Notes: a model not told the origin generated them from the letters alone. Positions 1 through 55,867 are shown, numbered from the stretch's first letter. The stretch is DNA of 55,867 nt from Candidatus Omnitrophota bacterium (GCA_043797665.1 JAZDPL010000060.1:1-55867), one strand, 5' to 3'. Numbers and translations: made by a program.

Positions 1-211
1 AGGTGTATGACAGGATTCTTTCCAAATTCAGACAAACAATAAAACTTTGTAAGAACGCAAAAACCGTTGGCACACAAAGCGTTCCTGAACAATCAGCCCA
101 AGAAAAAACCTCTGTTTAAAATTGCACCCAGCGGACTGCACGTCCACTGGGTAATAGTTACACTTCTTTTTATTTCCAAGGAATAATATTAGCGAATAAA
201 CAATAACGGTT

Positions 212-619
212 CTATCGCGCCGGCAGGTTGGATTTAGCCCAACTGTAAAATCTCTCAGCCGTTTTTGTTATCTCCAAGGCCTCAACCCGACGAAACTCCC
301 TGTTTTCGTAAGCGATGAGGTTTTTCTTGGCAACTATCCTTTTGAACGTGGCAACCTCTCCGGTCAGTTTTTGGGGTAGGCGCAGCAAGAGATCGGCTGC
401 CTGCATATGGTCCTCACCGATTGACCGAACACCAAGATGAAAAACCAACAACGCATCGCAGCATGATATGGCACAATGCACGGCATTAAGGCCTGCGGCG
501 GTCCAATTCGCTGAATCAAAAACCTTCAGCATGATATCGTGAAAATCGGCTGCCTTCTTGAGATAGATGCGGTAATCGCTCTTTTCCACTGTTTCTATTT
601 TTAATTTCTTGGGAGTCAT
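212..619 (-). CDS. HEPN-domain protein, putative toxin partner of a HEPN/MNT (HepT/MntA-like) pair
   Basis: Translated ORF 212..700 has an R-x5-H motif (RSIGEDH), which fits a HEPN domain. An internal Met (MTPKK) at 617-619 gives a 4-nt ATGA overlap (616-619 reads tcat on the + strand) with the stop of the upstream NTase gene, so the start is placed at 619. The longer ORF reaching 700 cannot be excluded. Confidence 0.65.
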   Translation of the reverse strand: MTPKKLKIETVEKSDYRIYLKKAADFHDIMLKVFDSANWTAAGLNAVHCAISCCDALLVFHLGVRSIGEDHMQAADLLLRLPQKLTGEVATFKRIVAKKNLIAYENREFRRVEALEITKTAERFYSWAKSNLPAR

Positions 620-1281
620 AATATTTCTTTGGCCTCCTTTCCGTAAATCCGTTTGTTGTTGAGTAATATGTTTCTTATAACTGCCAATTTTTTCTTGCAT
701 TTGGCCCTGAACTCGGCTTCCGTGTTGATATAAGGCGAAACGGTATTCCCGAATTTCGAAGATATCTCCTTATCTATTTCCTCAAATAAACTCTCCACTT
801 TCTGTCGGCGCTTTGCGTTTCGTATAATTACGGCCAGATCAATATCGCTGGTGGATCGTTCCTTGGCCAGACTTACACTGCCGAACAAAGAGACGCTTAC
901 AATATCTTTCTTGGTGTTAGTAGAAGCGCCTATTTTGTCCTTTATCGTTTCTACGATGTTGTTCAATACTTTATCTTCTTTGGTAAAAAGAGGTCGCAAT
1001 AGATCTGAAACCAAATAGGTATCCTCTTTAAGGTTATAGAGATGGGTCTTACCGACATTCCGAAGGATAAGCGCGCCCTCTTTGTATAGACCTTGAAGGG
1101 CTTTGTGGGCTGTAGCAGGAGCTACGCCAACCTCCTTTGCGATCTGCCGGCCGTTCCACTGCCCGGTTGTTTTAATAAAGAACCTCAAGATTTTAACCTT
1201 TACCTCATTATCTAAAATTTTGTTTAAGGGGTCGTTGATCTTCATAAACTCGCTAATTCCTTTGTTTACGCTTCTAAACAA
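616..1281 (-). CDS. winged-HTH + minimal nucleotidyltransferase (MNT/MntA-like antitoxin)
   Basis: The N-terminal ~80 aa look like a wHTH. The C-terminal half carries the minimal NTase signature GSVSLAKERSTSDIDLAV (GS...DxD). The apparent start codon is TTG at 1279-1281, with an alternative ATG at residue 13. The gene is translationally coupled to the downstream HEPN gene. Confidence 0.7.
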   Translation of the reverse strand: MFRSVNKGISEFMKINDPLNKILDNEVKVKILRFFIKTTGQWNGRQIAKEVGVAPATAHKALQGLYKEGALILRNVGKTHLYNLKEDTYLVSDLLRPLFTKEDKVLNNIVETIKDKIGASTNTKKDIVSVSLFGSVSLAKERSTSDIDLAVIIRNAKRRQKVESLFEEIDKEISSKFGNTVSPYINTEAEFRAKCKKKLAVIRNILLNNKRIYGKEAKEIL

Positions 1282-1291
1282 GTGTTTAGAG
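1273..1291. promoter_or_regulatory. perfect inverted repeat TCTAAACA-agt-TGTTTAGA overlapping the NTase gene start, with a third half-site-like AAACAAGTA just upstream; candidate autoregulatory operator
   Basis: The palindrome is read directly from the sequence. Its position at the start of a TA operon whose first gene carries an HTH is what suggests an operator. Confidence 0.4.
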
Positions 1292-1494
1292 ATTTAAACA
1301 AGTATAGCATTGATAAATAACTTATGTCAACAGAAATTACAGCTCAGGATTATTGTAGAACAGTTTACCTTTTTCAAAAGTTTGTTTTTCAAGTTAATTA
1401 CGACTGGATGGTGGGGTATAGTTGATAACAAAATCCGGCAAAGATAGAGGCGGGGATTAAATAAAGAGTTGGTATACAGCCGATTATGGGAAGA

Positions 1495-3447
1495 TTATCG
1501 CGAAATTATCTCAGATATCTCTTTCTTAACCTTGGCCAACCTTTCCCAGGTCTCTTTCACGAAAGAATCGTCCCTGGCTAAGGTATGGCTGGAACGATAA
1601 TCCGGAATTACTCTTATCCCGCGCGCATCATCCTTTTCCCGGGAACTCTGGGTATCGGCGGCAATTTTTTCTTCCATCGTTTTAAGTTCCGTCAAAATTT
1701 CTTTAATACCCTGCCCGGGAAATTCCGCAATTAAGATTCCCCTTTCGTGTTCCCAACGGCGGTCATCGGAGAAAATATCAAGAATCCGGTTCAGGTTCTC
1801 TTTCTCACCTTTTGTAATGAGTTCCTTTACTTTTCTGAACAGACCGTCAGCAGCATAGTGCTTAATATAAAAAGAATATGTTTCTATTCCTTTTTTGCGG
1901 TTGGCTTCCAATAGATAGTTTTTGCCTAACCCCGGGATATCTTTTTCCAAATAAAAATCCTTAGTCTTTTTAACATTGGAAAGTCTTGTCCGGCCGGAAA
2001 TCATCATCTCCACAATCTCCGTCCGGAAAACCTCAAAATCAAATTGGGTCCGCCGGGCTTTATTTCTCTTCCGGTACTTTCCCTCGTTTCTTTTGATAGT
2101 ATAGACATCGTCCGAAAGAACCCAGCCGGGCATAATTTCACTGAAGGCAGGCGATATACCGGGCAAATTTCTACCGGGAGTATTGAGCAAAGAAAAAGGA
2201 AAGGTGACCTTTCCCGGAAGAACCATTACCCCGGTGGCGATGATGGAGTAAGGTGCCTGGGAAAAATCAGCCGGATATTTAATATTCACGCCCAGGCCAA
2301 AGAATATCCCTTCACCGCACCAGACTTCCTGGTCGGGCATCCTGGAGGGATGGTTACTTCCTATATTGGCACCATATCCGACATTCCCCTTTCCCTCGGG
2401 CCAATAGGCAGCGATTAAAAGAGCCTGATGATGAAAACCCACAAACGGACCAACCAGCGATGAGGTAATCTCCCCTTCCCCTACGCCTGAATTCGGCGCG
2501 ATGAAACTTTCGGTGACCTTGCCGTGCCTTTCGCAATTCGAATGTTCAGCCATCACTGAATTCACGCAGAGCCCGAAAGTCGTCACCTCGCTTCCCCACT
2601 GAAGAATTGAATTCTTCACAAACCCGCCGTGAGAAACCTCGGTCCTTTCTTCCGCGTTACTCAAAACGGTGCTGTTGATAACCGCACAAGCACCGTCAAT
2701 CCTCCCGGCCGGGCCGATGTATGAGTCTTCCACAGTAGGTGTATCTAATAATACTGCGGATTCGTCAATTATTCCTTTTTCCGCATTTATTTTGCCAAGG
2801 TAGTTTTCAATGAATTTGTCGTATGAATCTAAGAACCGCTCTTCTCTTCTGGTGGCTACCTCGACAGCAATCTTCAAATCAATCTCGGCAAATCCTTTCA
2901 CATTCCGGCCGCCGGTTTCGATACAGAGAACCAGAGGATGACCATTACCGAATTTTACGCCTCTTCCACAGGTTACTCTTCCCAGATCAAAGAGGACCGC
3001 TCCTTTCCGAACCAGATAGTTGGAAAGAAGTCTTACGTTCTTTATCAGGACATCGTCCTCAATTTTACAGTCTGTCAGGGTGGCGTTATAGATACCGGCA
3101 GGATGAAGGAATTCTTCCGCAACACCTTTAAAAGAACCCAGATAGACCTCCCCGAAGAAAAAGGAGTTTCTTATTCTTTCCGGGTTGAACCCATCACTTA
3201 CTTTAACCTTCTTCCAGTCCGCCGCGAAGTTCCCGTTTTTCTCCAGTTTCTTTATCTGGATTAAGGTAAGACTCTTAAACCTCTTCCCGTCTTTCCGGGA
3301 AATCCTCCGGAGAAATTCGGATTTAGACAACAATCCGGTAAAATCAATTTCCAACCTGACCTCCGTAAATGTAAAATTATACCACACCTCAAAAACCCGG
3401 TTTCTCCACTTTAATCCCGTAGAGGCTCTCGGCATTTTCGTAGGCAA
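1495..3447 (-). CDS. hexapeptide-repeat (left-handed beta-helix) protein, ~650 aa, function unknown (possibly DUF4954-like)
   Basis: The central region has long runs of imperfect [LIV]-G-x-x-x-x hexapeptide repeats (GPAGRIDGACAVINSTVLSNAEERTEVSHGGFVKNSIL..., GYGANIGSNH...). There is no internal Met for a long distance, so the start overlaps the 3' end of the amidohydrolase gene by 47-59 nt. The family assignment is from memory only. Confidence 0.55.
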   Translation of the reverse strand: MPTKMPRASTGLKWRNRVFEVWYNFTFTEVRLEIDFTGLLSKSEFLRRISRKDGKRFKSLTLIQIKKLEKNGNFAADWKKVKVSDGFNPERIRNSFFFGEVYLGSFKGVAEEFLHPAGIYNATLTDCKIEDDVLIKNVRLLSNYLVRKGAVLFDLGRVTCGRGVKFGNGHPLVLCIETGGRNVKGFAEIDLKIAVEVATRREERFLDSYDKFIENYLGKINAEKGIIDESAVLLDTPTVEDSYIGPAGRIDGACAVINSTVLSNAEERTEVSHGGFVKNSILQWGSEVTTFGLCVNSVMAEHSNCERHGKVTESFIAPNSGVGEGEITSSLVGPFVGFHHQALLIAAYWPEGKGNVGYGANIGSNHPSRMPDQEVWCGEGIFFGLGVNIKYPADFSQAPYSIIATGVMVLPGKVTFPFSLLNTPGRNLPGISPAFSEIMPGWVLSDDVYTIKRNEGKYRKRNKARRTQFDFEVFRTEIVEMMISGRTRLSNVKKTKDFYLEKDIPGLGKNYLLEANRKKGIETYSFYIKHYAADGLFRKVKELITKGEKENLNRILDIFSDDRRWEHERGILIAEFPGQGIKEILTELKTMEEKIAADTQSSREKDDARGIRVIPDYRSSHTLARDDSFVKETWERLAKVKKEISEIISR

Positions 3448-4486
3448 CCTTGCGCGCCACCTCAGGAGAAAGTTGAGAAAGAATCAGCCTGGATCCCCTG
3501 GTACTGTCGGGAAACTGCTGCGGAAGTTTAGGATCGCAATAGAACATATCACTTCCCAGTAAAAACCTGCCCGGGAAATCACCGATAATTTTCTTCCACT
3601 CAGGTTTAAGTTTGCCGGTGCTGTCAAGAATTCGGTTCCGGGAAAAACTGTGGCTATGGTCTTTCAAACTGAAATAGAGATTGGGATGTTTCGCTAAAAG
3701 ACGCCGGATTAATTCTACCGTCATCGCTCCGGTATGGTCCCAACCGGCGTGCGCCCAGACAATGCGGACTTTTCGATTGTATGCCAGCAAACGCTCCAAC
3801 AGTTTGATATTTTCCTTCAGGAATTCCGGGTTTTTGTCACTGCGTTTAGTAAACTGGTCCTGCGGAAAAGAGAAATCATCCCGGGGTACCGCCTCCATAT
3901 GAATGTCGATGGGCAAATTATGCTCCGCGGCGATATCAGACAGAAGCCGAAAAAGCGGATGGTCTGGAGAAACGGAAAGATAAGGGTGATTCTGAAAAAA
4001 GGAAAAATGTTCCATGGCAAACTCACCAAACCCAACCGCACCCGCCTTGACAATCTCTTCCGCCTTTCCCCTGAACTCCTTGCGCATTGCCTCAGTCACC
4101 CTTCCCGCTTTAGCGGACTTATAGATCATCGGATTGAGCAACCCACCGCCACCGAGAAAAGCAAAACGTGCGGGATTTTTTTTAACTATCTCTGCCAGAA
4201 CCTGGTAGTCATAAAGGTTCGGGTTATCAGAGGTAAACGGCTGAGGCATCAGTAAACATTTCCGGATACCTAAACTGTCCATAGAGTTCAAAGCCGCCTC
4301 CGTCGCGGCATTAAACCCGGCATCTGAGTTCGCGGTAAGATGCACGTGGGTCTCTACGTAACGAATAGACGTAGACTCAGCCCTACCCTCCCCCTTCTTT
4401 CCCTCAGCCAAAACATTCCGGGGATAACCAATAAGTAAACCCAGCAACAAAACAGACCGGCCATAATAATAAAATCCCTTTCTCAT
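3389..4486 (-). CDS. secreted metal-dependent amidohydrolase-family (TIM-barrel) protein
   Basis: The HVHL and WAHAGWDH motifs are typical of amidohydrolase-2-like proteins. A signal-peptide-like N-terminus begins at MRKGFYYYGRSVLLLGLL, so the start is moved from 4513 to 4486. Confidence 0.65.
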   Translation of the reverse strand: MRKGFYYYGRSVLLLGLLIGYPRNVLAEGKKGEGRAESTSIRYVETHVHLTANSDAGFNAATEAALNSMDSLGIRKCLLMPQPFTSDNPNLYDYQVLAEIVKKNPARFAFLGGGGLLNPMIYKSAKAGRVTEAMRKEFRGKAEEIVKAGAVGFGEFAMEHFSFFQNHPYLSVSPDHPLFRLLSDIAAEHNLPIDIHMEAVPRDDFSFPQDQFTKRSDKNPEFLKENIKLLERLLAYNRKVRIVWAHAGWDHTGAMTVELIRRLLAKHPNLYFSLKDHSHSFSRNRILDSTGKLKPEWKKIIGDFPGRFLLGSDMFYCDPKLPQQFPDSTRGSRLILSQLSPEVARKVAYENAESLYGIKVEKPGF

Positions 4487-4510
4487 ATCTTTCCTCCTCA
4501 CGTAGTGCAC

Positions 4511-4539
4511 CATTCAGGAAGCGGAGAGGGTGGGATTCG
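4511..4539 (-). repeat. partial duplicate of the tRNA-Ser T-loop/acceptor 3' end plus 9 nt of 3' flank, abutting the conserved junction GGCGCCCTC
   Basis: cggagagggtgggattcg at 4522-4539 matches 4646-4663 inside the tRNA. ttcaggaag matches 4632-4640. This copy lacks the 5' half of a tRNA. Confidence 0.7.
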
Positions 4540-4645
4540 GCGCCCTCAGCTTTCACTACGCTTCGGGTCGGCCACCCGCTGGAATTGCTGCCTATTCGTC
4601 GCAATTCCTGACTTCGCTCCCTTCGAATCCCTTCAGGAAGATTAG

Positions 4646-4732
4646 CGGAGAGGGTGGGATTCGAACCCACGAGCCTTTTGAGGGGCTACACGATTTCCAA
4701 TCGTGCCGGTTCAGCCGCTCTCGCACCTCTCC
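4646..4732 (-). tRNA. tRNA-Ser (anticodon GGA), class II with long variable arm
   Basis: Reverse complement: GGAGAGG acceptor, anticodon stem CACGA/TCGTG with loop TTGGAAA, long variable arm, T-arm GTGGG-TTCGAAT-CCCAC, acceptor 3' CCTCTCC, discriminator G. CCA is not encoded. One A-C mismatch in the D-stem. Confidence 0.8.
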
Positions 4733-4752
4733 GTAAATCTAATACAAACGAG

Positions 4753-4810
4753 GTAGGGGTTTGATTTATCAAACCCGACCACTTTCGGGCTCAATAAATT
4801 GAGCCCCTAC
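4753..4810 (+). repeat. REP-like double-hairpin element, divergent variant (R1), preceded by an inverted tail-module fragment ctaatacaaacg
   Basis: gtaggggtttgatttatcaaacccgacc actttc gggctcaataaattgagcccctac. The second hairpin is replaced but the structure is kept. The element overlaps the stop codon of the nitroreductase gene. Confidence 0.6.
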
Positions 4811-5394
4811 CTTTCAAGGGAAACGGTGTTGTGGTGAAGAATTTCTTTCAGGCTGCGTTTGGGTACGTGAAGGTTTCCTTTTTCGTCCAACCAGTATTTG
4901 ACCGAGCCGGTAAATTCTTCGGCAAAACTTTCCTGGTCCGGATAGCCCAGGGCTAAAACCGAGTCAACGGCATATTTGTCCGGTATCTTTAAGATTTCGG
5001 CAAGTTCCTTCCGGTAGACCGAACCCAACCAGCAGATTGCCACCCCTTCTTCTAACGCGGTTAAAATCATATTTTCAATCGCGGCGGACGCATCAACCGT
5101 ACCGTACGGAGCATCCTTCTCCTGTTTGAGAAGAACAATAACGTAAGCGGTTGGTCTCTTCCCTTCCGGCGGATCTCCGGCAGGCGCGATGTAACCGGCC
5201 CACTTCAGGGTGGTAAATACTTCTGCCACCAGAGCCGGTTCATCAACCACCAGGTATTCACACGGCTGTAAGTTTGCCGCGGAAGGAGCCAGCCTGGCTG
5301 CATTGACCATCTTTTCCATGACCGCATAAGGAACCGGTTTGGGTTGAAACCGCCGAATCGTGCGCCGTTTCAGAATCGTTTCATAGACCGTCAT
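4807..5394 (-). CDS. nitroreductase-family flavoprotein
   Basis: RRFQPKPVP...APSAANLQP and the overall ~195 aa length are typical of the NfsB/NADH-oxidase-type nitroreductase fold. Confidence 0.8.
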   Translation of the reverse strand: MTVYETILKRRTIRRFQPKPVPYAVMEKMVNAARLAPSAANLQPCEYLVVDEPALVAEVFTTLKWAGYIAPAGDPPEGKRPTAYVIVLLKQEKDAPYGTVDASAAIENMILTALEEGVAICWLGSVYRKELAEILKIPDKYAVDSVLALGYPDQESFAEEFTGSVKYWLDEKGNLHVPKRSLKEILHHNTVSLER

Positions 5395-5406
5395 CGCTAA
5401 CCTCCT

Positions 5407-6381
5407 TTAAAACGCAACATCAACCATGTCGGATTTGGTGATGACCTGGATGATAAATTTTACCATCTCAAAGTACCCGTGCGCAAAGTTCTGCCGGGGA
5501 AAGAAACCATCTAACAGACCCGCCAGGTTGAAGAAGATAAAGAGGATACCGAAGAAGAGCGCGGAGTAACCTCTCCAGCGGAGATTGCCCAATAGTTCCT
5601 TTTCACTCCGGGTGGCAAGGATAAACGGACGGTGGGTTGAAGGTTTGGCAACGATTAAGGTTTCCAAAGGATGGCTGCTGGCTTCGGTAAATAATTTTTC
5701 CTTTACCTTTTCTTCGGTCTCCGCTACCGCTTTATCCCACTCCTGAAAGTCTAATTTACCATCTTTGTTCTCATCGTAGGCGGCTGTCTTCTCCGGACTG
5801 CCCCGGAGGACCGCTAACTGGTCACCAACCTCTTCCTGCAAATCAGACAGAGAGGTCCGTTTCTTTACCTCACCCATTATGTAAAGAAACATCCGGGGGT
5901 AGATTGCCCGTTCCAAATAACGGGTGGTACCCTCTTCAATCTTAACGAAACCGGAATCGAACTTAGTATAGTAAGTCTCACAGGGTAAATCCAACTCTGC
6001 GTCGGCTGGGTCAACCAGAACTTTGTTTCCCTTTTCATCCTTAAGGTAAAACGGGACAAAAAGAAACCCGGAGTCAATGGTATGCCAGGAAGTAGTCCGG
6101 CCGCGCCTGGTATAGGTAACCCGCAGTTCCTGACATTTATACTTAGTCAGACAACACTTTTGTCCGGTCGCCGGACTGATAACGGGGTCTCGTAACTCAA
6201 CGAAACCGTTGATTTCCGCTAAACCAAGTGCCAGCGAACGAATCCGGGAAGTAGGTGTCGCGGTAATCCAGACTACCTGGGGTAAGAGTTTAAAAAAACT
6301 GCGGAAGAAGAGGTAAAAACCGAAGAGGAGAAAGAGGGTAAGGACGACAAGTGTGGGCGATTCTCCTGCCACCATACACAA
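5407..6381 (-). CDS. membrane protein with an EF-hand-like Ca-binding loop, function unknown
   Basis: Hydrophobic N-terminal and C-terminal segments. DENKDGKLDFQE fits the DxNxDGxLxxxE EF-hand loop. Confidence 0.45.
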   Translation of the reverse strand: MCMVAGESPTLVVLTLFLLFGFYLFFRSFFKLLPQVVWITATPTSRIRSLALGLAEINGFVELRDPVISPATGQKCCLTKYKCQELRVTYTRRGRTTSWHTIDSGFLFVPFYLKDEKGNKVLVDPADAELDLPCETYYTKFDSGFVKIEEGTTRYLERAIYPRMFLYIMGEVKKRTSLSDLQEEVGDQLAVLRGSPEKTAAYDENKDGKLDFQEWDKAVAETEEKVKEKLFTEASSHPLETLIVAKPSTHRPFILATRSEKELLGNLRWRGYSALFFGILFIFFNLAGLLDGFFPRQNFAHGYFEMVKFIIQVITKSDMVDVAF

Positions 6382-6407
6382 TTTTGTGGGGGTTCAAACG
6401 TCAAAAA

Positions 6408-8801
6408 TTATACTGCGGTTGTGGTGGCGAAGGCACGGTCCAAAACTTCTTCGATGCTGTCCACCGGAATAATCTCCAGACCGGTCAGTTCGCGCTTCGG
6501 AATTTCGGCAAGGTCTTTCTGGTTATCCTTGGGAATGATGACCCTCTTGATTCCGGCCCGGGAAGCAGCCAGAAGCTTCGCCCGCAAGCCTCCGATAGGC
6601 ATAACCTTGCCCCGTAAAGTTATTTCGCCGGTCATCGCCAGGTCTCCGGGAACCGGCTTTTGGGCTAAGCGCGAGGCTAAGGCGGTGGCGATAGTAATTC
6701 CAGCCGAAGGACCATCCTTGGGAACTGCCCCTGAAGGGATATGGATGTGCAGGTCTTGCTTGCGGAAAGAGTCCGGGTCTATCTTCAGATCTTCACTGTG
6801 CATGCGCACTAAACTCAAGGCAATACGGCAGGATTCTTTCATTACGTCACCCAGACGGCCGGTAATAATCAGATTACCCTTACCTTTTAATACCCCAACC
6901 TCCGTGAAGATAACGTCACCGCCATATTCGGTCCAGGCTAAACCGGTAACCACACCAATCTTGGGAACTAAGTCTGATTTTTCGTCCAGGTACTGGGGAA
7001 CGCCTAAGTATTTAGAAGCCAGGCGTTTGGTAACTCTTATCAGGCTTCCGTTACCCGGGCCGTTCAATTCCTTTTCTTTGACTACCTTCCGGCAGATGGT
7101 GGCAATCCGGCGCTGAAGGTTACGGACGCCTGCTTCCCGGGTGTAAGCTCTGATAACCTCGGCAAGCGACTCTTCGGTGAAAAGTAGTTCCTCCGGTTTT
7201 AAACCGTTATCCGTAATCTCGCGGGGAATTAAGAATTTTTTGGCTATTTCAATCTTTTCGGTCAGGGTGTAGCCGGGCAACGAAATAATTTCCATCCGGT
7301 CCAGAAGGGGCGGAGGAATCGTGGCCTCATTATTGGCGGTCGTAATAAATAAAACCTGGGAGAGGTCAAAATCCACCTCCAGGTAATGGTCATTAAAGGT
7401 ATTGTTCTGCTCCGGGTCTAAAACCTCTAAGAGCGCATAGGATGGGTCACCACGAAAATCTATGCCAATCTTGTCCACCTCGTCCAGGAGAAAAACCGGG
7501 TTCCTTACACTGACCTTCCGAAGAGACTGGATAATCCGGCCGGGTAAAGAGCCGATGTAGGTCCGGCGATGTCCCCGGATTTCCGCCTCGTCGCGAACTC
7601 CGCCCAACGAAATCCGGGTAAACTGCCGGTCTAAAGCCCGGGCAATGGATTTGCCCAACGAGGTTTTACCGCTGCCGGGCGGACCCACAAAACAGAGAAT
7701 CGGACCTTTCAGATTGGGGTTTCTTTTCCGCACCGCCAAGTACTCCAGGATACGCTCTTTTGGCTTTTCCAGACCGTAGTGATCTTCCTCTAAAATGGTC
7801 CCGGCGCGCCTGATATCTAAGTTATCCTCGGTTACCTTTTGCCAGGGAAGGTTAACCATCCAGTCAAGATAGTTCCGGATGACCGTGGCTTCCGGAGAAA
7901 GGCTCATCATCTTGGAGAACCGGTCCAGTTCCTCCATCGCTTTCTTCTTGACCGTCTCCGGCATGCCCGCGGCTTCAATCTTTTCCTGAATTGACTTGAC
8001 TTCCGAACTTTCGGTTTCTTTACCCAGCTCCTGCTGGATGGTCTTAATCTGTTCCTGGAGTATATAATCCCGCTGGTTCTTCTCTATCTTTTTGAATACC
8101 TCGCCCTGAATCTTATGCTGAATCTCCAGGACCTCAATCTCTTTTTTCAATATTTGCAGAAGGAGCCGGAACCGGTTGGGAAGGTCGTCAATCTCCAGAA
8201 CCTTCGCCTTATCCTCTTTCTTTAAGGGCAGGTACCCGGACACCATATCGGTCAACTTTTCCGGGTCATTGAAGGAAAAGAGGTTGCCTTGAAGTTCCCG
8301 GGGGATAATGGGGTTAAGGCGGAGATAAATCTCCACCGTCTCTCCAAGCAGGCGTACACTCGCCTCTTCTTCAGGACCGGGCTGACGGAAAACGGCTAAA
8401 ACCTCTACGCCGGTGGCAAAGTAGCGCGATTCTACGTAGACCGTATTTATTCGTACCCGGAAGAGCGCTTCTACCAGAACTTTTACCTGTCCGTTATTCT
8501 GGTGGACCACCTGAAGGATTTTCGCCACCACCCCTACCGAAAAGAGGTCTGCCTTAGACGGTTCCTCGGTCTCGGAATTCTTCTGGAAAACCAGGACCGC
8601 CAGGTTATCGGTAACCCGTGCTTCTTCTATCGCGTTGACGGTCTTTGGCCTGCCCACCAGAAGGGGTACCACCATTCCGGGAAAGACTATGATATCCCTT
8701 AAGGGAATGGTGGGCATAATCTCGTGAAGACGAATTTCCTCAACTTTGGACTGATTCTTCACCAAATCCAGAACCTCATCCTTTTTTCGGAACCGTGCCA
8801 T
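6408..8801 (-). CDS. lon: ATP-dependent Lon protease
   Basis: LON N-domain, Walker A GPPGSGKTS, and protease domain with the PKDGPSAG serine motif. 797 aa. Confidence 0.95.
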   Translation of the reverse strand: MARFRKKDEVLDLVKNQSKVEEIRLHEIMPTIPLRDIIVFPGMVVPLLVGRPKTVNAIEEARVTDNLAVLVFQKNSETEEPSKADLFSVGVVAKILQVVHQNNGQVKVLVEALFRVRINTVYVESRYFATGVEVLAVFRQPGPEEEASVRLLGETVEIYLRLNPIIPRELQGNLFSFNDPEKLTDMVSGYLPLKKEDKAKVLEIDDLPNRFRLLLQILKKEIEVLEIQHKIQGEVFKKIEKNQRDYILQEQIKTIQQELGKETESSEVKSIQEKIEAAGMPETVKKKAMEELDRFSKMMSLSPEATVIRNYLDWMVNLPWQKVTEDNLDIRRAGTILEEDHYGLEKPKERILEYLAVRKRNPNLKGPILCFVGPPGSGKTSLGKSIARALDRQFTRISLGGVRDEAEIRGHRRTYIGSLPGRIIQSLRKVSVRNPVFLLDEVDKIGIDFRGDPSYALLEVLDPEQNNTFNDHYLEVDFDLSQVLFITTANNEATIPPPLLDRMEIISLPGYTLTEKIEIAKKFLIPREITDNGLKPEELLFTEESLAEVIRAYTREAGVRNLQRRIATICRKVVKEKELNGPGNGSLIRVTKRLASKYLGVPQYLDEKSDLVPKIGVVTGLAWTEYGGDVIFTEVGVLKGKGNLIITGRLGDVMKESCRIALSLVRMHSEDLKIDPDSFRKQDLHIHIPSGAVPKDGPSAGITIATALASRLAQKPVPGDLAMTGEITLRGKVMPIGGLRAKLLAASRAGIKRVIIPKDNQKDLAEIPKRELTGLEIIPVDSIEEVLDRAFATTTAV

Positions 8802-8820
8802 CTTTTTCCTATTGGGGTTG

Positions 8821-9402
8821 CTAAACCCCTTTCACTAAAATGGTGTCGCAGATGCCGTATCTAACCGCCTCTTCTGCGGACATATAGAAATCACGCTCGG
8901 TATCCTTGGCGATACGCCGTATTGACTTGCCGGTATGATAGGCAAGAATATGATTGACCCCGTCCCTCAGCCGCAGCATTTCTTTAGTCTGAATGGAAAC
9001 CTCGGACACATCTCCCTGAAAACCTCCCCAGGGCTGGTGGATAAGGACCCGGGCATTGGGCAAGACATAACGTTTCCCTTTCGTACCGCCGGCCAGAAGA
9101 ACAACCGCCATACTGCTGGTCTGCCCCAGACAGTACGTGGCTACGTCGCAACCGATAAACTGCATCGTATCATAAACCGCCATGCCTGCAGTTACTATGC
9201 CGCCCGGGCTGTTGAGATAGAGATGAACGTCTTTCTTGGGATTCTCACTCTGGAGGTAAAGCAATTGCGCCACCACCACGTTGGCTACCTGGTCATCCAA
9301 CGAAGTACCGATAAAGATAATCCGGTCTTTCAGCAGCCGGGAGTAAATATCGTAAGCCCGTTCTCCGGACGGCGAGGCTTCAATAATGTATGGAATTGAC
9401 AT
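8821..9402 (-). CDS. clpP: ATP-dependent Clp protease proteolytic subunit
   Basis: [15 protein letters not shown] and the HQP triad region. The start is placed at MSIPYII, because the longer ORF overlaps tig. Confidence 0.95.
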
Positions 9403-9403
9403 T

Positions 9404-10396
9404 TTACACTTTGATAATCTTCGGTTTCTCAACCAGCAAAGCACGCCGTTTCAAGAGGTTCAACGTCTTCTCTATCCTCATCTGGTTTCGCAAATCATCC
9501 TTCTTTTCCGGGTCAAAGAGTTTTGCATACTCTTCTTTCTCCCTTCCGGCCAACTTAGCCAGAATCTCAATCCGCTTGTTCACGTCATCATCAGTTACTT
9601 CCACCTTTTCCCGGCCGGCAATTTCCGAAAGGACAAAAGACGCTTTCACTTCCCGTTCCGCCCGGGGTTTTAACTTCGTCATAAGTTCGGAAACGACCTT
9701 TTTCTGTTCCTCCTGGGGTTTTTTGGCAAAGTCAGGGGTGCTGACCGCGGCTTCTCTCACTAATTCCATGGTCCTCCGCTGGACCAGGCTTTCCGGTGCG
9801 GAAATCTCTGCCCGCTCCAGAAGTTGGTTGATGAGCCTTTCATCTTCCTCCTGTTCCGCCAGCGCTTTAGTCTGAACCTCCAGACGTTGGCGCACCGAAC
9901 TTTTGAGATTCTCCCTTACCTTTAAATCGCGGGCTTGAATCTGTAACTGGGGATTATGTTTTAAAACCTCTTCCAAAACGCGATTGGTCTCTTCTTCGGA
10001 AATATCCGTTTTCTTTTGTTCCAGCGAAAGGCCGCCGTAAGATTCCAATTTCACCTTCGGGGCAACGTCAAAAACCGCGGTATAAACCAGCCGGTCTTCA
10101 ATACTTTCCACCTCGGATATGGCCGGTTCACTGACCGGTTGGAGATCTTTCTCTTTCAAAGATTCCTGGTAGGTCTCCGGTATCAGACGTTCCATGACCT
10201 CGTGATTAATTGAGTCTTGAAACCGGCTTTTAATCAGATTGCGGGGTGCTTTACCGGGCCGAAAACCCGGAATAACCGCTTTCTTCTCAACACCATTTAA
10301 AACCTCTTCCCAGGTTTTCTTAACCTTTTCCGGGTCAGCCTCCACCCGCAAACTGCGGCGACACCCTTCCAGTTCCTTCAGTTCTGCTTTAATCAT
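9404..10396 (-). CDS. tig: trigger factor (short form lacking a recognisable PPIase domain)
   Basis: The N-terminal ribosome-binding signature GFRPGKAP is present. The remainder is a charged helical region. 330 aa, against ~430 for canonical trigger factor. Confidence 0.75.
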
Positions 10397-10411
10397 ATTA
10401 TTTCTTAAAAG

Positions 10412-10430
10412 TGGGCAGGGGAGGATTTGG
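10412..10430 (-). repeat. partial duplicate of the tRNA-Tyr T-loop/acceptor 3' end, abutting the same GGCGCCCTC junction as at tRNA-Ser
   Basis: gtgggcaggggaggattt matches the 3' end of tRNA-Tyr and is followed by ggcgccctccgcc. Confidence 0.7.
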
Positions 10431-10611
10431 CGCCCTCCGCCGATAAATTCTTAATGCGGATTTCATCCGCATCGGCTCCGGGTCGGCCATTCGACCATTC
10501 GTTGCTCCCTATTTCTTCGCCACTCATAACCGGTCTCTCTTCAAATCCTCCGTGCCGTTTCCACATTAAACTTTTCTGTTTCTCCCAAACAATTCCGCTT
10601 TCTCTAAATTT

Positions 10612-10699
10612 TGGTGGGCAGGGGAGGATTTGAACCTCCGAAGACCTTCCGGTCGCCAGATTTACAGTCTGGTGCGATTGGCCGCTCCGCCACCTACCC
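10612..10699 (-). tRNA. tRNA-Tyr (anticodon GTA), class II with long variable arm, CCA encoded
   Basis: Reverse complement: GGGTAGG acceptor, anticodon stem CCAGA/TCTGG with loop CTGTAAA, long variable arm, T-arm GGAGG-TTCAAAT-CCTCC, acceptor CCTGCCC, A, CCA. Confidence 0.85.
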
Positions 10700-10768
10700 T
10701 ATAGATATTATGTCATTGAATATATAATTATACTTCTTCTGAGGGGATTTCGTCAAAAGGGAAGAGAT

Positions 10769-11929
10769 TTAATAGCTTCTGTATTTTTCCGCGGTCTCGC
10801 GCATCAGGAGAAAATTCTCCGCCGGTACTCCCCAGTGGATAGAATTGGAAGAACCAAAGATATAGTTCCCTCCGGGTTTGCCCTTCTCAAAACATTCCTT
10901 TACCTCTTTCTCAATCCGCTCCCTGGGTCCGTTAACCAGAGTCTCTCCGCAGTCCAGGTTGCCCCACAGAACCAGATTCGGAAACTTTTCTTTCAATTTC
11001 ACCAAATCCATCCCGGCGGTGGACTGAATCTCCCCAAAACCATCCGCACCAGACTTTACCAGAAGGTCATCGGCAATTTGCCAGATATTACCGTCGGTCC
11101 GAAAAATATAGGGAAGGTTTAATTGATGGCACCGTTCAATCAATTTCTGGAAACGCGGCAGGACCATTTCCCGGAAGACCTTTGGCGAATAGACCGGACC
11201 ATTTTTGTCCGCCAAATCTCCGCCGCCATTGATAAAATCAATACCGTGCCTGGCTGCCTCTTCCACGTATGCCAGACTCCAATGGAGGGCATTATCCAGG
11301 TGGAGTTCCACTATCTCCGGTTTTAGCAATACCGCCTGAAGCCAAGCCGGCTGGATGGGAATAGCAAATGCCTGGCTAATACAAATTGCTCTTTCCTTAC
11401 CCAACCTCTGGACAACCTCGTCAACCGCCTCCCACTCTGATGGGTTAAAGACTACTTCTTTTTCCAGGTTTTCTTTCAATTCCTCTTCCAAAGATTTCAA
11501 GTCTTCAACCTTCTGGCAAGAAGAACCTTCAGCTACCGTAAAAAATTCGCCCGAGGACGGACTAAACTTACGAACAAGCGTAGATTTACTTTTGTCTTTG
11601 GGGTCTATGTAACGATAGGTGTACTCATCCACTCGCTCTGGCAGAGAATCTATCTTCCCTTTCTTCGGCACCAGCCCTACCGGTACGATGTCCATATCCA
11701 GTTTTTGATATAACTCAATCGTATCCTCAATAGAGCGCCTGACCAACCAGTCCCGTTTACCTTCTATTAAGGCATCCAGAGAATCTTTGGCGAATTCTCC
11801 GCCGCCGGTGTAGGCGTACCGTCCCAAAATTTGAGCAGCAACCCGGGAGACGACCAATTGCTCAAAGACCGGCACCTTATCCGGAATCTCGTGCCGGAAA
11901 ACCTTTTTTACCCTTTCTTTTGACGTCAT
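10769..11929 (-). CDS. uroporphyrinogen-decarboxylase-like (URO-D / MtaA-CmuA-like) family protein
   Basis: ~386 aa with URO-D-fold features (C-terminal NLVLWGN..DCGETL, IFGSSNSI). 4-nt overlap with the upstream paralog. Confidence 0.7.
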   Translation of the reverse strand: MTSKERVKKVFRHEIPDKVPVFEQLVVSRVAAQILGRYAYTGGGEFAKDSLDALIEGKRDWLVRRSIEDTIELYQKLDMDIVPVGLVPKKGKIDSLPERVDEYTYRYIDPKDKSKSTLVRKFSPSSGEFFTVAEGSSCQKVEDLKSLEEELKENLEKEVVFNPSEWEAVDEVVQRLGKERAICISQAFAIPIQPAWLQAVLLKPEIVELHLDNALHWSLAYVEEAARHGIDFINGGGDLADKNGPVYSPKVFREMVLPRFQKLIERCHQLNLPYIFRTDGNIWQIADDLLVKSGADGFGEIQSTAGMDLVKLKEKFPNLVLWGNLDCGETLVNGPRERIEKEVKECFEKGKPGGNYIFGSSNSIHWGVPAENFLLMRETAEKYRSY

Positions 11930-12963
11930 TCCCTTCTTTTCCAGCCCTGGTCAAGCATCGTTAAGTAATTTTCTACCGGGACGTAATCAGTGATACTGTT
12001 CCCGGAACCGAGCGCATAACCTCCGGAACCGCCCACCTCTTTGAGCAAATAATTCACGTAATCTCTTACCTCTTTTCCCGAATTCCGGCAGAGCCGGTCA
12101 ACGTCAAAACCACCCAGGAGGGCAATCCGGTCTCCGTAAATCTTTTTTGCTTGCGTAACCGGTAATATCGCATCCTCATAAGAGTGTTTGGCATCTATCC
12201 CGACATCTTCAATTATATCCTCCATTATCAGAGAAAGGTTCCCGCAGGAATGCAGGATACAGGGCTTGTTATGTTCGTGGATAATCTTGGCCAGTCTTTT
12301 GTGCCAGGGTAAAACAAATTCCCGGAGGTCCTGGGGGGAAATCAGGGTCTGGGTCTTAAAACCCAGATCGTCACTGATGACCAGGGCACCGACCTCGGGA
12401 ATAGCCGCCATTCCGGAATAGAGCCTTTCGTACAGTATACCTATGTGTTCAAAAATTTCGTGAACCAGACCGCGGTCATCGGCCAACAAACAACACAGGT
12501 TCTGGTATCCGCAAATATATTCCGCCATCTCAAAGATACCGCCGGTCTGACCAATCATCTTCATCCCGGCCGGCAGTATTGGAATCACCGCCTCAAACTC
12601 CGAAAATCTGATTGAGGATGGCTCCGGCCAGGAGTAACGCTCAAAATCCTCACGATTGGTGACCGGATAACCCGGCCTGGTATCAATAAGACTTCCCACT
12701 TTAAACCCTAATGGGTCGGGCCAGACCGGCAGATAGTCATACCCGGACCGGTAATAAAATTCCACAGTGGATACCCGGTCCGGAAGTTTCCTGCCCAGAA
12801 TGGCTTCCATAACTCCAGGGTTAACGAAGAGTTCGTAGAACGGGACATAATCCGGCTTGCCCTTCCGCCACAGAACATTCAACAACTGGTTGAAGTCCGG
12901 CGCCGGCTTAATGGCGGTCTCTTCTAAGGATTTAAAGTGGGACATAATTATCGGAAAGGGCAA
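11926..12963 (-). CDS. uroporphyrinogen-decarboxylase-like (URO-D-like) family protein, paralog
   Basis: 345 aa with the same family features (RIALLGGFDVDRL, ALGSGNSI). ATGA-type overlap with the downstream gene. Confidence 0.7.
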   Translation of the reverse strand: MPFPIIMSHFKSLEETAIKPAPDFNQLLNVLWRKGKPDYVPFYELFVNPGVMEAILGRKLPDRVSTVEFYYRSGYDYLPVWPDPLGFKVGSLIDTRPGYPVTNREDFERYSWPEPSSIRFSEFEAVIPILPAGMKMIGQTGGIFEMAEYICGYQNLCCLLADDRGLVHEIFEHIGILYERLYSGMAAIPEVGALVISDDLGFKTQTLISPQDLREFVLPWHKRLAKIIHEHNKPCILHSCGNLSLIMEDIIEDVGIDAKHSYEDAILPVTQAKKIYGDRIALLGGFDVDRLCRNSGKEVRDYVNYLLKEVGGSGGYALGSGNSITDYVPVENYLTMLDQGWKRRE

Positions 12964-12965
12964 TT

Positions 12966-13979
12966 CTAAAGTTTTATTGCTTTTCCAATCTTGGAGGAGC
13001 GGTAGATGCCGTCCAGCATCTGAAGCATCTCCACACCCTGGCCGGCTGAAGAAATCGGCTCGGAATCAATAAGGATGCTTTCCACGAAGTGTTCAAACTG
13101 GGTTTGATACTTCCGGCTGCTCAAATCAGGCGTTTCCACCTTAGTCTTAGCACCTTCTAATTTAATCACGGAAAAGGGCCACATCGTGGCGCCGCCCCTG
13201 GTGCCGCATATCCGCAAGCCGATTATTGTCTCCCCAACCATGGAAGCCCAGGCGTTGTCAAGATAAATGGTGGCTCCATTCTCAAACTTTATCAAGCCAC
13301 AGCCAAAATCCTCAACATCAAAGTCATTCTTAATCGCCTCGGTATAGGGACCAAACTTCGCGTAGGTGGAACCAAAAACATGGACCGGCTTCGGACAACC
13401 CATCAGGTACCAATTAACGTCCAAAAGATGCACACCGTTATCAATTAAAGCGCCCCCGCCTGACTTCTCTTTCTGAATAAACCAGTTGCCGGCACCGGTG
13501 GGAATCCCCTCCGGAGGCCGTAAATAGTGGGTGTACCCGTAATAGACCTCGCCCAGTTCGCCTTTCTTTAATAATCCGGAAATGCAGTGCGCTTCCGGCG
13601 TAAACCGGAATTTCATCGCAACCATACATTTTTTCTTAGCCTTTTTGGCTGCCTTCGCAATCTTTTGCGCATTAGACAAACTGTCGGCTAACGGCTTTTC
13701 GCAAAGGACATGTTTGCCCTTCTTTAATGCCGCCACCGCCACTTCCGCATGAAGAAAGTTAGGCAGACAGACACTTACGGCGTCAATATCCTTATCGCTT
13801 AAAATTGCGCCGATGTCCTGATACCTCCGGGCTATCTTTGATTCGTCAGCCAGCGTTTTTAACCGGTTCTGGTCCGCGTCGCAGAGCGCGATAACTTCCG
13901 CACCTTTGGTCTTCAAAAAACTCTCCAGGTGCCATTTACCAATACCCAATCCAATAATACCAATTTTTATTGTATCCAT
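12966..13979 (-). CDS. Gfo/Idh/MocA-family NAD(P)-dependent oxidoreductase
   Basis: N-terminal Rossmann GIIGLGIGKWH and the EKP motif, with a C-terminal alpha/beta domain typical of the family. Confidence 0.85.
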   Translation of the reverse strand: MDTIKIGIIGLGIGKWHLESFLKTKGAEVIALCDADQNRLKTLADESKIARRYQDIGAILSDKDIDAVSVCLPNFLHAEVAVAALKKGKHVLCEKPLADSLSNAQKIAKAAKKAKKKCMVAMKFRFTPEAHCISGLLKKGELGEVYYGYTHYLRPPEGIPTGAGNWFIQKEKSGGGALIDNGVHLLDVNWYLMGCPKPVHVFGSTYAKFGPYTEAIKNDFDVEDFGCGLIKFENGATIYLDNAWASMVGETIIGLRICGTRGGATMWPFSVIKLEGAKTKVETPDLSSRKYQTQFEHFVESILIDSEPISSAGQGVEMLQMLDGIYRSSKIGKAIKL

Positions 13980-13984
13980 AGGAT

Positions 13985-14776
13985 TTAAAATTGGTCAAGG
14001 AAACGTTTGGCTTCTGTAATGTCTGCGGCTGGATTCACACCAACTTCACGTTCAATCACATAAAAACCTTTAAACCCGATTTCGTCCATCGCCTTGATGT
14101 ACTCAGGAAAGATAACGTCACCCTGACCCAAGGGCCGTTCATCATAGCCACCGTCCGGGGTCCGGTCTTTCTTTCCGTCCTTGGCGTGGGTATGAATGAT
14201 GTAGTCCTTAAGTTCGTAAACTCCGCCGAGGCAGTCAAACCCGTTCATAACTAAATTCGCCGGGTCGTAATTAACCTTGATGGTGGGTACCTGGATGGTG
14301 TCAAGAAACTTTTTCATTCTGGCCGCCGGTTCCGGCCCGGTTTCGGTCGCCAAATAAACACCGATATTATCCCCGTATTTACCAATCTCGTCCAGACATT
14401 TTCGCATAATGACCACGGTCCTGGCGTTAAAGTCCTCCGGGATAAAACCGATGTGCGTCTGGACGATGGAAACATCCAGCATTCTGGTGTTGTCCATTAT
14501 CCTTTTGGTTCTCTCCACCCGACTCTTCCCTTCCGCCTCGTCTTCCACCGCAAAACCGCCGATATCACCGCAGACCGCACTAATAACCAGATTATGGTCT
14601 TCAAACATCCTGGTTATCTCGGCGGCTTTCTGGGATGAAATCTTTTCCACGTCAACTTCATCCGGTAAACTTGACAATTGCATGCCGGCCAGACCTATCT
14701 CCTGTGCTTTCGCCAAGGCACTTCTGAAGTCAAGCCGGAAGGACGACAAAAACGCTCCCACCTTCAATCTACCCAT
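13985..14776 (-). CDS. sugar phosphate isomerase/epimerase (xylose-isomerase-like TIM barrel) protein
   Basis: AP-endonuclease-2/xylose-isomerase-like TIM-barrel motifs. The start is set at MGRLKV, with a strong SD caaggagg upstream. The longer ORF to 14845 runs through a repeat. Confidence 0.8.
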   Translation of the reverse strand: MGRLKVGAFLSSFRLDFRSALAKAQEIGLAGMQLSSLPDEVDVEKISSQKAAEITRMFEDHNLVISAVCGDIGGFAVEDEAEGKSRVERTKRIMDNTRMLDVSIVQTHIGFIPEDFNARTVVIMRKCLDEIGKYGDNIGVYLATETGPEPAARMKKFLDTIQVPTIKVNYDPANLVMNGFDCLGGVYELKDYIIHTHAKDGKKDRTPDGGYDERPLGQGDVIFPEYIKAMDEIGFKGFYVIEREVGVNPAADITEAKRFLDQF

Positions 14777-14791
14777 ACAAACCTCCTTGTT

Positions 14792-14854
14792 GTCATTCCC
14801 GCATGCCTTTAGCGGGAATCCACTGGATTCCTGTTTAATACCCACAGGAATGAC
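14792..14854 (+). repeat. repeat family 2, copy A (multi-hairpin element GTCATTCC...GGAATGAC)
   Basis: gtcattcccgcatgcctttagcgggaatc...ggattcctgtttaatacccacaggaatgac shows 3 nested inverted repeats. It lies in the divergent promoter region immediately upstream of the SD of the TIM-barrel gene. Confidence 0.6.
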
Positions 14855-14936
14855 ATTATTAAATGATACAATATACTACTTTTCGTTTTTCGGGTCAAGT
14901 GTGCGTTGCGCAGAGATGCTTATTCTATGGTAAAAT

Positions 14937-15590
14937 ATGATTATGGACCGAGAAAAGATTTCAAAAAAGAAGATGTTTATCTTTGACTTAGACGGTACTT
15001 TGATTAATGCGTATCCGGCCATCGTGGAGAGCATGAACTACACCCTCCGGCAGATGAATTACCCCCCCTCGGAACCGGAAAAGATTATCCGGGCAGTGGG
15101 ACTTGGCAACGACGGGTTATTCAGAGTGTTCCTCCGGGAAGAAGATATTTCGCAGGCCCGGGATATCTACCGGCAGCATCACAAAACCCATCTCAAGGGA
15201 AAAATTTCTCTTTTACCCGGTGCCCTGGACTTATTAAAGAGATTAAAATCTTCCGGGAAAATCCTTTCGGTGGCCAGCAACCGGCCGGCTGAAACCGCGC
15301 TCCTTCTCATTTCTGTCCTGGAAATCACCAGTTACTTTGACCGGGTTTTAACCGGTGAAGAAGTTACCAATCCCAAACCGGCCCCGGACATCCTTCTGGC
15401 TCTTCTTAGCCATTTCCGTATTCTTCCGGAAGACGCGCTCTACGTCGGTGATATGACGATTGATGCCCAGACCGGTGCGTCGGCCGGTATAGAAACGGTC
15501 ATTGTAACCACCGGTTCCTCCACCCCGGAAGAAGTCAAAGCCGCCGATCCATACCTTATCATTACATCTCTTCTGGAATTCCCCATCTAA
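14937..15590 (+). CDS. HAD-superfamily hydrolase (phosphoglycolate phosphatase-like)
   Basis: FDLDGTL motif I, S/T motif II, K...GDxxxD motif IV. The true start may be MFIFDLDGTL at 14973. Confidence 0.8.
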   Translation: MIMDREKISKKKMFIFDLDGTLINAYPAIVESMNYTLRQMNYPPSEPEKIIRAVGLGNDGLFRVFLREEDISQARDIYRQHHKTHLKGKISLLPGALDLLKRLKSSGKILSVASNRPAETALLLISVLEITSYFDRVLTGEEVTNPKPAPDILLALLSHFRILPEDALYVGDMTIDAQTGASAGIETVIVTTGSSTPEEVKAADPYLIITSLLEFPI

Positions 15591-15622
15591 TACAAGTAAT
15601 AAATGAATTTACATCAATACTT

Positions 15623-15672
15623 GTAGGGGCTTGATTTATCAAGCCCGCGGGTCGGATAAATCCGACCCCTAC
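15623..15672 (+). repeat. REP-like double-hairpin element R2 (consensus GTAGGGGCTTGATTTATCAAGCCCGCGGGTCGGATAAATCCGACCCCTAC)
   Basis: Read directly. It sits between convergent gene ends. Confidence 0.8.
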
Positions 15673-15675
15673 ATC

Positions 15676-18354
15676 CTAAGTGAAGCGGGATTTAACCTCG
15701 GATAATTTCTCGTAGAATACCGGGATATCTTCAATAATTCGGGGAACGTTCGGAAAAGAGTCGAAAACCTCAGAATATGATTCAACCAGGCGGGGGTCAA
15801 AGATAATTACCACTCCCCGGTCAGTCTTCCTGCGAATTAGACGGCCAAAAGACTGACGCAGGGAGATAATCGCCAGCGGCAGGATGTAATCACGAAACCG
15901 CTGACCGCCTTCTTTTTCCACTGCCTTCTGCCGGGCAAAAATCAGCGGGTCAGACTGGCTGGGAAAAGGTATTTTTTCAATTATCACTGCGGTCAGACCC
16001 GAGATATCGACACCTTCCTGGAAACTCTTGGTACCAAAAAGAAGACAATCGTCGGTGCTCTCTTTTAATCTTTCCACCAAAGAACGTCGGGAACCGTCAA
16101 TATTCTGACAGGATACCGTTATCCCCTTCTTTTCCATCTCCTCCTTAATCCGGCGGTAGACAGCCTCCATCCGGGAACGGGAAAAGAAAAGAACCAACTC
16201 TTTTCCCCGCAAAATAAGCGCAGACTTTTTGATTCCTTCAGACAGAGCGGCCACAAAATTCTCCTCACCCTCTTCGTAATTGTAACAATGGAAATTACGG
16301 GGAACACCCAGAACCGTCTGGGTCGAAAAGTCAAAGGGTGAATTAAGAACCGCCGTAGAGAGGTTCGGAACATCGGCAAGACCCCAGCGTCGTAGAAAAA
16401 AATTGAATCTACCCGCCACCGTCAGGGTGGCTGAAGTCAAAACCGCACTCTTTAACTTATCGAATAATTGTGTTCTTAACATCAGCGCCACATCCACCGG
16501 CGAGGTTTTTAAAAACCAGTTCCCCCTGCCGGTTCCTTCACGTCCGGCAAAAGAGACATAGTTATCGGGAGGATTGAGAATAAGTCCAAAGGTATCACGA
16601 ACGTCCTGGAATTTCTTTGCCAGACGCAGGACCGCTTCACCCCCGCCCTCTTCTTTTGGTTTCCGCAGAAGATTCTCCACTTCCCGCCAGGCTAACAAAA
16701 AGTTTTCAAAGTCCAGATTTATCACCGGCCAGCGCTTATCTTTTTTAAGGTCATCCAGAGATTTTGTGCCGGTCTCCGGCAGTAACGCCAACAGGTGGTT
16801 GGAAGACCGGAACCACAGATCCTTTATTTCCTGAGACTTTTCTTTTATCCGCACCATGGACAGCATCCTGTTAATGGCGGCGTTTTCAATAATATGGCTG
16901 TAGGTCTCGGTTGCAGCGTCCTCAATATTGTGCGCTTCATCCAGTACCAGATAACCGAATTCCGGAAAACCGGCCGGCGGTGAAAGCGTAAGGGCGTGGT
17001 TGGAAATAATGACGTCGGAGGTTTCCGCGTTTTTAAGCGCGACCTGGTAAAAACACCGGTGATAGAACGGGCATAATTTAAGCAGACATTCTTCCGAAGT
17101 GGCTCGCAAATCCTCAAGGTATCCCCGCAAAGCGGGAAACCGGTAGGCTAAAAAATGGGCGCTCTCTGCCAGGATGCCTTCCTCGCTGCGGTGGCAAAAA
17201 GATAACAGGTAGGCTAAGATTACCCGGTCGTGGGGAAGAAGAGTCCTTGGAGCATCAAAAATCTTCTGGAAGCGGCGCCGACAGAAATAATTTTCCCGGC
17301 CCAAAAGACGGCTGGCTTGCCATTTCAGACCGATTAGATTTTCTCTAAGGAAGGGTATCTCTTTCTCCCAAATCTGTGCCTGCAGGTTCTTGGTGTTGGT
17401 AGAGATAACCACTTTCTTGCCGGTGGCATCCGCAAAGAGAACCGCCGGCACAAGGTAAGAAAGAGATTTCCCGACGCCGGTCGGCGCCTCAACCACTAAA
17501 AATTTCCCCTCGGATAAAACATGTTCTACCATCTGCGCCATCTCCAACTGCTGAGGCCGGTATTCATAACCACTCAACCGGTTTAAAATCCCTCCTTCAG
17601 CCAGGATGGCAGAAATCCTCTTTTTTAATGATTTCGGCGGAATTCTTTTACGAATTTCTCTACCAGGCACATCTTGTCTTAAACCGGAATCCGGTGCTGT
17701 AAAAGAATCCTTTTTATCTTGCGGAACCAAAACCTCACCCCGCGTTTCCAGTACCGCTTGAAAAATCCCGGAAAGGAGCGGTTCCTCTTCCTGCAAAAGC
17801 GATATCCACCCTTTCAAAAGCGAATCGTCTATTTCCATCAGCCGGTCGAGCAACCCCCGGAAAAGTTTAAAGGTGTGCCGGGCATCAGAAAGACTCCGGT
17901 GAGATTCGGTCTCCTGAAAGGAATTTTTGATTAAGGCACTCAGGCTGTAACTCTTTTCGGCTGGTGAAATTAAAGCGGTGAAGAGACCGGTATCCAGGCG
18001 TGGATTATTCTTGAACTCAAGCCCTCCCGCTTTCAAAAAAGCCAGGTCAAAGTCCAGGTTGTGTCCGACCATCGGACAGTCCTGAACGAATTCTTTTAAA
18101 GCCGGAAGGACATCGTTGAGAGGCTGACCCTTTTCCAGAATTTCCCGGTCGGTAATACCGGTGAGTTTGGTAATGTAAAACGGAATCGGAATACCCGGAC
18201 TCACCAGGGCGGTAAACGTTCCCTGGACAAGCGGACCCTTTACCTTGACCGCGCCGACCTCAATAATCCTGTCCCGGTCCGGAACCAGTCCGGTTGTTTC
18301 CAGGTCTAAGAAAACCAGAGTTTTATCTAACCAGACCTGAGAAACATCAGCCAT
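15676..18354 (-). CDS. dinG: DinG-family ATP-dependent helicase fused to an N-terminal DnaQ-like 3'-5' exonuclease domain
   Basis: Exo motifs FLDLETTGL, HNLDFDLAFL, HRSLSDARHT. Helicase motifs GVGKS and DEAHN. 892 aa. Confidence 0.9.
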   Translation of the reverse strand: MADVSQVWLDKTLVFLDLETTGLVPDRDRIIEVGAVKVKGPLVQGTFTALVSPGIPIPFYITKLTGITDREILEKGQPLNDVLPALKEFVQDCPMVGHNLDFDLAFLKAGGLEFKNNPRLDTGLFTALISPAEKSYSLSALIKNSFQETESHRSLSDARHTFKLFRGLLDRLMEIDDSLLKGWISLLQEEEPLLSGIFQAVLETRGEVLVPQDKKDSFTAPDSGLRQDVPGREIRKRIPPKSLKKRISAILAEGGILNRLSGYEYRPQQLEMAQMVEHVLSEGKFLVVEAPTGVGKSLSYLVPAVLFADATGKKVVISTNTKNLQAQIWEKEIPFLRENLIGLKWQASRLLGRENYFCRRRFQKIFDAPRTLLPHDRVILAYLLSFCHRSEEGILAESAHFLAYRFPALRGYLEDLRATSEECLLKLCPFYHRCFYQVALKNAETSDVIISNHALTLSPPAGFPEFGYLVLDEAHNIEDAATETYSHIIENAAINRMLSMVRIKEKSQEIKDLWFRSSNHLLALLPETGTKSLDDLKKDKRWPVINLDFENFLLAWREVENLLRKPKEEGGGEAVLRLAKKFQDVRDTFGLILNPPDNYVSFAGREGTGRGNWFLKTSPVDVALMLRTQLFDKLKSAVLTSATLTVAGRFNFFLRRWGLADVPNLSTAVLNSPFDFSTQTVLGVPRNFHCYNYEEGEENFVAALSEGIKKSALILRGKELVLFFSRSRMEAVYRRIKEEMEKKGITVSCQNIDGSRRSLVERLKESTDDCLLFGTKSFQEGVDISGLTAVIIEKIPFPSQSDPLIFARQKAVEKEGGQRFRDYILPLAIISLRQSFGRLIRRKTDRGVVIIFDPRLVESYSEVFDSFPNVPRIIEDIPVFYEKLSEVKSRFT

Positions 18355-18371
18355 CTTTTGGAAAAGACGTT

Positions 18372-18421
18372 GTAGGGGCTTGATTTATCAAGCCCGCGGG
18401 TCGGATGAATCCGACCCCTAC
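18372..18421 (+). repeat. REP-like element R3 (gatgaatc variant), followed by atcaaattatttat
   Basis: Read directly. Confidence 0.8.
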
Positions 18422-18449
18422 ATCAAATTATTTATAAGAAAAGGAATTG

Positions 18450-19415
18450 TTAAAGAAAGATGGAGTAAGCAAGGAAATAAACAGAACCGGGACCTTTATA
18501 ACCGGGCAGGATTTCGTACTCCTGATCGGTAAGGTTTCTAAACCCAAGAGTAATCAGGTGGTTGGGGCGACACCGGTAACTTATTGCACATCCGGGTAGA
18601 CACTGTTCCGGACTGTCTTCACCCGGATTTCCGTAATCCGCACCGCTTTCGTATTCAACAAAGAGGTCGAGAGTAACCTTAGGATTTATGGAACCAATCA
18701 GGCTTATCTTGCCGGTCCAGTCAGGCCAGAGCGCAGAGGTGTTTTCATCCTCGTCGACGCTGAGCAGGTGATAGGTAATAGAACCCGAAGGATGCAGACG
18801 CCGATAAGGAAAAAGAGTGGCGGCAAAAGTAAATTCGGTTTGTCCGGTGCCCGAAAGGTTATCCGGTAAATATAGTCCGCCTTCTCTTCGGCCGGCCGGC
18901 AAATCCCAGATGAAGCCGGTAGAAAGAGAAAAGTCCAGAAGACAGGATGGAACCGTTTTTTTAAAACCAAGTGAAACCGCTGCCTCCCTGACCGCCTCAG
19001 GAAATGGCTCAATCCCTTTTTGACTACTGACAAAACCCAAATAAAATTTATCGGTCTGCCAGAAAAAAGAAAAACCTAAACTTTCCCGGGTTCCACCCCA
19101 CAGATTTAAGTTAAAAAAAGATAAGGAAGGAACAGATTTTTCCGGAAGCAGTCTGTCCTGAAACGAAGGGAGGAGCGGCGGTGCTTCCTGCGGAAAGGAA
19201 AATACCGGAGCCGGTGTCTTATCCTCACCGATGATAATTCGTTCCGGCAGGCGTAAATCCTCCCCGGCAAAAAGAAGAGGAACGGAGAAAAAAAACAACA
19301 ACCAAACTAATACAAACGCAATAATTACGCTGTCATTCCCAAATGCTTTAAGCGGGAATCTATGAGAATATGGATTCCTGTTTACTATCCACAGGAATAC
19401 GGGTCCCCTTGTCAT
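18450..19415 (-). CDS. hypothetical secreted/membrane protein, possibly outer-membrane
   Basis: ORF of 321 aa with a hydrophobic segment near the N-terminus and a C-terminus ending YSIFL. The first ~30 codons are the translation of repeat family 2 copy B, so the true start is uncertain. Confidence 0.4.
   Translation of the reverse strand: MTRGPVFLWIVNRNPYSHRFPLKAFGNDSVIIAFVLVWLLFFFSVPLLFAGEDLRLPERIIIGEDKTPAPVFSFPQEAPPLLPSFQDRLLPEKSVPSLSFFNLNLWGGTRESLGFSFFWQTDKFYLGFVSSQKGIEPFPEAVREAAVSLGFKKTVPSCLLDFSLSTGFIWDLPAGRREGGLYLPDNLSGTGQTEFTFAATLFPYRRLHPSGSITYHLLSVDEDENTSALWPDWTGKISLIGSINPKVTLDLFVEYESGADYGNPGEDSPEQCLPGCAISYRCRPNHLITLGFRNLTDQEYEILPGYKGPGSVYFLAYSIFL
19332..19400 (+). repeat. repeat family 2, copy B; immediately flanked at 19302-19330 by an inverted copy of the REP tail-module (taatacaaacgcaataatt)
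   Basis: gtcattcccaaatgctttaagcgggaatc...ggattcctgtttactatccacaggaata. About 85% identical to copy A, with the hairpins conserved. Confidence 0.6.
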
Positions 19416-19456
19416 AGGATTGACAAGGGCAACTTGTTCATTTGTGGACGCATTTA

Positions 19457-21268
19457 CTATTTGCCTTTCTTTTTAATCTGCGCCAAAGAATCCTTAATCT
19501 CTTTGCTCAAAGGTGAATCGCCCGGGAGGTTAATCAACGCTTCCAGATAGACCGGTACTGCCTCCTGGCTCCGGTCCAATCTCTGAAGACAAACACCCAG
19601 CCCATAGAGAATCTCACCTTTTCTATCCGGAATTTTTTCCTGAATCTGCCGGTAAATTGGAATCGCCTGAGCGTATTCCCCTTTCGCCAGAAGTAAATCC
19701 GCTTTATTCTTAAGGAGACTGTCCTTCAAGTCCTCCCGCGATTTAAGAGCAAGCCCGGCATCAAACGCAGACAGACTCTCTTCCGGTCTATTCTGTTGCA
19801 GGTAAGCCAGACCGGAAAGCAGGTAAGCCTCGGCCCGGATATCTTCGTCAATGTTTGGAGAGCCGGTGAGCCTTTTGAGGTACGGAATAGCCTCGGACGA
19901 ACGATTTTCTTCCAGGAAAAACCGCGCCAAAAACAAGACCATTGGCGCCTGGTCCGAGATAATACTACGATGAGAAAGAAACCCCTCCCAAACCGCTGAC
20001 GCGGCCTTCTTATCACCCCGGGCGATAAAAGTAAGTCCCAGGCCGTAACAAGCCTGCCCGGTCATTTCGTTTGCCGGATAGTTATGGACAAAATTTTCAA
20101 AAACCCTCTTCGCCTCATCGTAATCCCTAAGATTATATAACGAAAAAGCCTCCTGCAAAAGAGCATTGGGAACCAGAGAACTCCGGGGGAACTTCTTCTG
20201 GAATTCCCGGTAAAAAGATAACGCCTTCTCATAATCACCGGAAAGGAAGGTGGTACCGGCCAGTTCGTAAAGAACCTTCTCCTGGAACTCTTCGGCCCCG
20301 GGAATAGAGCGCGCCTTCTGTAAATATTCGGCTGACTTCACGTAGTCCTGTTCTTTCTGAGCCAGTACTCCCAACTGAAAGTCAGCGGTCATCTTGATTT
20401 CAGCATCGGTGGACTTCTCCGCCGCTGCCCGGTAATAAAGAGCAGACTGCCCATAGTCCTTCAGGGAAAAAAAGATGTCGCCTAAACGGAAAGATGCTAA
20501 AGCGGAAATCCCCGCATCAGGGCTTTTGGTAAGATCCAGAAAACAGGACCTTGCCAGAGGTAAATTTCCTTCGTGCCAGTAAGCGGTTGCCTGATAATAC
20601 CTGACTTTTGCCAAAGAAGGCTCGGCGGGAAAAGCGTCCATAACAATCCCGGCGATAGTATGAACCCGGACGAAATCTTTTTCTTTCAGCGCTTCCGCAA
20701 CGGCACGGGTAGCCGCGTTAATTAAAAACTTCCGGCCTTCCGGAAAGTCTTTCTGTTCCGGGTACTTCCCTTCCCATTCCCGGAGGGTAGTGAGGGCTTC
20801 AAAAAATTTGCCTTGATTTGCCTGGCTGGCTAAAAGTCCCTGGTACGCGGGTACGGCCATCTCCTTTTCTAAATTACCGGCGGTGATTGCGGTACGAAAG
20901 TCTATTTCCGCCTGGCTGAATGCAGAAGAAGACAGGTTTGTCTCACCCCGGAGATAGTAGGCCTGGGTCAAATAAGTACTTTCGGGATAGTTTTCAATCA
21001 GGAAAGTGAAACTCTTCCGGGCTTCCGGAAGCCGGCTCAATTTCCGGAGGTTCAAACCTTCCAGGAGTAATGCGTAAGACCGAAGTGAACTCTGGGGATA
21101 GTCCCGGTTAAACTGAACGAGGTAATTTAAAGAGATTTCGTAAAACTCATTTTCGTAAGATACTTTCGCTAATTGCAAACATTCCTTTTCGGTGTACCCA
21201 AAAACCGTCTTCCCCGAAAAAGTTAAAAAGGTTATCAGTCCAAAAACGAATAAACCTTTTTTTACCAT
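19457..21268 (-). CDS. secreted TPR-repeat protein
   Basis: Many TPR-like 34-aa units throughout. The start is set at MVKKGLFVFGL (signal-peptide-like), because the longer ORF reads through the REP element. Confidence 0.7.
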   Translation of the reverse strand: MVKKGLFVFGLITFLTFSGKTVFGYTEKECLQLAKVSYENEFYEISLNYLVQFNRDYPQSSLRSYALLLEGLNLRKLSRLPEARKSFTFLIENYPESTYLTQAYYLRGETNLSSSAFSQAEIDFRTAITAGNLEKEMAVPAYQGLLASQANQGKFFEALTTLREWEGKYPEQKDFPEGRKFLINAATRAVAEALKEKDFVRVHTIAGIVMDAFPAEPSLAKVRYYQATAYWHEGNLPLARSCFLDLTKSPDAGISALASFRLGDIFFSLKDYGQSALYYRAAAEKSTDAEIKMTADFQLGVLAQKEQDYVKSAEYLQKARSIPGAEEFQEKVLYELAGTTFLSGDYEKALSFYREFQKKFPRSSLVPNALLQEAFSLYNLRDYDEAKRVFENFVHNYPANEMTGQACYGLGLTFIARGDKKAASAVWEGFLSHRSIISDQAPMVLFLARFFLEENRSSEAIPYLKRLTGSPNIDEDIRAEAYLLSGLAYLQQNRPEESLSAFDAGLALKSREDLKDSLLKNKADLLLAKGEYAQAIPIYRQIQEKIPDRKGEILYGLGVCLQRLDRSQEAVPVYLEALINLPGDSPLSKEIKDSLAQIKKKGK

Positions 21269-21272
21269 AATC

Positions 21273-21322
21273 GTAGGGGCTTGATTTATCAAGCCCGCGG
21301 GTCGGATAAATCCGACCCCTAC
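21273..21322 (+). repeat. REP-like element R4, followed by atcaaattatttat
   Basis: Read directly. Confidence 0.8.
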
Positions 21323-21348
21323 ATCAAATTATTTATGTCGCTGGCATT

Positions 21349-21380
21349 AAAAAAGAAAGCCCCGGAAGTTCTCCGGGGCT
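21349..21380 (-). terminator. rho-independent terminator downstream of cspA
   Basis: Stem GCCCCGGA/TCCGGGGC with a 5-nt loop, followed on the - strand by a TTTCTTTTTT run. Confidence 0.6.
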
Positions 21381-21418
21381 TTCCGCCGTTCCATTAACAA
21401 AGATATCTCTTGCTATCT

Positions 21419-21625
21419 TTATAATTTCACGACATTTTCCGCTTGAGGTCCTTTTTTGCCCTGAGTTACGTCGAACTCAACCTCCTGCCCTTCCTCCAGG
21501 GACTTGTAACCGTCGCCCCCAATGGCAGAATAGTGCACAAAGACATCGGTGTCGCCTTCCCGTTCCAAGAAGCCATAGCCTTTGCTGGCATTAAACCACT
21601 TCACTTTTCCTTTTACTCTTGCCAC
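21419..21625 (-). CDS. cspA: cold-shock protein (CspA family)
   Basis: [16 protein letters not shown] (RNP1) and VFVHYSAI (RNP2). 68 aa. Confidence 0.9.
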
Positions 21626-21637
21626 TGCCCTTACCTC

Positions 21638-21693
21638 CTTTCCTGTTTATTATTTACTACTACAGAAACTACCAACCATTGTTCTCTTCAGAT
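21638..21693 (+). repeat. repeat family 3, copy 1 (shared 5'-leader element upstream of cspA)
   Basis: tttcctgtttattatttactactacagaaactaccaaccattgttctcttcagata. Coordinates ±2, from hand indexing. Confidence 0.55.
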
Positions 21694-21713
21694 AATGTTT
21701 GAAACTTTTCCTT

Positions 21714-22892
21714 TCACTGTTTTTTTCCACCAATAATCTGAATGGTTGCGGTACCAGAGAAATTTTGACCGTCCTGCGTTTCACCCCTTATCAGAACTTC
21801 GTAAGTTTTGCCTGCTTCTAATCCACCCTGGTTTCTTTTTAGGTTCTCCATCGCTTTAAACTTGTTAAACTTAACCTTCAGCACTTTGCCAGTAAAACCA
21901 GGGTGTTGGTTAAGGACCTGGCTGGGCCCTTCCGGAGAAAGTTCGTAGGTTTCTACTACCGGAACCTGGACAGTCATTACGAGGGAATTTTCATCTATCC
22001 TATCTACCTCATAGCCTTCTACACCAATTGAGATGTCCCCTTCTATTTTGCCGATATAACAATTAGTATACCCTTCTCCTTCCTTTTCGTCAAGCCAAGC
22101 GATATTCCACTTGTCCGGGTCAAAGGTAATGGGAGTAGTAGATTTTACAATAGTTAGAGGAAAGTTTGTAACCTTTTGCTGGTTTGAGCCATTGGAGTCC
22201 ATTATCCAAATCTGTCCATCTTCGCCAACAGCAACAATCTTTGTTCCGTCAGGGGTATAAACAGGGTCAAAAAACTCGTTTTCCGTAATTTGGGTCAATC
22301 CGGTGCCATCTGCCTTTATTCTCCAGATACGCCAGATTTCTCCGGCGGGTTCAGGTGGTTGATAACCTCGGTTGGAAGAGAAGATAATGTGAGTACTATC
22401 CGGGAACCAGCAAGGGTCCCAATCTTCGTAATTGCCAGTGGTTAGTTGTTTTCTCTCAGTGCCATCCCTATTTTCAATCCAAAGTCCTCCCTCACCATAA
22501 AATGCACTTTTTGTCCCATCAGGAGAGAACCACTCACACGTGGAATACCAAAAGGGCCACTCATCTAATTTATTCTGTCCAGATCCATCAGGTTCCATTA
22601 TCCAAACATTCTCATTAGAACCTAAATAAGCTATTTTCCCATCAGGAGAAAAAATTGGCTCCCTACCAATGACAGCAAATTTTCTCAGTCCTGTTCCATC
22701 TACATTTATTGTCCAAATATCAATATTCCCATAAGCCACATTACAGGCGAAAATAATCTTTGTTCCGGCAGGAGAAATATTAGGTTCACTGCAAATTACC
22801 CTTCCCTCATCCTCTTCAGCGGTGGCAAAAGAAAGGGCAGGGAAAACCAAAAGAATACCGAGTAAAATTGCCAGAATTAGTTTTATTTTCAT
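21714..22892 (-). CDS. secreted TolB-like beta-propeller (PD40/WD40-like repeat) protein with a C-terminal extra domain
   Basis: Signal peptide and repeated ..SPDG(T)KI(A/V)...motifs that are characteristic of PD40 blades. Confidence 0.65.
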   Translation of the reverse strand: MKIKLILAILLGILLVFPALSFATAEEDEGRVICSEPNISPAGTKIIFACNVAYGNIDIWTINVDGTGLRKFAVIGREPIFSPDGKIAYLGSNENVWIMEPDGSGQNKLDEWPFWYSTCEWFSPDGTKSAFYGEGGLWIENRDGTERKQLTTGNYEDWDPCWFPDSTHIIFSSNRGYQPPEPAGEIWRIWRIKADGTGLTQITENEFFDPVYTPDGTKIVAVGEDGQIWIMDSNGSNQQKVTNFPLTIVKSTTPITFDPDKWNIAWLDEKEGEGYTNCYIGKIEGDISIGVEGYEVDRIDENSLVMTVQVPVVETYELSPEGPSQVLNQHPGFTGKVLKVKFNKFKAMENLKRNQGGLEAGKTYEVLIRGETQDGQNFSGTATIQIIGGKKQ

Positions 22893-22897
22893 TTTGG

Positions 22898-24190
22898 TTA
22901 CTCCTGTTGTCCAAAAAACATCTTTATTCCTTCGTAGAGAGATTGGGCAATCTCGGTTTTGTTGTAATGGAGGATGTAAGCATCACCGGTGATAAAGGCG
23001 GTTTCCACTAAAATAGCGGACATCTTAGTCTGTCGTAAAACGTACAGTTGTCCTGGGGCACTTTGGGTGTCTAATTTTACGCCGCGGTTGCTAATGCTCA
23101 ATTTTTGAGAAATTTGTTGGGTCAATTTTTCTCCCAATTCTATGCTTTTGGGAACCCTGTCTGGAAATTTTGTATCATTAAAGTAATATGCTTCTGTACC
23201 TGTGCCACTTGTGTCTGAATTACAATGGATAGAAACAAATATAAATCTCTTTCTGGATTCTTCTGCTGCTTTTTTTTCGTCATTAAATTTTTTCTTTAAT
23301 TCTTTAACGAGTTTGTTAAATTCCTTATTTGCTCTTTCAACCCTTTCTTCTACAGATACAGCTCTATCCGAACATCTGCTGGCGTAGACTGTGTAGTTTT
23401 CTGTATTGTAGACTAATTCAAATAGTTTGTTTCCCATATCAAGGTTGAGGTCTTTTTCGTATTCCCCATACAGGGAAGGACCTGCTCCTGACTTTTCTCC
23501 TCCATGTCCCGGGTCAATAAAAACGTGGTTCTCTTTTAAAACATACTCAATCACTAATTTATAAATGATACCTGCAGGATTCATATAAGGATCATAACAC
23601 CAATTCTCATTTCTGCCCCGTATCTTTATTGTATTCGTCCCGTTTTGAAGAGAAGAAGTAACATCTATTATAGTTACGGTTTTCCAGGACAATGGAGGAC
23701 TATTACCAATATACACATCATTAATCCAAACATCACAAAAATTGTCTGCCGCAAAATATAAAGTACCTTTTTGTCCTAAGTTTTCGGGAATTTCAAATTC
23801 TTTTACTATAGTACATTCTTCTGGGCCTTTAGCAAAATATCTTTTCCAGACCCATTTAGCAGTTGGTATCCGAACCCAAACTGGATGAACCCAACAAGGC
23901 ACCGCATAGTTGTTTGTGTCTATACACCAGTTTGTTTCATCGCTGACCACATTAAGAATGGTTTCACCTTCGGAAGAATCTGATAGGGTTTGTAGTAATT
24001 CCTCAAGACTGATATTATCTTCTACCTCTGATGGATCTGAGAAAATTGGTTGAGTATCTGAATAGGCGTTTTGATATATACCGGTATCTAAGGAAACAAA
24101 ATCTTGGGCGGCTATAACTTTACTGCAGGAAAAAATACAAACAGAAAAGAAATAAAAAAGTGAAATTTTTAATAGTTCCCGATATCTCAT
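22898..24190 (-). CDS. N-acetylmuramoyl-L-alanine amidase (Amidase_3 domain) with a ~200-aa N-terminal extension
   Basis: FIDPGHGG..., the EYE...N motif, and a C-terminal Amidase_3 catalytic core. Signal peptide present. Confidence 0.7.
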   Translation of the reverse strand: MRYRELLKISLFYFFSVCIFSCSKVIAAQDFVSLDTGIYQNAYSDTQPIFSDPSEVEDNISLEELLQTLSDSSEGETILNVVSDETNWCIDTNNYAVPCWVHPVWVRIPTAKWVWKRYFAKGPEECTIVKEFEIPENLGQKGTLYFAADNFCDVWINDVYIGNSPPLSWKTVTIIDVTSSLQNGTNTIKIRGRNENWCYDPYMNPAGIIYKLVIEYVLKENHVFIDPGHGGEKSGAGPSLYGEYEKDLNLDMGNKLFELVYNTENYTVYASRCSDRAVSVEERVERANKEFNKLVKELKKKFNDEKKAAEESRKRFIFVSIHCNSDTSGTGTEAYYFNDTKFPDRVPKSIELGEKLTQQISQKLSISNRGVKLDTQSAPGQLYVLRQTKMSAILVETAFITGDAYILHYNKTEIAQSLYEGIKMFFGQQE

Positions 24191-24242
24191 TTTGTAATAA
24201 TTAAGTTTTACCCGCTTCCGTAAAAAACCACAGGCTATAACT

Positions 24243-24294
24243 TTCCTGTTTATTATTTACTACTACAGAAACCTAACCATTTTCTCTTCAGATA
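24243..24294 (+). repeat. repeat family 3, copy 2 (same leader element upstream of the amidase gene)
   Basis: tttcctgtttattatttactactacagaaacctaaccattttctcttcagata. About 90% identical to copy 1. Confidence 0.55.
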
Positions 24295-24402
24295 CATCCA
24301 TCTCCTGCTATTCTACTGTATCATACTCTCTAAAACCGTGTCAAGTGTCCGCATTGCGGGGAACATCGGCGATGTGGTAAAATATAGGGGTTGCCAAACA
24401 AG

Positions 24403-25839
24403 ATGAAAACAAAAATACTTTTCGTGGCGGCAGAAGCGGTGCCCTTTTTCAAGACCGGAGGTTTAGCGGATGTAATCGGCTCCCTGCCGTTGGTCCTGGC
24501 AGATTCAGGTGCCGAAATTAAGGTCTTCCTGCCATTTTACCGCAGATTGGCTAATTTTGAAAATGATTGCCGGACGGTTCTAACCGGTGAAATCGGATTT
24601 GCCGGTAAAAACTGGAAGTTTCAGGTACTTTCGTTCCAAAAAGGACCGACTGAATTCCTCTTCTGTGATGTACCGGAACTGTTTGACCGGGAATCCCTCT
24701 ATGGTCCTTCCTGCGTAGACTATCCGGACAATCCCCTGCGGTTCGGTTTCTTTTCTTACGCCGCGCTCCATTCCCTGTCCGGACTTAAATTTCAGCCGGA
24801 TATCATCCACTGCCACGACTGGCATGCCGCCCTTTTACCCGTTTATCTCAAAGAAAACTTTAAGGCGGAACCTTTTTATCAGAAGATTAAAACCATCTTT
24901 ACCATTCATAATTTAGGCTATCAGGGCGTCTTCCCAAAAGAAAGATGGCCCATGCTTTCTCTGCCGGAGAGACTTTTCAACCCCGAAGGCCTGGAATTTT
25001 ACGGTAAGATCAATTTACTCAAGGCCGGGCTCATCTGGTCAGACAGAATTACTACCGTCAGCCCCACCTACAGCCGGGAAATTAGAAGTAAAGAGTTTGG
25101 CCAGGGTCTGGAAGGCATATTACAAAAACGCGCTTCAGACCTCTCCGGTATCCTGAACGGCATTGACTATCAATCCTGGAATCCGGAAACCGACCCGCTT
25201 ATCGCGGAAAACTATACGACGGGAAAACCAACGGGAAAAACTAAAAACAAAGAGATACTCTCCAGGCAATTTTCGTTCCTTTCTCCGGAAAAACCCCTTT
25301 TGGGTGTGGTAAGCCGGCTGACCCCCGCCAAAGGTTTTGACCTCGTTATAAAATCTCTCCCGGAAATCTTCCGGGAAGGTTTTAACCTGCTCATTTTAGG
25401 CAGCGGCTTGCCCGAGTACGAAACCCTCTTTACCGAAGCCAAATCAAAGTTTAAGGGGTCATTCGGGTTCCAGTCCGGCTATAACGAAAATCTGGCACAC
25501 GCCATTTACGCCGGCGCTGACCTCTTCCTGATGCCCTCTCTCTTTGAACCCTGCGGCCTGGGACAGATGATAGCTTTGCGGTACGGCACCGTTCCGGTTG
25601 TCCGCCGGACAGGCGGTCTGGCTGATTCAGTCTTCGGGTTTGACGGTGAAAAAGGTAACGGCTTCCTCTTTACCGAACCGTCGGACACCGCCCTGGTAAA
25701 AACGCTTCAGAAAGTCAGGGCGGTTTTCCAGAACAAGAACGCCTGGCATAAGATTACCGCCAATGCTTTTGCTTCCGACTGCTCCTGGTCCGGTTCCGCC
25801 CGGCAGTATCTCAAGTTGTATGGGGTTGCTCAACAATAA
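24403..25839 (+). CDS. glgA: glycogen/starch synthase (ADP-glucose type, GT5)
   Basis: KTGGLADV motif and a GT-B C-terminal domain. The ORF opens with a TTG at 24391, and the first ATG is at 24403. Confidence 0.9.
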   Translation: MKTKILFVAAEAVPFFKTGGLADVIGSLPLVLADSGAEIKVFLPFYRRLANFENDCRTVLTGEIGFAGKNWKFQVLSFQKGPTEFLFCDVPELFDRESLYGPSCVDYPDNPLRFGFFSYAALHSLSGLKFQPDIIHCHDWHAALLPVYLKENFKAEPFYQKIKTIFTIHNLGYQGVFPKERWPMLSLPERLFNPEGLEFYGKINLLKAGLIWSDRITTVSPTYSREIRSKEFGQGLEGILQKRASDLSGILNGIDYQSWNPETDPLIAENYTTGKPTGKTKNKEILSRQFSFLSPEKPLLGVVSRLTPAKGFDLVIKSLPEIFREGFNLLILGSGLPEYETLFTEAKSKFKGSFGFQSGYNENLAHAIYAGADLFLMPSLFEPCGLGQMIALRYGTVPVVRRTGGLADSVFGFDGEKGNGFLFTEPSDTALVKTLQKVRAVFQNKNAWHKITANAFASDCSWSGSARQYLKLYGVAQQ

Positions 25840-26096
25840 AATTGACTATTTGGAGTCCCGGATTTGAGATTAGTGCAAGGCGCGACGAAGGTTCTGTGCC
25901 CACTGTGGCACATAACCGAGGAGCAACGCCGCAATGACCCAAAGATGGGACTCCCCCCAAAGGGCCAGGCCGCTTTTGGGCTGCGACTGCGTCGCTCATT
26001 GCTCGCGTAGTACAGTGACTACGCAATCTTTTTTGCTCCTTGTCTCGCTCCAAAATCGCCTCTGGCAAATAGTTAATTTTATTGTTGAGCAACCCC
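25822..26096. mobile_element. MITE-like unit: ~31-bp terminal inverted repeats (25822-25852 and 26067-26096) flanking a 214-bp GC-rich insert between glgA and the GH57 gene
   Basis: ggggttgctcaacaataaaattgactatttg against caaatagttaattttattgttgagcaacccc, 1 mismatch. The left TIR contains the glgA stop codon. The right TIR ends 1 nt before the GH57 ATG. Confidence 0.5.
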
Positions 26097-26097
26097 T

Positions 26098-28146
26098 ATG
26101 AGTCAACCGATTAACGTTGTCTTCCTGTGGCATTTCCATCAGCCCTGTTATCTCAACTATGCAACCGGTTTTTACGAAATGCCCTGGGTCCGTCTGCACG
26201 GCATCAAGGACTACTACGGATTTGCTCTCCTCCTCAACCGTTTCCCTGAAGTAAAAGCCACTTTTAACCTCACCCCCATTCTGGTGGAACAGATTCTGGA
26301 CACGGTAAACCGGAAAGCGGAAGACAACTTTTTCAAATTAAGTTATCAGCCGGCTGACACTCTGACTGCCGAAGAGCGTTCTTTCATCCTGCGCAACTTT
26401 TTCGCCCTGAACTGGGAAACGATGATGGCACCCTTCCCCCGGTATCAACAGATTCTTCAAAAACGCGGCCGGTCCGTTTCTAATGAAGAAATCGAAGAAA
26501 TGGTGTCCGGGTTCACCGTTCCGGAAATACGCGACCTCCAGGTGCTTTTTAATCTGGCCTGGTTCCATCCTATTCTGAGGTCCGAAGACAAATTCCTCCG
26601 GGAGATGGTGCATAAAGGACGGAATTATACCGAAGAAGAAAAAATCGCTCTTCTTGATTACCAATACGAAATCCTGGCCAAGATTGTGCCTCTCTGGAAA
26701 AAGATGGCTGAGCAAAACCAGATTGAAATTTCGGTATCTCCTTACTACCACCCCATCTTACCTCTGCTTCTAAACGCTCCCGCCCCATTACCTCAGGATG
26801 CGGTTTTACAGATAAAAATGGCGCAACAGTCCTGCCGGGATAACTTTGGAAAAGAACCGGCCGGCTGCTGGCCGCCGGAAGGGGCGGTAAGTAATGAAGT
26901 AATGGCTCTCCTGATAGGAGAAAAATTCCGCTGGTCCGCCAGCGACGAAGGCATCCTGAGACGTTCCTGGTCCGGAGAGAATTTTGACCAAAGGAACATT
27001 TACCAGACTTACCGTTACCAGGTCGCCGACGGTGAAATAAACCTGTTCTTCCGTGACCAGCGGATTTCAGACAAAATTGGATTTGTCTACCGTTTCCGGG
27101 AGCCAAAATCGGCTGCCGACGACTTCTTTTCAGACATATCCAGAATCAAGTCCCTCCTGGACGGTCAAAAAGGCGCGGTAAATATCATCATGGACGGCGA
27201 GAACGCCTGGGAATATTATCCTGACGAAGGGATACCATTCCTGACCAACCTTTATTCCCGGTTGAGCCAGCAAAAAGAGTTCCGGACCGCAACCGCAAGT
27301 GAAATGCTGTCTGAAATAAAACCATCCACCACCCTGAGTCACATCCATGCGGGTTCCTGGATCAACCAGGATTTCCATATCTGGTCCGGTTATCCGGCGG
27401 CAAACTCTGCCTGGGGATTATTAAACCGTACCCGGCAGGGACAAAAAACAGAAGACATAAAAAGTCCTGAGGCTAAAAAATCTATTCTGGCTGCGGAAGG
27501 AAGTGACTGGTTCTGGTGGTATTCTCCGGAACACTCCTCGGGAAGAGACGATGAATTTGACGTCCTCTTCCGTCTTTTTTTAATCAACTTCTACCGCCTC
27601 CAGGGCGAAGCAGAACCGGAAGACTTCCAGCAATCCATTACTTCAATACAGGAGGAAGTCCGCTTTCCCAACAATCCCATCACTCCGACGATTGATGGAA
27701 AAGAAACCACTTATTTTGAATGGCTGGGCGCCGGCCACTTCCTGCGGGGAGTTTTAGCGGGAACGATGCACCCGTCAGCCAGAATCATCCACACTTTATA
27801 TTTCGGGTGGGATGAAAAGAATTTTTACCTGCGGCTGGACCCGGACCCGTCTTTCGCGGATGAAGACGGATTTACTTTTTATCTTGATTTCGGCTCAGGA
27901 CGCCGGTGGAGTTTTAAAACTGAAAATGGTAAAATAGTACCGCAGTCTTATCCCTTTGCCATCAGCCAGGATAAAATCATAGAACTATCTTTTCCCTGGG
28001 AAGAAATTGGTTTGCCGCCGGGGACCAAAATACCGTTTGCGGTAGAGGTCAGACGAAACGAACACCTTCTGGACCGGTATCCTCAACAGGCCGGTCTAAA
28101 ACTTATCGTTCCCGGCGAGGACTACAAAGAAAGTTCCTGGAAATAG
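26098..28146 (+). CDS. glycoside hydrolase family 57 alpha-glucan-active enzyme (branching enzyme/4-alpha-glucanotransferase-like) with C-terminal extension
   Basis: N-terminal VFLWHFHQP and a GH57 catalytic region (WxxE...D). 682 aa. Confidence 0.8.
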   Translation: MSQPINVVFLWHFHQPCYLNYATGFYEMPWVRLHGIKDYYGFALLLNRFPEVKATFNLTPILVEQILDTVNRKAEDNFFKLSYQPADTLTAEERSFILRNFFALNWETMMAPFPRYQQILQKRGRSVSNEEIEEMVSGFTVPEIRDLQVLFNLAWFHPILRSEDKFLREMVHKGRNYTEEEKIALLDYQYEILAKIVPLWKKMAEQNQIEISVSPYYHPILPLLLNAPAPLPQDAVLQIKMAQQSCRDNFGKEPAGCWPPEGAVSNEVMALLIGEKFRWSASDEGILRRSWSGENFDQRNIYQTYRYQVADGEINLFFRDQRISDKIGFVYRFREPKSAADDFFSDISRIKSLLDGQKGAVNIIMDGENAWEYYPDEGIPFLTNLYSRLSQQKEFRTATASEMLSEIKPSTTLSHIHAGSWINQDFHIWSGYPAANSAWGLLNRTRQGQKTEDIKSPEAKKSILAAEGSDWFWWYSPEHSSGRDDEFDVLFRLFLINFYRLQGEAEPEDFQQSITSIQEEVRFPNNPITPTIDGKETTYFEWLGAGHFLRGVLAGTMHPSARIIHTLYFGWDEKNFYLRLDPDPSFADEDGFTFYLDFGSGRRWSFKTENGKIVPQSYPFAISQDKIIELSFPWEEIGLPPGTKIPFAVEVRRNEHLLDRYPQQAGLKLIVPGEDYKESSWK

Positions 28147-28157
28147 GGCATTCAAAA

Positions 28158-29303
28158 ATGGCTAAGGTTGTACCATTTTCTGCACTGTTCTACCAACCGG
28201 AATTAGACTACCAAAAAGTTTTGGCTCCCCCTTACGATGTCATCTCCCCGGAAGAACGGCGCACTTTTTGGAAACTCAGCCCTTATAACATCGTCCGGGT
28301 TATTCTTCCGAAAACACACTTCCAAGCCAAAGAAACGTTTAAAACCTGGTTGAACAAATCGGTCCTTTCCCAGGATTCACCGGCCAATTTTTACTGGTGC
28401 CGGCAGGAATATACTTTCGCCGGGAGTATCCGTACCAACCAGGGATTAATTGCGCTCCTCCGATTGGAAGACCCGAAGAAAGGTATCGTCTGTCCCCACG
28501 AAGAAACTATTCCTCGCGTACGTCAGGGACAGTTTCAACTCCTGGAAGAAGTATCCGCCAACTTCTGCCCCATTATTACCCTGTACCGGGATGAGAGCCG
28601 GGTGATTGAATCTCTGGTGCCGGTAAAAAAGCGCCCTTTTCTTACTTATCAGGACAGACGGGGCGTAAAGTACTCTTTATGGAAGATACCGCCGGTACCG
28701 GCTATTGAACGAACTTTTGCCGACAAAAAGGTTTATATTGCGGACGGACACCATCGCTATGCCAGCGCGTACCAATACTTTTTAAAAATGAAGACGACGT
28801 CATCCGCTTACATACTGACCTATTTTCTTAATTCCGCCGGGGATGATATCGCGGTTCTCTCTTTTCACCGCTATCTGCCTAAAACCAACCGGAAAGACTT
28901 CCTTGCTATCAAAAACTCTTTTCCGCTGTCCGTTGCCGAACCGGATTTAAAAACTCTTATGCATAATCTTTCTGCCGGTTGGTTAGGCTTAGGTTTTGAA
29001 GGTGAATTCTTCCGTTTCCCGGTTCCGGAAAAAGAAGACCTATCAGTCTCTTTCCTGCACCAACGGGTCATCAACGAAGTCCTGAAATTCCCGGAAGACC
29101 ACCTGATATTTGAACCGGACGCCCGGGCGCTTCTGGAAAGGACGCGAAAAAAGCCGGGTCTGGTTTTTTTCTTACCTCTGCTTTCCCTTAAATCTCTTTA
29201 TGACATCTGGGAAAAAAAGATAATTCTACCCCGGAAAAGTACTTACTTCTATCCAAAAATTCCCAGCGGTCTGGTAATTTATAAACACAACGGAATTAAG
29301 TAA
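28158..29303 (+). CDS. DUF1015-family protein
   Basis: The conserved ADGHHRYAS motif and a length of ~380 aa. It lies 11 nt downstream of the GH57 gene. Confidence 0.65.
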   Translation: MAKVVPFSALFYQPELDYQKVLAPPYDVISPEERRTFWKLSPYNIVRVILPKTHFQAKETFKTWLNKSVLSQDSPANFYWCRQEYTFAGSIRTNQGLIALLRLEDPKKGIVCPHEETIPRVRQGQFQLLEEVSANFCPIITLYRDESRVIESLVPVKKRPFLTYQDRRGVKYSLWKIPPVPAIERTFADKKVYIADGHHRYASAYQYFLKMKTTSSAYILTYFLNSAGDDIAVLSFHRYLPKTNRKDFLAIKNSFPLSVAEPDLKTLMHNLSAGWLGLGFEGEFFRFPVPEKEDLSVSFLHQRVINEVLKFPEDHLIFEPDARALLERTRKKPGLVFFLPLLSLKSLYDIWEKKIILPRKSTYFYPKIPSGLVIYKHNGIK

Positions 29304-29436
29304 ATTACCCCGTGCTTCCGCACGGGGCATTGGGACATTAAAAATGTTTGTATTCAACATTCAAGGTAGGGGCTTGATTTATCAAGCCCGCGGGTCGGAT
29401 AAATCCAACCCCTACAATTTTGATTGCAAAACAGAT
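29304..29436 (+). repeat. 133-bp composite repeat: GC hairpin (ccccgtgcttccgcacgggg) + palindrome aatgtttgtattcaacatt + REP R5 (29366-29415) + tail aattttgattgcaaaacagat
   Basis: Identical except for 1 nt to 55735-55867. Both copies start immediately after a TAA stop codon. Confidence 0.85.
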
Positions 29437-29456
29437 CCAAAAGGAAACCCTTTCCT

Positions 29457-29495
29457 CCCCGTGCTGCCGCACGGGGTATTCAGGGTTTATTTTTC
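29457..29495 (+). terminator. terminator/attenuator-like hairpin (ccccgtgctgccgcacgggg) plus a T-rich tract, ending at the pyrE start codon
   Basis: 10-bp GC stem, then tattcagggtTTATTTTTC, then ATG at 29496. Confidence 0.45.
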
Positions 29496-30077
29496 ATGAA
29501 AGAATCGGAGGTGTTAAAAATTTTTGAGGAGACCGGCGCCCTGCTTTCCGGGCACTTTCTCCTCTCTTCCGGCCTGCACAGTGACCGGTACCTGCAAGCA
29601 GCCCGGATTCTCCAGTACCCGGAGCAGGCATTACTTCTAGGCAATGAGTTAGCCCGGAGGTTCAGCGGACAAAAGATATCTGCGGTTATCGGACCCGCCC
29701 TGGGGGCAGTGGTGATTGCCTTCACCGTATCAGCCGGTCTAAAAGGAACCCGGGCTATCTTTGCCGAACGGGAAGGCGGTGTTTTCACTCTGCGCCGGGG
29801 ATTTGAAATTAAACCGGCCGAACGGGTTCTGGTCGTGGAAGACGTACTTACCACCGGCGGTTCTACGCGGGAAATAATTACTCTGGCAAAGAATCTTAAA
29901 GCAGAGGTCATCGGCGTCGGAGCAATTGCGGAAAGAAGCGAAATTCCCATTAACTTTGATGTTCCGAAAGAAGTCCTTCTCCGTCTGCCCCTCCATACCT
30001 ACCCTCCGGAATCCTGCCCCCTTTGCCGGCAAGGAATACCGCTTGTAAAACCCGGCAGCCGGCACGGCGCGGTTTGA
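29496..30077 (+). CDS. pyrE: orotate phosphoribosyltransferase
   Basis: PRPP-binding motif VLVVEDVLTTGGS. ~194 aa counted from MKESEVL. The longer ORF from 29424 reads through the repeat. Confidence 0.8.
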   Translation: MKESEVLKIFEETGALLSGHFLLSSGLHSDRYLQAARILQYPEQALLLGNELARRFSGQKISAVIGPALGAVVIAFTVSAGLKGTRAIFAEREGGVFTLRRGFEIKPAERVLVVEDVLTTGGSTREIITLAKNLKAEVIGVGAIAERSEIPINFDVPKEVLLRLPLHTYPPESCPLCRQGIPLVKPGSRHGAV

Positions 30078-30121
30078 CAAAAACACCACATAGCGGGTTT
30101 AATATAGATAACAGACAAGAA

Positions 30122-30171
30122 GTAGGGGCTTGATTCATCAAGCCCGCGGGTCGGATAAATCCGACCCCTAC
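30122..30171 (+). repeat. REP-like element R6, followed by the tail module gttaaattatttaatgcgtttgtattaaac and the SD of the SPFH gene
   Basis: Read directly. Confidence 0.8.
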
Positions 30172-30215
30172 GTTAAATTATTTAATGCGTTTGTATTAAA
30201 CGAGGGAGGTAAAGT

Positions 30216-30965
30216 ATGGGCGGTTGGGTATTTTTGGGCGTGGTCGTCTTAATTATTATTACCAACATTATCCGCGTGGTTTCGGAGTACGAACGGGGAG
30301 TAATCTTCCGATTAGGAAGACTGATCGGCGCCAAAGGTCCGGGTATCTTTTTGCTGATTCCGATTGTGGACCGGATGGTTAAAATCAGTCTGCGTACCGT
30401 CACCTTTGACGTCACACCCCAGGAAATAATGACCAGAGACAACGTGCCGGTAAAGGTCAACGCGGTCGTCTACTTCCGGGTTATGGACCCCTCAAAAGCG
30501 GTGTGTGAAGTGGAAAATTATCAGTTAGCCACGATGCAGATAGCCCAGACCACCCTGCGGGGTGTATTAGGTCAATCCGAATTGGACGAACTCCTTTCGG
30601 AAAGGGAAAAGATTAACCAGCGTCTCCAGCAAATCATCGACGAACAGACCGACCCCTGGGGGATTAAGGTCAGTATCGTGGAAGTAAAGGAAGTGGAACT
30701 TCCCGACACGATGAAGCGGGCGATGGCAAGCCAGGCGGAAGCGGAACGGGAACGCCGGGCTAAGATTATTATGGCCGACGCTGAATACCAGGCCAGCGAA
30801 AAACTGCTGGCGGCTTCCAAGATCCTGGAAGGCTCACCTTTAGGGATACAACTCCGGTATCTGCAGACCGCCAAGGAAATCTCCGCGGAAAAGAATTCTA
30901 CGCTGGTCTTTCCTCTGCCGATGGAACTTTTGGGCAGTTGGCTTAAGAAATCAACAGAAAAGTAG
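30216..30965 (+). CDS. SPFH/band-7 (stomatin/prohibitin-like) membrane protein
   Basis: N-terminal TM segment, then an SPFH domain with a coiled-coil Ala/Glu-rich tail ([12 protein letters not shown]). Confidence 0.85.
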
Positions 30966-30974
30966 GCGGGTACC

Positions 30975-31823
30975 ATGAAGTTTAAAAAAGTAGCCATCTT
31001 CGGGGTGGGTCTAATCGGCGGCTCTGTCGGTCTGGGTTTGAAAAAGAGGCAGATGGCAGAACAGGTAATCGGTGTGGGCCGCCGCCAGGAATCCCTGGAA
31101 AAAGCGAAAACGCTGGGTGCAATCGACACCTACACCCTGAAAGTCGTCGAAGGCTTGGCCGATGCCGACCTGATTATCCTGGCGGCACCGGTCAATACGG
31201 TACTGGAACTCCTGGAAACAGGCTTATCATTTCTGAAAGACCACCGTCTGCTCACCGATGTCTGCAGTTCCAAAAAAGTGGTGGTGGATACCGCGGAAAG
31301 GTCTCTTCCCCCACACCTTTCTTTTGTCGGAGGGCATCCCATCGCCGGTTCCGAAAAGAACGGGGCAGAATCTGCCTCCGCAGACCTTTTCGTTGACCGG
31401 GTGACGGTCCTGACGCCAACTCTAAAAACCCGGTTGCCTGATTTCGAACGGATACAGACCCTCTGGGAAAGCCTCGGGAGCAAAGTCTTGTCTCTCACGC
31501 CGGATGAACATGACCGGGTCCTGGCGATAACCAGCCATATCCCTCACCTCTTAGCGGTTAGCGCCAGCCTTCTGGTCGAACAGTCACCAATCCCGAACAA
31601 AGAGAACTTTATCGGAACCGGTTTTAGAGACCTGACCCGAATCGCGGAGGGTGAGCCGTCACTCTGGCAGCATATCTTCCTGACAAATTCCGACCATATT
31701 CTGGAAAATTTGACCTTGCTGGAAAAGATAATCGCCGAGTGGAAAGATGCCCTGAAGAAGCACGACCTGGAACGCCTTCTCAAACTTCTGAACTCCGCGG
31801 CCCAATTCCGGAAAACCCTTTAA
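30975..31823 (+). CDS. tyrA: prephenate/arogenate dehydrogenase
   Basis: N-terminal Rossmann fold VAIFGVGLIGGS and the conserved HPIAG/HPMAG motif. Confidence 0.8.
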   Translation: MKFKKVAIFGVGLIGGSVGLGLKKRQMAEQVIGVGRRQESLEKAKTLGAIDTYTLKVVEGLADADLIILAAPVNTVLELLETGLSFLKDHRLLTDVCSSKKVVVDTAERSLPPHLSFVGGHPIAGSEKNGAESASADLFVDRVTVLTPTLKTRLPDFERIQTLWESLGSKVLSLTPDEHDRVLAITSHIPHLLAVSASLLVEQSPIPNKENFIGTGFRDLTRIAEGEPSLWQHIFLTNSDHILENLTLLEKIIAEWKDALKKHDLERLLKLLNSAAQFRKTL

Positions 31824-32464
31824 CTTTTGTCTCCGTCTTCAGGCCCGACAAAAAGAAGCGGGAAAATAATATCGCTGGTACAGCAGGGAATGACAACTGC
31901 TATAACAATGTAGATTAAGACCGCTCCTACCTGGTGAACCCATTCCGTAACTCCGAAAGATATCAAATAGAGAATGGAGGCGATAGAACTAACCAGTACG
32001 TGGAGGGAATGGGAGAAGATGACTCCCTCCTGTTTCTCAAGGGTCCCGGGAGCTAAAAAGCCTATCAATATGCCCAGAAAGACAAAAGGAAGAATTAACT
32101 GGGGATGTTCAATAATACAAACGTGGAGATGCATCCGGGCGCCTAAAAAGAACCCGGAGAGGTAAGGAATAAATATGTCACTTATCCCGCAGATACCCAC
32201 CGAACCGATAAACCCGATGACTACCGCCTTTAATAACCTCTTCTCGTGCTGCCAGAACATTGCGGTGGTGGCGATAGCGGAAAAGAGCAGGTGAACCGGA
32301 TGGAAAATATGAAAGAGTTCCTCGGTATACGGAGAAATATCGCCCGCCTGAACAATCCGGGCGATAAAAGTCAAAATGCCTACGACAATCAGACCGATGT
32401 TAACACTCAGAATGGAGAAAGGCAGATGATGTTTTAAATCTTCCCAGACATGTATTTTCTTCAT
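31820..32464 (-). CDS. polytopic membrane protein, possibly YdjM/DUF457-like metal-dependent hydrolase
   Basis: Several TM segments and His-rich motifs (HSLHVL, HLHVCIIEH). The start is set at MKKIHVW. Confidence 0.45.
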   Translation of the reverse strand: MKKIHVWEDLKHHLPFSILSVNIGLIVVGILTFIARIVQAGDISPYTEELFHIFHPVHLLFSAIATTAMFWQHEKRLLKAVVIGFIGSVGICGISDIFIPYLSGFFLGARMHLHVCIIEHPQLILPFVFLGILIGFLAPGTLEKQEGVIFSHSLHVLVSSIASILYLISFGVTEWVHQVGAVLIYIVIAVVIPCCTSDIIFPLLFVGPEDGDKS

Positions 32465-32473
32465 CTCAAGAAG

Positions 32474-32502
32474 TTGACAAAGCAATCAATTCTTTTTACA
32501 AT
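32474..32502 (+). promoter_or_regulatory. sigma70-type promoter TTGACA-N17-TACAAT, with predicted TSS at the first bases of REP R7
   Basis: A consensus -35 and a near-consensus -10 with a 17-nt spacer, read directly. It lies upstream of the radical-SAM gene. Confidence 0.5.
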
Positions 32503-32506
32503 ACTT

Positions 32507-32583
32507 GTAGGGGCTTGATCCCTGTCTAATGCATACAGGGACAAGTTTATCAAGCCCGCGGGTCGGATAAATCCGACCCCTAC
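32507..32583 (+). repeat. REP-like element R7 carrying a 27-bp insertion that is itself a hairpin (ccctgt ctaatgcata caggg), followed by the tail module gtcaaaatatttaatgcattcgtatta
   Basis: Read directly. Confidence 0.75.
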
Positions 32584-32639
32584 GTCAAAATATTTAATGC
32601 ATTCGTATTATTATATACCAAAAACTGATTTTTACCAAG

Positions 32640-33557
32640 ATGCGACACATATTCGGACCGGTACCTTCCCGAAGGTTAGGGCTTTCGCTGGGAATTGACA
32701 TCATTCCGGCAAAGACCTGTACCCTCAACTGCGTTTACTGCCAGTTGGGACCGACCGCCTGTCCAACCCTGGAAAGAAAATCCTACGTCACCGCTAAAAC
32801 CATTTTAGCGGAAATCACCACCGTTCTGAAAAATAATCCGGCGATAGATTACCTTACCTTTTCCGGTTCCGGAGAACCAACCCTGAATTCTGAAATCGGT
32901 AAGATGATCGGCAAAATAAAAGAGATGACCCCGGTTCCGGTAGCGGTCATCACCAACGCTACCCTGCTTACCCGGAAAAAAGTCCGGCAAAGTTTATTTT
33001 CAGCCGATGTAGTCTTACCCTCTCTGGATGCGGTATCGGAACCGGTCTTCCGCCGCATCAACCGACCCCACCCGAATCTAAACCTAAAATCAATTATTGA
33101 AGGTCTGCGCCGGTTTGGAGAAGAATACCCCGGTAAAATCTGGCTTGAGGTAATGCTGGTAAAAGGAGTCAACGACTCTAATACCGAACTAAACAAGATA
33201 AGAGACGCTATTAAAACCATCCGGGTAGACAAGGTCCATCTGAATACGGTGGTGCGGCCGCCCGCGGAAAGAAGGGTTCAGCCCTTAAACCAAAAAGAAC
33301 TGGAAAAAGCAGCAAAAATTATCGCCAACCACTGCGAAATCATTGCGGAGTTTACTAAAAAACTACCCGGAAGTTTATCCGGAGACGAAAATACGCTTCT
33401 ATCTACTCTGAGACGCCGTCCCCTGACCCTGAAAGACATCGCCGCGGTTACCAACCTCACCCCGGTCAGACTGGTCAAAATTCTGGAAGGACTTACCGGA
33501 AAAGGTTTGGTGAAACAGAAGAGAGTCTCGGGGAAAACATATTACGTAGCCCCTTGA
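32640..33557 (+). CDS. radical SAM protein with C-terminal winged-helix domain, family unassigned
   Basis: CTLNCVYC CxxxCxxC motif close to the N-terminus (GPVPSRRLGLSLGID...). Confidence 0.7.
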   Translation: MRHIFGPVPSRRLGLSLGIDIIPAKTCTLNCVYCQLGPTACPTLERKSYVTAKTILAEITTVLKNNPAIDYLTFSGSGEPTLNSEIGKMIGKIKEMTPVPVAVITNATLLTRKKVRQSLFSADVVLPSLDAVSEPVFRRINRPHPNLNLKSIIEGLRRFGEEYPGKIWLEVMLVKGVNDSNTELNKIRDAIKTIRVDKVHLNTVVRPPAERRVQPLNQKELEKAAKIIANHCEIIAEFTKKLPGSLSGDENTLLSTLRRRPLTLKDIAAVTNLTPVRLVKILEGLTGKGLVKQKRVSGKTYYVAP

Positions 33558-33583
33558 CAAATCAGGGTAATTTAGGTATAATT
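33555..33583 (+). promoter_or_regulatory. consensus sigma70 promoter TTGACA-N17-TATAAT upstream of the regulator gene
   Basis: Both hexamers are perfect with a 17-nt spacer. ATG at 33613. Confidence 0.55.
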
Positions 33584-33612
33584 ATACATAAATACATTTA
33601 AATTAATCTTTT

Positions 33613-34737
33613 ATGGATAAAAATAGTGTCAATCCGCTTTATTACCAACTGAAGGATACGATTCGCCAGAAGGTAAGGGACGGCGAATATAAAGTTTCGG
33701 ATTTGATACCCTCTACCGCAGAGTTGTGTAAGATCTATAAGTTAAGCACCACTCCGGTCCGCCGGGCAATTTCGGAACTGATTGGTGAAGGGTTATTGAA
33801 GGGAATGCCTGGCAAAGGCACTTTCGTGGTCGCGGAGCAAAATCAAGTTAACCAAAAAGGAAACAGACTGGTTGGGGTCATCTTTACCGGTCCCACCACC
33901 CACCCTTTTTTTATGGATATACTCAACGGCATTGAAACCTTTTTAAACCCATTTGGTTATCATCTTATCGTAACAACCAGCAACAGTAACGCGGAAAAAG
34001 AGCGCCAGATTGTTTTGGAATTAAGAGAAAAGGGTGCCGAAGGTCTCATTTTAACCCCAGTAATAACAGTTAACCGGACACCCTCTGCGGACCAGGCCCT
34101 CAAGGAAGTCCTGGCGGAAGATTTTCCGCTGGTGTTTGTTGACAGTACCATTCCAGAAATTCAGGTGGACTATGTTACTACTAACAATGAAAAAGGTGGC
34201 TACCTGGCTACCCGACACCTGATAAAATTAGGACACTCCCGGATTGGATTTGTCCTGGGCATCAATATCAATACGGTTCAGGAAAGACTTGCCGGCTACC
34301 GGAGGGCTTTGAACGAATTCAATATTCCTTACGACCCTTTACTGGTAAAACACAGTTACCTGGAGTTGCAGTATGAGGACGCAGGCTATCAGAATACGAT
34401 GGACCTCCTCCACCTGGCAAACCCACCGTCTGCCATCTTTTCCTGTAACGATACGCTTGTTTTAGGTGTCTACCGTGCCTGCTGGGAATTAGGGAAAAGG
34501 ATTCCCGATGACATATCCGTGATTGGTTTTGACGACGTTTCGTACAGTGCGTTCCTCTGTCCCCCCCTTACCACCATCCATCAACCCAAGGTTGAGATGG
34601 GGCAGAAAGCCGCCGAACTTCTCTTAAACCTGATTCGGGGAGGGAAGAACAACCCGGCCCAGGTTATCCTGGACAACCATTTAGTGGAACGTTCTTCCTG
34701 TGCAACCTTAAGCAAAATAAAGGTAACAACAGAATAA
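33613..34737 (+). CDS. transcriptional regulator: N-terminal GntR-type HTH fused to a LacI/periplasmic-binding-protein-like sugar-binding domain
   Basis: The N-terminus ([41 protein letters not shown]) looks GntR-like. The C-terminal ~300 aa show PBP type 1 / LacI-like features. Confidence 0.8.
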
Positions 34738-34751
34738 TTAAGGAGGATAAT

Positions 34752-35456
34752 ATGGATTGGAAAAGGAAGGGATTGAAGAAAAAAATCGCGTTTACGTTAA
34801 TCGAGTTGCTGGTTGTCATCGCCATCATCGCTGTTCTGGCGGCGATGTTATTACCAGCGCTCAGTCAGGCCAGGGATAAGGCGAGAGCGGCGGGCTGCAT
34901 GAACAACTTAAAACAACTGGGACTATCTTTCTATCTCTACTTTCAGGACTACGACGAGTATTTTCCCCCTGCAACCCCTGCAAGCTACGCGAGTGTACTC
35001 GCAACAAATGGGTACGCTCCTATTATTACTGGCGACGGCAAGAAATCAGTTTTCCGATGTCCGTCGGATGTAAACGGTAATGGTAATTATAATGCGGGCT
35101 TGTACGGCTACAACATGGCTAATCTTTGTAACAACAGCGATACGTGGTACAGCGGAGGAGGGTATCACCCCTATAAACTGGGCCAGTGCACTCATCCGGA
35201 CGCCACGATTATGCTTACGGAAAGCAAGTGGACAGACGATACCTTTAAAAACAGGGGCCTTGCTATCATAGACCCTTTTCCCGGGAGTACCTACACTCTG
35301 TGTCTCATTCATAACAACAATACGGGTCTCAACATTCTCTGGGTGGATGGCCACGTTACCAACTACACCCCTCCCGATCCAAACAATGCGTATTCCGGAA
35401 TATTAGCCAACGGATGGCCTTCCGGAGGAGACAGCAATTACTGGGACATCTACTAA
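34752..35456 (+). CDS. prepilin-type N-terminal cleavage/methylation domain protein with C-terminal H-X9-DG motif (DUF1559-like)
   Basis: [28 protein letters not shown] class-III signal/pseudopilin N-terminus and C-terminal NILWVDGHV. Both are typical of the very large planctomycete/PVC DUF1559 family. Confidence 0.8.
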
Positions 35457-35471
35457 AACTGGATTTCAGAG

Positions 35472-36335
35472 ATGATGAAAAAGAGTAGAAATAATTGGTT
35501 GTTGGGTCTGATTATCTATTCTTCATTTGTAGGCTTGCATAATGTTTTTGCTGGTGAATTTAAACCGGATAAAAATACTTTATTCCTGGTTCATTTTAAC
35601 AAAGGGCTTAACGCCGATTATGCCCGGGGTTCTAAAGAAACTGCGATGACTGCGTCTCTTACAGAAAAAAATGGTGGATGTTGGGAAGAAGGATTGCTGG
35701 TAAAAGACGGGCTTACGATAACTCCGGAGGAAATGGAAGTATTGTATCGGCCACTGGGCTATAAGGCGAAAAACAGTTTTAATAGCCAAAGAGGCACAAT
35801 GGAACTCTGGGTAAAAGTTCTCAACTTCCCGAAGGATTTATCGAAAGAGAATGAGTTAGGTTTGATATCTATCTCTGACTGGAGAACGCTTCCTGGTCCG
35901 GAATGGGCTTTGGAAGGATGTACCGCTTATGGATACCTCGCCATCATATACAGCAACAAGGTTAAAAAAATCACCTTTACGGAATTTAGAAAAGAGGTAA
36001 AGTATGACCTTACCAATATCGGCACATTAGATGAGGACCGATTTCGTATTGATGCTGACGTAAAAAAATGGAAAACAGGCGAGTGGCACCATATTGCAGC
36101 CGCCTGGGATGCGGAGAACGACAGGCGAACATTATTTGTTGATGGAAAGAGAGTGGGCGAGGCAAAATTTAAGTACCCGGATAGGTTACTGGTGCCCAAC
36201 GCGACCGATATTGTAGTGGGTGGAATCTTTAAAAAGTCTCTCACCCCTTTCTCCTGCATGATAGATGAGGTAAGAATCTCTGATGTAGTCAGGTATACCG
36301 GCAATTTTATTCCAGAAAAAAGGGAGGGAAAGTGA
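35472..36335 (+). CDS. secreted LamG/concanavalin-A-like jellyroll protein, paralog 1
   Basis: Signal peptide and LamG_3-like motifs (WHHIAAAWD, LFVDGK, MIDEVRISDVVRY). 4-nt overlap with the downstream 937-aa gene. Confidence 0.7.
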   Translation: MMKKSRNNWLLGLIIYSSFVGLHNVFAGEFKPDKNTLFLVHFNKGLNADYARGSKETAMTASLTEKNGGCWEEGLLVKDGLTITPEEMEVLYRPLGYKAKNSFNSQRGTMELWVKVLNFPKDLSKENELGLISISDWRTLPGPEWALEGCTAYGYLAIIYSNKVKKITFTEFRKEVKYDLTNIGTLDEDRFRIDADVKKWKTGEWHHIAAAWDAENDRRTLFVDGKRVGEAKFKYPDRLLVPNATDIVVGGIFKKSLTPFSCMIDEVRISDVVRYTGNFIPEKREGK

Positions 36336-39145
36336 AGAAGAACAGATGGGTTGGGATGATGTTTCTTCTAATATTTTTAACCAGTATCGCCTCGGTTTAC
36401 GGTGGAGAAATAACCTTGAAGACCGAGGGTCTAATGGTCAAAGTAGACAGCACTGGTAAACTCAAGGTTACGGATTTAATAACGAATACTGAGGCAAAAA
36501 AGTACATAGATAGTTTTACCATTCTCAACGGCAAAAATAAGGATGAAGAACTGAATCCTGGCGCACCGGAAAAGACAGAACAGAGTGAGAACGGGTTCAA
36601 AAGTGTTTATCGCAACGTGGGTGGTTTTTTGAATATAACCCAGAGCTTTGAGAGAGCGGATAAGTTTATAAAGAGCACGATAGAAATTGAAAATACCGGT
36701 TCCGAACAGGCCTGGTTAAAAGTACGGTTCAATATGCCGGTGGTATCATCCACGGATAATTTAGTTTACTGGAACGGAAACAACCTCTACGAGGAAATCT
36801 TTGACGATTTAAAGAGAGAGGAACTGTTCAATACCTTTCCTATGGCCTGCGCCTACAGCAAAAAGAGCGGCGTGGCGGTTGGGATAGAAGCCCATCAGAT
36901 ATTTTCGCATATCGAGAACGGACTTCTTTACAATACCAACCAACCCGTTATCTACTACGGAGTAAAATTGGTAGTTGACCCCAAAAAAGTAAACAAGGTG
37001 GAATTTATAACCTATACCTTTAACCCTGATTATGGATATCTGAATGCGGTGGACAGTTACCAGAAGATATTTCCTGATATGTTTGGAGCGAAGACAGGGG
37101 TTGACAAAAGGGTTTATACCACCGCAATGACCACCTCGTCTCTCTATTATTACGAGGTACAGGGCCGTCCGGATTCGCTTTATATATCCCCGGAATTTCC
37201 CAGAAGGCATTTTGGAGGCTGGGTCTGGGGTTATGCTCCGGTCCAGGTCATTGGAGACTGGTACGGAACCAAGGAGATCACCGAAAATCCGGACCTGCAT
37301 TCCATGAAAGATGTGGAGTACGGCAGTTACGAAACATTCCAGAAGAATCGCAGGAAAGGTATTGAAGCCGCCAGTGTCAGGAATGCGGCCTATATGTTTT
37401 ATGTTATCAACTGGTGTGATAAAAAACTGGCGGATAAGTTTTATCCGGATTGTATCGTGACCGATAAGAATACGACCAATCTTTGCAATGGTTGGGTTTT
37501 AATGAACGATGCCGATTACCGGATGTGGTGCGGGGGGAATAAGTTCAGCCAGGACATGCAGAGAGATATTAAAAAGATAGCGGAGGAGTTGCCGATATCA
37601 GGTTTTTCGCTTGACTGTGTTTCCGGACCGGCTTTATGCCGGCAGACCGGTGTGGAAACGATGGAGGGCAAGGCTTACGACAGTGAAGGGGTGTACGCCA
37701 GAGAGGGGTCAGGGATGGCAAAGATGATGGATTATATCCACGGTCTGAAACGGGACGATAAGACAATGGGAATATCATCAAACCTGGCCGGTAATGCGCT
37801 TCAGTATTATGTGGCCATGAGAACCGACAATGCCCTGACAGACTGGGCATTTTCCGAGGCGCTGAACAATATTACGGCGGAGGAAATCCAGCGGTATCTG
37901 CTTGGAACACGACCACAGAACTGGTGTATTCTGATAGATAGTGAAAAATACGGCAGTACCTTGCCCTGGCAGGAATACAGCCCTGAGAAGATAAGGCAGA
38001 TATATAACAATATCCGGGATAACCTGATTCTATTTTCCTACCGGTTTGCCTATTTCCCACATCAAGCCTTAAGTTGGGGCAATGTGAAGATAATGAAGGC
38101 GATGCCTGTCTTTCAGAAATTAATTGCTGCCGGTTACCAGGTAATCCCGGCGGTAAAACTGAACGAAGACTTATGGCGGGCCCGGTATGGAAATGATTTG
38201 AACTCTTATCTCTTTATCGGCAACCAGAAGTTTACTGCCCAACAGATAACAGCAACCATAGACAACCGGTATCTTGGTAAAAGAGTATATCTCTTTTCGA
38301 AGTACGACGGGACTCCGGTTGATAACCTCATTGAAAATAACAAGACGGTCATCAACTATTCTTTAAAACCCAAGGAGCCGTTGATTCTTAAAGCTGTTCT
38401 GGGTATAAAAGATTGCGGAGGGGCTAAAGTTACCGGAAAAGCAGAAGAAGCCGGCGATATTAAGAGCGGAAGGGTAAAGATAAGTTTAAAGAGTACCAAA
38501 GGAATAAAGACGGAAATTTCCGTCAGGTTGCCCGAAGAAAATTCTGCAGTTGAGGTGAAGGTTAACGACCAGGCAATCGGTTTTAAATCCGGGGAAAGCA
38601 GGGTGGTCTTCGCCGCAACCCTGGGAACCGACAATAAAATAGAAGTTGGTTGGAAATCCAACCTCTTTCAAGTCTCTGAAGAACAGGTTCTGGCATACCA
38701 GTTTATTACTCCGGAGGGAAAATCAAGATGTACCATCGTAGTTGACGATGCGGCCGATGAAAATGATAATAATACTGCCTTCAGACTTCAGGAGTACTTT
38801 CGTTACTACTACGAAAAGGTCAAAAAGGACCCTGGCGTCAAAATACCGATTAAGAAAAAGTCTGAGGCTGGGGAATTAAAAAATGCGGTTTTAATCGGGA
38901 TAGACGCAAAATCAGGATATGGTATCAACATTTCAGCCGAGAATAATAACCTGGTCATCACCGCACCGGACAGTCTTACCCGTTTCGAAATGGTAAACAG
39001 ACTGATGATGGTCCTGGATAAGAAATATGTCTATTACGGAGTTATCGGGGACCCGGCAGATGCTAATGTCTATACCCGGGATCCGGCAACCCAGAAGATG
39101 CGGGAAAAAGCTGGTTTAGGGGTGGGAACAGTCTGGGAAGAATAA
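36332..39145 (+). CDS. large secreted protein (937 aa), function unknown, candidate glycan-active enzyme; paralog A
   Basis: Signal peptide. No motif that I can assign to a family. The central region has TIM-barrel-like strand motifs (ISGFSLDCVSG). Paralog of 40086-42911. Confidence 0.7.
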   Translation: MKKNRWVGMMFLLIFLTSIASVYGGEITLKTEGLMVKVDSTGKLKVTDLITNTEAKKYIDSFTILNGKNKDEELNPGAPEKTEQSENGFKSVYRNVGGFLNITQSFERADKFIKSTIEIENTGSEQAWLKVRFNMPVVSSTDNLVYWNGNNLYEEIFDDLKREELFNTFPMACAYSKKSGVAVGIEAHQIFSHIENGLLYNTNQPVIYYGVKLVVDPKKVNKVEFITYTFNPDYGYLNAVDSYQKIFPDMFGAKTGVDKRVYTTAMTTSSLYYYEVQGRPDSLYISPEFPRRHFGGWVWGYAPVQVIGDWYGTKEITENPDLHSMKDVEYGSYETFQKNRRKGIEAASVRNAAYMFYVINWCDKKLADKFYPDCIVTDKNTTNLCNGWVLMNDADYRMWCGGNKFSQDMQRDIKKIAEELPISGFSLDCVSGPALCRQTGVETMEGKAYDSEGVYAREGSGMAKMMDYIHGLKRDDKTMGISSNLAGNALQYYVAMRTDNALTDWAFSEALNNITAEEIQRYLLGTRPQNWCILIDSEKYGSTLPWQEYSPEKIRQIYNNIRDNLILFSYRFAYFPHQALSWGNVKIMKAMPVFQKLIAAGYQVIPAVKLNEDLWRARYGNDLNSYLFIGNQKFTAQQITATIDNRYLGKRVYLFSKYDGTPVDNLIENNKTVINYSLKPKEPLILKAVLGIKDCGGAKVTGKAEEAGDIKSGRVKISLKSTKGIKTEISVRLPEENSAVEVKVNDQAIGFKSGESRVVFAATLGTDNKIEVGWKSNLFQVSEEQVLAYQFITPEGKSRCTIVVDDAADENDNNTAFRLQEYFRYYYEKVKKDPGVKIPIKKKSEAGELKNAVLIGIDAKSGYGINISAENNNLVITAPDSLTRFEMVNRLMMVLDKKYVYYGVIGDPADANVYTRDPATQKMREKAGLGVGTVWEE

Positions 39146-39170
39146 TTCATTCAAAAACAGGAGAGGTTTT

Positions 39171-40058
39171 ATGGACAAGAGATGGTTTTTCTGGATGTTC
39201 GTGGCTGGAGTTTTGTTGGTAAATGGTCAGGTTAACGCCGAGTTCAAGCCGGACAAGAACACGACTTTACTGTTTCATTTTAATAAGGGGTTTACGGCTG
39301 ATTACGCCACGGGTGAAAGAAGTGGCACCGGGACAGCTGCGCTGACCCAAAACAACGGCGGCTACTGGGGCGAAGCGCTGATAGCCAAGAAAGGGTTATG
39401 CGTCAATTCCGACGGTCTGGAGGTTATGTACAAATGGTTGGAATATAAGGCACAGAACAATTATGATAGTAAAAAAGGGACGATTGAGTTGTGGGTAAAA
39501 CTTTTGAAAACCCCTTCAGAAATCGTGAGCGAAAAAGAGACAGAGAAATTTGCCCAAATGGTTCTGATATCCATAATCAAGTGGGACCAGCATGGGCAGC
39601 AATCTAACTGGGCAACACTGATGATTGATTACAACTTTTACGAAACACCGCAGTGGAAGGTTACTGTGTATGAAAGCAAAAAGGAACAGGATGTCTTTGT
39701 AGATGGCCAAGTCTGGAGTGAACTGTATCGTAACCGATTCCACTTAGATTACGACATCGTAGGCTGGAATAAAGAGGTATGGCACCATATTGCGTTTACC
39801 TGGGATGCGGAACAGAATACCAGAGCCTTATTTGTTGACGGTAAAAAGATTGGCACCGGGAATTCGAAGTATGAGGACAAATTCCAGGAACTGGTTCCAG
39901 AAGCAGGACGTCTCCTTGTTGGTGGGTATTTCAGTGACAATACGATGAATCTTCCCTGCGTGATTGATGAGGTACGGATTTCCAACATTGTCAGATATAC
40001 CGAGGATTTTGTACCGCCATCCCAAAAAGTTGGTGGGGCTGAGGATAAAGAGCAGTAG
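39171..40058 (+). CDS. secreted LamG/ConA-like jellyroll protein, paralog 2
   Basis: WHHIAFTWD, LFVDGK, VIDEVRISNIVRY. About 40% identical to paralog 1 and ~88% to paralog 3. Confidence 0.7.
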   Translation: MDKRWFFWMFVAGVLLVNGQVNAEFKPDKNTTLLFHFNKGFTADYATGERSGTGTAALTQNNGGYWGEALIAKKGLCVNSDGLEVMYKWLEYKAQNNYDSKKGTIELWVKLLKTPSEIVSEKETEKFAQMVLISIIKWDQHGQQSNWATLMIDYNFYETPQWKVTVYESKKEQDVFVDGQVWSELYRNRFHLDYDIVGWNKEVWHHIAFTWDAEQNTRALFVDGKKIGTGNSKYEDKFQELVPEAGRLLVGGYFSDNTMNLPCVIDEVRISNIVRYTEDFVPPSQKVGGAEDKEQ

Positions 40059-40085
40059 TTTTCGCTCTAAGTAGAAGGAGGAGAA

Positions 40086-42911
40086 ATGAAAAAGTTCTGG
40101 GTATTCGGGGCGGTAATATTATGGTTTTTGGCTGGTTTTTGTGATGCGGCAGTCTCGGCCGGCGGAGAAGTTACACTAAAAACGAGTGGGTTAACTATCA
40201 AGGTTAACAGTGAGGGAAAGATTAAGGTGAATGATCTGATTGACGGGACTGAATCAAAAGAGTATATAAACAGTTTTACCATTCTCAACGGCAAAAATAA
40301 GGATGAAGAGCTGAATCCTGGCGCACCGGAAAAGATAGAACAAAGTGAGAACGGTTTCAAAAGTGTTTATCACAACGTGGGTGGCTTTTTAAATATAACG
40401 CAAAGTTTTGAAGCCGCGGGTAATTTTATCAAGAGCACGATAGAGGTTGAAAATACCGGTTCCGAACAGGCATGGTTAAAAGTACGGTTCAATATGCCGG
40501 TGGTATCATCCACGAATAATTTAGTTTACTGGAACGGAAATAACCTCTACGAGGAAATTTTTGACGATTTAAAGAGAGAGGAGCTGTTCAATACCTTTCC
40601 TATGGCCTGCGCCTACAGCAAAAAGAGCGGCGTGGCGGTTGGAATAAACGCCCACCAGATATTCTCATATATTGAGAACGGGCTTCTTCATAGTACCCCC
40701 TCCCCTGTTATCTACTACGGAGTAAAACTGGTGGTTGACCCCAAAAAAGTAAACAAGGTGGAATTTATAACCTATACCTTTAACCCCGACTATGGATATC
40801 TGAATGCGGTGGACAGTTACCAGGAGATATTTCCGGATATGTTTGGAGCGAAGACCGGGGTTGACAAAAGAGTTCATACCACCGCAAAAACCACCTCGTA
40901 TCTCTATTATTACGAGATATGGGAGCATCGTTTGGAATCGCTTTACCTATCCCCGGAATTCCCCAGAAGGCATTTGGGAGGCTGGGTCTGGGGATATGCT
41001 CCGGTCCAGGTCATTGGAGACTGGTACGGAACCAAGGAAATCACCGAAAATCCGGACCTGCATTCCATGAAAGATGTGGAATACGGCAGTTACGAAGCAT
41101 TTCAGAAGAACCGCCGGAGAGGTATTGAAGCGGCCAGAGTAAGAGATGCGGCTTATATGTTTTATGTTAGCAACTGGTGTGATAAAAAACTGGCTGATAA
41201 GCTTTATCCGGATTGTATCGTGACCGATAAGAATACGACCAATTTGCTTTATGGTTGGACCTTAGGAAATGATGCCGAACATCGAATGTGGGTTTGGGGA
41301 AACGCTTTGGGCCGGGATATGATGAGGGACATTAAAAAGATAGCGGAAGAGTTACCGGTATCCGGCTTTTCGCTTGACTGTGTTTCCGGGCCGGGGATAT
41401 GCCGGCAGACCGGCGTGGAGACGATGGAAGGCAGGGCTTACGACGGTGAAGGCGTGTACGCCAGGGAGGGGTCCGGGATGGCAAAGATGATGGATTATAT
41501 CCACGGACTGAAAAGGGACGGGAAGACGATGGGGATATCATCAAACCTGGCTGGTAATGCGATTCAATATTATGTGGCCATGAGAACAGACAATGCCCTG
41601 ACAGACGCGGCATTTTCCGAAGCACTGAACAATATTACGACGGAGGAAATCCAACGGTATTTACTCGGAACACGGCCCCAGAACTGGTGTATCCTCATAG
41701 ACAACGAAAAGTACGGCAGTACCCTACCCTGGCAGGATTACAGTCCTGAAAAGACAAGGCAGATATATAATAACATTCGGGATAACCTGATTCTATTTTC
41801 CTACCGGTTTGCTTATTTCCCGAATTACGCCTTAAGTTGGGGCAATGTGGCGATAATGAAGGCGATGCCTGTCTTTCAGAAATTAATTGCGGCCGGTTAC
41901 CAGGTAATCCCGGCGGTAAGGCTGAATGAAAACCTGTGGCGGGCTCGTTACGGAAAGGGACTAAACTCTTATCTCTTTATCGGTAACCAGAAGTTTACTG
42001 CCCAACAAGTAACGGCCACGATAGATAACCGGTATCTTGGCCCGGGAGTTTATCTCTTTTCGAAGTACGACGGGACTCCTATTAATAACATCATGGAAAA
42101 TAATAAAACGACTGTCAGTTATTCTTTAAAACCCAAGGAACCGTTGATTCTAAAAGCCGTTCTAAACATAAAAGATTGCGGAGGGGCTAAAGTTACCGGG
42201 AAAGCAGAAGAGACCGGCGATATTCAGAGCGGAAGAATAAAGATAAGTTTAAAAAGTACAAAAAGCATAAAGACGGAAATTTCCGTCAGGGTACCCGAAG
42301 AAAGTTCTGCAGTTGAGGTTAAGGTTAACAACCAGGCAATCGATTTTAAATCCGGGGAAGGTAAGGCAGCCTTCACCGCAACTCTGGGAACCGACAATAA
42401 AATAGAAGTTGGTTGGAAATCTAACCTCTTTCAGGTTTCTGAAGAACAGGTCCTGGCATACCAGTTTATTACTCCGGAGGGAAAATCAAGATGTATCATC
42501 GTAGTTGACGATGCGGCCGATGAAAATGATAATAATACTGCCTTCAGACTTCAGGAGTACTTTCGATACTATTACGAAAAGGTCAAAAAAGACCCTGGCG
42601 TCAAAATACCGATTAAGAAAAAGTCCGAGGCTGGGGAATTAAAGAATTCGGTTTTAATCGGGATAGACGCAAAATCAGGATACGGTATCAACATTTCAGC
42701 AGACAATAATAACTTAACCATCACCGCACCGGATAGTCTTACCCGTTTCGAAATGACAAACAGACTGATGATGGTCCTGGATGAGAAGTACCCCTATTAC
42801 GGAGTTATTGGAGACCCGGGGGCAAAAGATGGTAATAACTATACTCAGGATCCGGCTACTCAGAAGATGCGGGAAAAGGCTGGTTTAGGAGTGGGAACAA
42901 TCTGGGAATAA
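40086..42911 (+). CDS. large secreted protein (941 aa), paralog B of 36332-39145
   Basis: About 85-90% aa identity to paralog A, with a localised divergent patch. Signal peptide present. Confidence 0.7.
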   Translation: MKKFWVFGAVILWFLAGFCDAAVSAGGEVTLKTSGLTIKVNSEGKIKVNDLIDGTESKEYINSFTILNGKNKDEELNPGAPEKIEQSENGFKSVYHNVGGFLNITQSFEAAGNFIKSTIEVENTGSEQAWLKVRFNMPVVSSTNNLVYWNGNNLYEEIFDDLKREELFNTFPMACAYSKKSGVAVGINAHQIFSYIENGLLHSTPSPVIYYGVKLVVDPKKVNKVEFITYTFNPDYGYLNAVDSYQEIFPDMFGAKTGVDKRVHTTAKTTSYLYYYEIWEHRLESLYLSPEFPRRHLGGWVWGYAPVQVIGDWYGTKEITENPDLHSMKDVEYGSYEAFQKNRRRGIEAARVRDAAYMFYVSNWCDKKLADKLYPDCIVTDKNTTNLLYGWTLGNDAEHRMWVWGNALGRDMMRDIKKIAEELPVSGFSLDCVSGPGICRQTGVETMEGRAYDGEGVYAREGSGMAKMMDYIHGLKRDGKTMGISSNLAGNAIQYYVAMRTDNALTDAAFSEALNNITTEEIQRYLLGTRPQNWCILIDNEKYGSTLPWQDYSPEKTRQIYNNIRDNLILFSYRFAYFPNYALSWGNVAIMKAMPVFQKLIAAGYQVIPAVRLNENLWRARYGKGLNSYLFIGNQKFTAQQVTATIDNRYLGPGVYLFSKYDGTPINNIMENNKTTVSYSLKPKEPLILKAVLNIKDCGGAKVTGKAEETGDIQSGRIKISLKSTKSIKTEISVRVPEESSAVEVKVNNQAIDFKSGEGKAAFTATLGTDNKIEVGWKSNLFQVSEEQVLAYQFITPEGKSRCIIVVDDAADENDNNTAFRLQEYFRYYYEKVKKDPGVKIPIKKKSEAGELKNSVLIGIDAKSGYGINISADNNNLTITAPDSLTRFEMTNRLMMVLDEKYPYYGVIGDPGAKDGNNYTQDPATQKMREKAGLGVGTIWE

Positions 42912-42933
42912 TATTTTCGAATAGGGAGGGGAT

Positions 42934-43827
42934 ATGCGGAGAAGAATAGTTTTTTTAGGGTTGGTAGTTATGGGAATGTGGCTGACAAAGAGTATAGCCA
43001 GCGGCGGTGAGTTTAAACCAGACAAGAACACAACCTTTCTGGTTCACTTCAACGAAAAGTTTGAGGCAGACTACGCCACAGGTGAAAGGGGAGGCACCGG
43101 GACAGCTGCGCTGACCCAAAACAACGGCGGCTACTGGGGTGAAGCGCTGATAGCCAAAAAAGGGTTATGCGTCAATACCGACGGTCTGGAAATGATGTAC
43201 AGGTGGTTGGAATATAAAGCCCAGAACAACTATGATAGTAAGAAGGGGACGATTGAGTTGTGGGCAAAACTTTTGAAAAACCCTTCAGAAATCGTGAGCG
43301 AAAAAGAAACGGAGAAATTTTCCCAGATGGTTCTGGTAGCCATAAGCAAGGGGGACCAGCATGGCCAACACAGTAACTGGGCGATGCTGATGATTGATTA
43401 CAACTTTCACGAAATACCGCAGTGGAAGGTTACTATGCTTGAAAGCAAAAAGGAGCAGGATGTCTTTGTAGATGGCCAAGCCTGGAGTGAACTGTATCGT
43501 AACCGATTCCACTTAGATTACGACATCGCAGACTGGAATAAAGAGGTATGGCACCATATTGCGTTAACCTGGGATGCGGAACAAAATACCAGAGCCTTAT
43601 TTATTGACGGTAAAAAGGTGGCAACGGGAAGATCTAAATACGAAGACCGTTTCCAGGAACTGGTTCCAGAGGCAAAACGTTTATTTGTTGGTGGGTATTT
43701 CAGTGACAATTCGATGAACCTTCCTTGTGTGATAGATGAAGTGCGTATTTCCAACATTGTCAGATATACCGAGGACTTTGTACCGCCATCCCAAAAAGTT
43801 GATGGGGCTGAGGGTAAAGAACAGTAG
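42934..43827 (+). CDS. secreted LamG/ConA-like jellyroll protein, paralog 3
   Basis: Near-duplicate of 39171-40058. Confidence 0.7.
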   Translation: MRRRIVFLGLVVMGMWLTKSIASGGEFKPDKNTTFLVHFNEKFEADYATGERGGTGTAALTQNNGGYWGEALIAKKGLCVNTDGLEMMYRWLEYKAQNNYDSKKGTIELWAKLLKNPSEIVSEKETEKFSQMVLVAISKGDQHGQHSNWAMLMIDYNFHEIPQWKVTMLESKKEQDVFVDGQAWSELYRNRFHLDYDIADWNKEVWHHIALTWDAEQNTRALFIDGKKVATGRSKYEDRFQELVPEAKRLFVGGYFSDNSMNLPCVIDEVRISNIVRYTEDFVPPSQKVDGAEGKEQ

Positions 43828-43855
43828 GTTTCGCTCTAAGTAATGAGGGAGGAAT

Positions 43856-45106
43856 ATGGTCGGAGAAAGAAACAAGGTTTCTTTTTTGCGGACAGGTCTA
43901 ACGACCGGAATTTTGGTTCTTTCGCTTCTGGTTAATTATGCCCGGGCAGATTGCCGGATAAGTAAAGGGAAAGAGGATAGATGGGAAGCAATTGTCCTTG
44001 AAAACGACTATATCCGGGTTAAGGTATTGCCGGAATCGAACGGTAGAATAGCGGAATATATCCTGAAAGGCGCCGGAGGGGAAAGGAAGTTCTTCCCGAA
44101 GATGGTCTTCAAAACCTTTGAAATTATGCCGGATGTCGAAACGATACTGGAGACAAATTTTTCCGGACTTGAAGATTGGATATGGGAAGTTGGTCTAACA
44201 AAGCAATATCTGAAATACCAGAGTAAAATTTTGGAAAAGAGTAAGGAGAAATCTTCGGTGGAACTGTCTCTGGCTGGCAGCGAGTACCGGATAATAAAAA
44301 CCGTCAGCATCTTTAAGGACAGTTCCGAAGTAGCGATACAGGTCAAATTGGTAAACCGGACGTCGGAGAAGAAAATCGGTTCCTACTGGCCGCATACCTG
44401 CATCGCCCTGGACGGAGTAATAGACAACGATAATACGAGGATATATGTTCCGATGAACCCGTCAACAAATCTGGAAAGGCGAAAAGGCCTGTATCTCCAG
44501 AAGATTGAGCAAGAGACTGTTTACAGCCGGAAGGTCAGTGACCGGGGAAAAGATAATGGTTCGGACTTTTTTGCCCCGGCCCAGGAATGGTGGGCGATGG
44601 TCAAAGATAATCTGGTCCTGGGTATGCTGGTTCCCCTTTCCGAAACAGACCGGGATGGGATGTACTACTCCTGGTCTGGTCCGGCGGGTCTTTCGATGGA
44701 GTTAATTTATAACTCTTATGAGTTTTTACCCGGGCAAGAACAAATTTACCATCTGAGTTTCGTATCCACCGAAGGGTTAGATTCGATAGATTATATCAAC
44801 AAGTACATAACTTTGGCGGTGGGAAGAGAAAAGGTGAAAGTAATCGGCGACGTGGTAACCGTACCGATTAAGATAAGCGGCGTTCGGAAAATCTCGAATT
44901 ATCGTTTGGAACTGATTGCCATCGATAAAAATGGAAACGAAATAACAAAGGGGGTAATCGAAATTTCAGAACTGACACCGATAAAAGTCATCGAAAAAGA
45001 GGTTGCTCTAAAGGGAATTAAGGATAAAGGATACGGATTAAAGTTCCGGTTATACGACAGCAAGGGAACCAAAATAGATGAAAACAAACTCCTGGGGATT
45101 TTCTAA
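43856..45106 (+). CDS. hypothetical secreted protein (416 aa)
   Basis: Hydrophobic N-terminus with a Cys near the predicted cleavage site. No recognised motif. Confidence 0.55.
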   Translation: MVGERNKVSFLRTGLTTGILVLSLLVNYARADCRISKGKEDRWEAIVLENDYIRVKVLPESNGRIAEYILKGAGGERKFFPKMVFKTFEIMPDVETILETNFSGLEDWIWEVGLTKQYLKYQSKILEKSKEKSSVELSLAGSEYRIIKTVSIFKDSSEVAIQVKLVNRTSEKKIGSYWPHTCIALDGVIDNDNTRIYVPMNPSTNLERRKGLYLQKIEQETVYSRKVSDRGKDNGSDFFAPAQEWWAMVKDNLVLGMLVPLSETDRDGMYYSWSGPAGLSMELIYNSYEFLPGQEQIYHLSFVSTEGLDSIDYINKYITLAVGREKVKVIGDVVTVPIKISGVRKISNYRLELIAIDKNGNEITKGVIEISELTPIKVIEKEVALKGIKDKGYGLKFRLYDSKGTKIDENKLLGIF

Positions 45107-45108
45107 AG

Positions 45109-47199
45109 ATGGATACAAAAAAGAATCGGAAATTCATTGACGGGTTCAATCCGGAAAAGTTTTTGGTGGCGTTAGAAACGCCCAATATGGACCTGGATAC
45201 ACCTGAGATGCAATACATCATCAAGCACAAGATGTGCAATGCCTTTGACTGGTGGCCGTACCTTACCAACGAACAGGTCAACTTTCTGAAGAAGAATCCA
45301 TCCTACGGATTATCTCTCTTCCTACCCGCTGCAACCCAAATTCTAAAAATATACAAAGAAAATACTATCGTAGGCAGGAGGATTGAGCCAACAAAAACTT
45401 TTGTCGCTAAAGAGTTGAAAAAACTGGAAGAGTTGACGCCGGTTCTGAATGGAAATGTCTGGTGGGACGCTTTCCCGGAATGCGATTCCTCAGGTTACGA
45501 GTTCCCCGGAGAGATTTATGCCAAAAGGTTAAGGTTCAAATCCCGGGTTGACGCTTACCAGAAACTAAAGAGTTATATCCTTAACCAGAACATATTCCGG
45601 GACTTCAGGAAAAGGAAAAAGTCTTTACCAAAAGTTATGGCTATATCCGGTCTAATGGCAGTGACGCCTTACCTTTACGAATGGGGTATGGACCTTGGCC
45701 TGGTCGAGATCTGTATTGATTCGCTTTCAGACATTCATCCGGTGATTGCGATGCAGCGGGGAATAGCCAGACAGTACAACAAGAAATGGGGATTAGACAT
45801 ATCTCACTGGAGAATGGTGGGTCCGACGATGTACAATGACAAGATGCAGCTGATATCCGGCTGGTCGGAGAATTATCTGGAGCGAAATCTGTATCTCGCT
45901 TATATGTCTGGAGCCAATTTTATACGGATTGAAGAGGTGGTAAGCCGCAATGAAACCACCAGTACCGGAGAAGCAGGTAAAAACTGCGCCTTTGTTTTAA
46001 GCCCGGACAAAAAGACGGCGATACCAACACCACTGGGTCGGATGCTGGAGAAGTTTACCCGCTTTACCCTCAGCCATGGAAAAGAACGGGGCGAGACCTA
46101 TGTTCCGGTAGCGCTGATGATAGACTACTACAGCGGATGGCAGCCTAAAAGCAACTTTAAAAAGGATGATACGGTATGGTTTGGCCAGATTCCCTTCAAC
46201 GACGGTGATTATATGCTCGACAATTTCATGAACCTCGTCTACGAAGGGTACCATCGTTCGGGAACCATGGATGGAGCCCCTTACGCTATCGCCAAGGATT
46301 ACGATTACACACTCTGGGAAGGTTTTCAGGAAAGAAAAGCGACGGCAATCTACGAAAAGTTACTTTCAGAAGGGTTCGATGCCAGGCCATACGAATCTAT
46401 CAGTACCGCGATATTCGGAGACAGTTTCGATTTTGTCCTTTCCAACGCAACCTGCGAAATCCTTAAAAAATATAAAGCAGTAATTCTACTGGGAGAGATA
46501 AAGATACGTCCCAAATTAGCAGCCGAAATCGTCCACTATGTAGAAGATGGGGGTACGCTGGTAATAAATGTAAAGCAGAGTGCGGCTTTTGACCGGTCTT
46601 TTCTGGGAGTATCTATCAGCCGGGAGGTCAAGGAAGATAACAGTTCGAAATGTTTAGCCTGTGGTCACCATTTTGGAGAAAGTTTTAAGGATGGAAATAA
46701 CGAGGAGCCCTGGTACCAATATCCCGTTGTTAAACCTTTAACCGCAAAAGGTATCGCCAAAAACGACTTGGGCGATTTTTTGCTAACCGAAAACAGGTAC
46801 CGTAAAGGCAGGGTGATTCTTGATGCGCCATACTACGGATATGGTAAGAGGAATAAAAAGAGTGCGGTACGGATAGTCAAACATTATATTCACCACCTGA
46901 TGGACGAAATGGCACTGGTCGAAATCGAAGGTAAAGATATTACCTATATTATTAACCGGAAAAAGGATGGGTTCCGATTGATGTTGTTGAACAACCACAA
47001 CTATGCCTGGTCAGGTACCATCAAAGTACATACCGGCAGAAGATGCCGGGTTATCGACCTACTCGGACAAAAAAGAGTTTCCGCAGGTTATTCAGACGGG
47101 AAACTTTCATTCAAACAAGAAATAGAACCTTTCTGTTTCATTCTCTGCGACATTTCTTCGAAGGGGGACAAAGGATGCTGTCACGTGAAAGAGTCCTGA
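45109..47199 (+). CDS. hypothetical cytoplasmic protein (696 aa); C-terminal region resembles the GATase1-like/beta-galactosidase-trimerisation-type domain
   Basis: No signal peptide. AVILLGEIKIRPKLAAEIVHYVEDGGTLVI is reminiscent of DJ-1/PfpI-like domains found in GH42-type proteins. This assignment is weak. Confidence 0.55.
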   Translation: MDTKKNRKFIDGFNPEKFLVALETPNMDLDTPEMQYIIKHKMCNAFDWWPYLTNEQVNFLKKNPSYGLSLFLPAATQILKIYKENTIVGRRIEPTKTFVAKELKKLEELTPVLNGNVWWDAFPECDSSGYEFPGEIYAKRLRFKSRVDAYQKLKSYILNQNIFRDFRKRKKSLPKVMAISGLMAVTPYLYEWGMDLGLVEICIDSLSDIHPVIAMQRGIARQYNKKWGLDISHWRMVGPTMYNDKMQLISGWSENYLERNLYLAYMSGANFIRIEEVVSRNETTSTGEAGKNCAFVLSPDKKTAIPTPLGRMLEKFTRFTLSHGKERGETYVPVALMIDYYSGWQPKSNFKKDDTVWFGQIPFNDGDYMLDNFMNLVYEGYHRSGTMDGAPYAIAKDYDYTLWEGFQERKATAIYEKLLSEGFDARPYESISTAIFGDSFDFVLSNATCEILKKYKAVILLGEIKIRPKLAAEIVHYVEDGGTLVINVKQSAAFDRSFLGVSISREVKEDNSSKCLACGHHFGESFKDGNNEEPWYQYPVVKPLTAKGIAKNDLGDFLLTENRYRKGRVILDAPYYGYGKRNKKSAVRIVKHYIHHLMDEMALVEIEGKDITYIINRKKDGFRLMLLNNHNYAWSGTIKVHTGRRCRVIDLLGQKRVSAGYSDGKLSFKQEIEPFCFILCDISSKGDKGCCHVKES

Positions 47200-48344
47200 A
47201 GACGCTCAGGCATGAGGAACCGGACATCGTTCCCTGGGGGGAACACTCCATTGACTACAACATCTACGAACAAGTGTTGGGCAGAGAGACGTTGGTTTCC
47301 GCCAAAATCAGGCAGGTTAAGGCCCTATGGGAAGGCCGGCGAAATGAAGTGGTCACATCCTATAAACGGGATATTATTGGCCTGGCCGAAGCGCTCGGTT
47401 TTGACATTATCATGGCTCCCCTGATGCCCTCGGTCAAGGAAGAACAGAAGCCCATGGAACGGGTAGACAAGGATACCTACCGCGACGAAAAGGGAAATCT
47501 CTACCGGGTCTCTTCCGTAACCAATGACTTGATGCCCTTCAAAATGAATCCGGAGGCTTTCAGACCGCCCACCCTGGAAAGTATTAAGGAAGAACTAAAC
47601 GAACTTGAACGCAGCGGCGTTCCGGAACCGGACGAATCATCCTGGGAAGTTGTAAGACACATCATTAAAGAAAAGAAGAAGACCCATTTCATATTCACCT
47701 TCTGGGGAGGACCACAATTGCCCTCGTTCGGACAGACCGATGAAGATTTTTATGTCAACCTTATTTTACACCCGGAAATGCATGAGGCAATTGCTGAATT
47801 GCAGGGAAAAAGGTCCATCGCCAGCCTGAAATATGCCGCAAAGCAAGGTGTAGATGCCATTATGTATTGCGCTGACCTCGGCTCTTCCACCGGGCCGCTG
47901 TTCAACCCGAAAATATTCAAGGAGCACGTTCTGCCCTGGGAGAAAAAATACGTTGCCGAAGCTCACCGCCTGGGACTTTTTGTCATCAAGCACTGCTGCG
48001 GGATGGTCTGGGACTTTGTCGACACCTTCGTGGAGGCCGGGTTCGATGCTTACGAAGGCATCCAGGCCAGCGCCGGGATGGATATGAAACTGTTAAAAGA
48101 GAAAGTGGGTAATAAATTAACCCTTTGGGGCGGCGTTAAAAACGAAAATCTGATTCTGGGGACACCGGACGACGTCAGAGCCGATGGCCGGTATGCCATC
48201 AAGTGGGGAGCGCCGGGCGGCGGATTCATTTACGGCGCCAGCCATTCGCTGGCGGTTGGCACCAAACCGGAAAACCTTGCCGCTATGAAAGAAACCCTCC
48301 AACGCTGGGGGATGTATCCGGTAACAGGCGCCGGAACTTTTTAG
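47172..48344 (+). CDS. uroporphyrinogen-decarboxylase-like (URO-D-like) family protein, third copy in window
   Basis: Start set at MLSRERV, with SD aaggggga upstream. C-terminal motifs as in 10769-12963 (LTLWGGV, IYGASHSL). Overlaps the preceding gene by 28 nt. Confidence 0.7.
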   Translation, partial: RMLSRERVLKTLRHEEPDIVPWGEHSIDYNIYEQVLGRETLVSAKIRQVKALWEGRRNEVVTSYKRDIIGLAEALGFDIIMAPLMPSVKEEQKPMERVDKDTYRDEKGNLYRVSSVTNDLMPFKMNPEAFRPPTLESIKEELNELERSGVPEPDESSWEVVRHIIKEKKKTHFIFTFWGGPQLPSFGQTDEDFYVNLILHPEMHEAIAELQGKRSIASLKYAAKQGVDAIMYCADLGSSTGPLFNPKIFKEHVLPWEKKYVAEAHRLGLFVIKHCCGMVWDFVDTFVEAGFDAYEGIQASAGMDMKLLKEKVGNKLTLWGGVKNENLILGTPDDVRADGRYAIKWGAPGGGFIYGASHSLAVGTKPENLAAMKETLQRWGMYPVTGAGTF

Positions 48345-48367
48345 GGACATCAGATGGAGGATTCGGA

Positions 48368-49558
48368 ATGAAATATCTAAACATTGGCGTTATTGGAGTC
48401 GGCGGCCGCGGAGGGCTGGCTGACCACGCGCACAAACCGAAAGAAGGTGTAAAAATTGTCGCCGGGGCCGACATCAGCGATAAGTTTCTGACGGAATTCA
48501 AAGAAAAATACGGACCGGAAACATTTATTACCAAAGACTATCGGCAAATGCTGGTGCGACCTGAAATAGGTGCGGTTTTTGTCACTTCGCCGGATTTCAT
48601 GCATGAAGAACACGCGATTGCTGCGTTGGAGACGGGAAAATCGGTTTACCTGGAAAAACCGATGGCAATTACCATTGAGGGTTGCGACCGGATTCTGCAA
48701 ACCGCTTTCCGGAAAAAGGTTAAGTTATATCTCGGCCACAACATGCGCCACATGACTTTTATCCTGAAAATGAAAGAACTGATTGATAAAGGCGCAATCG
48801 GCGAAGTAAAATCCGGCTGGTGCCGGCATTTTGTCTCCTACGGTGGGGACGCCTATTTCAAGGACTGGCACGCGGAAAGGTCCAAGGCGACCAGTTTGCT
48901 GCTTCAAAAAGGCGCGCACGACATAGACATCCTGCACTGGCTCTGCGGCGGTTACACCAGCCGCGTTACCGCTCTGGGCGGGCTTACCCTTTACGATAAG
49001 ATAACCGACCGCCATACCCCTTCGGAACGCGGAGATAAGAGTTGGCGCCTGGAAAACTGGCCGCCGCTTTCACAAAAAGGATTGAACCAGATTATTGACG
49101 TGGAAGATATAAGCATGATGCTAATGCAGTTGGATAACGGCGTTTTTGCCTCCTACCAGCAGTGTCACTATACGCCGGACGGCTGGCGGAATTACACCAT
49201 CATCGGAACCGAAGGCAGGATAGAGAATTTCGGGGATAACCCCGGGGAGTGTGTGGTGCGTCTCTGGAACAGGCAGAAATACTATAATCCTTACGGAGAT
49301 GAGCAATACTTTATTCCCTCGGTGGTCGGCAGTCACGGCGGGGCAGACCCCAGCATCGTGGCCGAATTCATACGCTACGTCCGGGAAGACGGCAAGATTT
49401 CCACCTCGGCAATCGCGGCCCGCAACAGCGTGGCCGCCGGCTGCCTGGCCGCCCATTCGCTCCGCAACGGCGGCATACCCATGGAAGTCCCGAAAGTACC
49501 GGAAGAAATAATTGCCTATTTTGATACCGACGTGGCAAACCCTGCACCCGCCAACTGA
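48368..49558 (+). CDS. Gfo/Idh/MocA-family oxidoreductase
   Basis: Start set at MKYLNIGVIGVGGRGG (Rossmann), with SD ggagga upstream. EKP motif present. Confidence 0.85.
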   Translation: MKYLNIGVIGVGGRGGLADHAHKPKEGVKIVAGADISDKFLTEFKEKYGPETFITKDYRQMLVRPEIGAVFVTSPDFMHEEHAIAALETGKSVYLEKPMAITIEGCDRILQTAFRKKVKLYLGHNMRHMTFILKMKELIDKGAIGEVKSGWCRHFVSYGGDAYFKDWHAERSKATSLLLQKGAHDIDILHWLCGGYTSRVTALGGLTLYDKITDRHTPSERGDKSWRLENWPPLSQKGLNQIIDVEDISMMLMQLDNGVFASYQQCHYTPDGWRNYTIIGTEGRIENFGDNPGECVVRLWNRQKYYNPYGDEQYFIPSVVGSHGGADPSIVAEFIRYVREDGKISTSAIAARNSVAAGCLAAHSLRNGGIPMEVPKVPEEIIAYFDTDVANPAPAN

Positions 49559-49585
49559 CCGACAATCATACCCTCACTAATACCC

Positions 49586-50650
49586 TCACTTAGAGGTACT
49601 ACCCTTACTGTCGTGGTAATGCCACCGCGCAGCCGGGCCTTTGCCCCGGCAGGTGAGTTTGCCATCGGACTTCAGGTCTGCCAGTAAAGCGCGGATCCAG
49701 TCACGTCCCACGCCGGGGCAAGCCTGTTCAATGTCGCTCAGACGGAAGTCCCCTGCTTGACTACGAATGGCGTTCAGAACCAGGCCCGCTTTGGCACCTT
49801 TGGGTTCCTTAGTCTGGCCAACCCGCTCTTCAAACTCGTGATAGGCGGTTTTCAGAACGAAGAGGATGTAATTGACGAAGGGCCAGGGATTATGCTTGCC
49901 TTCGTGCCAGTCTTGGGAACTCTGCTCCAGGATTTCGTAATACCGTTCCTTGTTCTGTTCTATCAGACGCTCCAGACTGATGTAACGCCCGACTTCGTAC
50001 CCCAGATGGTAGACCTGGAGCAGAAACATCAGTCGTGAAACTCTGCCGTTCCCGTCGCGGAACGGATGAATACAAAGGAAATCAAGGTTGAATGCGGCCA
50101 AGGCAATCAGAGGATGTACCCAACGGTCGCGAAGACAATTATCCCAGAGTTCCAGCAGTTCAGTCATCGCGTCTGGGGTTGCAACTGCAGGAACCGTTTT
50201 GAAGCGCATCCGGGAAGTGCCGTCTGCATGCTTTTCAATGATGTCGCAATCCTTTTCCTTATATTTGCCCGCGTCCCAAATTTCCCCGCGCGCCAGACGG
50301 TGCAGTTTCAGAATGGTCCCCTGGGAAACCGGCAGGCCGGCACCTTGTTCATGAATGAGTTTGAGCGCTTCCCGGTATCCGGCAATTTCCTCTTCATTCC
50401 GATCCCGTAACAGCGGCTTGCCGAAGACGATGGTGGCCACCCGTGACCTGTCCACTTCCACACCTTCTATTCGATTGGAAGAAACCGCGCTTTCTATAAG
50501 GGCGTGTTCGCGCAAGACCTTCAGCCGCTGTGGTGACTGCCGCGTGAATAATTCCTGTTTTCCTTTGGCTTCACCCAAATCGGCGAGATACCATGCGGTC
50601 GTCATCGGCAGGGATTCCTGCTTGTCCGAGAGTTGTCGAAAAGTCATCAT
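49586..50650 (-). CDS. Fic-family protein (class II, with N-terminal inhibitory SxxxEG helix) and C-terminal winged-helix domain
   Basis: HPFRDGNGRVSR Fic motif and SNRIEG inhibitory motif. Confidence 0.85.
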   Translation of the reverse strand: MMTFRQLSDKQESLPMTTAWYLADLGEAKGKQELFTRQSPQRLKVLREHALIESAVSSNRIEGVEVDRSRVATIVFGKPLLRDRNEEEIAGYREALKLIHEQGAGLPVSQGTILKLHRLARGEIWDAGKYKEKDCDIIEKHADGTSRMRFKTVPAVATPDAMTELLELWDNCLRDRWVHPLIALAAFNLDFLCIHPFRDGNGRVSRLMFLLQVYHLGYEVGRYISLERLIEQNKERYYEILEQSSQDWHEGKHNPWPFVNYILFVLKTAYHEFEERVGQTKEPKGAKAGLVLNAIRSQAGDFRLSDIEQACPGVGRDWIRALLADLKSDGKLTCRGKGPAARWHYHDSKGSTSK

Positions 50651-50678
50651 ACCTTATTCCTCTATAATTGAAATCCGG

Positions 50679-51713
50679 TTACGTTCCCCGGCGGCCAGCC
50701 AACTGACCGCAGGCGGCCGCGATATCCTGTCCCCTGGAATGGCGCCGGGTAACCTTCACCCCTTTCTCCTGAAGGTGGTGAATAAAGATACTCACCACTT
50801 TTTCGCCGGAAGGTCGAAATCCCAAACCCGGAAAAACGTTCAGAGGAATTATGTTCACCTTCGCCTTTATCCGTCCGGCTATCACTGCCAATTGCCTGGC
50901 ATCCTCCACGGTATCGTTTACCCCCTGAATCAGGGTGTATTCAAGAGTAATCTTTCGTCCGGTTTTTTTGGTATATTCTTTACAAGCCGGAATAAGTTCT
51001 TCCAGGGGATATTTTCTACTCACCGGGACAAGTTTACTGCGCAACACAGAATTTGAAGCGTGAAGGGAAACCGCTAAATGAACCTGAAGTCCTAATTCTG
51101 CAAACCGCTTTATTTCCGGAATAAGTCCCCCGGTGGAAACCGTGAGCCTCCGTGCCCCGATATTTAAACCCTCGGGACTGTTAATTATCCGGATTACTTT
51201 TATCAGGTTTTCATAATTGTCAAAAGGCTCTCCCATACCCATAAAAACCACGTTGGTGACGGGAGACTTCCGGGTATGGATGAGAAACAACAATTGGCTT
51301 ATCATTTCGGAGACGGTGAGGTTCCGGACAAAGCCGTTCTGTCCGCTGGCGCAGATTAAACAGCGATATTTACAGCCAACCTGAGTGGAAAGACAGGCGG
51401 TCTCTCTATCTTTAGCGGGTATGGAAACGGTTTCAATACGCCTGCCGTCAGCCAGTTGAAAGAGAAATTTTCCGGTCCCATCGTTTGATTTCAGACTCTG
51501 GAGCATCTTTATGCTCCCGAAACAAAAGAGGTTATTAATCTTGTTTTTGAGGGAGATGGGAATATTTACCATCGCCTCAAAATCAGTAACCCCTTTTCTA
51601 TATATCCAGCCAAAAATCTGGTTAGCCCGGTAGGCAGGGTCGCCTGCGGCAATCAATCTTTCCTTCAGTTCCTGCAGGGTGAAATTCTTTATATCGGTTT
51701 TATCATCCATCAA
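50679..51713 (-). CDS. rlmN: 23S rRNA (adenine2503-C2)-methyltransferase RlmN-family radical SAM enzyme
   Basis: CKYRCLICASG radical-SAM cluster motif and the conserved MGMGEP motif. Confidence 0.85.
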   Translation of the reverse strand: MMDDKTDIKNFTLQELKERLIAAGDPAYRANQIFGWIYRKGVTDFEAMVNIPISLKNKINNLFCFGSIKMLQSLKSNDGTGKFLFQLADGRRIETVSIPAKDRETACLSTQVGCKYRCLICASGQNGFVRNLTVSEMISQLLFLIHTRKSPVTNVVFMGMGEPFDNYENLIKVIRIINSPEGLNIGARRLTVSTGGLIPEIKRFAELGLQVHLAVSLHASNSVLRSKLVPVSRKYPLEELIPACKEYTKKTGRKITLEYTLIQGVNDTVEDARQLAVIAGRIKAKVNIIPLNVFPGLGFRPSGEKVVSIFIHHLQEKGVKVTRRHSRGQDIAAACGQLAGRRGT

Positions 51714-51731
51714 TGTTCAGTATAAAATTTG

Positions 51732-53030
51732 CTATTTAGCCAGCCAGCAATGTAAACACAGCCTGTCTGCAGGCAGACCGATTGCCTGAACCAGGTCCTC
51801 GGTGGTGTTATATTTAAGCGTATCCGCCCCAATGAGTCTGGTAATTTCTTTGACCGAATGATTCCGGGCAGCCAACTCCCGGTAGGACCGGGTGGATATG
51901 TCATACTTACAGGGTGACATTAACGGCGGACAACCTATTCTCACGTGGACCTCTTTGGCGCCCGCGGACTTCAATTCCAAAACCTTATTCCGAATCTGGG
52001 TTCCCCGGACGATGGAATCGTCGCACAAAACAATCTTTTTCCCGGCAACCGCCTCTTTCACCACCGAGAGTTTGGTCTTGGCTTCCAAATCCCTTTCCGG
52101 CTGGGTCAGGGGAAGATAACTCCGGCTGGCAAACCGGTCAATCAGAAAAACCTCTTCATAGGGAATTCCGGATTCTTTATGGTATCCCAGAGCGTAACCA
52201 ATCCCGGAAAAAGGAACCGCGGCTACCACATCCACCTTCAGGTTGTCCTTTTTCGCCAACCTCCGGCCTAAATTGTTTCGTACTCTCACTACCGGCACGC
52301 CTTCAATGATAGAATCCATTGAGGCAATGTAACCCCACTCAAAAGCGCAGTGGGCAATCCGGTCTCCTTTGACCCGGCTCCTGGTACTGACCCCGTTCTT
52401 ATTGATAAGCAAAATCTCACCCGGTTCTACGTCTCTAAAAATTTCAAATCCGGTCAAATCAAAGGGACGCGATTCGGAAGAGACCGCATATCCTTCCTTG
52501 CTTTTCCCTAAGATGAGCGGTTTAAACCCGGATGGGTCACGCGCCACATAGATTCCCTCTCTGGTCAGGATTAAGATGGTGTAGGACCCTTTTACCCGGA
52601 GAGCCAATCTTGCCAGGCCATCGACAAAGTCATTCCCCTGAACCACCATCTTGACTAAAAGTTCAGACTGGGTATGATTAAAAAAAGAATGACCCTGTCC
52701 CTTCATTTCTTTAAAGAGACTTTCCGCATTGATGATATTACCGCTGAAAGCAAAACCGAAAGGCCCCAACTTGGACTCAATGAGTATGGGCTGCCTTTCG
52801 CTGAGGCTGACATGACCGATGCCATAATGATTGGAGAGTTCTTTCAACCCCTGAGGCGTAAATGTATGCCGGACAAACCCTTTGTGCGTACTTAATCTAA
52901 CCCCTCTTTTGAAGGTAGCGATACCGCAGTATCTCTGTCCCCGGTGTTGAAGTTTAAAGATGCCCCAGTAAATCTTCGGAACGCAGTCACCAACAGAATA
53001 GACCCCGAACACTCCACAATTTTCCGCCAT
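51732..53030 (-). CDS. purF: amidophosphoribosyltransferase
   Basis: A short propeptide, then the N-terminal nucleophile CGVFGVY, then a PRTase domain and C-terminal Cys ligands (B. subtilis-type). Confidence 0.9.
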   Translation of the reverse strand: MAENCGVFGVYSVGDCVPKIYWGIFKLQHRGQRYCGIATFKRGVRLSTHKGFVRHTFTPQGLKELSNHYGIGHVSLSERQPILIESKLGPFGFAFSGNIINAESLFKEMKGQGHSFFNHTQSELLVKMVVQGNDFVDGLARLALRVKGSYTILILTREGIYVARDPSGFKPLILGKSKEGYAVSSESRPFDLTGFEIFRDVEPGEILLINKNGVSTRSRVKGDRIAHCAFEWGYIASMDSIIEGVPVVRVRNNLGRRLAKKDNLKVDVVAAVPFSGIGYALGYHKESGIPYEEVFLIDRFASRSYLPLTQPERDLEAKTKLSVVKEAVAGKKIVLCDDSIVRGTQIRNKVLELKSAGAKEVHVRIGCPPLMSPCKYDISTRSYRELAARNHSVKEITRLIGADTLKYNTTEDLVQAIGLPADRLCLHCWLAK

Positions 53031-53048
53031 AAGATTCCTCCTACCTTA

Positions 53049-53098
53049 GTAGAGGTTCAATTTATCGAACCCGCGGGTCGGATGAATCCGACCCCTAC
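53049..53098 (+). repeat. REP-like element R8 with compensatory base-pair changes in hairpin 1, followed by agttttgattgcaa
   Basis: gtagaggttcaatttatcgaacccgcgggtcggatgaatccgacccctac. C-G to T-A and T-A to C-G double substitutions keep the stem intact. Confidence 0.75.
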
Positions 53099-53119
53099 AG
53101 TTTTGATTGCAATCTGGTA

Positions 53120-54574
53120 TTAGTCGGAAAGGCTTTCTTCCATCTTCTGATATATCCGGTACCTTTCCTGATAAATACCTGCCTTTTTCCGCTCCGGATT
53201 AAATACCTTCCCGTAACCGGCGCTTTTCAGGGCGCCGTTGACATCAAACCCTTTCTCTAATCGGCTGGCCGCCAGAAAAGCGCTGCCTGCAGCGGCTTCC
53301 TCTTCAACCTGACTGATGACAAGCGGTTTGTGGAAAAGTCTGGCGGCAATTTCACCCAGGAGAGGATTTCTGCGCATCCCGTTTCCGGCGCCGACAACCC
53401 TGCTTATTTTTGGGCTGCCCATCTTTTCATAAAACGAATAAAGTTCAAAGATAATCCCTTCCATAAGGCTGAAGAGAAAATCAGGCAGTCTGAAATTTTC
53501 TTCTCTGATTAAAGCCAGGAAACCTTTCTTGTCCGGCTCTTCCCTGGTGCCGCAGAAGAACGGCCCGCACAAAATGGGAGAAGAAATATTCTTATGGTTT
53601 TTAAGAACTCCTTTCATCTTTTCGTAGAGAAGATTCTCCTTTTTATGGAAAATCTTCCGGCCGATTTCAGCCAGAAAACGTTCTGCGATGGCTAAGGTCT
53701 TTCCCCCGGAAAGGCAAGCCCCTACCAGAAGATAATCCTGGTTCATAAAGTACCGGGTATCAAGCCCTTTGTGCCGCAGGAACTTATCAATCTTCAAAGA
53801 AGACTGGGAACCGGTACCCACGTTTAATAACAATGTCTTATCCAGGTAACCGGCTGAACCGAAGATTGACGCCTGGTTATCGCCAATCGCTCTCAATACC
53901 GCGGTATTTTTTGAGAAACCTAAGACACTACCCGTCTCGCCAACCTCCGGAAAAATCTCGGCGGGAATCCCTAACCTTTCAATTGCGGACCAGAGCCACT
54001 CCTTCCGTTTGATGTCATAAAAACCGCTGGACCCGGCACAGGTTACGTCCGGAGAAACCGGTTCACCGGTCAGAATTGACGCTAAATAATCACCGAGAAA
54101 ACATACCCTGGCAGCCTTCGGCAAAAGTCTTTTTTTATGGAACCAGAATACGGTTGGACCGAGAAAACCGGTACTCACCTTCGTACCGGTATCATAAAAA
54201 ACATCTTCGCCGGTCATTTCAATAATCTTCCGGAGAAAGTTTTTCCCCGGCTCGCCGGGATAAGGAAGCAGGCAACGCTGGTCCTGCCAGGCGACCAGAC
54301 GACTCTGAGGACGGTTATGCCGGTCAACGAAAAGACAACCGTGCATCTGGGTGGAAATCCCGATACCATTGACCGTACTTCCCGCCCCAATCTTCTTTAG
54401 TATTGCGTCCGCTAATCTGATGGTTTTGTTTACGTCCATCTCGTAAAACGGACCGGAGACCCTCAAAGCGTTATGAGGATACGAAAGCATTTCCCGGATT
54501 TTATTCCGCTCCGAATCGTATAGAACCCCGGCGATCTTGGTCGTTCCCAAATCCAGACCAATGTATAGTCCCAT
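53120..54574 (-). CDS. FGGY-family carbohydrate kinase (xylulokinase/glycerol-kinase-like)
   Basis: The N-terminus MGLYIGLDLGTTKIAG is the canonical FGGY start. The longer ORF to 54643 reads through repeat M3. Confidence 0.8.
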   Translation of the reverse strand: MGLYIGLDLGTTKIAGVLYDSERNKIREMLSYPHNALRVSGPFYEMDVNKTIRLADAILKKIGAGSTVNGIGISTQMHGCLFVDRHNRPQSRLVAWQDQRCLLPYPGEPGKNFLRKIIEMTGEDVFYDTGTKVSTGFLGPTVFWFHKKRLLPKAARVCFLGDYLASILTGEPVSPDVTCAGSSGFYDIKRKEWLWSAIERLGIPAEIFPEVGETGSVLGFSKNTAVLRAIGDNQASIFGSAGYLDKTLLLNVGTGSQSSLKIDKFLRHKGLDTRYFMNQDYLLVGACLSGGKTLAIAERFLAEIGRKIFHKKENLLYEKMKGVLKNHKNISSPILCGPFFCGTREEPDKKGFLALIREENFRLPDFLFSLMEGIIFELYSFYEKMGSPKISRVVGAGNGMRRNPLLGEIAARLFHKPLVISQVEEEAAAGSAFLAASRLEKGFDVNGALKSAGYGKVFNPERKKAGIYQERYRIYQKMEESLSD

Positions 54575-54580
54575 CGGTAG

Positions 54581-54630
54581 AGGGGTTGTCACCTCTGGCA
54601 AATAGTCAACTTTATTCTGTGACAACCCCT
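54581..54630. repeat. solo 50-bp miniature of the TIR element: 12-bp inverted repeat AGGGGTTGTCAC / GTGACAACCCCT around a core related to the 26067-26096 TIR
   Basis: cacctctggcaaatagtcaactttattctgtgacaacccct against cctctggcaaatagttaattttattgttgagcaacccct. Confidence 0.55.
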
Positions 54631-54769
54631 TATATTTTCGCATACCGGATTCTTGGTGTCAACGAAAGATTGAACCGGACATTTACTTATGGAGGGAATT
54701 TATGATAAGATAAACTACTGAGATATTAAAAGATGAATCCACGGGAACGCGTAAAAACGGAGGAATAAA

Positions 54770-55264
54770 ATGAGAAATGAAAAGGTGTGCGAATTGAGTC
54801 TTGAAAAATTTCAATTGTTTGGTTCGTTTGCGCGGATGATTAACCCTGACGGCGCAAAGCTGGGTGCCCCACCGATTGAATTTTACCGCGACATGCTCTC
54901 TCTGAAGATTGGTACCCCAACCGCTTCCTTTTCGGTCTGCCGGGTTGAAAAGAGACCGATGATGGTGGATGTGACGGAATTTCACAGTTGGTGCGGTGAA
55001 GGTATTCTTCCTCTGGACGGAGACATCCTCATCCACGTCGGTCCGGCTACGCCCAAAGGAGAAGTCCCGGTAGGAAAAATAAAGATATTCCGGGTTCCCA
55101 GAGGCACGATGGTGACTTTAAACCCGGGTGTCTGGCACCACGCTCCGTTTGCCTATAAATCTGCGGCGGTCAACGTCCTGATTGTCCTGCCGGAACGCAC
55201 CTACGCCAACGACTGTACCGTAGAAAAGATTCCCCCAATCAAGCAGATTCAGATTAAAACCTGA
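54770..55264 (+). CDS. ureidoglycolate lyase (AllA)-like cupin protein
   Basis: VWHHAPFA and NDCTVEKIP align, from memory, with E. coli AllA VWHHPLFA and NCDVESIPE. 164 aa. Confidence 0.6.
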   Translation: MRNEKVCELSLEKFQLFGSFARMINPDGAKLGAPPIEFYRDMLSLKIGTPTASFSVCRVEKRPMMVDVTEFHSWCGEGILPLDGDILIHVGPATPKGEVPVGKIKIFRVPRGTMVTLNPGVWHHAPFAYKSAAVNVLIVLPERTYANDCTVEKIPPIKQIQIKT

Positions 55265-55278
55265 TTAAAGGAGAAACG

Positions 55279-55734
55279 ATGCAGAACAGATGTTTAAATT
55301 TCGGACTGGTTTTATTAGTGGCGGTCAGCCTGACCGGCTGCGGAAGAGATAAACCGAAGACCGCAAACGAGTGGGTTGACAAGGGGTTCTATGCTTTTGG
55401 AAAGAAGAATTATAACGAGGCGGTCAAGTGTTATACCAGAGCAATCGAACTTAATCCCAACGACCCGTATACTCATTATCTCCGGGGCATGATGTACGAA
55501 GGAAAAGGCAACCTTGATAAGGTCTTTTACTCCTTTGCCATCAGCGATTACGAGCAGGCGATAAAGATTAAGCCGGACTTCACCCAGGCTTATTACAACC
55601 GGGGAATGGTATATTATTACCAGAAAAATTACGCCAAAGCCTGGGAGGATGTCCGCAAGGCACAGAGTTTAGGATACGAACCCATACCATCGTTCCTTGA
55701 CTACCTGCGCAAGGCTTCCGGACAGAGCAAGTAA
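55279..55734 (+). CDS. TPR-repeat lipoprotein
   Basis: Lipobox LTGC after a hydrophobic signal, followed by three TPR units (AIELNPND..., AIKIKPDF...). Confidence 0.7.
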   Translation: MQNRCLNFGLVLLVAVSLTGCGRDKPKTANEWVDKGFYAFGKKNYNEAVKCYTRAIELNPNDPYTHYLRGMMYEGKGNLDKVFYSFAISDYEQAIKIKPDFTQAYYNRGMVYYYQKNYAKAWEDVRKAQSLGYEPIPSFLDYLRKASGQSK

Positions 55735-55867
55735 ATTACCCCGTGCTTCCGCACGGGGCATTGGGACATTAAAAATGTTTGTATTCAACATTCAAGGTAG
55801 GGGCTTGATTTATCAAGCCCGCGGGTCGGATAAATCCGACCCCTACAATTTTGATTGCAAAACAGAT
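55735..55867 (+). repeat. second copy of the 133-bp composite repeat (hairpin + palindrome + REP R9 at 55797-55846 + tail); the window ends exactly at its last base
   Basis: Matches 29304-29436 with 1 mismatch. Confidence 0.85.

Follow-up and report, generated by a model that had tools for sequence, protein, structure and literature searches.

What kind of repeat is present in nine copies between the genes of a 55,867-nt stretch of DNA from a Candidatus Omnitrophota bacterium, hereafter the window, and why do all of its copies point the same way? Proteins encoded in the window show 57-73% amino-acid identity to contigs of CSMAG_1143 and of an Omnitrophota MAG, and one ORF is of the DUF1559/prepilin kind, which is typical of the PVC group. 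The explanation that we favor, with a probability of roughly 0.8, is that the copies are head-to-head heterodimers of GTAG-class REP sequences, that they are non-autonomous elements mobilized by a REP-associated tyrosine transposase (RAYT), and that their common orientation arises from the action of this enzyme on the lagging-strand template.

An earlier inspection of the same DNA, the sequence-only reading, had listed nine intergenic copies, and our analysis recovered all nine and no others in the 55.9-kb window, each between called ORFs and together amounting to about 1% of its DNA. Each copy consists of two REP units inverted head-to-head with GTAG outside, giving 18 units in the window. 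A unit is formed by a 5′ GTAG, an 8-bp stem (GGG-NNNN-A / T-NNNN-CCC) and a TTYA loop; the GTAG lies directly at the foot of the stem in 18/18 units, and the linker between the two units is 2 nt (GC) in eight of the nine copies. The left unit is of the CTTG type and the right unit of the TCGG type; thus, each copy is a heterodimer, and the left-to-right order is identical in 9/9 copies. The true consensus of the 50-bp element is GTAGGGGCTTGATTTATCAAGCCCGCGGGTCGGATAAATCCGACCCCTAC, while the consensus first printed carried one G in excess and therefore has no match. The 22-mer of hairpin 2 has eight matches in the window and none in shuffles. A covariance model of the unit (24 positions, 8 pairs), run with filters off, recovered 17 units intact and, as an eighteenth, the left unit of R7 in its split form; it gave no further match, and the window has no solitary or decayed copies. 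The copies, R1 to R9, and the features that accompany some of them are as follows.

4753-4810, plus strand: R1, a divergent head-to-head REP dimer of two 24-nt units 10 nt apart, the left TTTG-type (4753-4776) and the right CTCA-type (4787-4810), between a tRNA-Ser (minus) and a nitroreductase gene (minus)
15623-15672, plus strand: R2, a consensus dimer with its CTTG unit on the plus and its TCGG unit on the minus strand, between convergent genes for a HAD hydrolase (plus) and a DinG-like helicase (minus)
18372-18421, plus strand: R3, a dimer whose TCGG unit has a TTCA loop, between two minus-strand genes
18422-18435: a 14-nt tail, ATCAAATTATTTAT, directly after R3; the same tail follows R4 at 21323-21336
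21273-21322, plus strand: R4, a consensus dimer equal to R2 in sequence
29298-29436, plus strand: a 139-nt composite in which a GC hairpin (29308-29327) is followed by 38 nt of spacer, by R5 and by the tail AATTTTGATTGCAA
29366-29415, plus strand: R5, a dimer with a single G>A change, on the plus strand, in its right unit
29457-29476, plus strand: a further GC hairpin, CCCCGTGCTGCCGCACGGGG, the third in the window, which lies 41 nt downstream from R5
30122-30171, plus strand: R6, a dimer whose CTTG unit has a TTCA loop
32507-32583, plus strand: R7, a dimer with a nested 27-nt hairpin (32520-32546) in the loop of its CTTG unit
53049-53098, plus strand: R8, a dimer whose left unit is TTCA/CGAA and whose right unit is TCGG with a TTCA loop
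55797-55846, plus strand: R9, a consensus dimer that forms part of the second 139-nt composite and stops 21 nt short of the end of the window

The minimum free energy fold of the single-stranded element consists of two 8-bp hairpins (-17.1 kcal/mol; z = -6.6 and -5.8 for the two strands). This fold leaves GTAG and CTAC unpaired and has no 7-bp outer stem; the earlier reading of a 7-bp outer inverted repeat around two hairpins is not supported, the element being an inverted dimer. Since the stems of the two units differ (CTTG and TCGG), each unit folds by itself and not as part of one long hairpin. Selection on secondary structure had been proposed from two variant copies, and the covariation that we observed is far stronger. 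The 196 units collected in the window and at 76 further loci reduce to 43 distinct sequences, among which 96.5% of the stem cells pair, compared with 76.1% in shuffles, and 0/500 shuffles reach the observed value. Stem cells changed on both sides number 74, against 22.7 in shuffles, and when the partner is slid by one column, no more than 50% of cells pair. Each of the four variable stem pairs is represented by three to four standard pair types, with changes on both sides. Outside the stem, G1 is invariant across the 43 variants, and T2, A3 and G4 are at least 90% conserved. The hairpin structure is under selection.

Individual variants had been given some weight in the sequence-only reading. 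R8 does have two compensated pairs in its left unit, but the same unit also holds two uncompensated A.C mismatches, and it resembles a TTCG-type unit altered by two G>A changes. The 27-nt hairpin insertion of R7 is present as described, but it is not peculiar to that copy: it recurs in two other genomes (L054 and L067) at the same place in the loop, and the variant is a subfamily, not a one-off event. The G>A change in the right unit of R5 yields a G.T wobble on the minus strand.

These observations agree with the earlier REP/BIME-like reading. As in GTAG-class REPs, a GT[AG]G is found at the foot of the hairpin, an 8-bp stem and a 4-nt loop show complementary changes, and the copies are dispersed and mostly intergenic; as in REPINs and BIMEs, REPs occur as inverted pairs, and every window unit belongs to a head-to-head pair. 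Across 77 sources, the dimers comprise 75 HH, 8 TT and 3 HT types, with 2 nt as the commonest spacing. The arrangement has been variously named REPIN, BIME-type unit and "HH heterodimer", and the kind of repeat is already known. The roughly 1% of the window DNA that the copies occupy can be annotated under the REP/REPIN class.

We infer that the elements depend on a RAYT and are linked to replication. The units would be non-autonomous elements recognized as single-stranded DNA hairpins, which a RAYT/TnpAREP would cut and rejoin; this Y1 HUH enzyme would have its gene in another part of the genome and is probably of the subclass 2.4 type. Copies would thereby spread to intergenic sites and leave no target-site duplication. 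For CBL45870.1, a subclass 2.4 tnpAREP gene of the genome coded GproA01, Table S1 of Quentin et al. 2018 (PMC6006769) gives GTAGGGGCGCGATTCATCGCGCCC as one of the nearby REPs. This unit is identical to one of the 43 variants collected here. The GproA01 genome is presumably that of gamma proteobacterium HdN1.

A RAYT gene next to the GTAGGGG-N4-ATTYAT-N4-CCC family was found neither in the window nor in the fetched loci. A phmmer search with E. coli RayT against all ORFs of the window and of 76 REP-bearing loci had a single match, at locus L046, leaving the window and 75 loci without one, and HUH/Y motif screens of the window and loci revealed no further RAYT. We rejected the L046 gene as the cognate enzyme, given that the REP beside it and beside its relatives is another one, GTAGTCGGGCTCG; RAYTs obtained from searches with the L046 clade had REPs of that type or others at their flanks. 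None of 80 metagenome RAYT loci contains a unit of the window family, and no translated copy of the unit was found within RAYT proteins. The fetched RAYT loci do carry REPs of like build, with GT[AG]G, a stem of 7-9 bp and either TTCA or TTTA as the loop. The results of a RAYT profile search were dominated by enterobacterial RayT. As no RAYT adjoins the family in our data, the link to the enzyme rests on the anatomy and on one entry in a literature table.

A different explanation of the conserved hairpins, which we regard as rather unlikely, is that they are kept mainly as RNA elements, as mRNA-stabilizing or terminating stem-loops, with selection acting on RNA structure. Such roles are ascribed to REPs in a survey of GTAG REPs (PMC3733652). 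Most copies lie between unidirectional or convergent genes, the contexts across loci, mostly intergenic, being 40 unidirectional, 10 convergent and 5 divergent, and some stems contain G.U-type pairs. A strong promoter-like site (TTGACA-17-TACAAT) ends 4 nt upstream of R7, the left flanks of R2 and R4 are similarly -10-like, and the R5/R9 composite begins, in its two copies, 5 nt ahead of the stop codon of a gene, the two genes being unrelated. Nevertheless, the unidirectional contexts divide into 21 ++ and 19 --, so that orientation is unrelated to the direction of the flanking genes, and no T-run follows the hairpins. Among Rfam 15 families, only two tRNAs reached the gathering score in the whole window, and the elements have no match; in the 29250-30260 region, nothing was found even at E <= 1. 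The conserved unpaired GTAG and the inverted-dimer build are, moreover, features of a DNA substrate. Since a role in RNA could coexist with mobilization by a RAYT, this is no true alternative for the origin of the elements.

The uniform orientation, noted by the sequence-only reading as independent of gene direction, holds for all nine copies. An inverted dimer has a "strand" only in the sense that one stem variant occupies its left and another its right side; since the two units here are unlike, the orientation can be read. Neighboring TCGG dimers have the same orientation in 15 of 17 pairs, with opposite pairs in L014 and L072; some of the like-oriented pairs are local duplications (L008, L047 and R5/R9). 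The window contains neither an origin nor a terminus of replication, and gene-strand bias, as a second proxy for replication, was 0.50 and therefore uninformative. Third-position skew served as the main proxy. On the coding strand, the GC3 skew of the window is +0.049 for minus-strand and -0.047 for plus-strand genes, and the TA3 skew is +0.171 and +0.021, respectively (p = 0.0002). The TCGG unit in its 5′-GTAG form lies on the strand with an excess of G and T at third codon positions, both in the window and in the pooled other loci. Over 74 other loci, that strand has a marginal GC3 excess of +0.026 (permutation p = 0.06) and a TA3 excess of +0.042, a value reached in 0/5000 permutations. The pooled effect stems from three well-sampled Omnitrophota MAGs; when MAGs are considered one at a time, only 8/20 have a positive GC3 sign and 14/20 a positive TA3 sign. 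The association of orientation with third-position G/T excess suggests a link to replication, and the uniform orientation in the window would be best explained by strand-specific action of the transposase on the lagging-strand template.

The sequence-only reading had also raised the possibility of a polarity related to replication or segregation, as for KOPS or Chi; the copies would then be signals read by a host machine and for that reason face one direction. The single order of the nine copies, the agreement of most neighboring pairs and the association with strand composition are all compatible with this proposal, but we consider it very unlikely: known polarity motifs are short words found throughout genes, whereas these elements occur about once per 6 kb and only between genes, both strands of an inverted dimer fold alike, and opposite neighbors exist at the two loci named above. 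Strand-specific insertion by a single-strand transposase yields an equal polarity and is the simpler account, so no signal function is needed.

The surroundings of the copies are also informative about the RAYT-mobilized REP dimers that we favor. No direct repeats or target-site duplications flank any of the nine copies, and their flanks differ from one another. The flanks of 92 copies are likewise unrelated, except for an A after CTAC in 67/92; in some lineages, longer conserved flanks produce units of approximately 120 nt (L031/L038/L072; L009/L037/L057). The 139-nt composite is duplicated (29298-29436 equals 55729-55867 at 99% identity), and R5 and R9, both inside it, are therefore not independent. 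A warning that goes with the annotation is that the contig breaks and small duplications seen here are repeat-driven. The tail modules described earlier are real in part, as judged by repeat counts within the window. The tail TTTTGATTGCAA and the GC hairpin each occur three times, and R3 and R4 have only 14 nt of tail in common. The full 27-nt tail occurs once only, at R6 (30175-30201), where it ends just before the ribosome-binding site of an SPFH gene (30216), with a diverged copy at R7. The 12-mer core of the tail is not enriched in the window at two mismatches (7 found, 4.35 expected). The tail AGTTTTGATTGCAA directly follows R8, and GCGTTTGTATTA is a tail sequence accompanying dimers. These tails look like lineage-specific flanks or promoter regions.

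The possibility that the copies are MITEs moved by a DDE transposase, or attC-like recombination sites of an integron, could draw on the inverted ends (GTAGGGG...CCCCTAC), the high copy number and the approximately 120-nt units, but is so improbable that we ruled it out, along with a CRISPR reading, on anatomy and context: target-site duplications flank no window copy, neither a transposase nor an integrase gene lies in the window, the copies are separated by housekeeping genes on both strands and not by cassettes, the ends are GTAG/CTAC with no RYYYAAC/GTTRRRY core sites, and searches of plasmids (PLSDB, by blastn) and of viral contigs (IMG/VR, for exact matches) did not detect the family. 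We also rejected an assembly artifact, because the copies vary, their flanks are unique, and the elements recur in at least 31 other MAGs.

The distribution of the REP units is wide. The TCGG unit with CTAC (26 nt, GCGGGTCGGATRAATCCGACCCCTAC) is identical in MAGs labeled as more than 10 phyla, at loci with a GC content of 29-60%. The labels include Omnitrophota, Atribacterota, Elusimicrobia, Desulfobacterota-type "Deltaproteobacteria", Chloroflexota, Planctomycetota, Zixibacteria, Gemmatimonadota and Clostridia. Tentatively, and with more doubt than confidence, we suggest that one REP-RAYT system has moved among many phyla of uncultivated groundwater, sediment and lake microbes, recently enough to leave the 26-nt unit identical, and that its heterodimers are inserted with a fixed polarity relative to the replication fork. 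The data would also fit a system of great age that a slowly evolving RAYT keeps under very strong sequence-specific constraint, or wrong phylum labels on some MAG contigs, among which are short ones such as a 2.2-kb contig labeled "Altiarchaeota". The identity across phyla is hard to reconcile with purely vertical inheritance of REPIN-RAYT pairs; if cross-phylum transfer is real, it contradicts the vertical-only view, and a fixed fork polarity, if true, would make these elements a natural strand-marked reporter of single-strand transposition.

A literature search with the unit sequence string returned nothing relevant. In the GTAG REP survey (Di Nocera et al. 2013, PMC3733652), the features in common with the window family are a terminal GTAG, a 6-13 bp stem and a short loop, with subfamilies that differ by complementary stem changes, HH pairs with differing stems, and, as for the window family, locations between unidirectional and convergent genes. 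The GTAG-17 dimers of Opitutus terrae are described there with a spacing of 1-2 bp, as found here. The consensus GTAGGGG-N4-ATTYAT-N4-CCC is not in the accessible text or supplements of that survey, and Omnitrophota-like organisms, the kind of host considered here, were not sampled there. The REP near CBL45870.1 (PMC6006769) agrees in its 8-bp stem, in the three G-C pairs at the stem foot and in its TTCA loop, but that entry is a single unit, and the CTTG and TCGG variants are absent from Table S1.

Pseudomonas REPINs (Bertels and Rainey 2011, PMC3116915) share the inverted pair of REPs as the replicating unit and the near-identical intergenic copies. Some of their REP arrays are oppositely oriented on the two sides of the chromosome, which resembles the polarity of the window. 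Their spacers, however, are tens of nucleotides long and they form one long hairpin, whereas the window elements have a 2-nt spacer and units that fold separately. REPIN-RAYT systems are described as vertically inherited, in contrast to the unit found here unchanged across many phyla.

The BIMEs of E. coli (y, z1 and z2 REPs with L and S linkers; Ton-Hoang et al. 2012, PMC3333891) are, as here, heterodimers of two inverse REP subtypes with GTAG at the 5′ foot. In these BIMEs the REPs are imperfect palindromes of 30-40 nt, while the window stems are perfect 8-bp helices, with no long linker bearing protein-binding motifs and no tandem arrays in the window. The parallel once drawn with IHF-binding BIME modules fails: the linker is only 2 nt, and the tails look like flanks or promoter regions. 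Linker motifs that bind IHF or other host proteins, which mark E. coli BIMEs in the strict sense, are thus lacking here, and the R3/R4 tail CATCAAATTATTTAT does not match WATCAANNNNTTR. E. coli TnpAREP has been proposed to act on single strands, possibly at the lagging-strand template (PMC3333891).

Unlike the subterminal hairpins of IS200/IS605, those in the window lie 2 nt apart, enclose no transposase gene and offer a potential substrate on both strands. They resemble them in the 5′ guide tetranucleotide, in a processing of single-stranded DNA that would leave no target-site duplication, and in an orientation bias, which in IS200/IS605 is tied to the lagging-strand template. Should a closed genome confirm that orientation follows the strand, these elements would provide direct genomic evidence of REP doublets laid on one replication strand, like IS200/IS605.

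Repetitive extragenic palindromes (REPs) are defined by a short, perfectly paired hairpin with GTAG at its foot, by occurrence in inverted pairs, by high copy number and by intergenic location. The elements of the window have all of these features and are REPs, so the sequence-only reading was correct in placing them in a REP/BIME-like class. The element is real and of a well-described kind, and its family is a new addition to the known REP class. Inspection of the flanks bore out the nine copies, R1 (4753-4810) to R9 (55797-55846), at the positions of that reading and revealed no target-site duplications. Its printed consensus has zero matches in the window because of one surplus G; the true consensus of the 50-nt element is GTAGGGGCTTGATTTATCAAGCCCGCGGGTCGGATAAATCCGACCCCTAC. 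Hairpin 2 alone matches eight times, always on the + strand, versus none in shuffled sequences.

The reverse complement of hairpin 2 with its CTAC, GTAGGGGTCGGATTTATCCGACCC, is built like hairpin 1 with its GTAG; therefore, the 50-mer is one kind of unit present twice, inverted, with a GC overlap. The unit layout is GTAG, GGG-NNNN-A, a TTYA loop and T-NNNN-CCC. As single-stranded DNA, either strand of the dimer folds into two separate 8-bp hairpins that leave GTAG and CTAC unpaired (-17.1 kcal/mol; z = -6.6 and -5.8). The two units differ at the four variable stem positions (CTTG/CAAG vs TCGG/CCGA), and the "orientation" of a copy is thus only a matter of which variant stands left. The TCGG unit occupies the right side in eight of the nine copies; R1 combines a TTTG and a CTCA unit, with 10 nt between its two 24-nt units. 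Both a regular expression and a covariance model run with filters off counted 18 units in the window, invariably in pairs and with no solitary or decayed unit; 17 are intact, and the remaining one, in R7, is interrupted by an insertion.

Using a pattern that left the four inner stem positions unconstrained, we gathered 196 units, and these positions were complementary in nearly all of them. When the 43 distinct units were aligned, 96.5% of stem cells were paired, a level that none of 500 shuffles reached (shuffled value, 76.1%), and 74 cells had changed on both stem sides where 22.7 were expected. Sliding the partner by one column reduced pairing to 50% or less, and all four variable pairs occur in three or four standard types each. 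The compensatory change claimed earlier is therefore right, and its case was even understated. Hairpin 1 of R8, described as intact, does have two compensated pairs, but two others are A.C mismatches. The window stems contain three mismatches in total (two in R8, one in R5), each G>A on the + strand; read on the - strand, they are C>T changes leaving a G.T wobble.

R5 and R9 lie inside a 139-nt composite, duplicated at 99% identity, which consists of a GC hairpin, spacer, dimer and tail; its two copies begin 5 nt ahead of the stop codons of genes that are unrelated to each other. The full 27-nt tail after R6 occurs once, with a diverged version behind R7, and similar tails trail the dimer in two further Omnitrophota MAGs (loci L062 and L032). 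In other lineages, the dimer is part of longer conserved units that also contain a third hairpin, and the hairpin nested in R7 recurs in L054 and L067. The family is thus a mosaic in a loose sense. The R6 tail core, GCGTTTGTATTA, which looks like a -10 region, also precedes tRNA-Ser and one other gene, with no REP there. A promoter-like near-consensus, TTGACA-17-TACAAT (32474-32502), ends 4 nt before R7, and in the left flanks of R2 (15609-15622) and R4 (21259-21272) similar -10-like sequences lie 4 nt ahead of the GTAG; some dimers may therefore stand at the extreme 5′ end of transcripts.

Another small family of repeats bears no relation to the GTAG units and is located at ~14780-14855 and ~19330-19400 and in L021, L069 and L074. 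It consists of hairpin GTCATTCCCGC...GCGGGAATC followed by hairpin ATTCCTGT...ACAGGAAT, the latter resembling the hairpin nested in the R7 loop.

The gene content of the window is that of an ordinary chromosome, with no transposase or integrase gene among its genes:

tig-clpP-lon
two tRNAs
DinG-like helicase
glycogen-metabolism genes, radical SAM enzymes and sugar kinases
34752-35456, DUF1559/prepilin-type ORF, typical of the PVC group

This last ORF and a LamG ORF (35472-36335) lie just upstream of a 3.76-kb tandem duplication (36332-40058 and 40086-43827; 87-92% identity), each copy of which contains a 937/941-aa ORF lacking Pfam matches and then a 295/297-aa Laminin_G_3 protein, making the upstream LamG ORF the third. 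An exact 32-nt direct repeat (21638-21669 and 24241-24272) brackets two minus-strand genes, PD40 beta-propeller and Amidase_3, in the window's lowest-GC stretch (0.39 vs about 0.48), possibly an acquired cassette. A 31-nt inverted repeat (25822-25852/26066-26096; 97% complementary, arms 213 nt apart) separates starch-synthase-like and GH57 genes, and a third copy, 81% similar, lies upstream of an FGGY kinase gene (54589-54630).

A search of GTDB representatives, one genome per species, for the 26-mer GCGGGTCGGATRAATCCGACCCCTAC identified at least 76 loci from at least 31 MAGs. Among the matches listed, Omnitrophota is the majority label, the window's own genome is absent, its closest relatives share 57-73% amino-acid identity, and Altiarchaeota is represented by one short contig. 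At least five MAGs are labelled Atribacterota and at least three "Deltaproteobacteria", one of these a closed 3.4-Mb chromosome; other labels are Elusimicrobia, Chloroflexota, Planctomycetota, Zixibacteria, Gemmatimonadota and Clostridia. Locus GC ranges from 29% to 60% (31 loci tabulated, at least one from most MAGs). Misbinned DNA of a single organism was rejected as an explanation since, with MAG labels as recorded, partner unit, spacer length and flanks are particular to each lineage. In keeping with REPs, CTAC is followed by an A in 67 of 92 copies. The base-perfect conservation of one unit over many phyla, as labelled, merits follow-up. Where long ORFs are very scarce on an Omnitrophica GWA2_41_15 contig (L047, 300-6900), TCGG, CGCC and CGCG units recur in BIME-like groups of three or four, joined by conserved linkers about 27 nt long.

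In the RAYT (REP-associated tyrosine transposase) loci that we fetched, the gene is bracketed by REPs of the same general build, the classic arrangement. No RAYT gene flanked by the present family was found: the window and 75 of the 76 loci lack a RAYT gene altogether, and the sole RAYT, in L046, and its relatives go with another REP, GTAGTCGGGCTCGTCCCTGAGCCCGA. This REP brackets the gene in this clade (L046 5100-5900, L081-L084, L165-L168) and also sits in frame inside it, giving RAQGRARL and SGSGTSPTT peptides, a trait described for TnpAREP subclass 2.4. Eighty metagenome RAYT loci and further look-ups were likewise negative, as expected from a small sample if a genome holds perhaps hundreds of REPs but a single RAYT. 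Half-units such as AATAAATTGAGCCCCTAC or AATCAAGCCCCTAC stand right behind a complete dimer in L046 (6938-6955), L052 and L073; they look as though one unit had been opened at its loop and then ligated to another, and may record such cleavage and rejoining.

Copy orientation is independent of neighbouring gene direction (21 ++ vs 19 -- contexts), as was first noted. It is locally coherent: of 17 pairs of adjacent TCGG dimers, 15 share one orientation (seven in the window), some of these pairs being local duplications. Third-codon-position skews of the coding strand, compared between genes of the two strands, served as a proxy for the direction of replication. In the window, minus-strand genes showed GC3 +0.049 and TA3 +0.171, and plus-strand genes -0.047 and +0.021 (p = 0.054 and 0.0002, respectively); therefore, the minus strand, which bears the TCGG unit in its 5′-GTAG form, is G/T-rich. 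Pooling 74 other loci, the corresponding strand had excesses of +0.026 in GC3 (permutation p = 0.06) and +0.042 in TA3 (0 of 5000 permutations), driven mainly by three Omnitrophota MAGs and inconsistent in sign per MAG (positive in 8/20 and 14/20). Gene-strand bias as a proxy gave nil (0.50). The G/T-rich strand is usually leading-strand sequence, the template for lagging-strand synthesis. The three C>T changes on this strand fit a lagging-strand-template picture; IS200/IS605 transposases act at that template (PMC3333891, PMC6006769). That heterodimer orientation follows the replication strand is a good lead, not a result, and this possible polarity merits follow-up.

GTAG REPs have been described as "head-head heterodimers" (PMC3733652), and REPINs (PMC3116915) and BIME units (PMC3333891) fit the same published description. 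The copies lie in 40 unidirectional, 10 convergent and 5 divergent gene contexts, the pattern also given for GTAG REPs in PMC3733652. The parallel drawn with E. coli BIMEs did not extend to their protein-binding linkers, which have no counterpart in the window family. The GTAG/8-bp stem/TTYA-loop build appears in the table of Quentin et al. for Bacteroidetes, Ignavibacterium and Pseudomonas (2018, PMC6006769), and the stem foot of three G-C pairs in subclass 2.4 REPs is shared by the window units. In the supplementary table of the same work, GTAGGGGCGCGATTCATCGCGCCC, listed among REPs near the subclass 2.4 tnpAREP gene CBL45870.1, is base for base one of our 43 unit variants.
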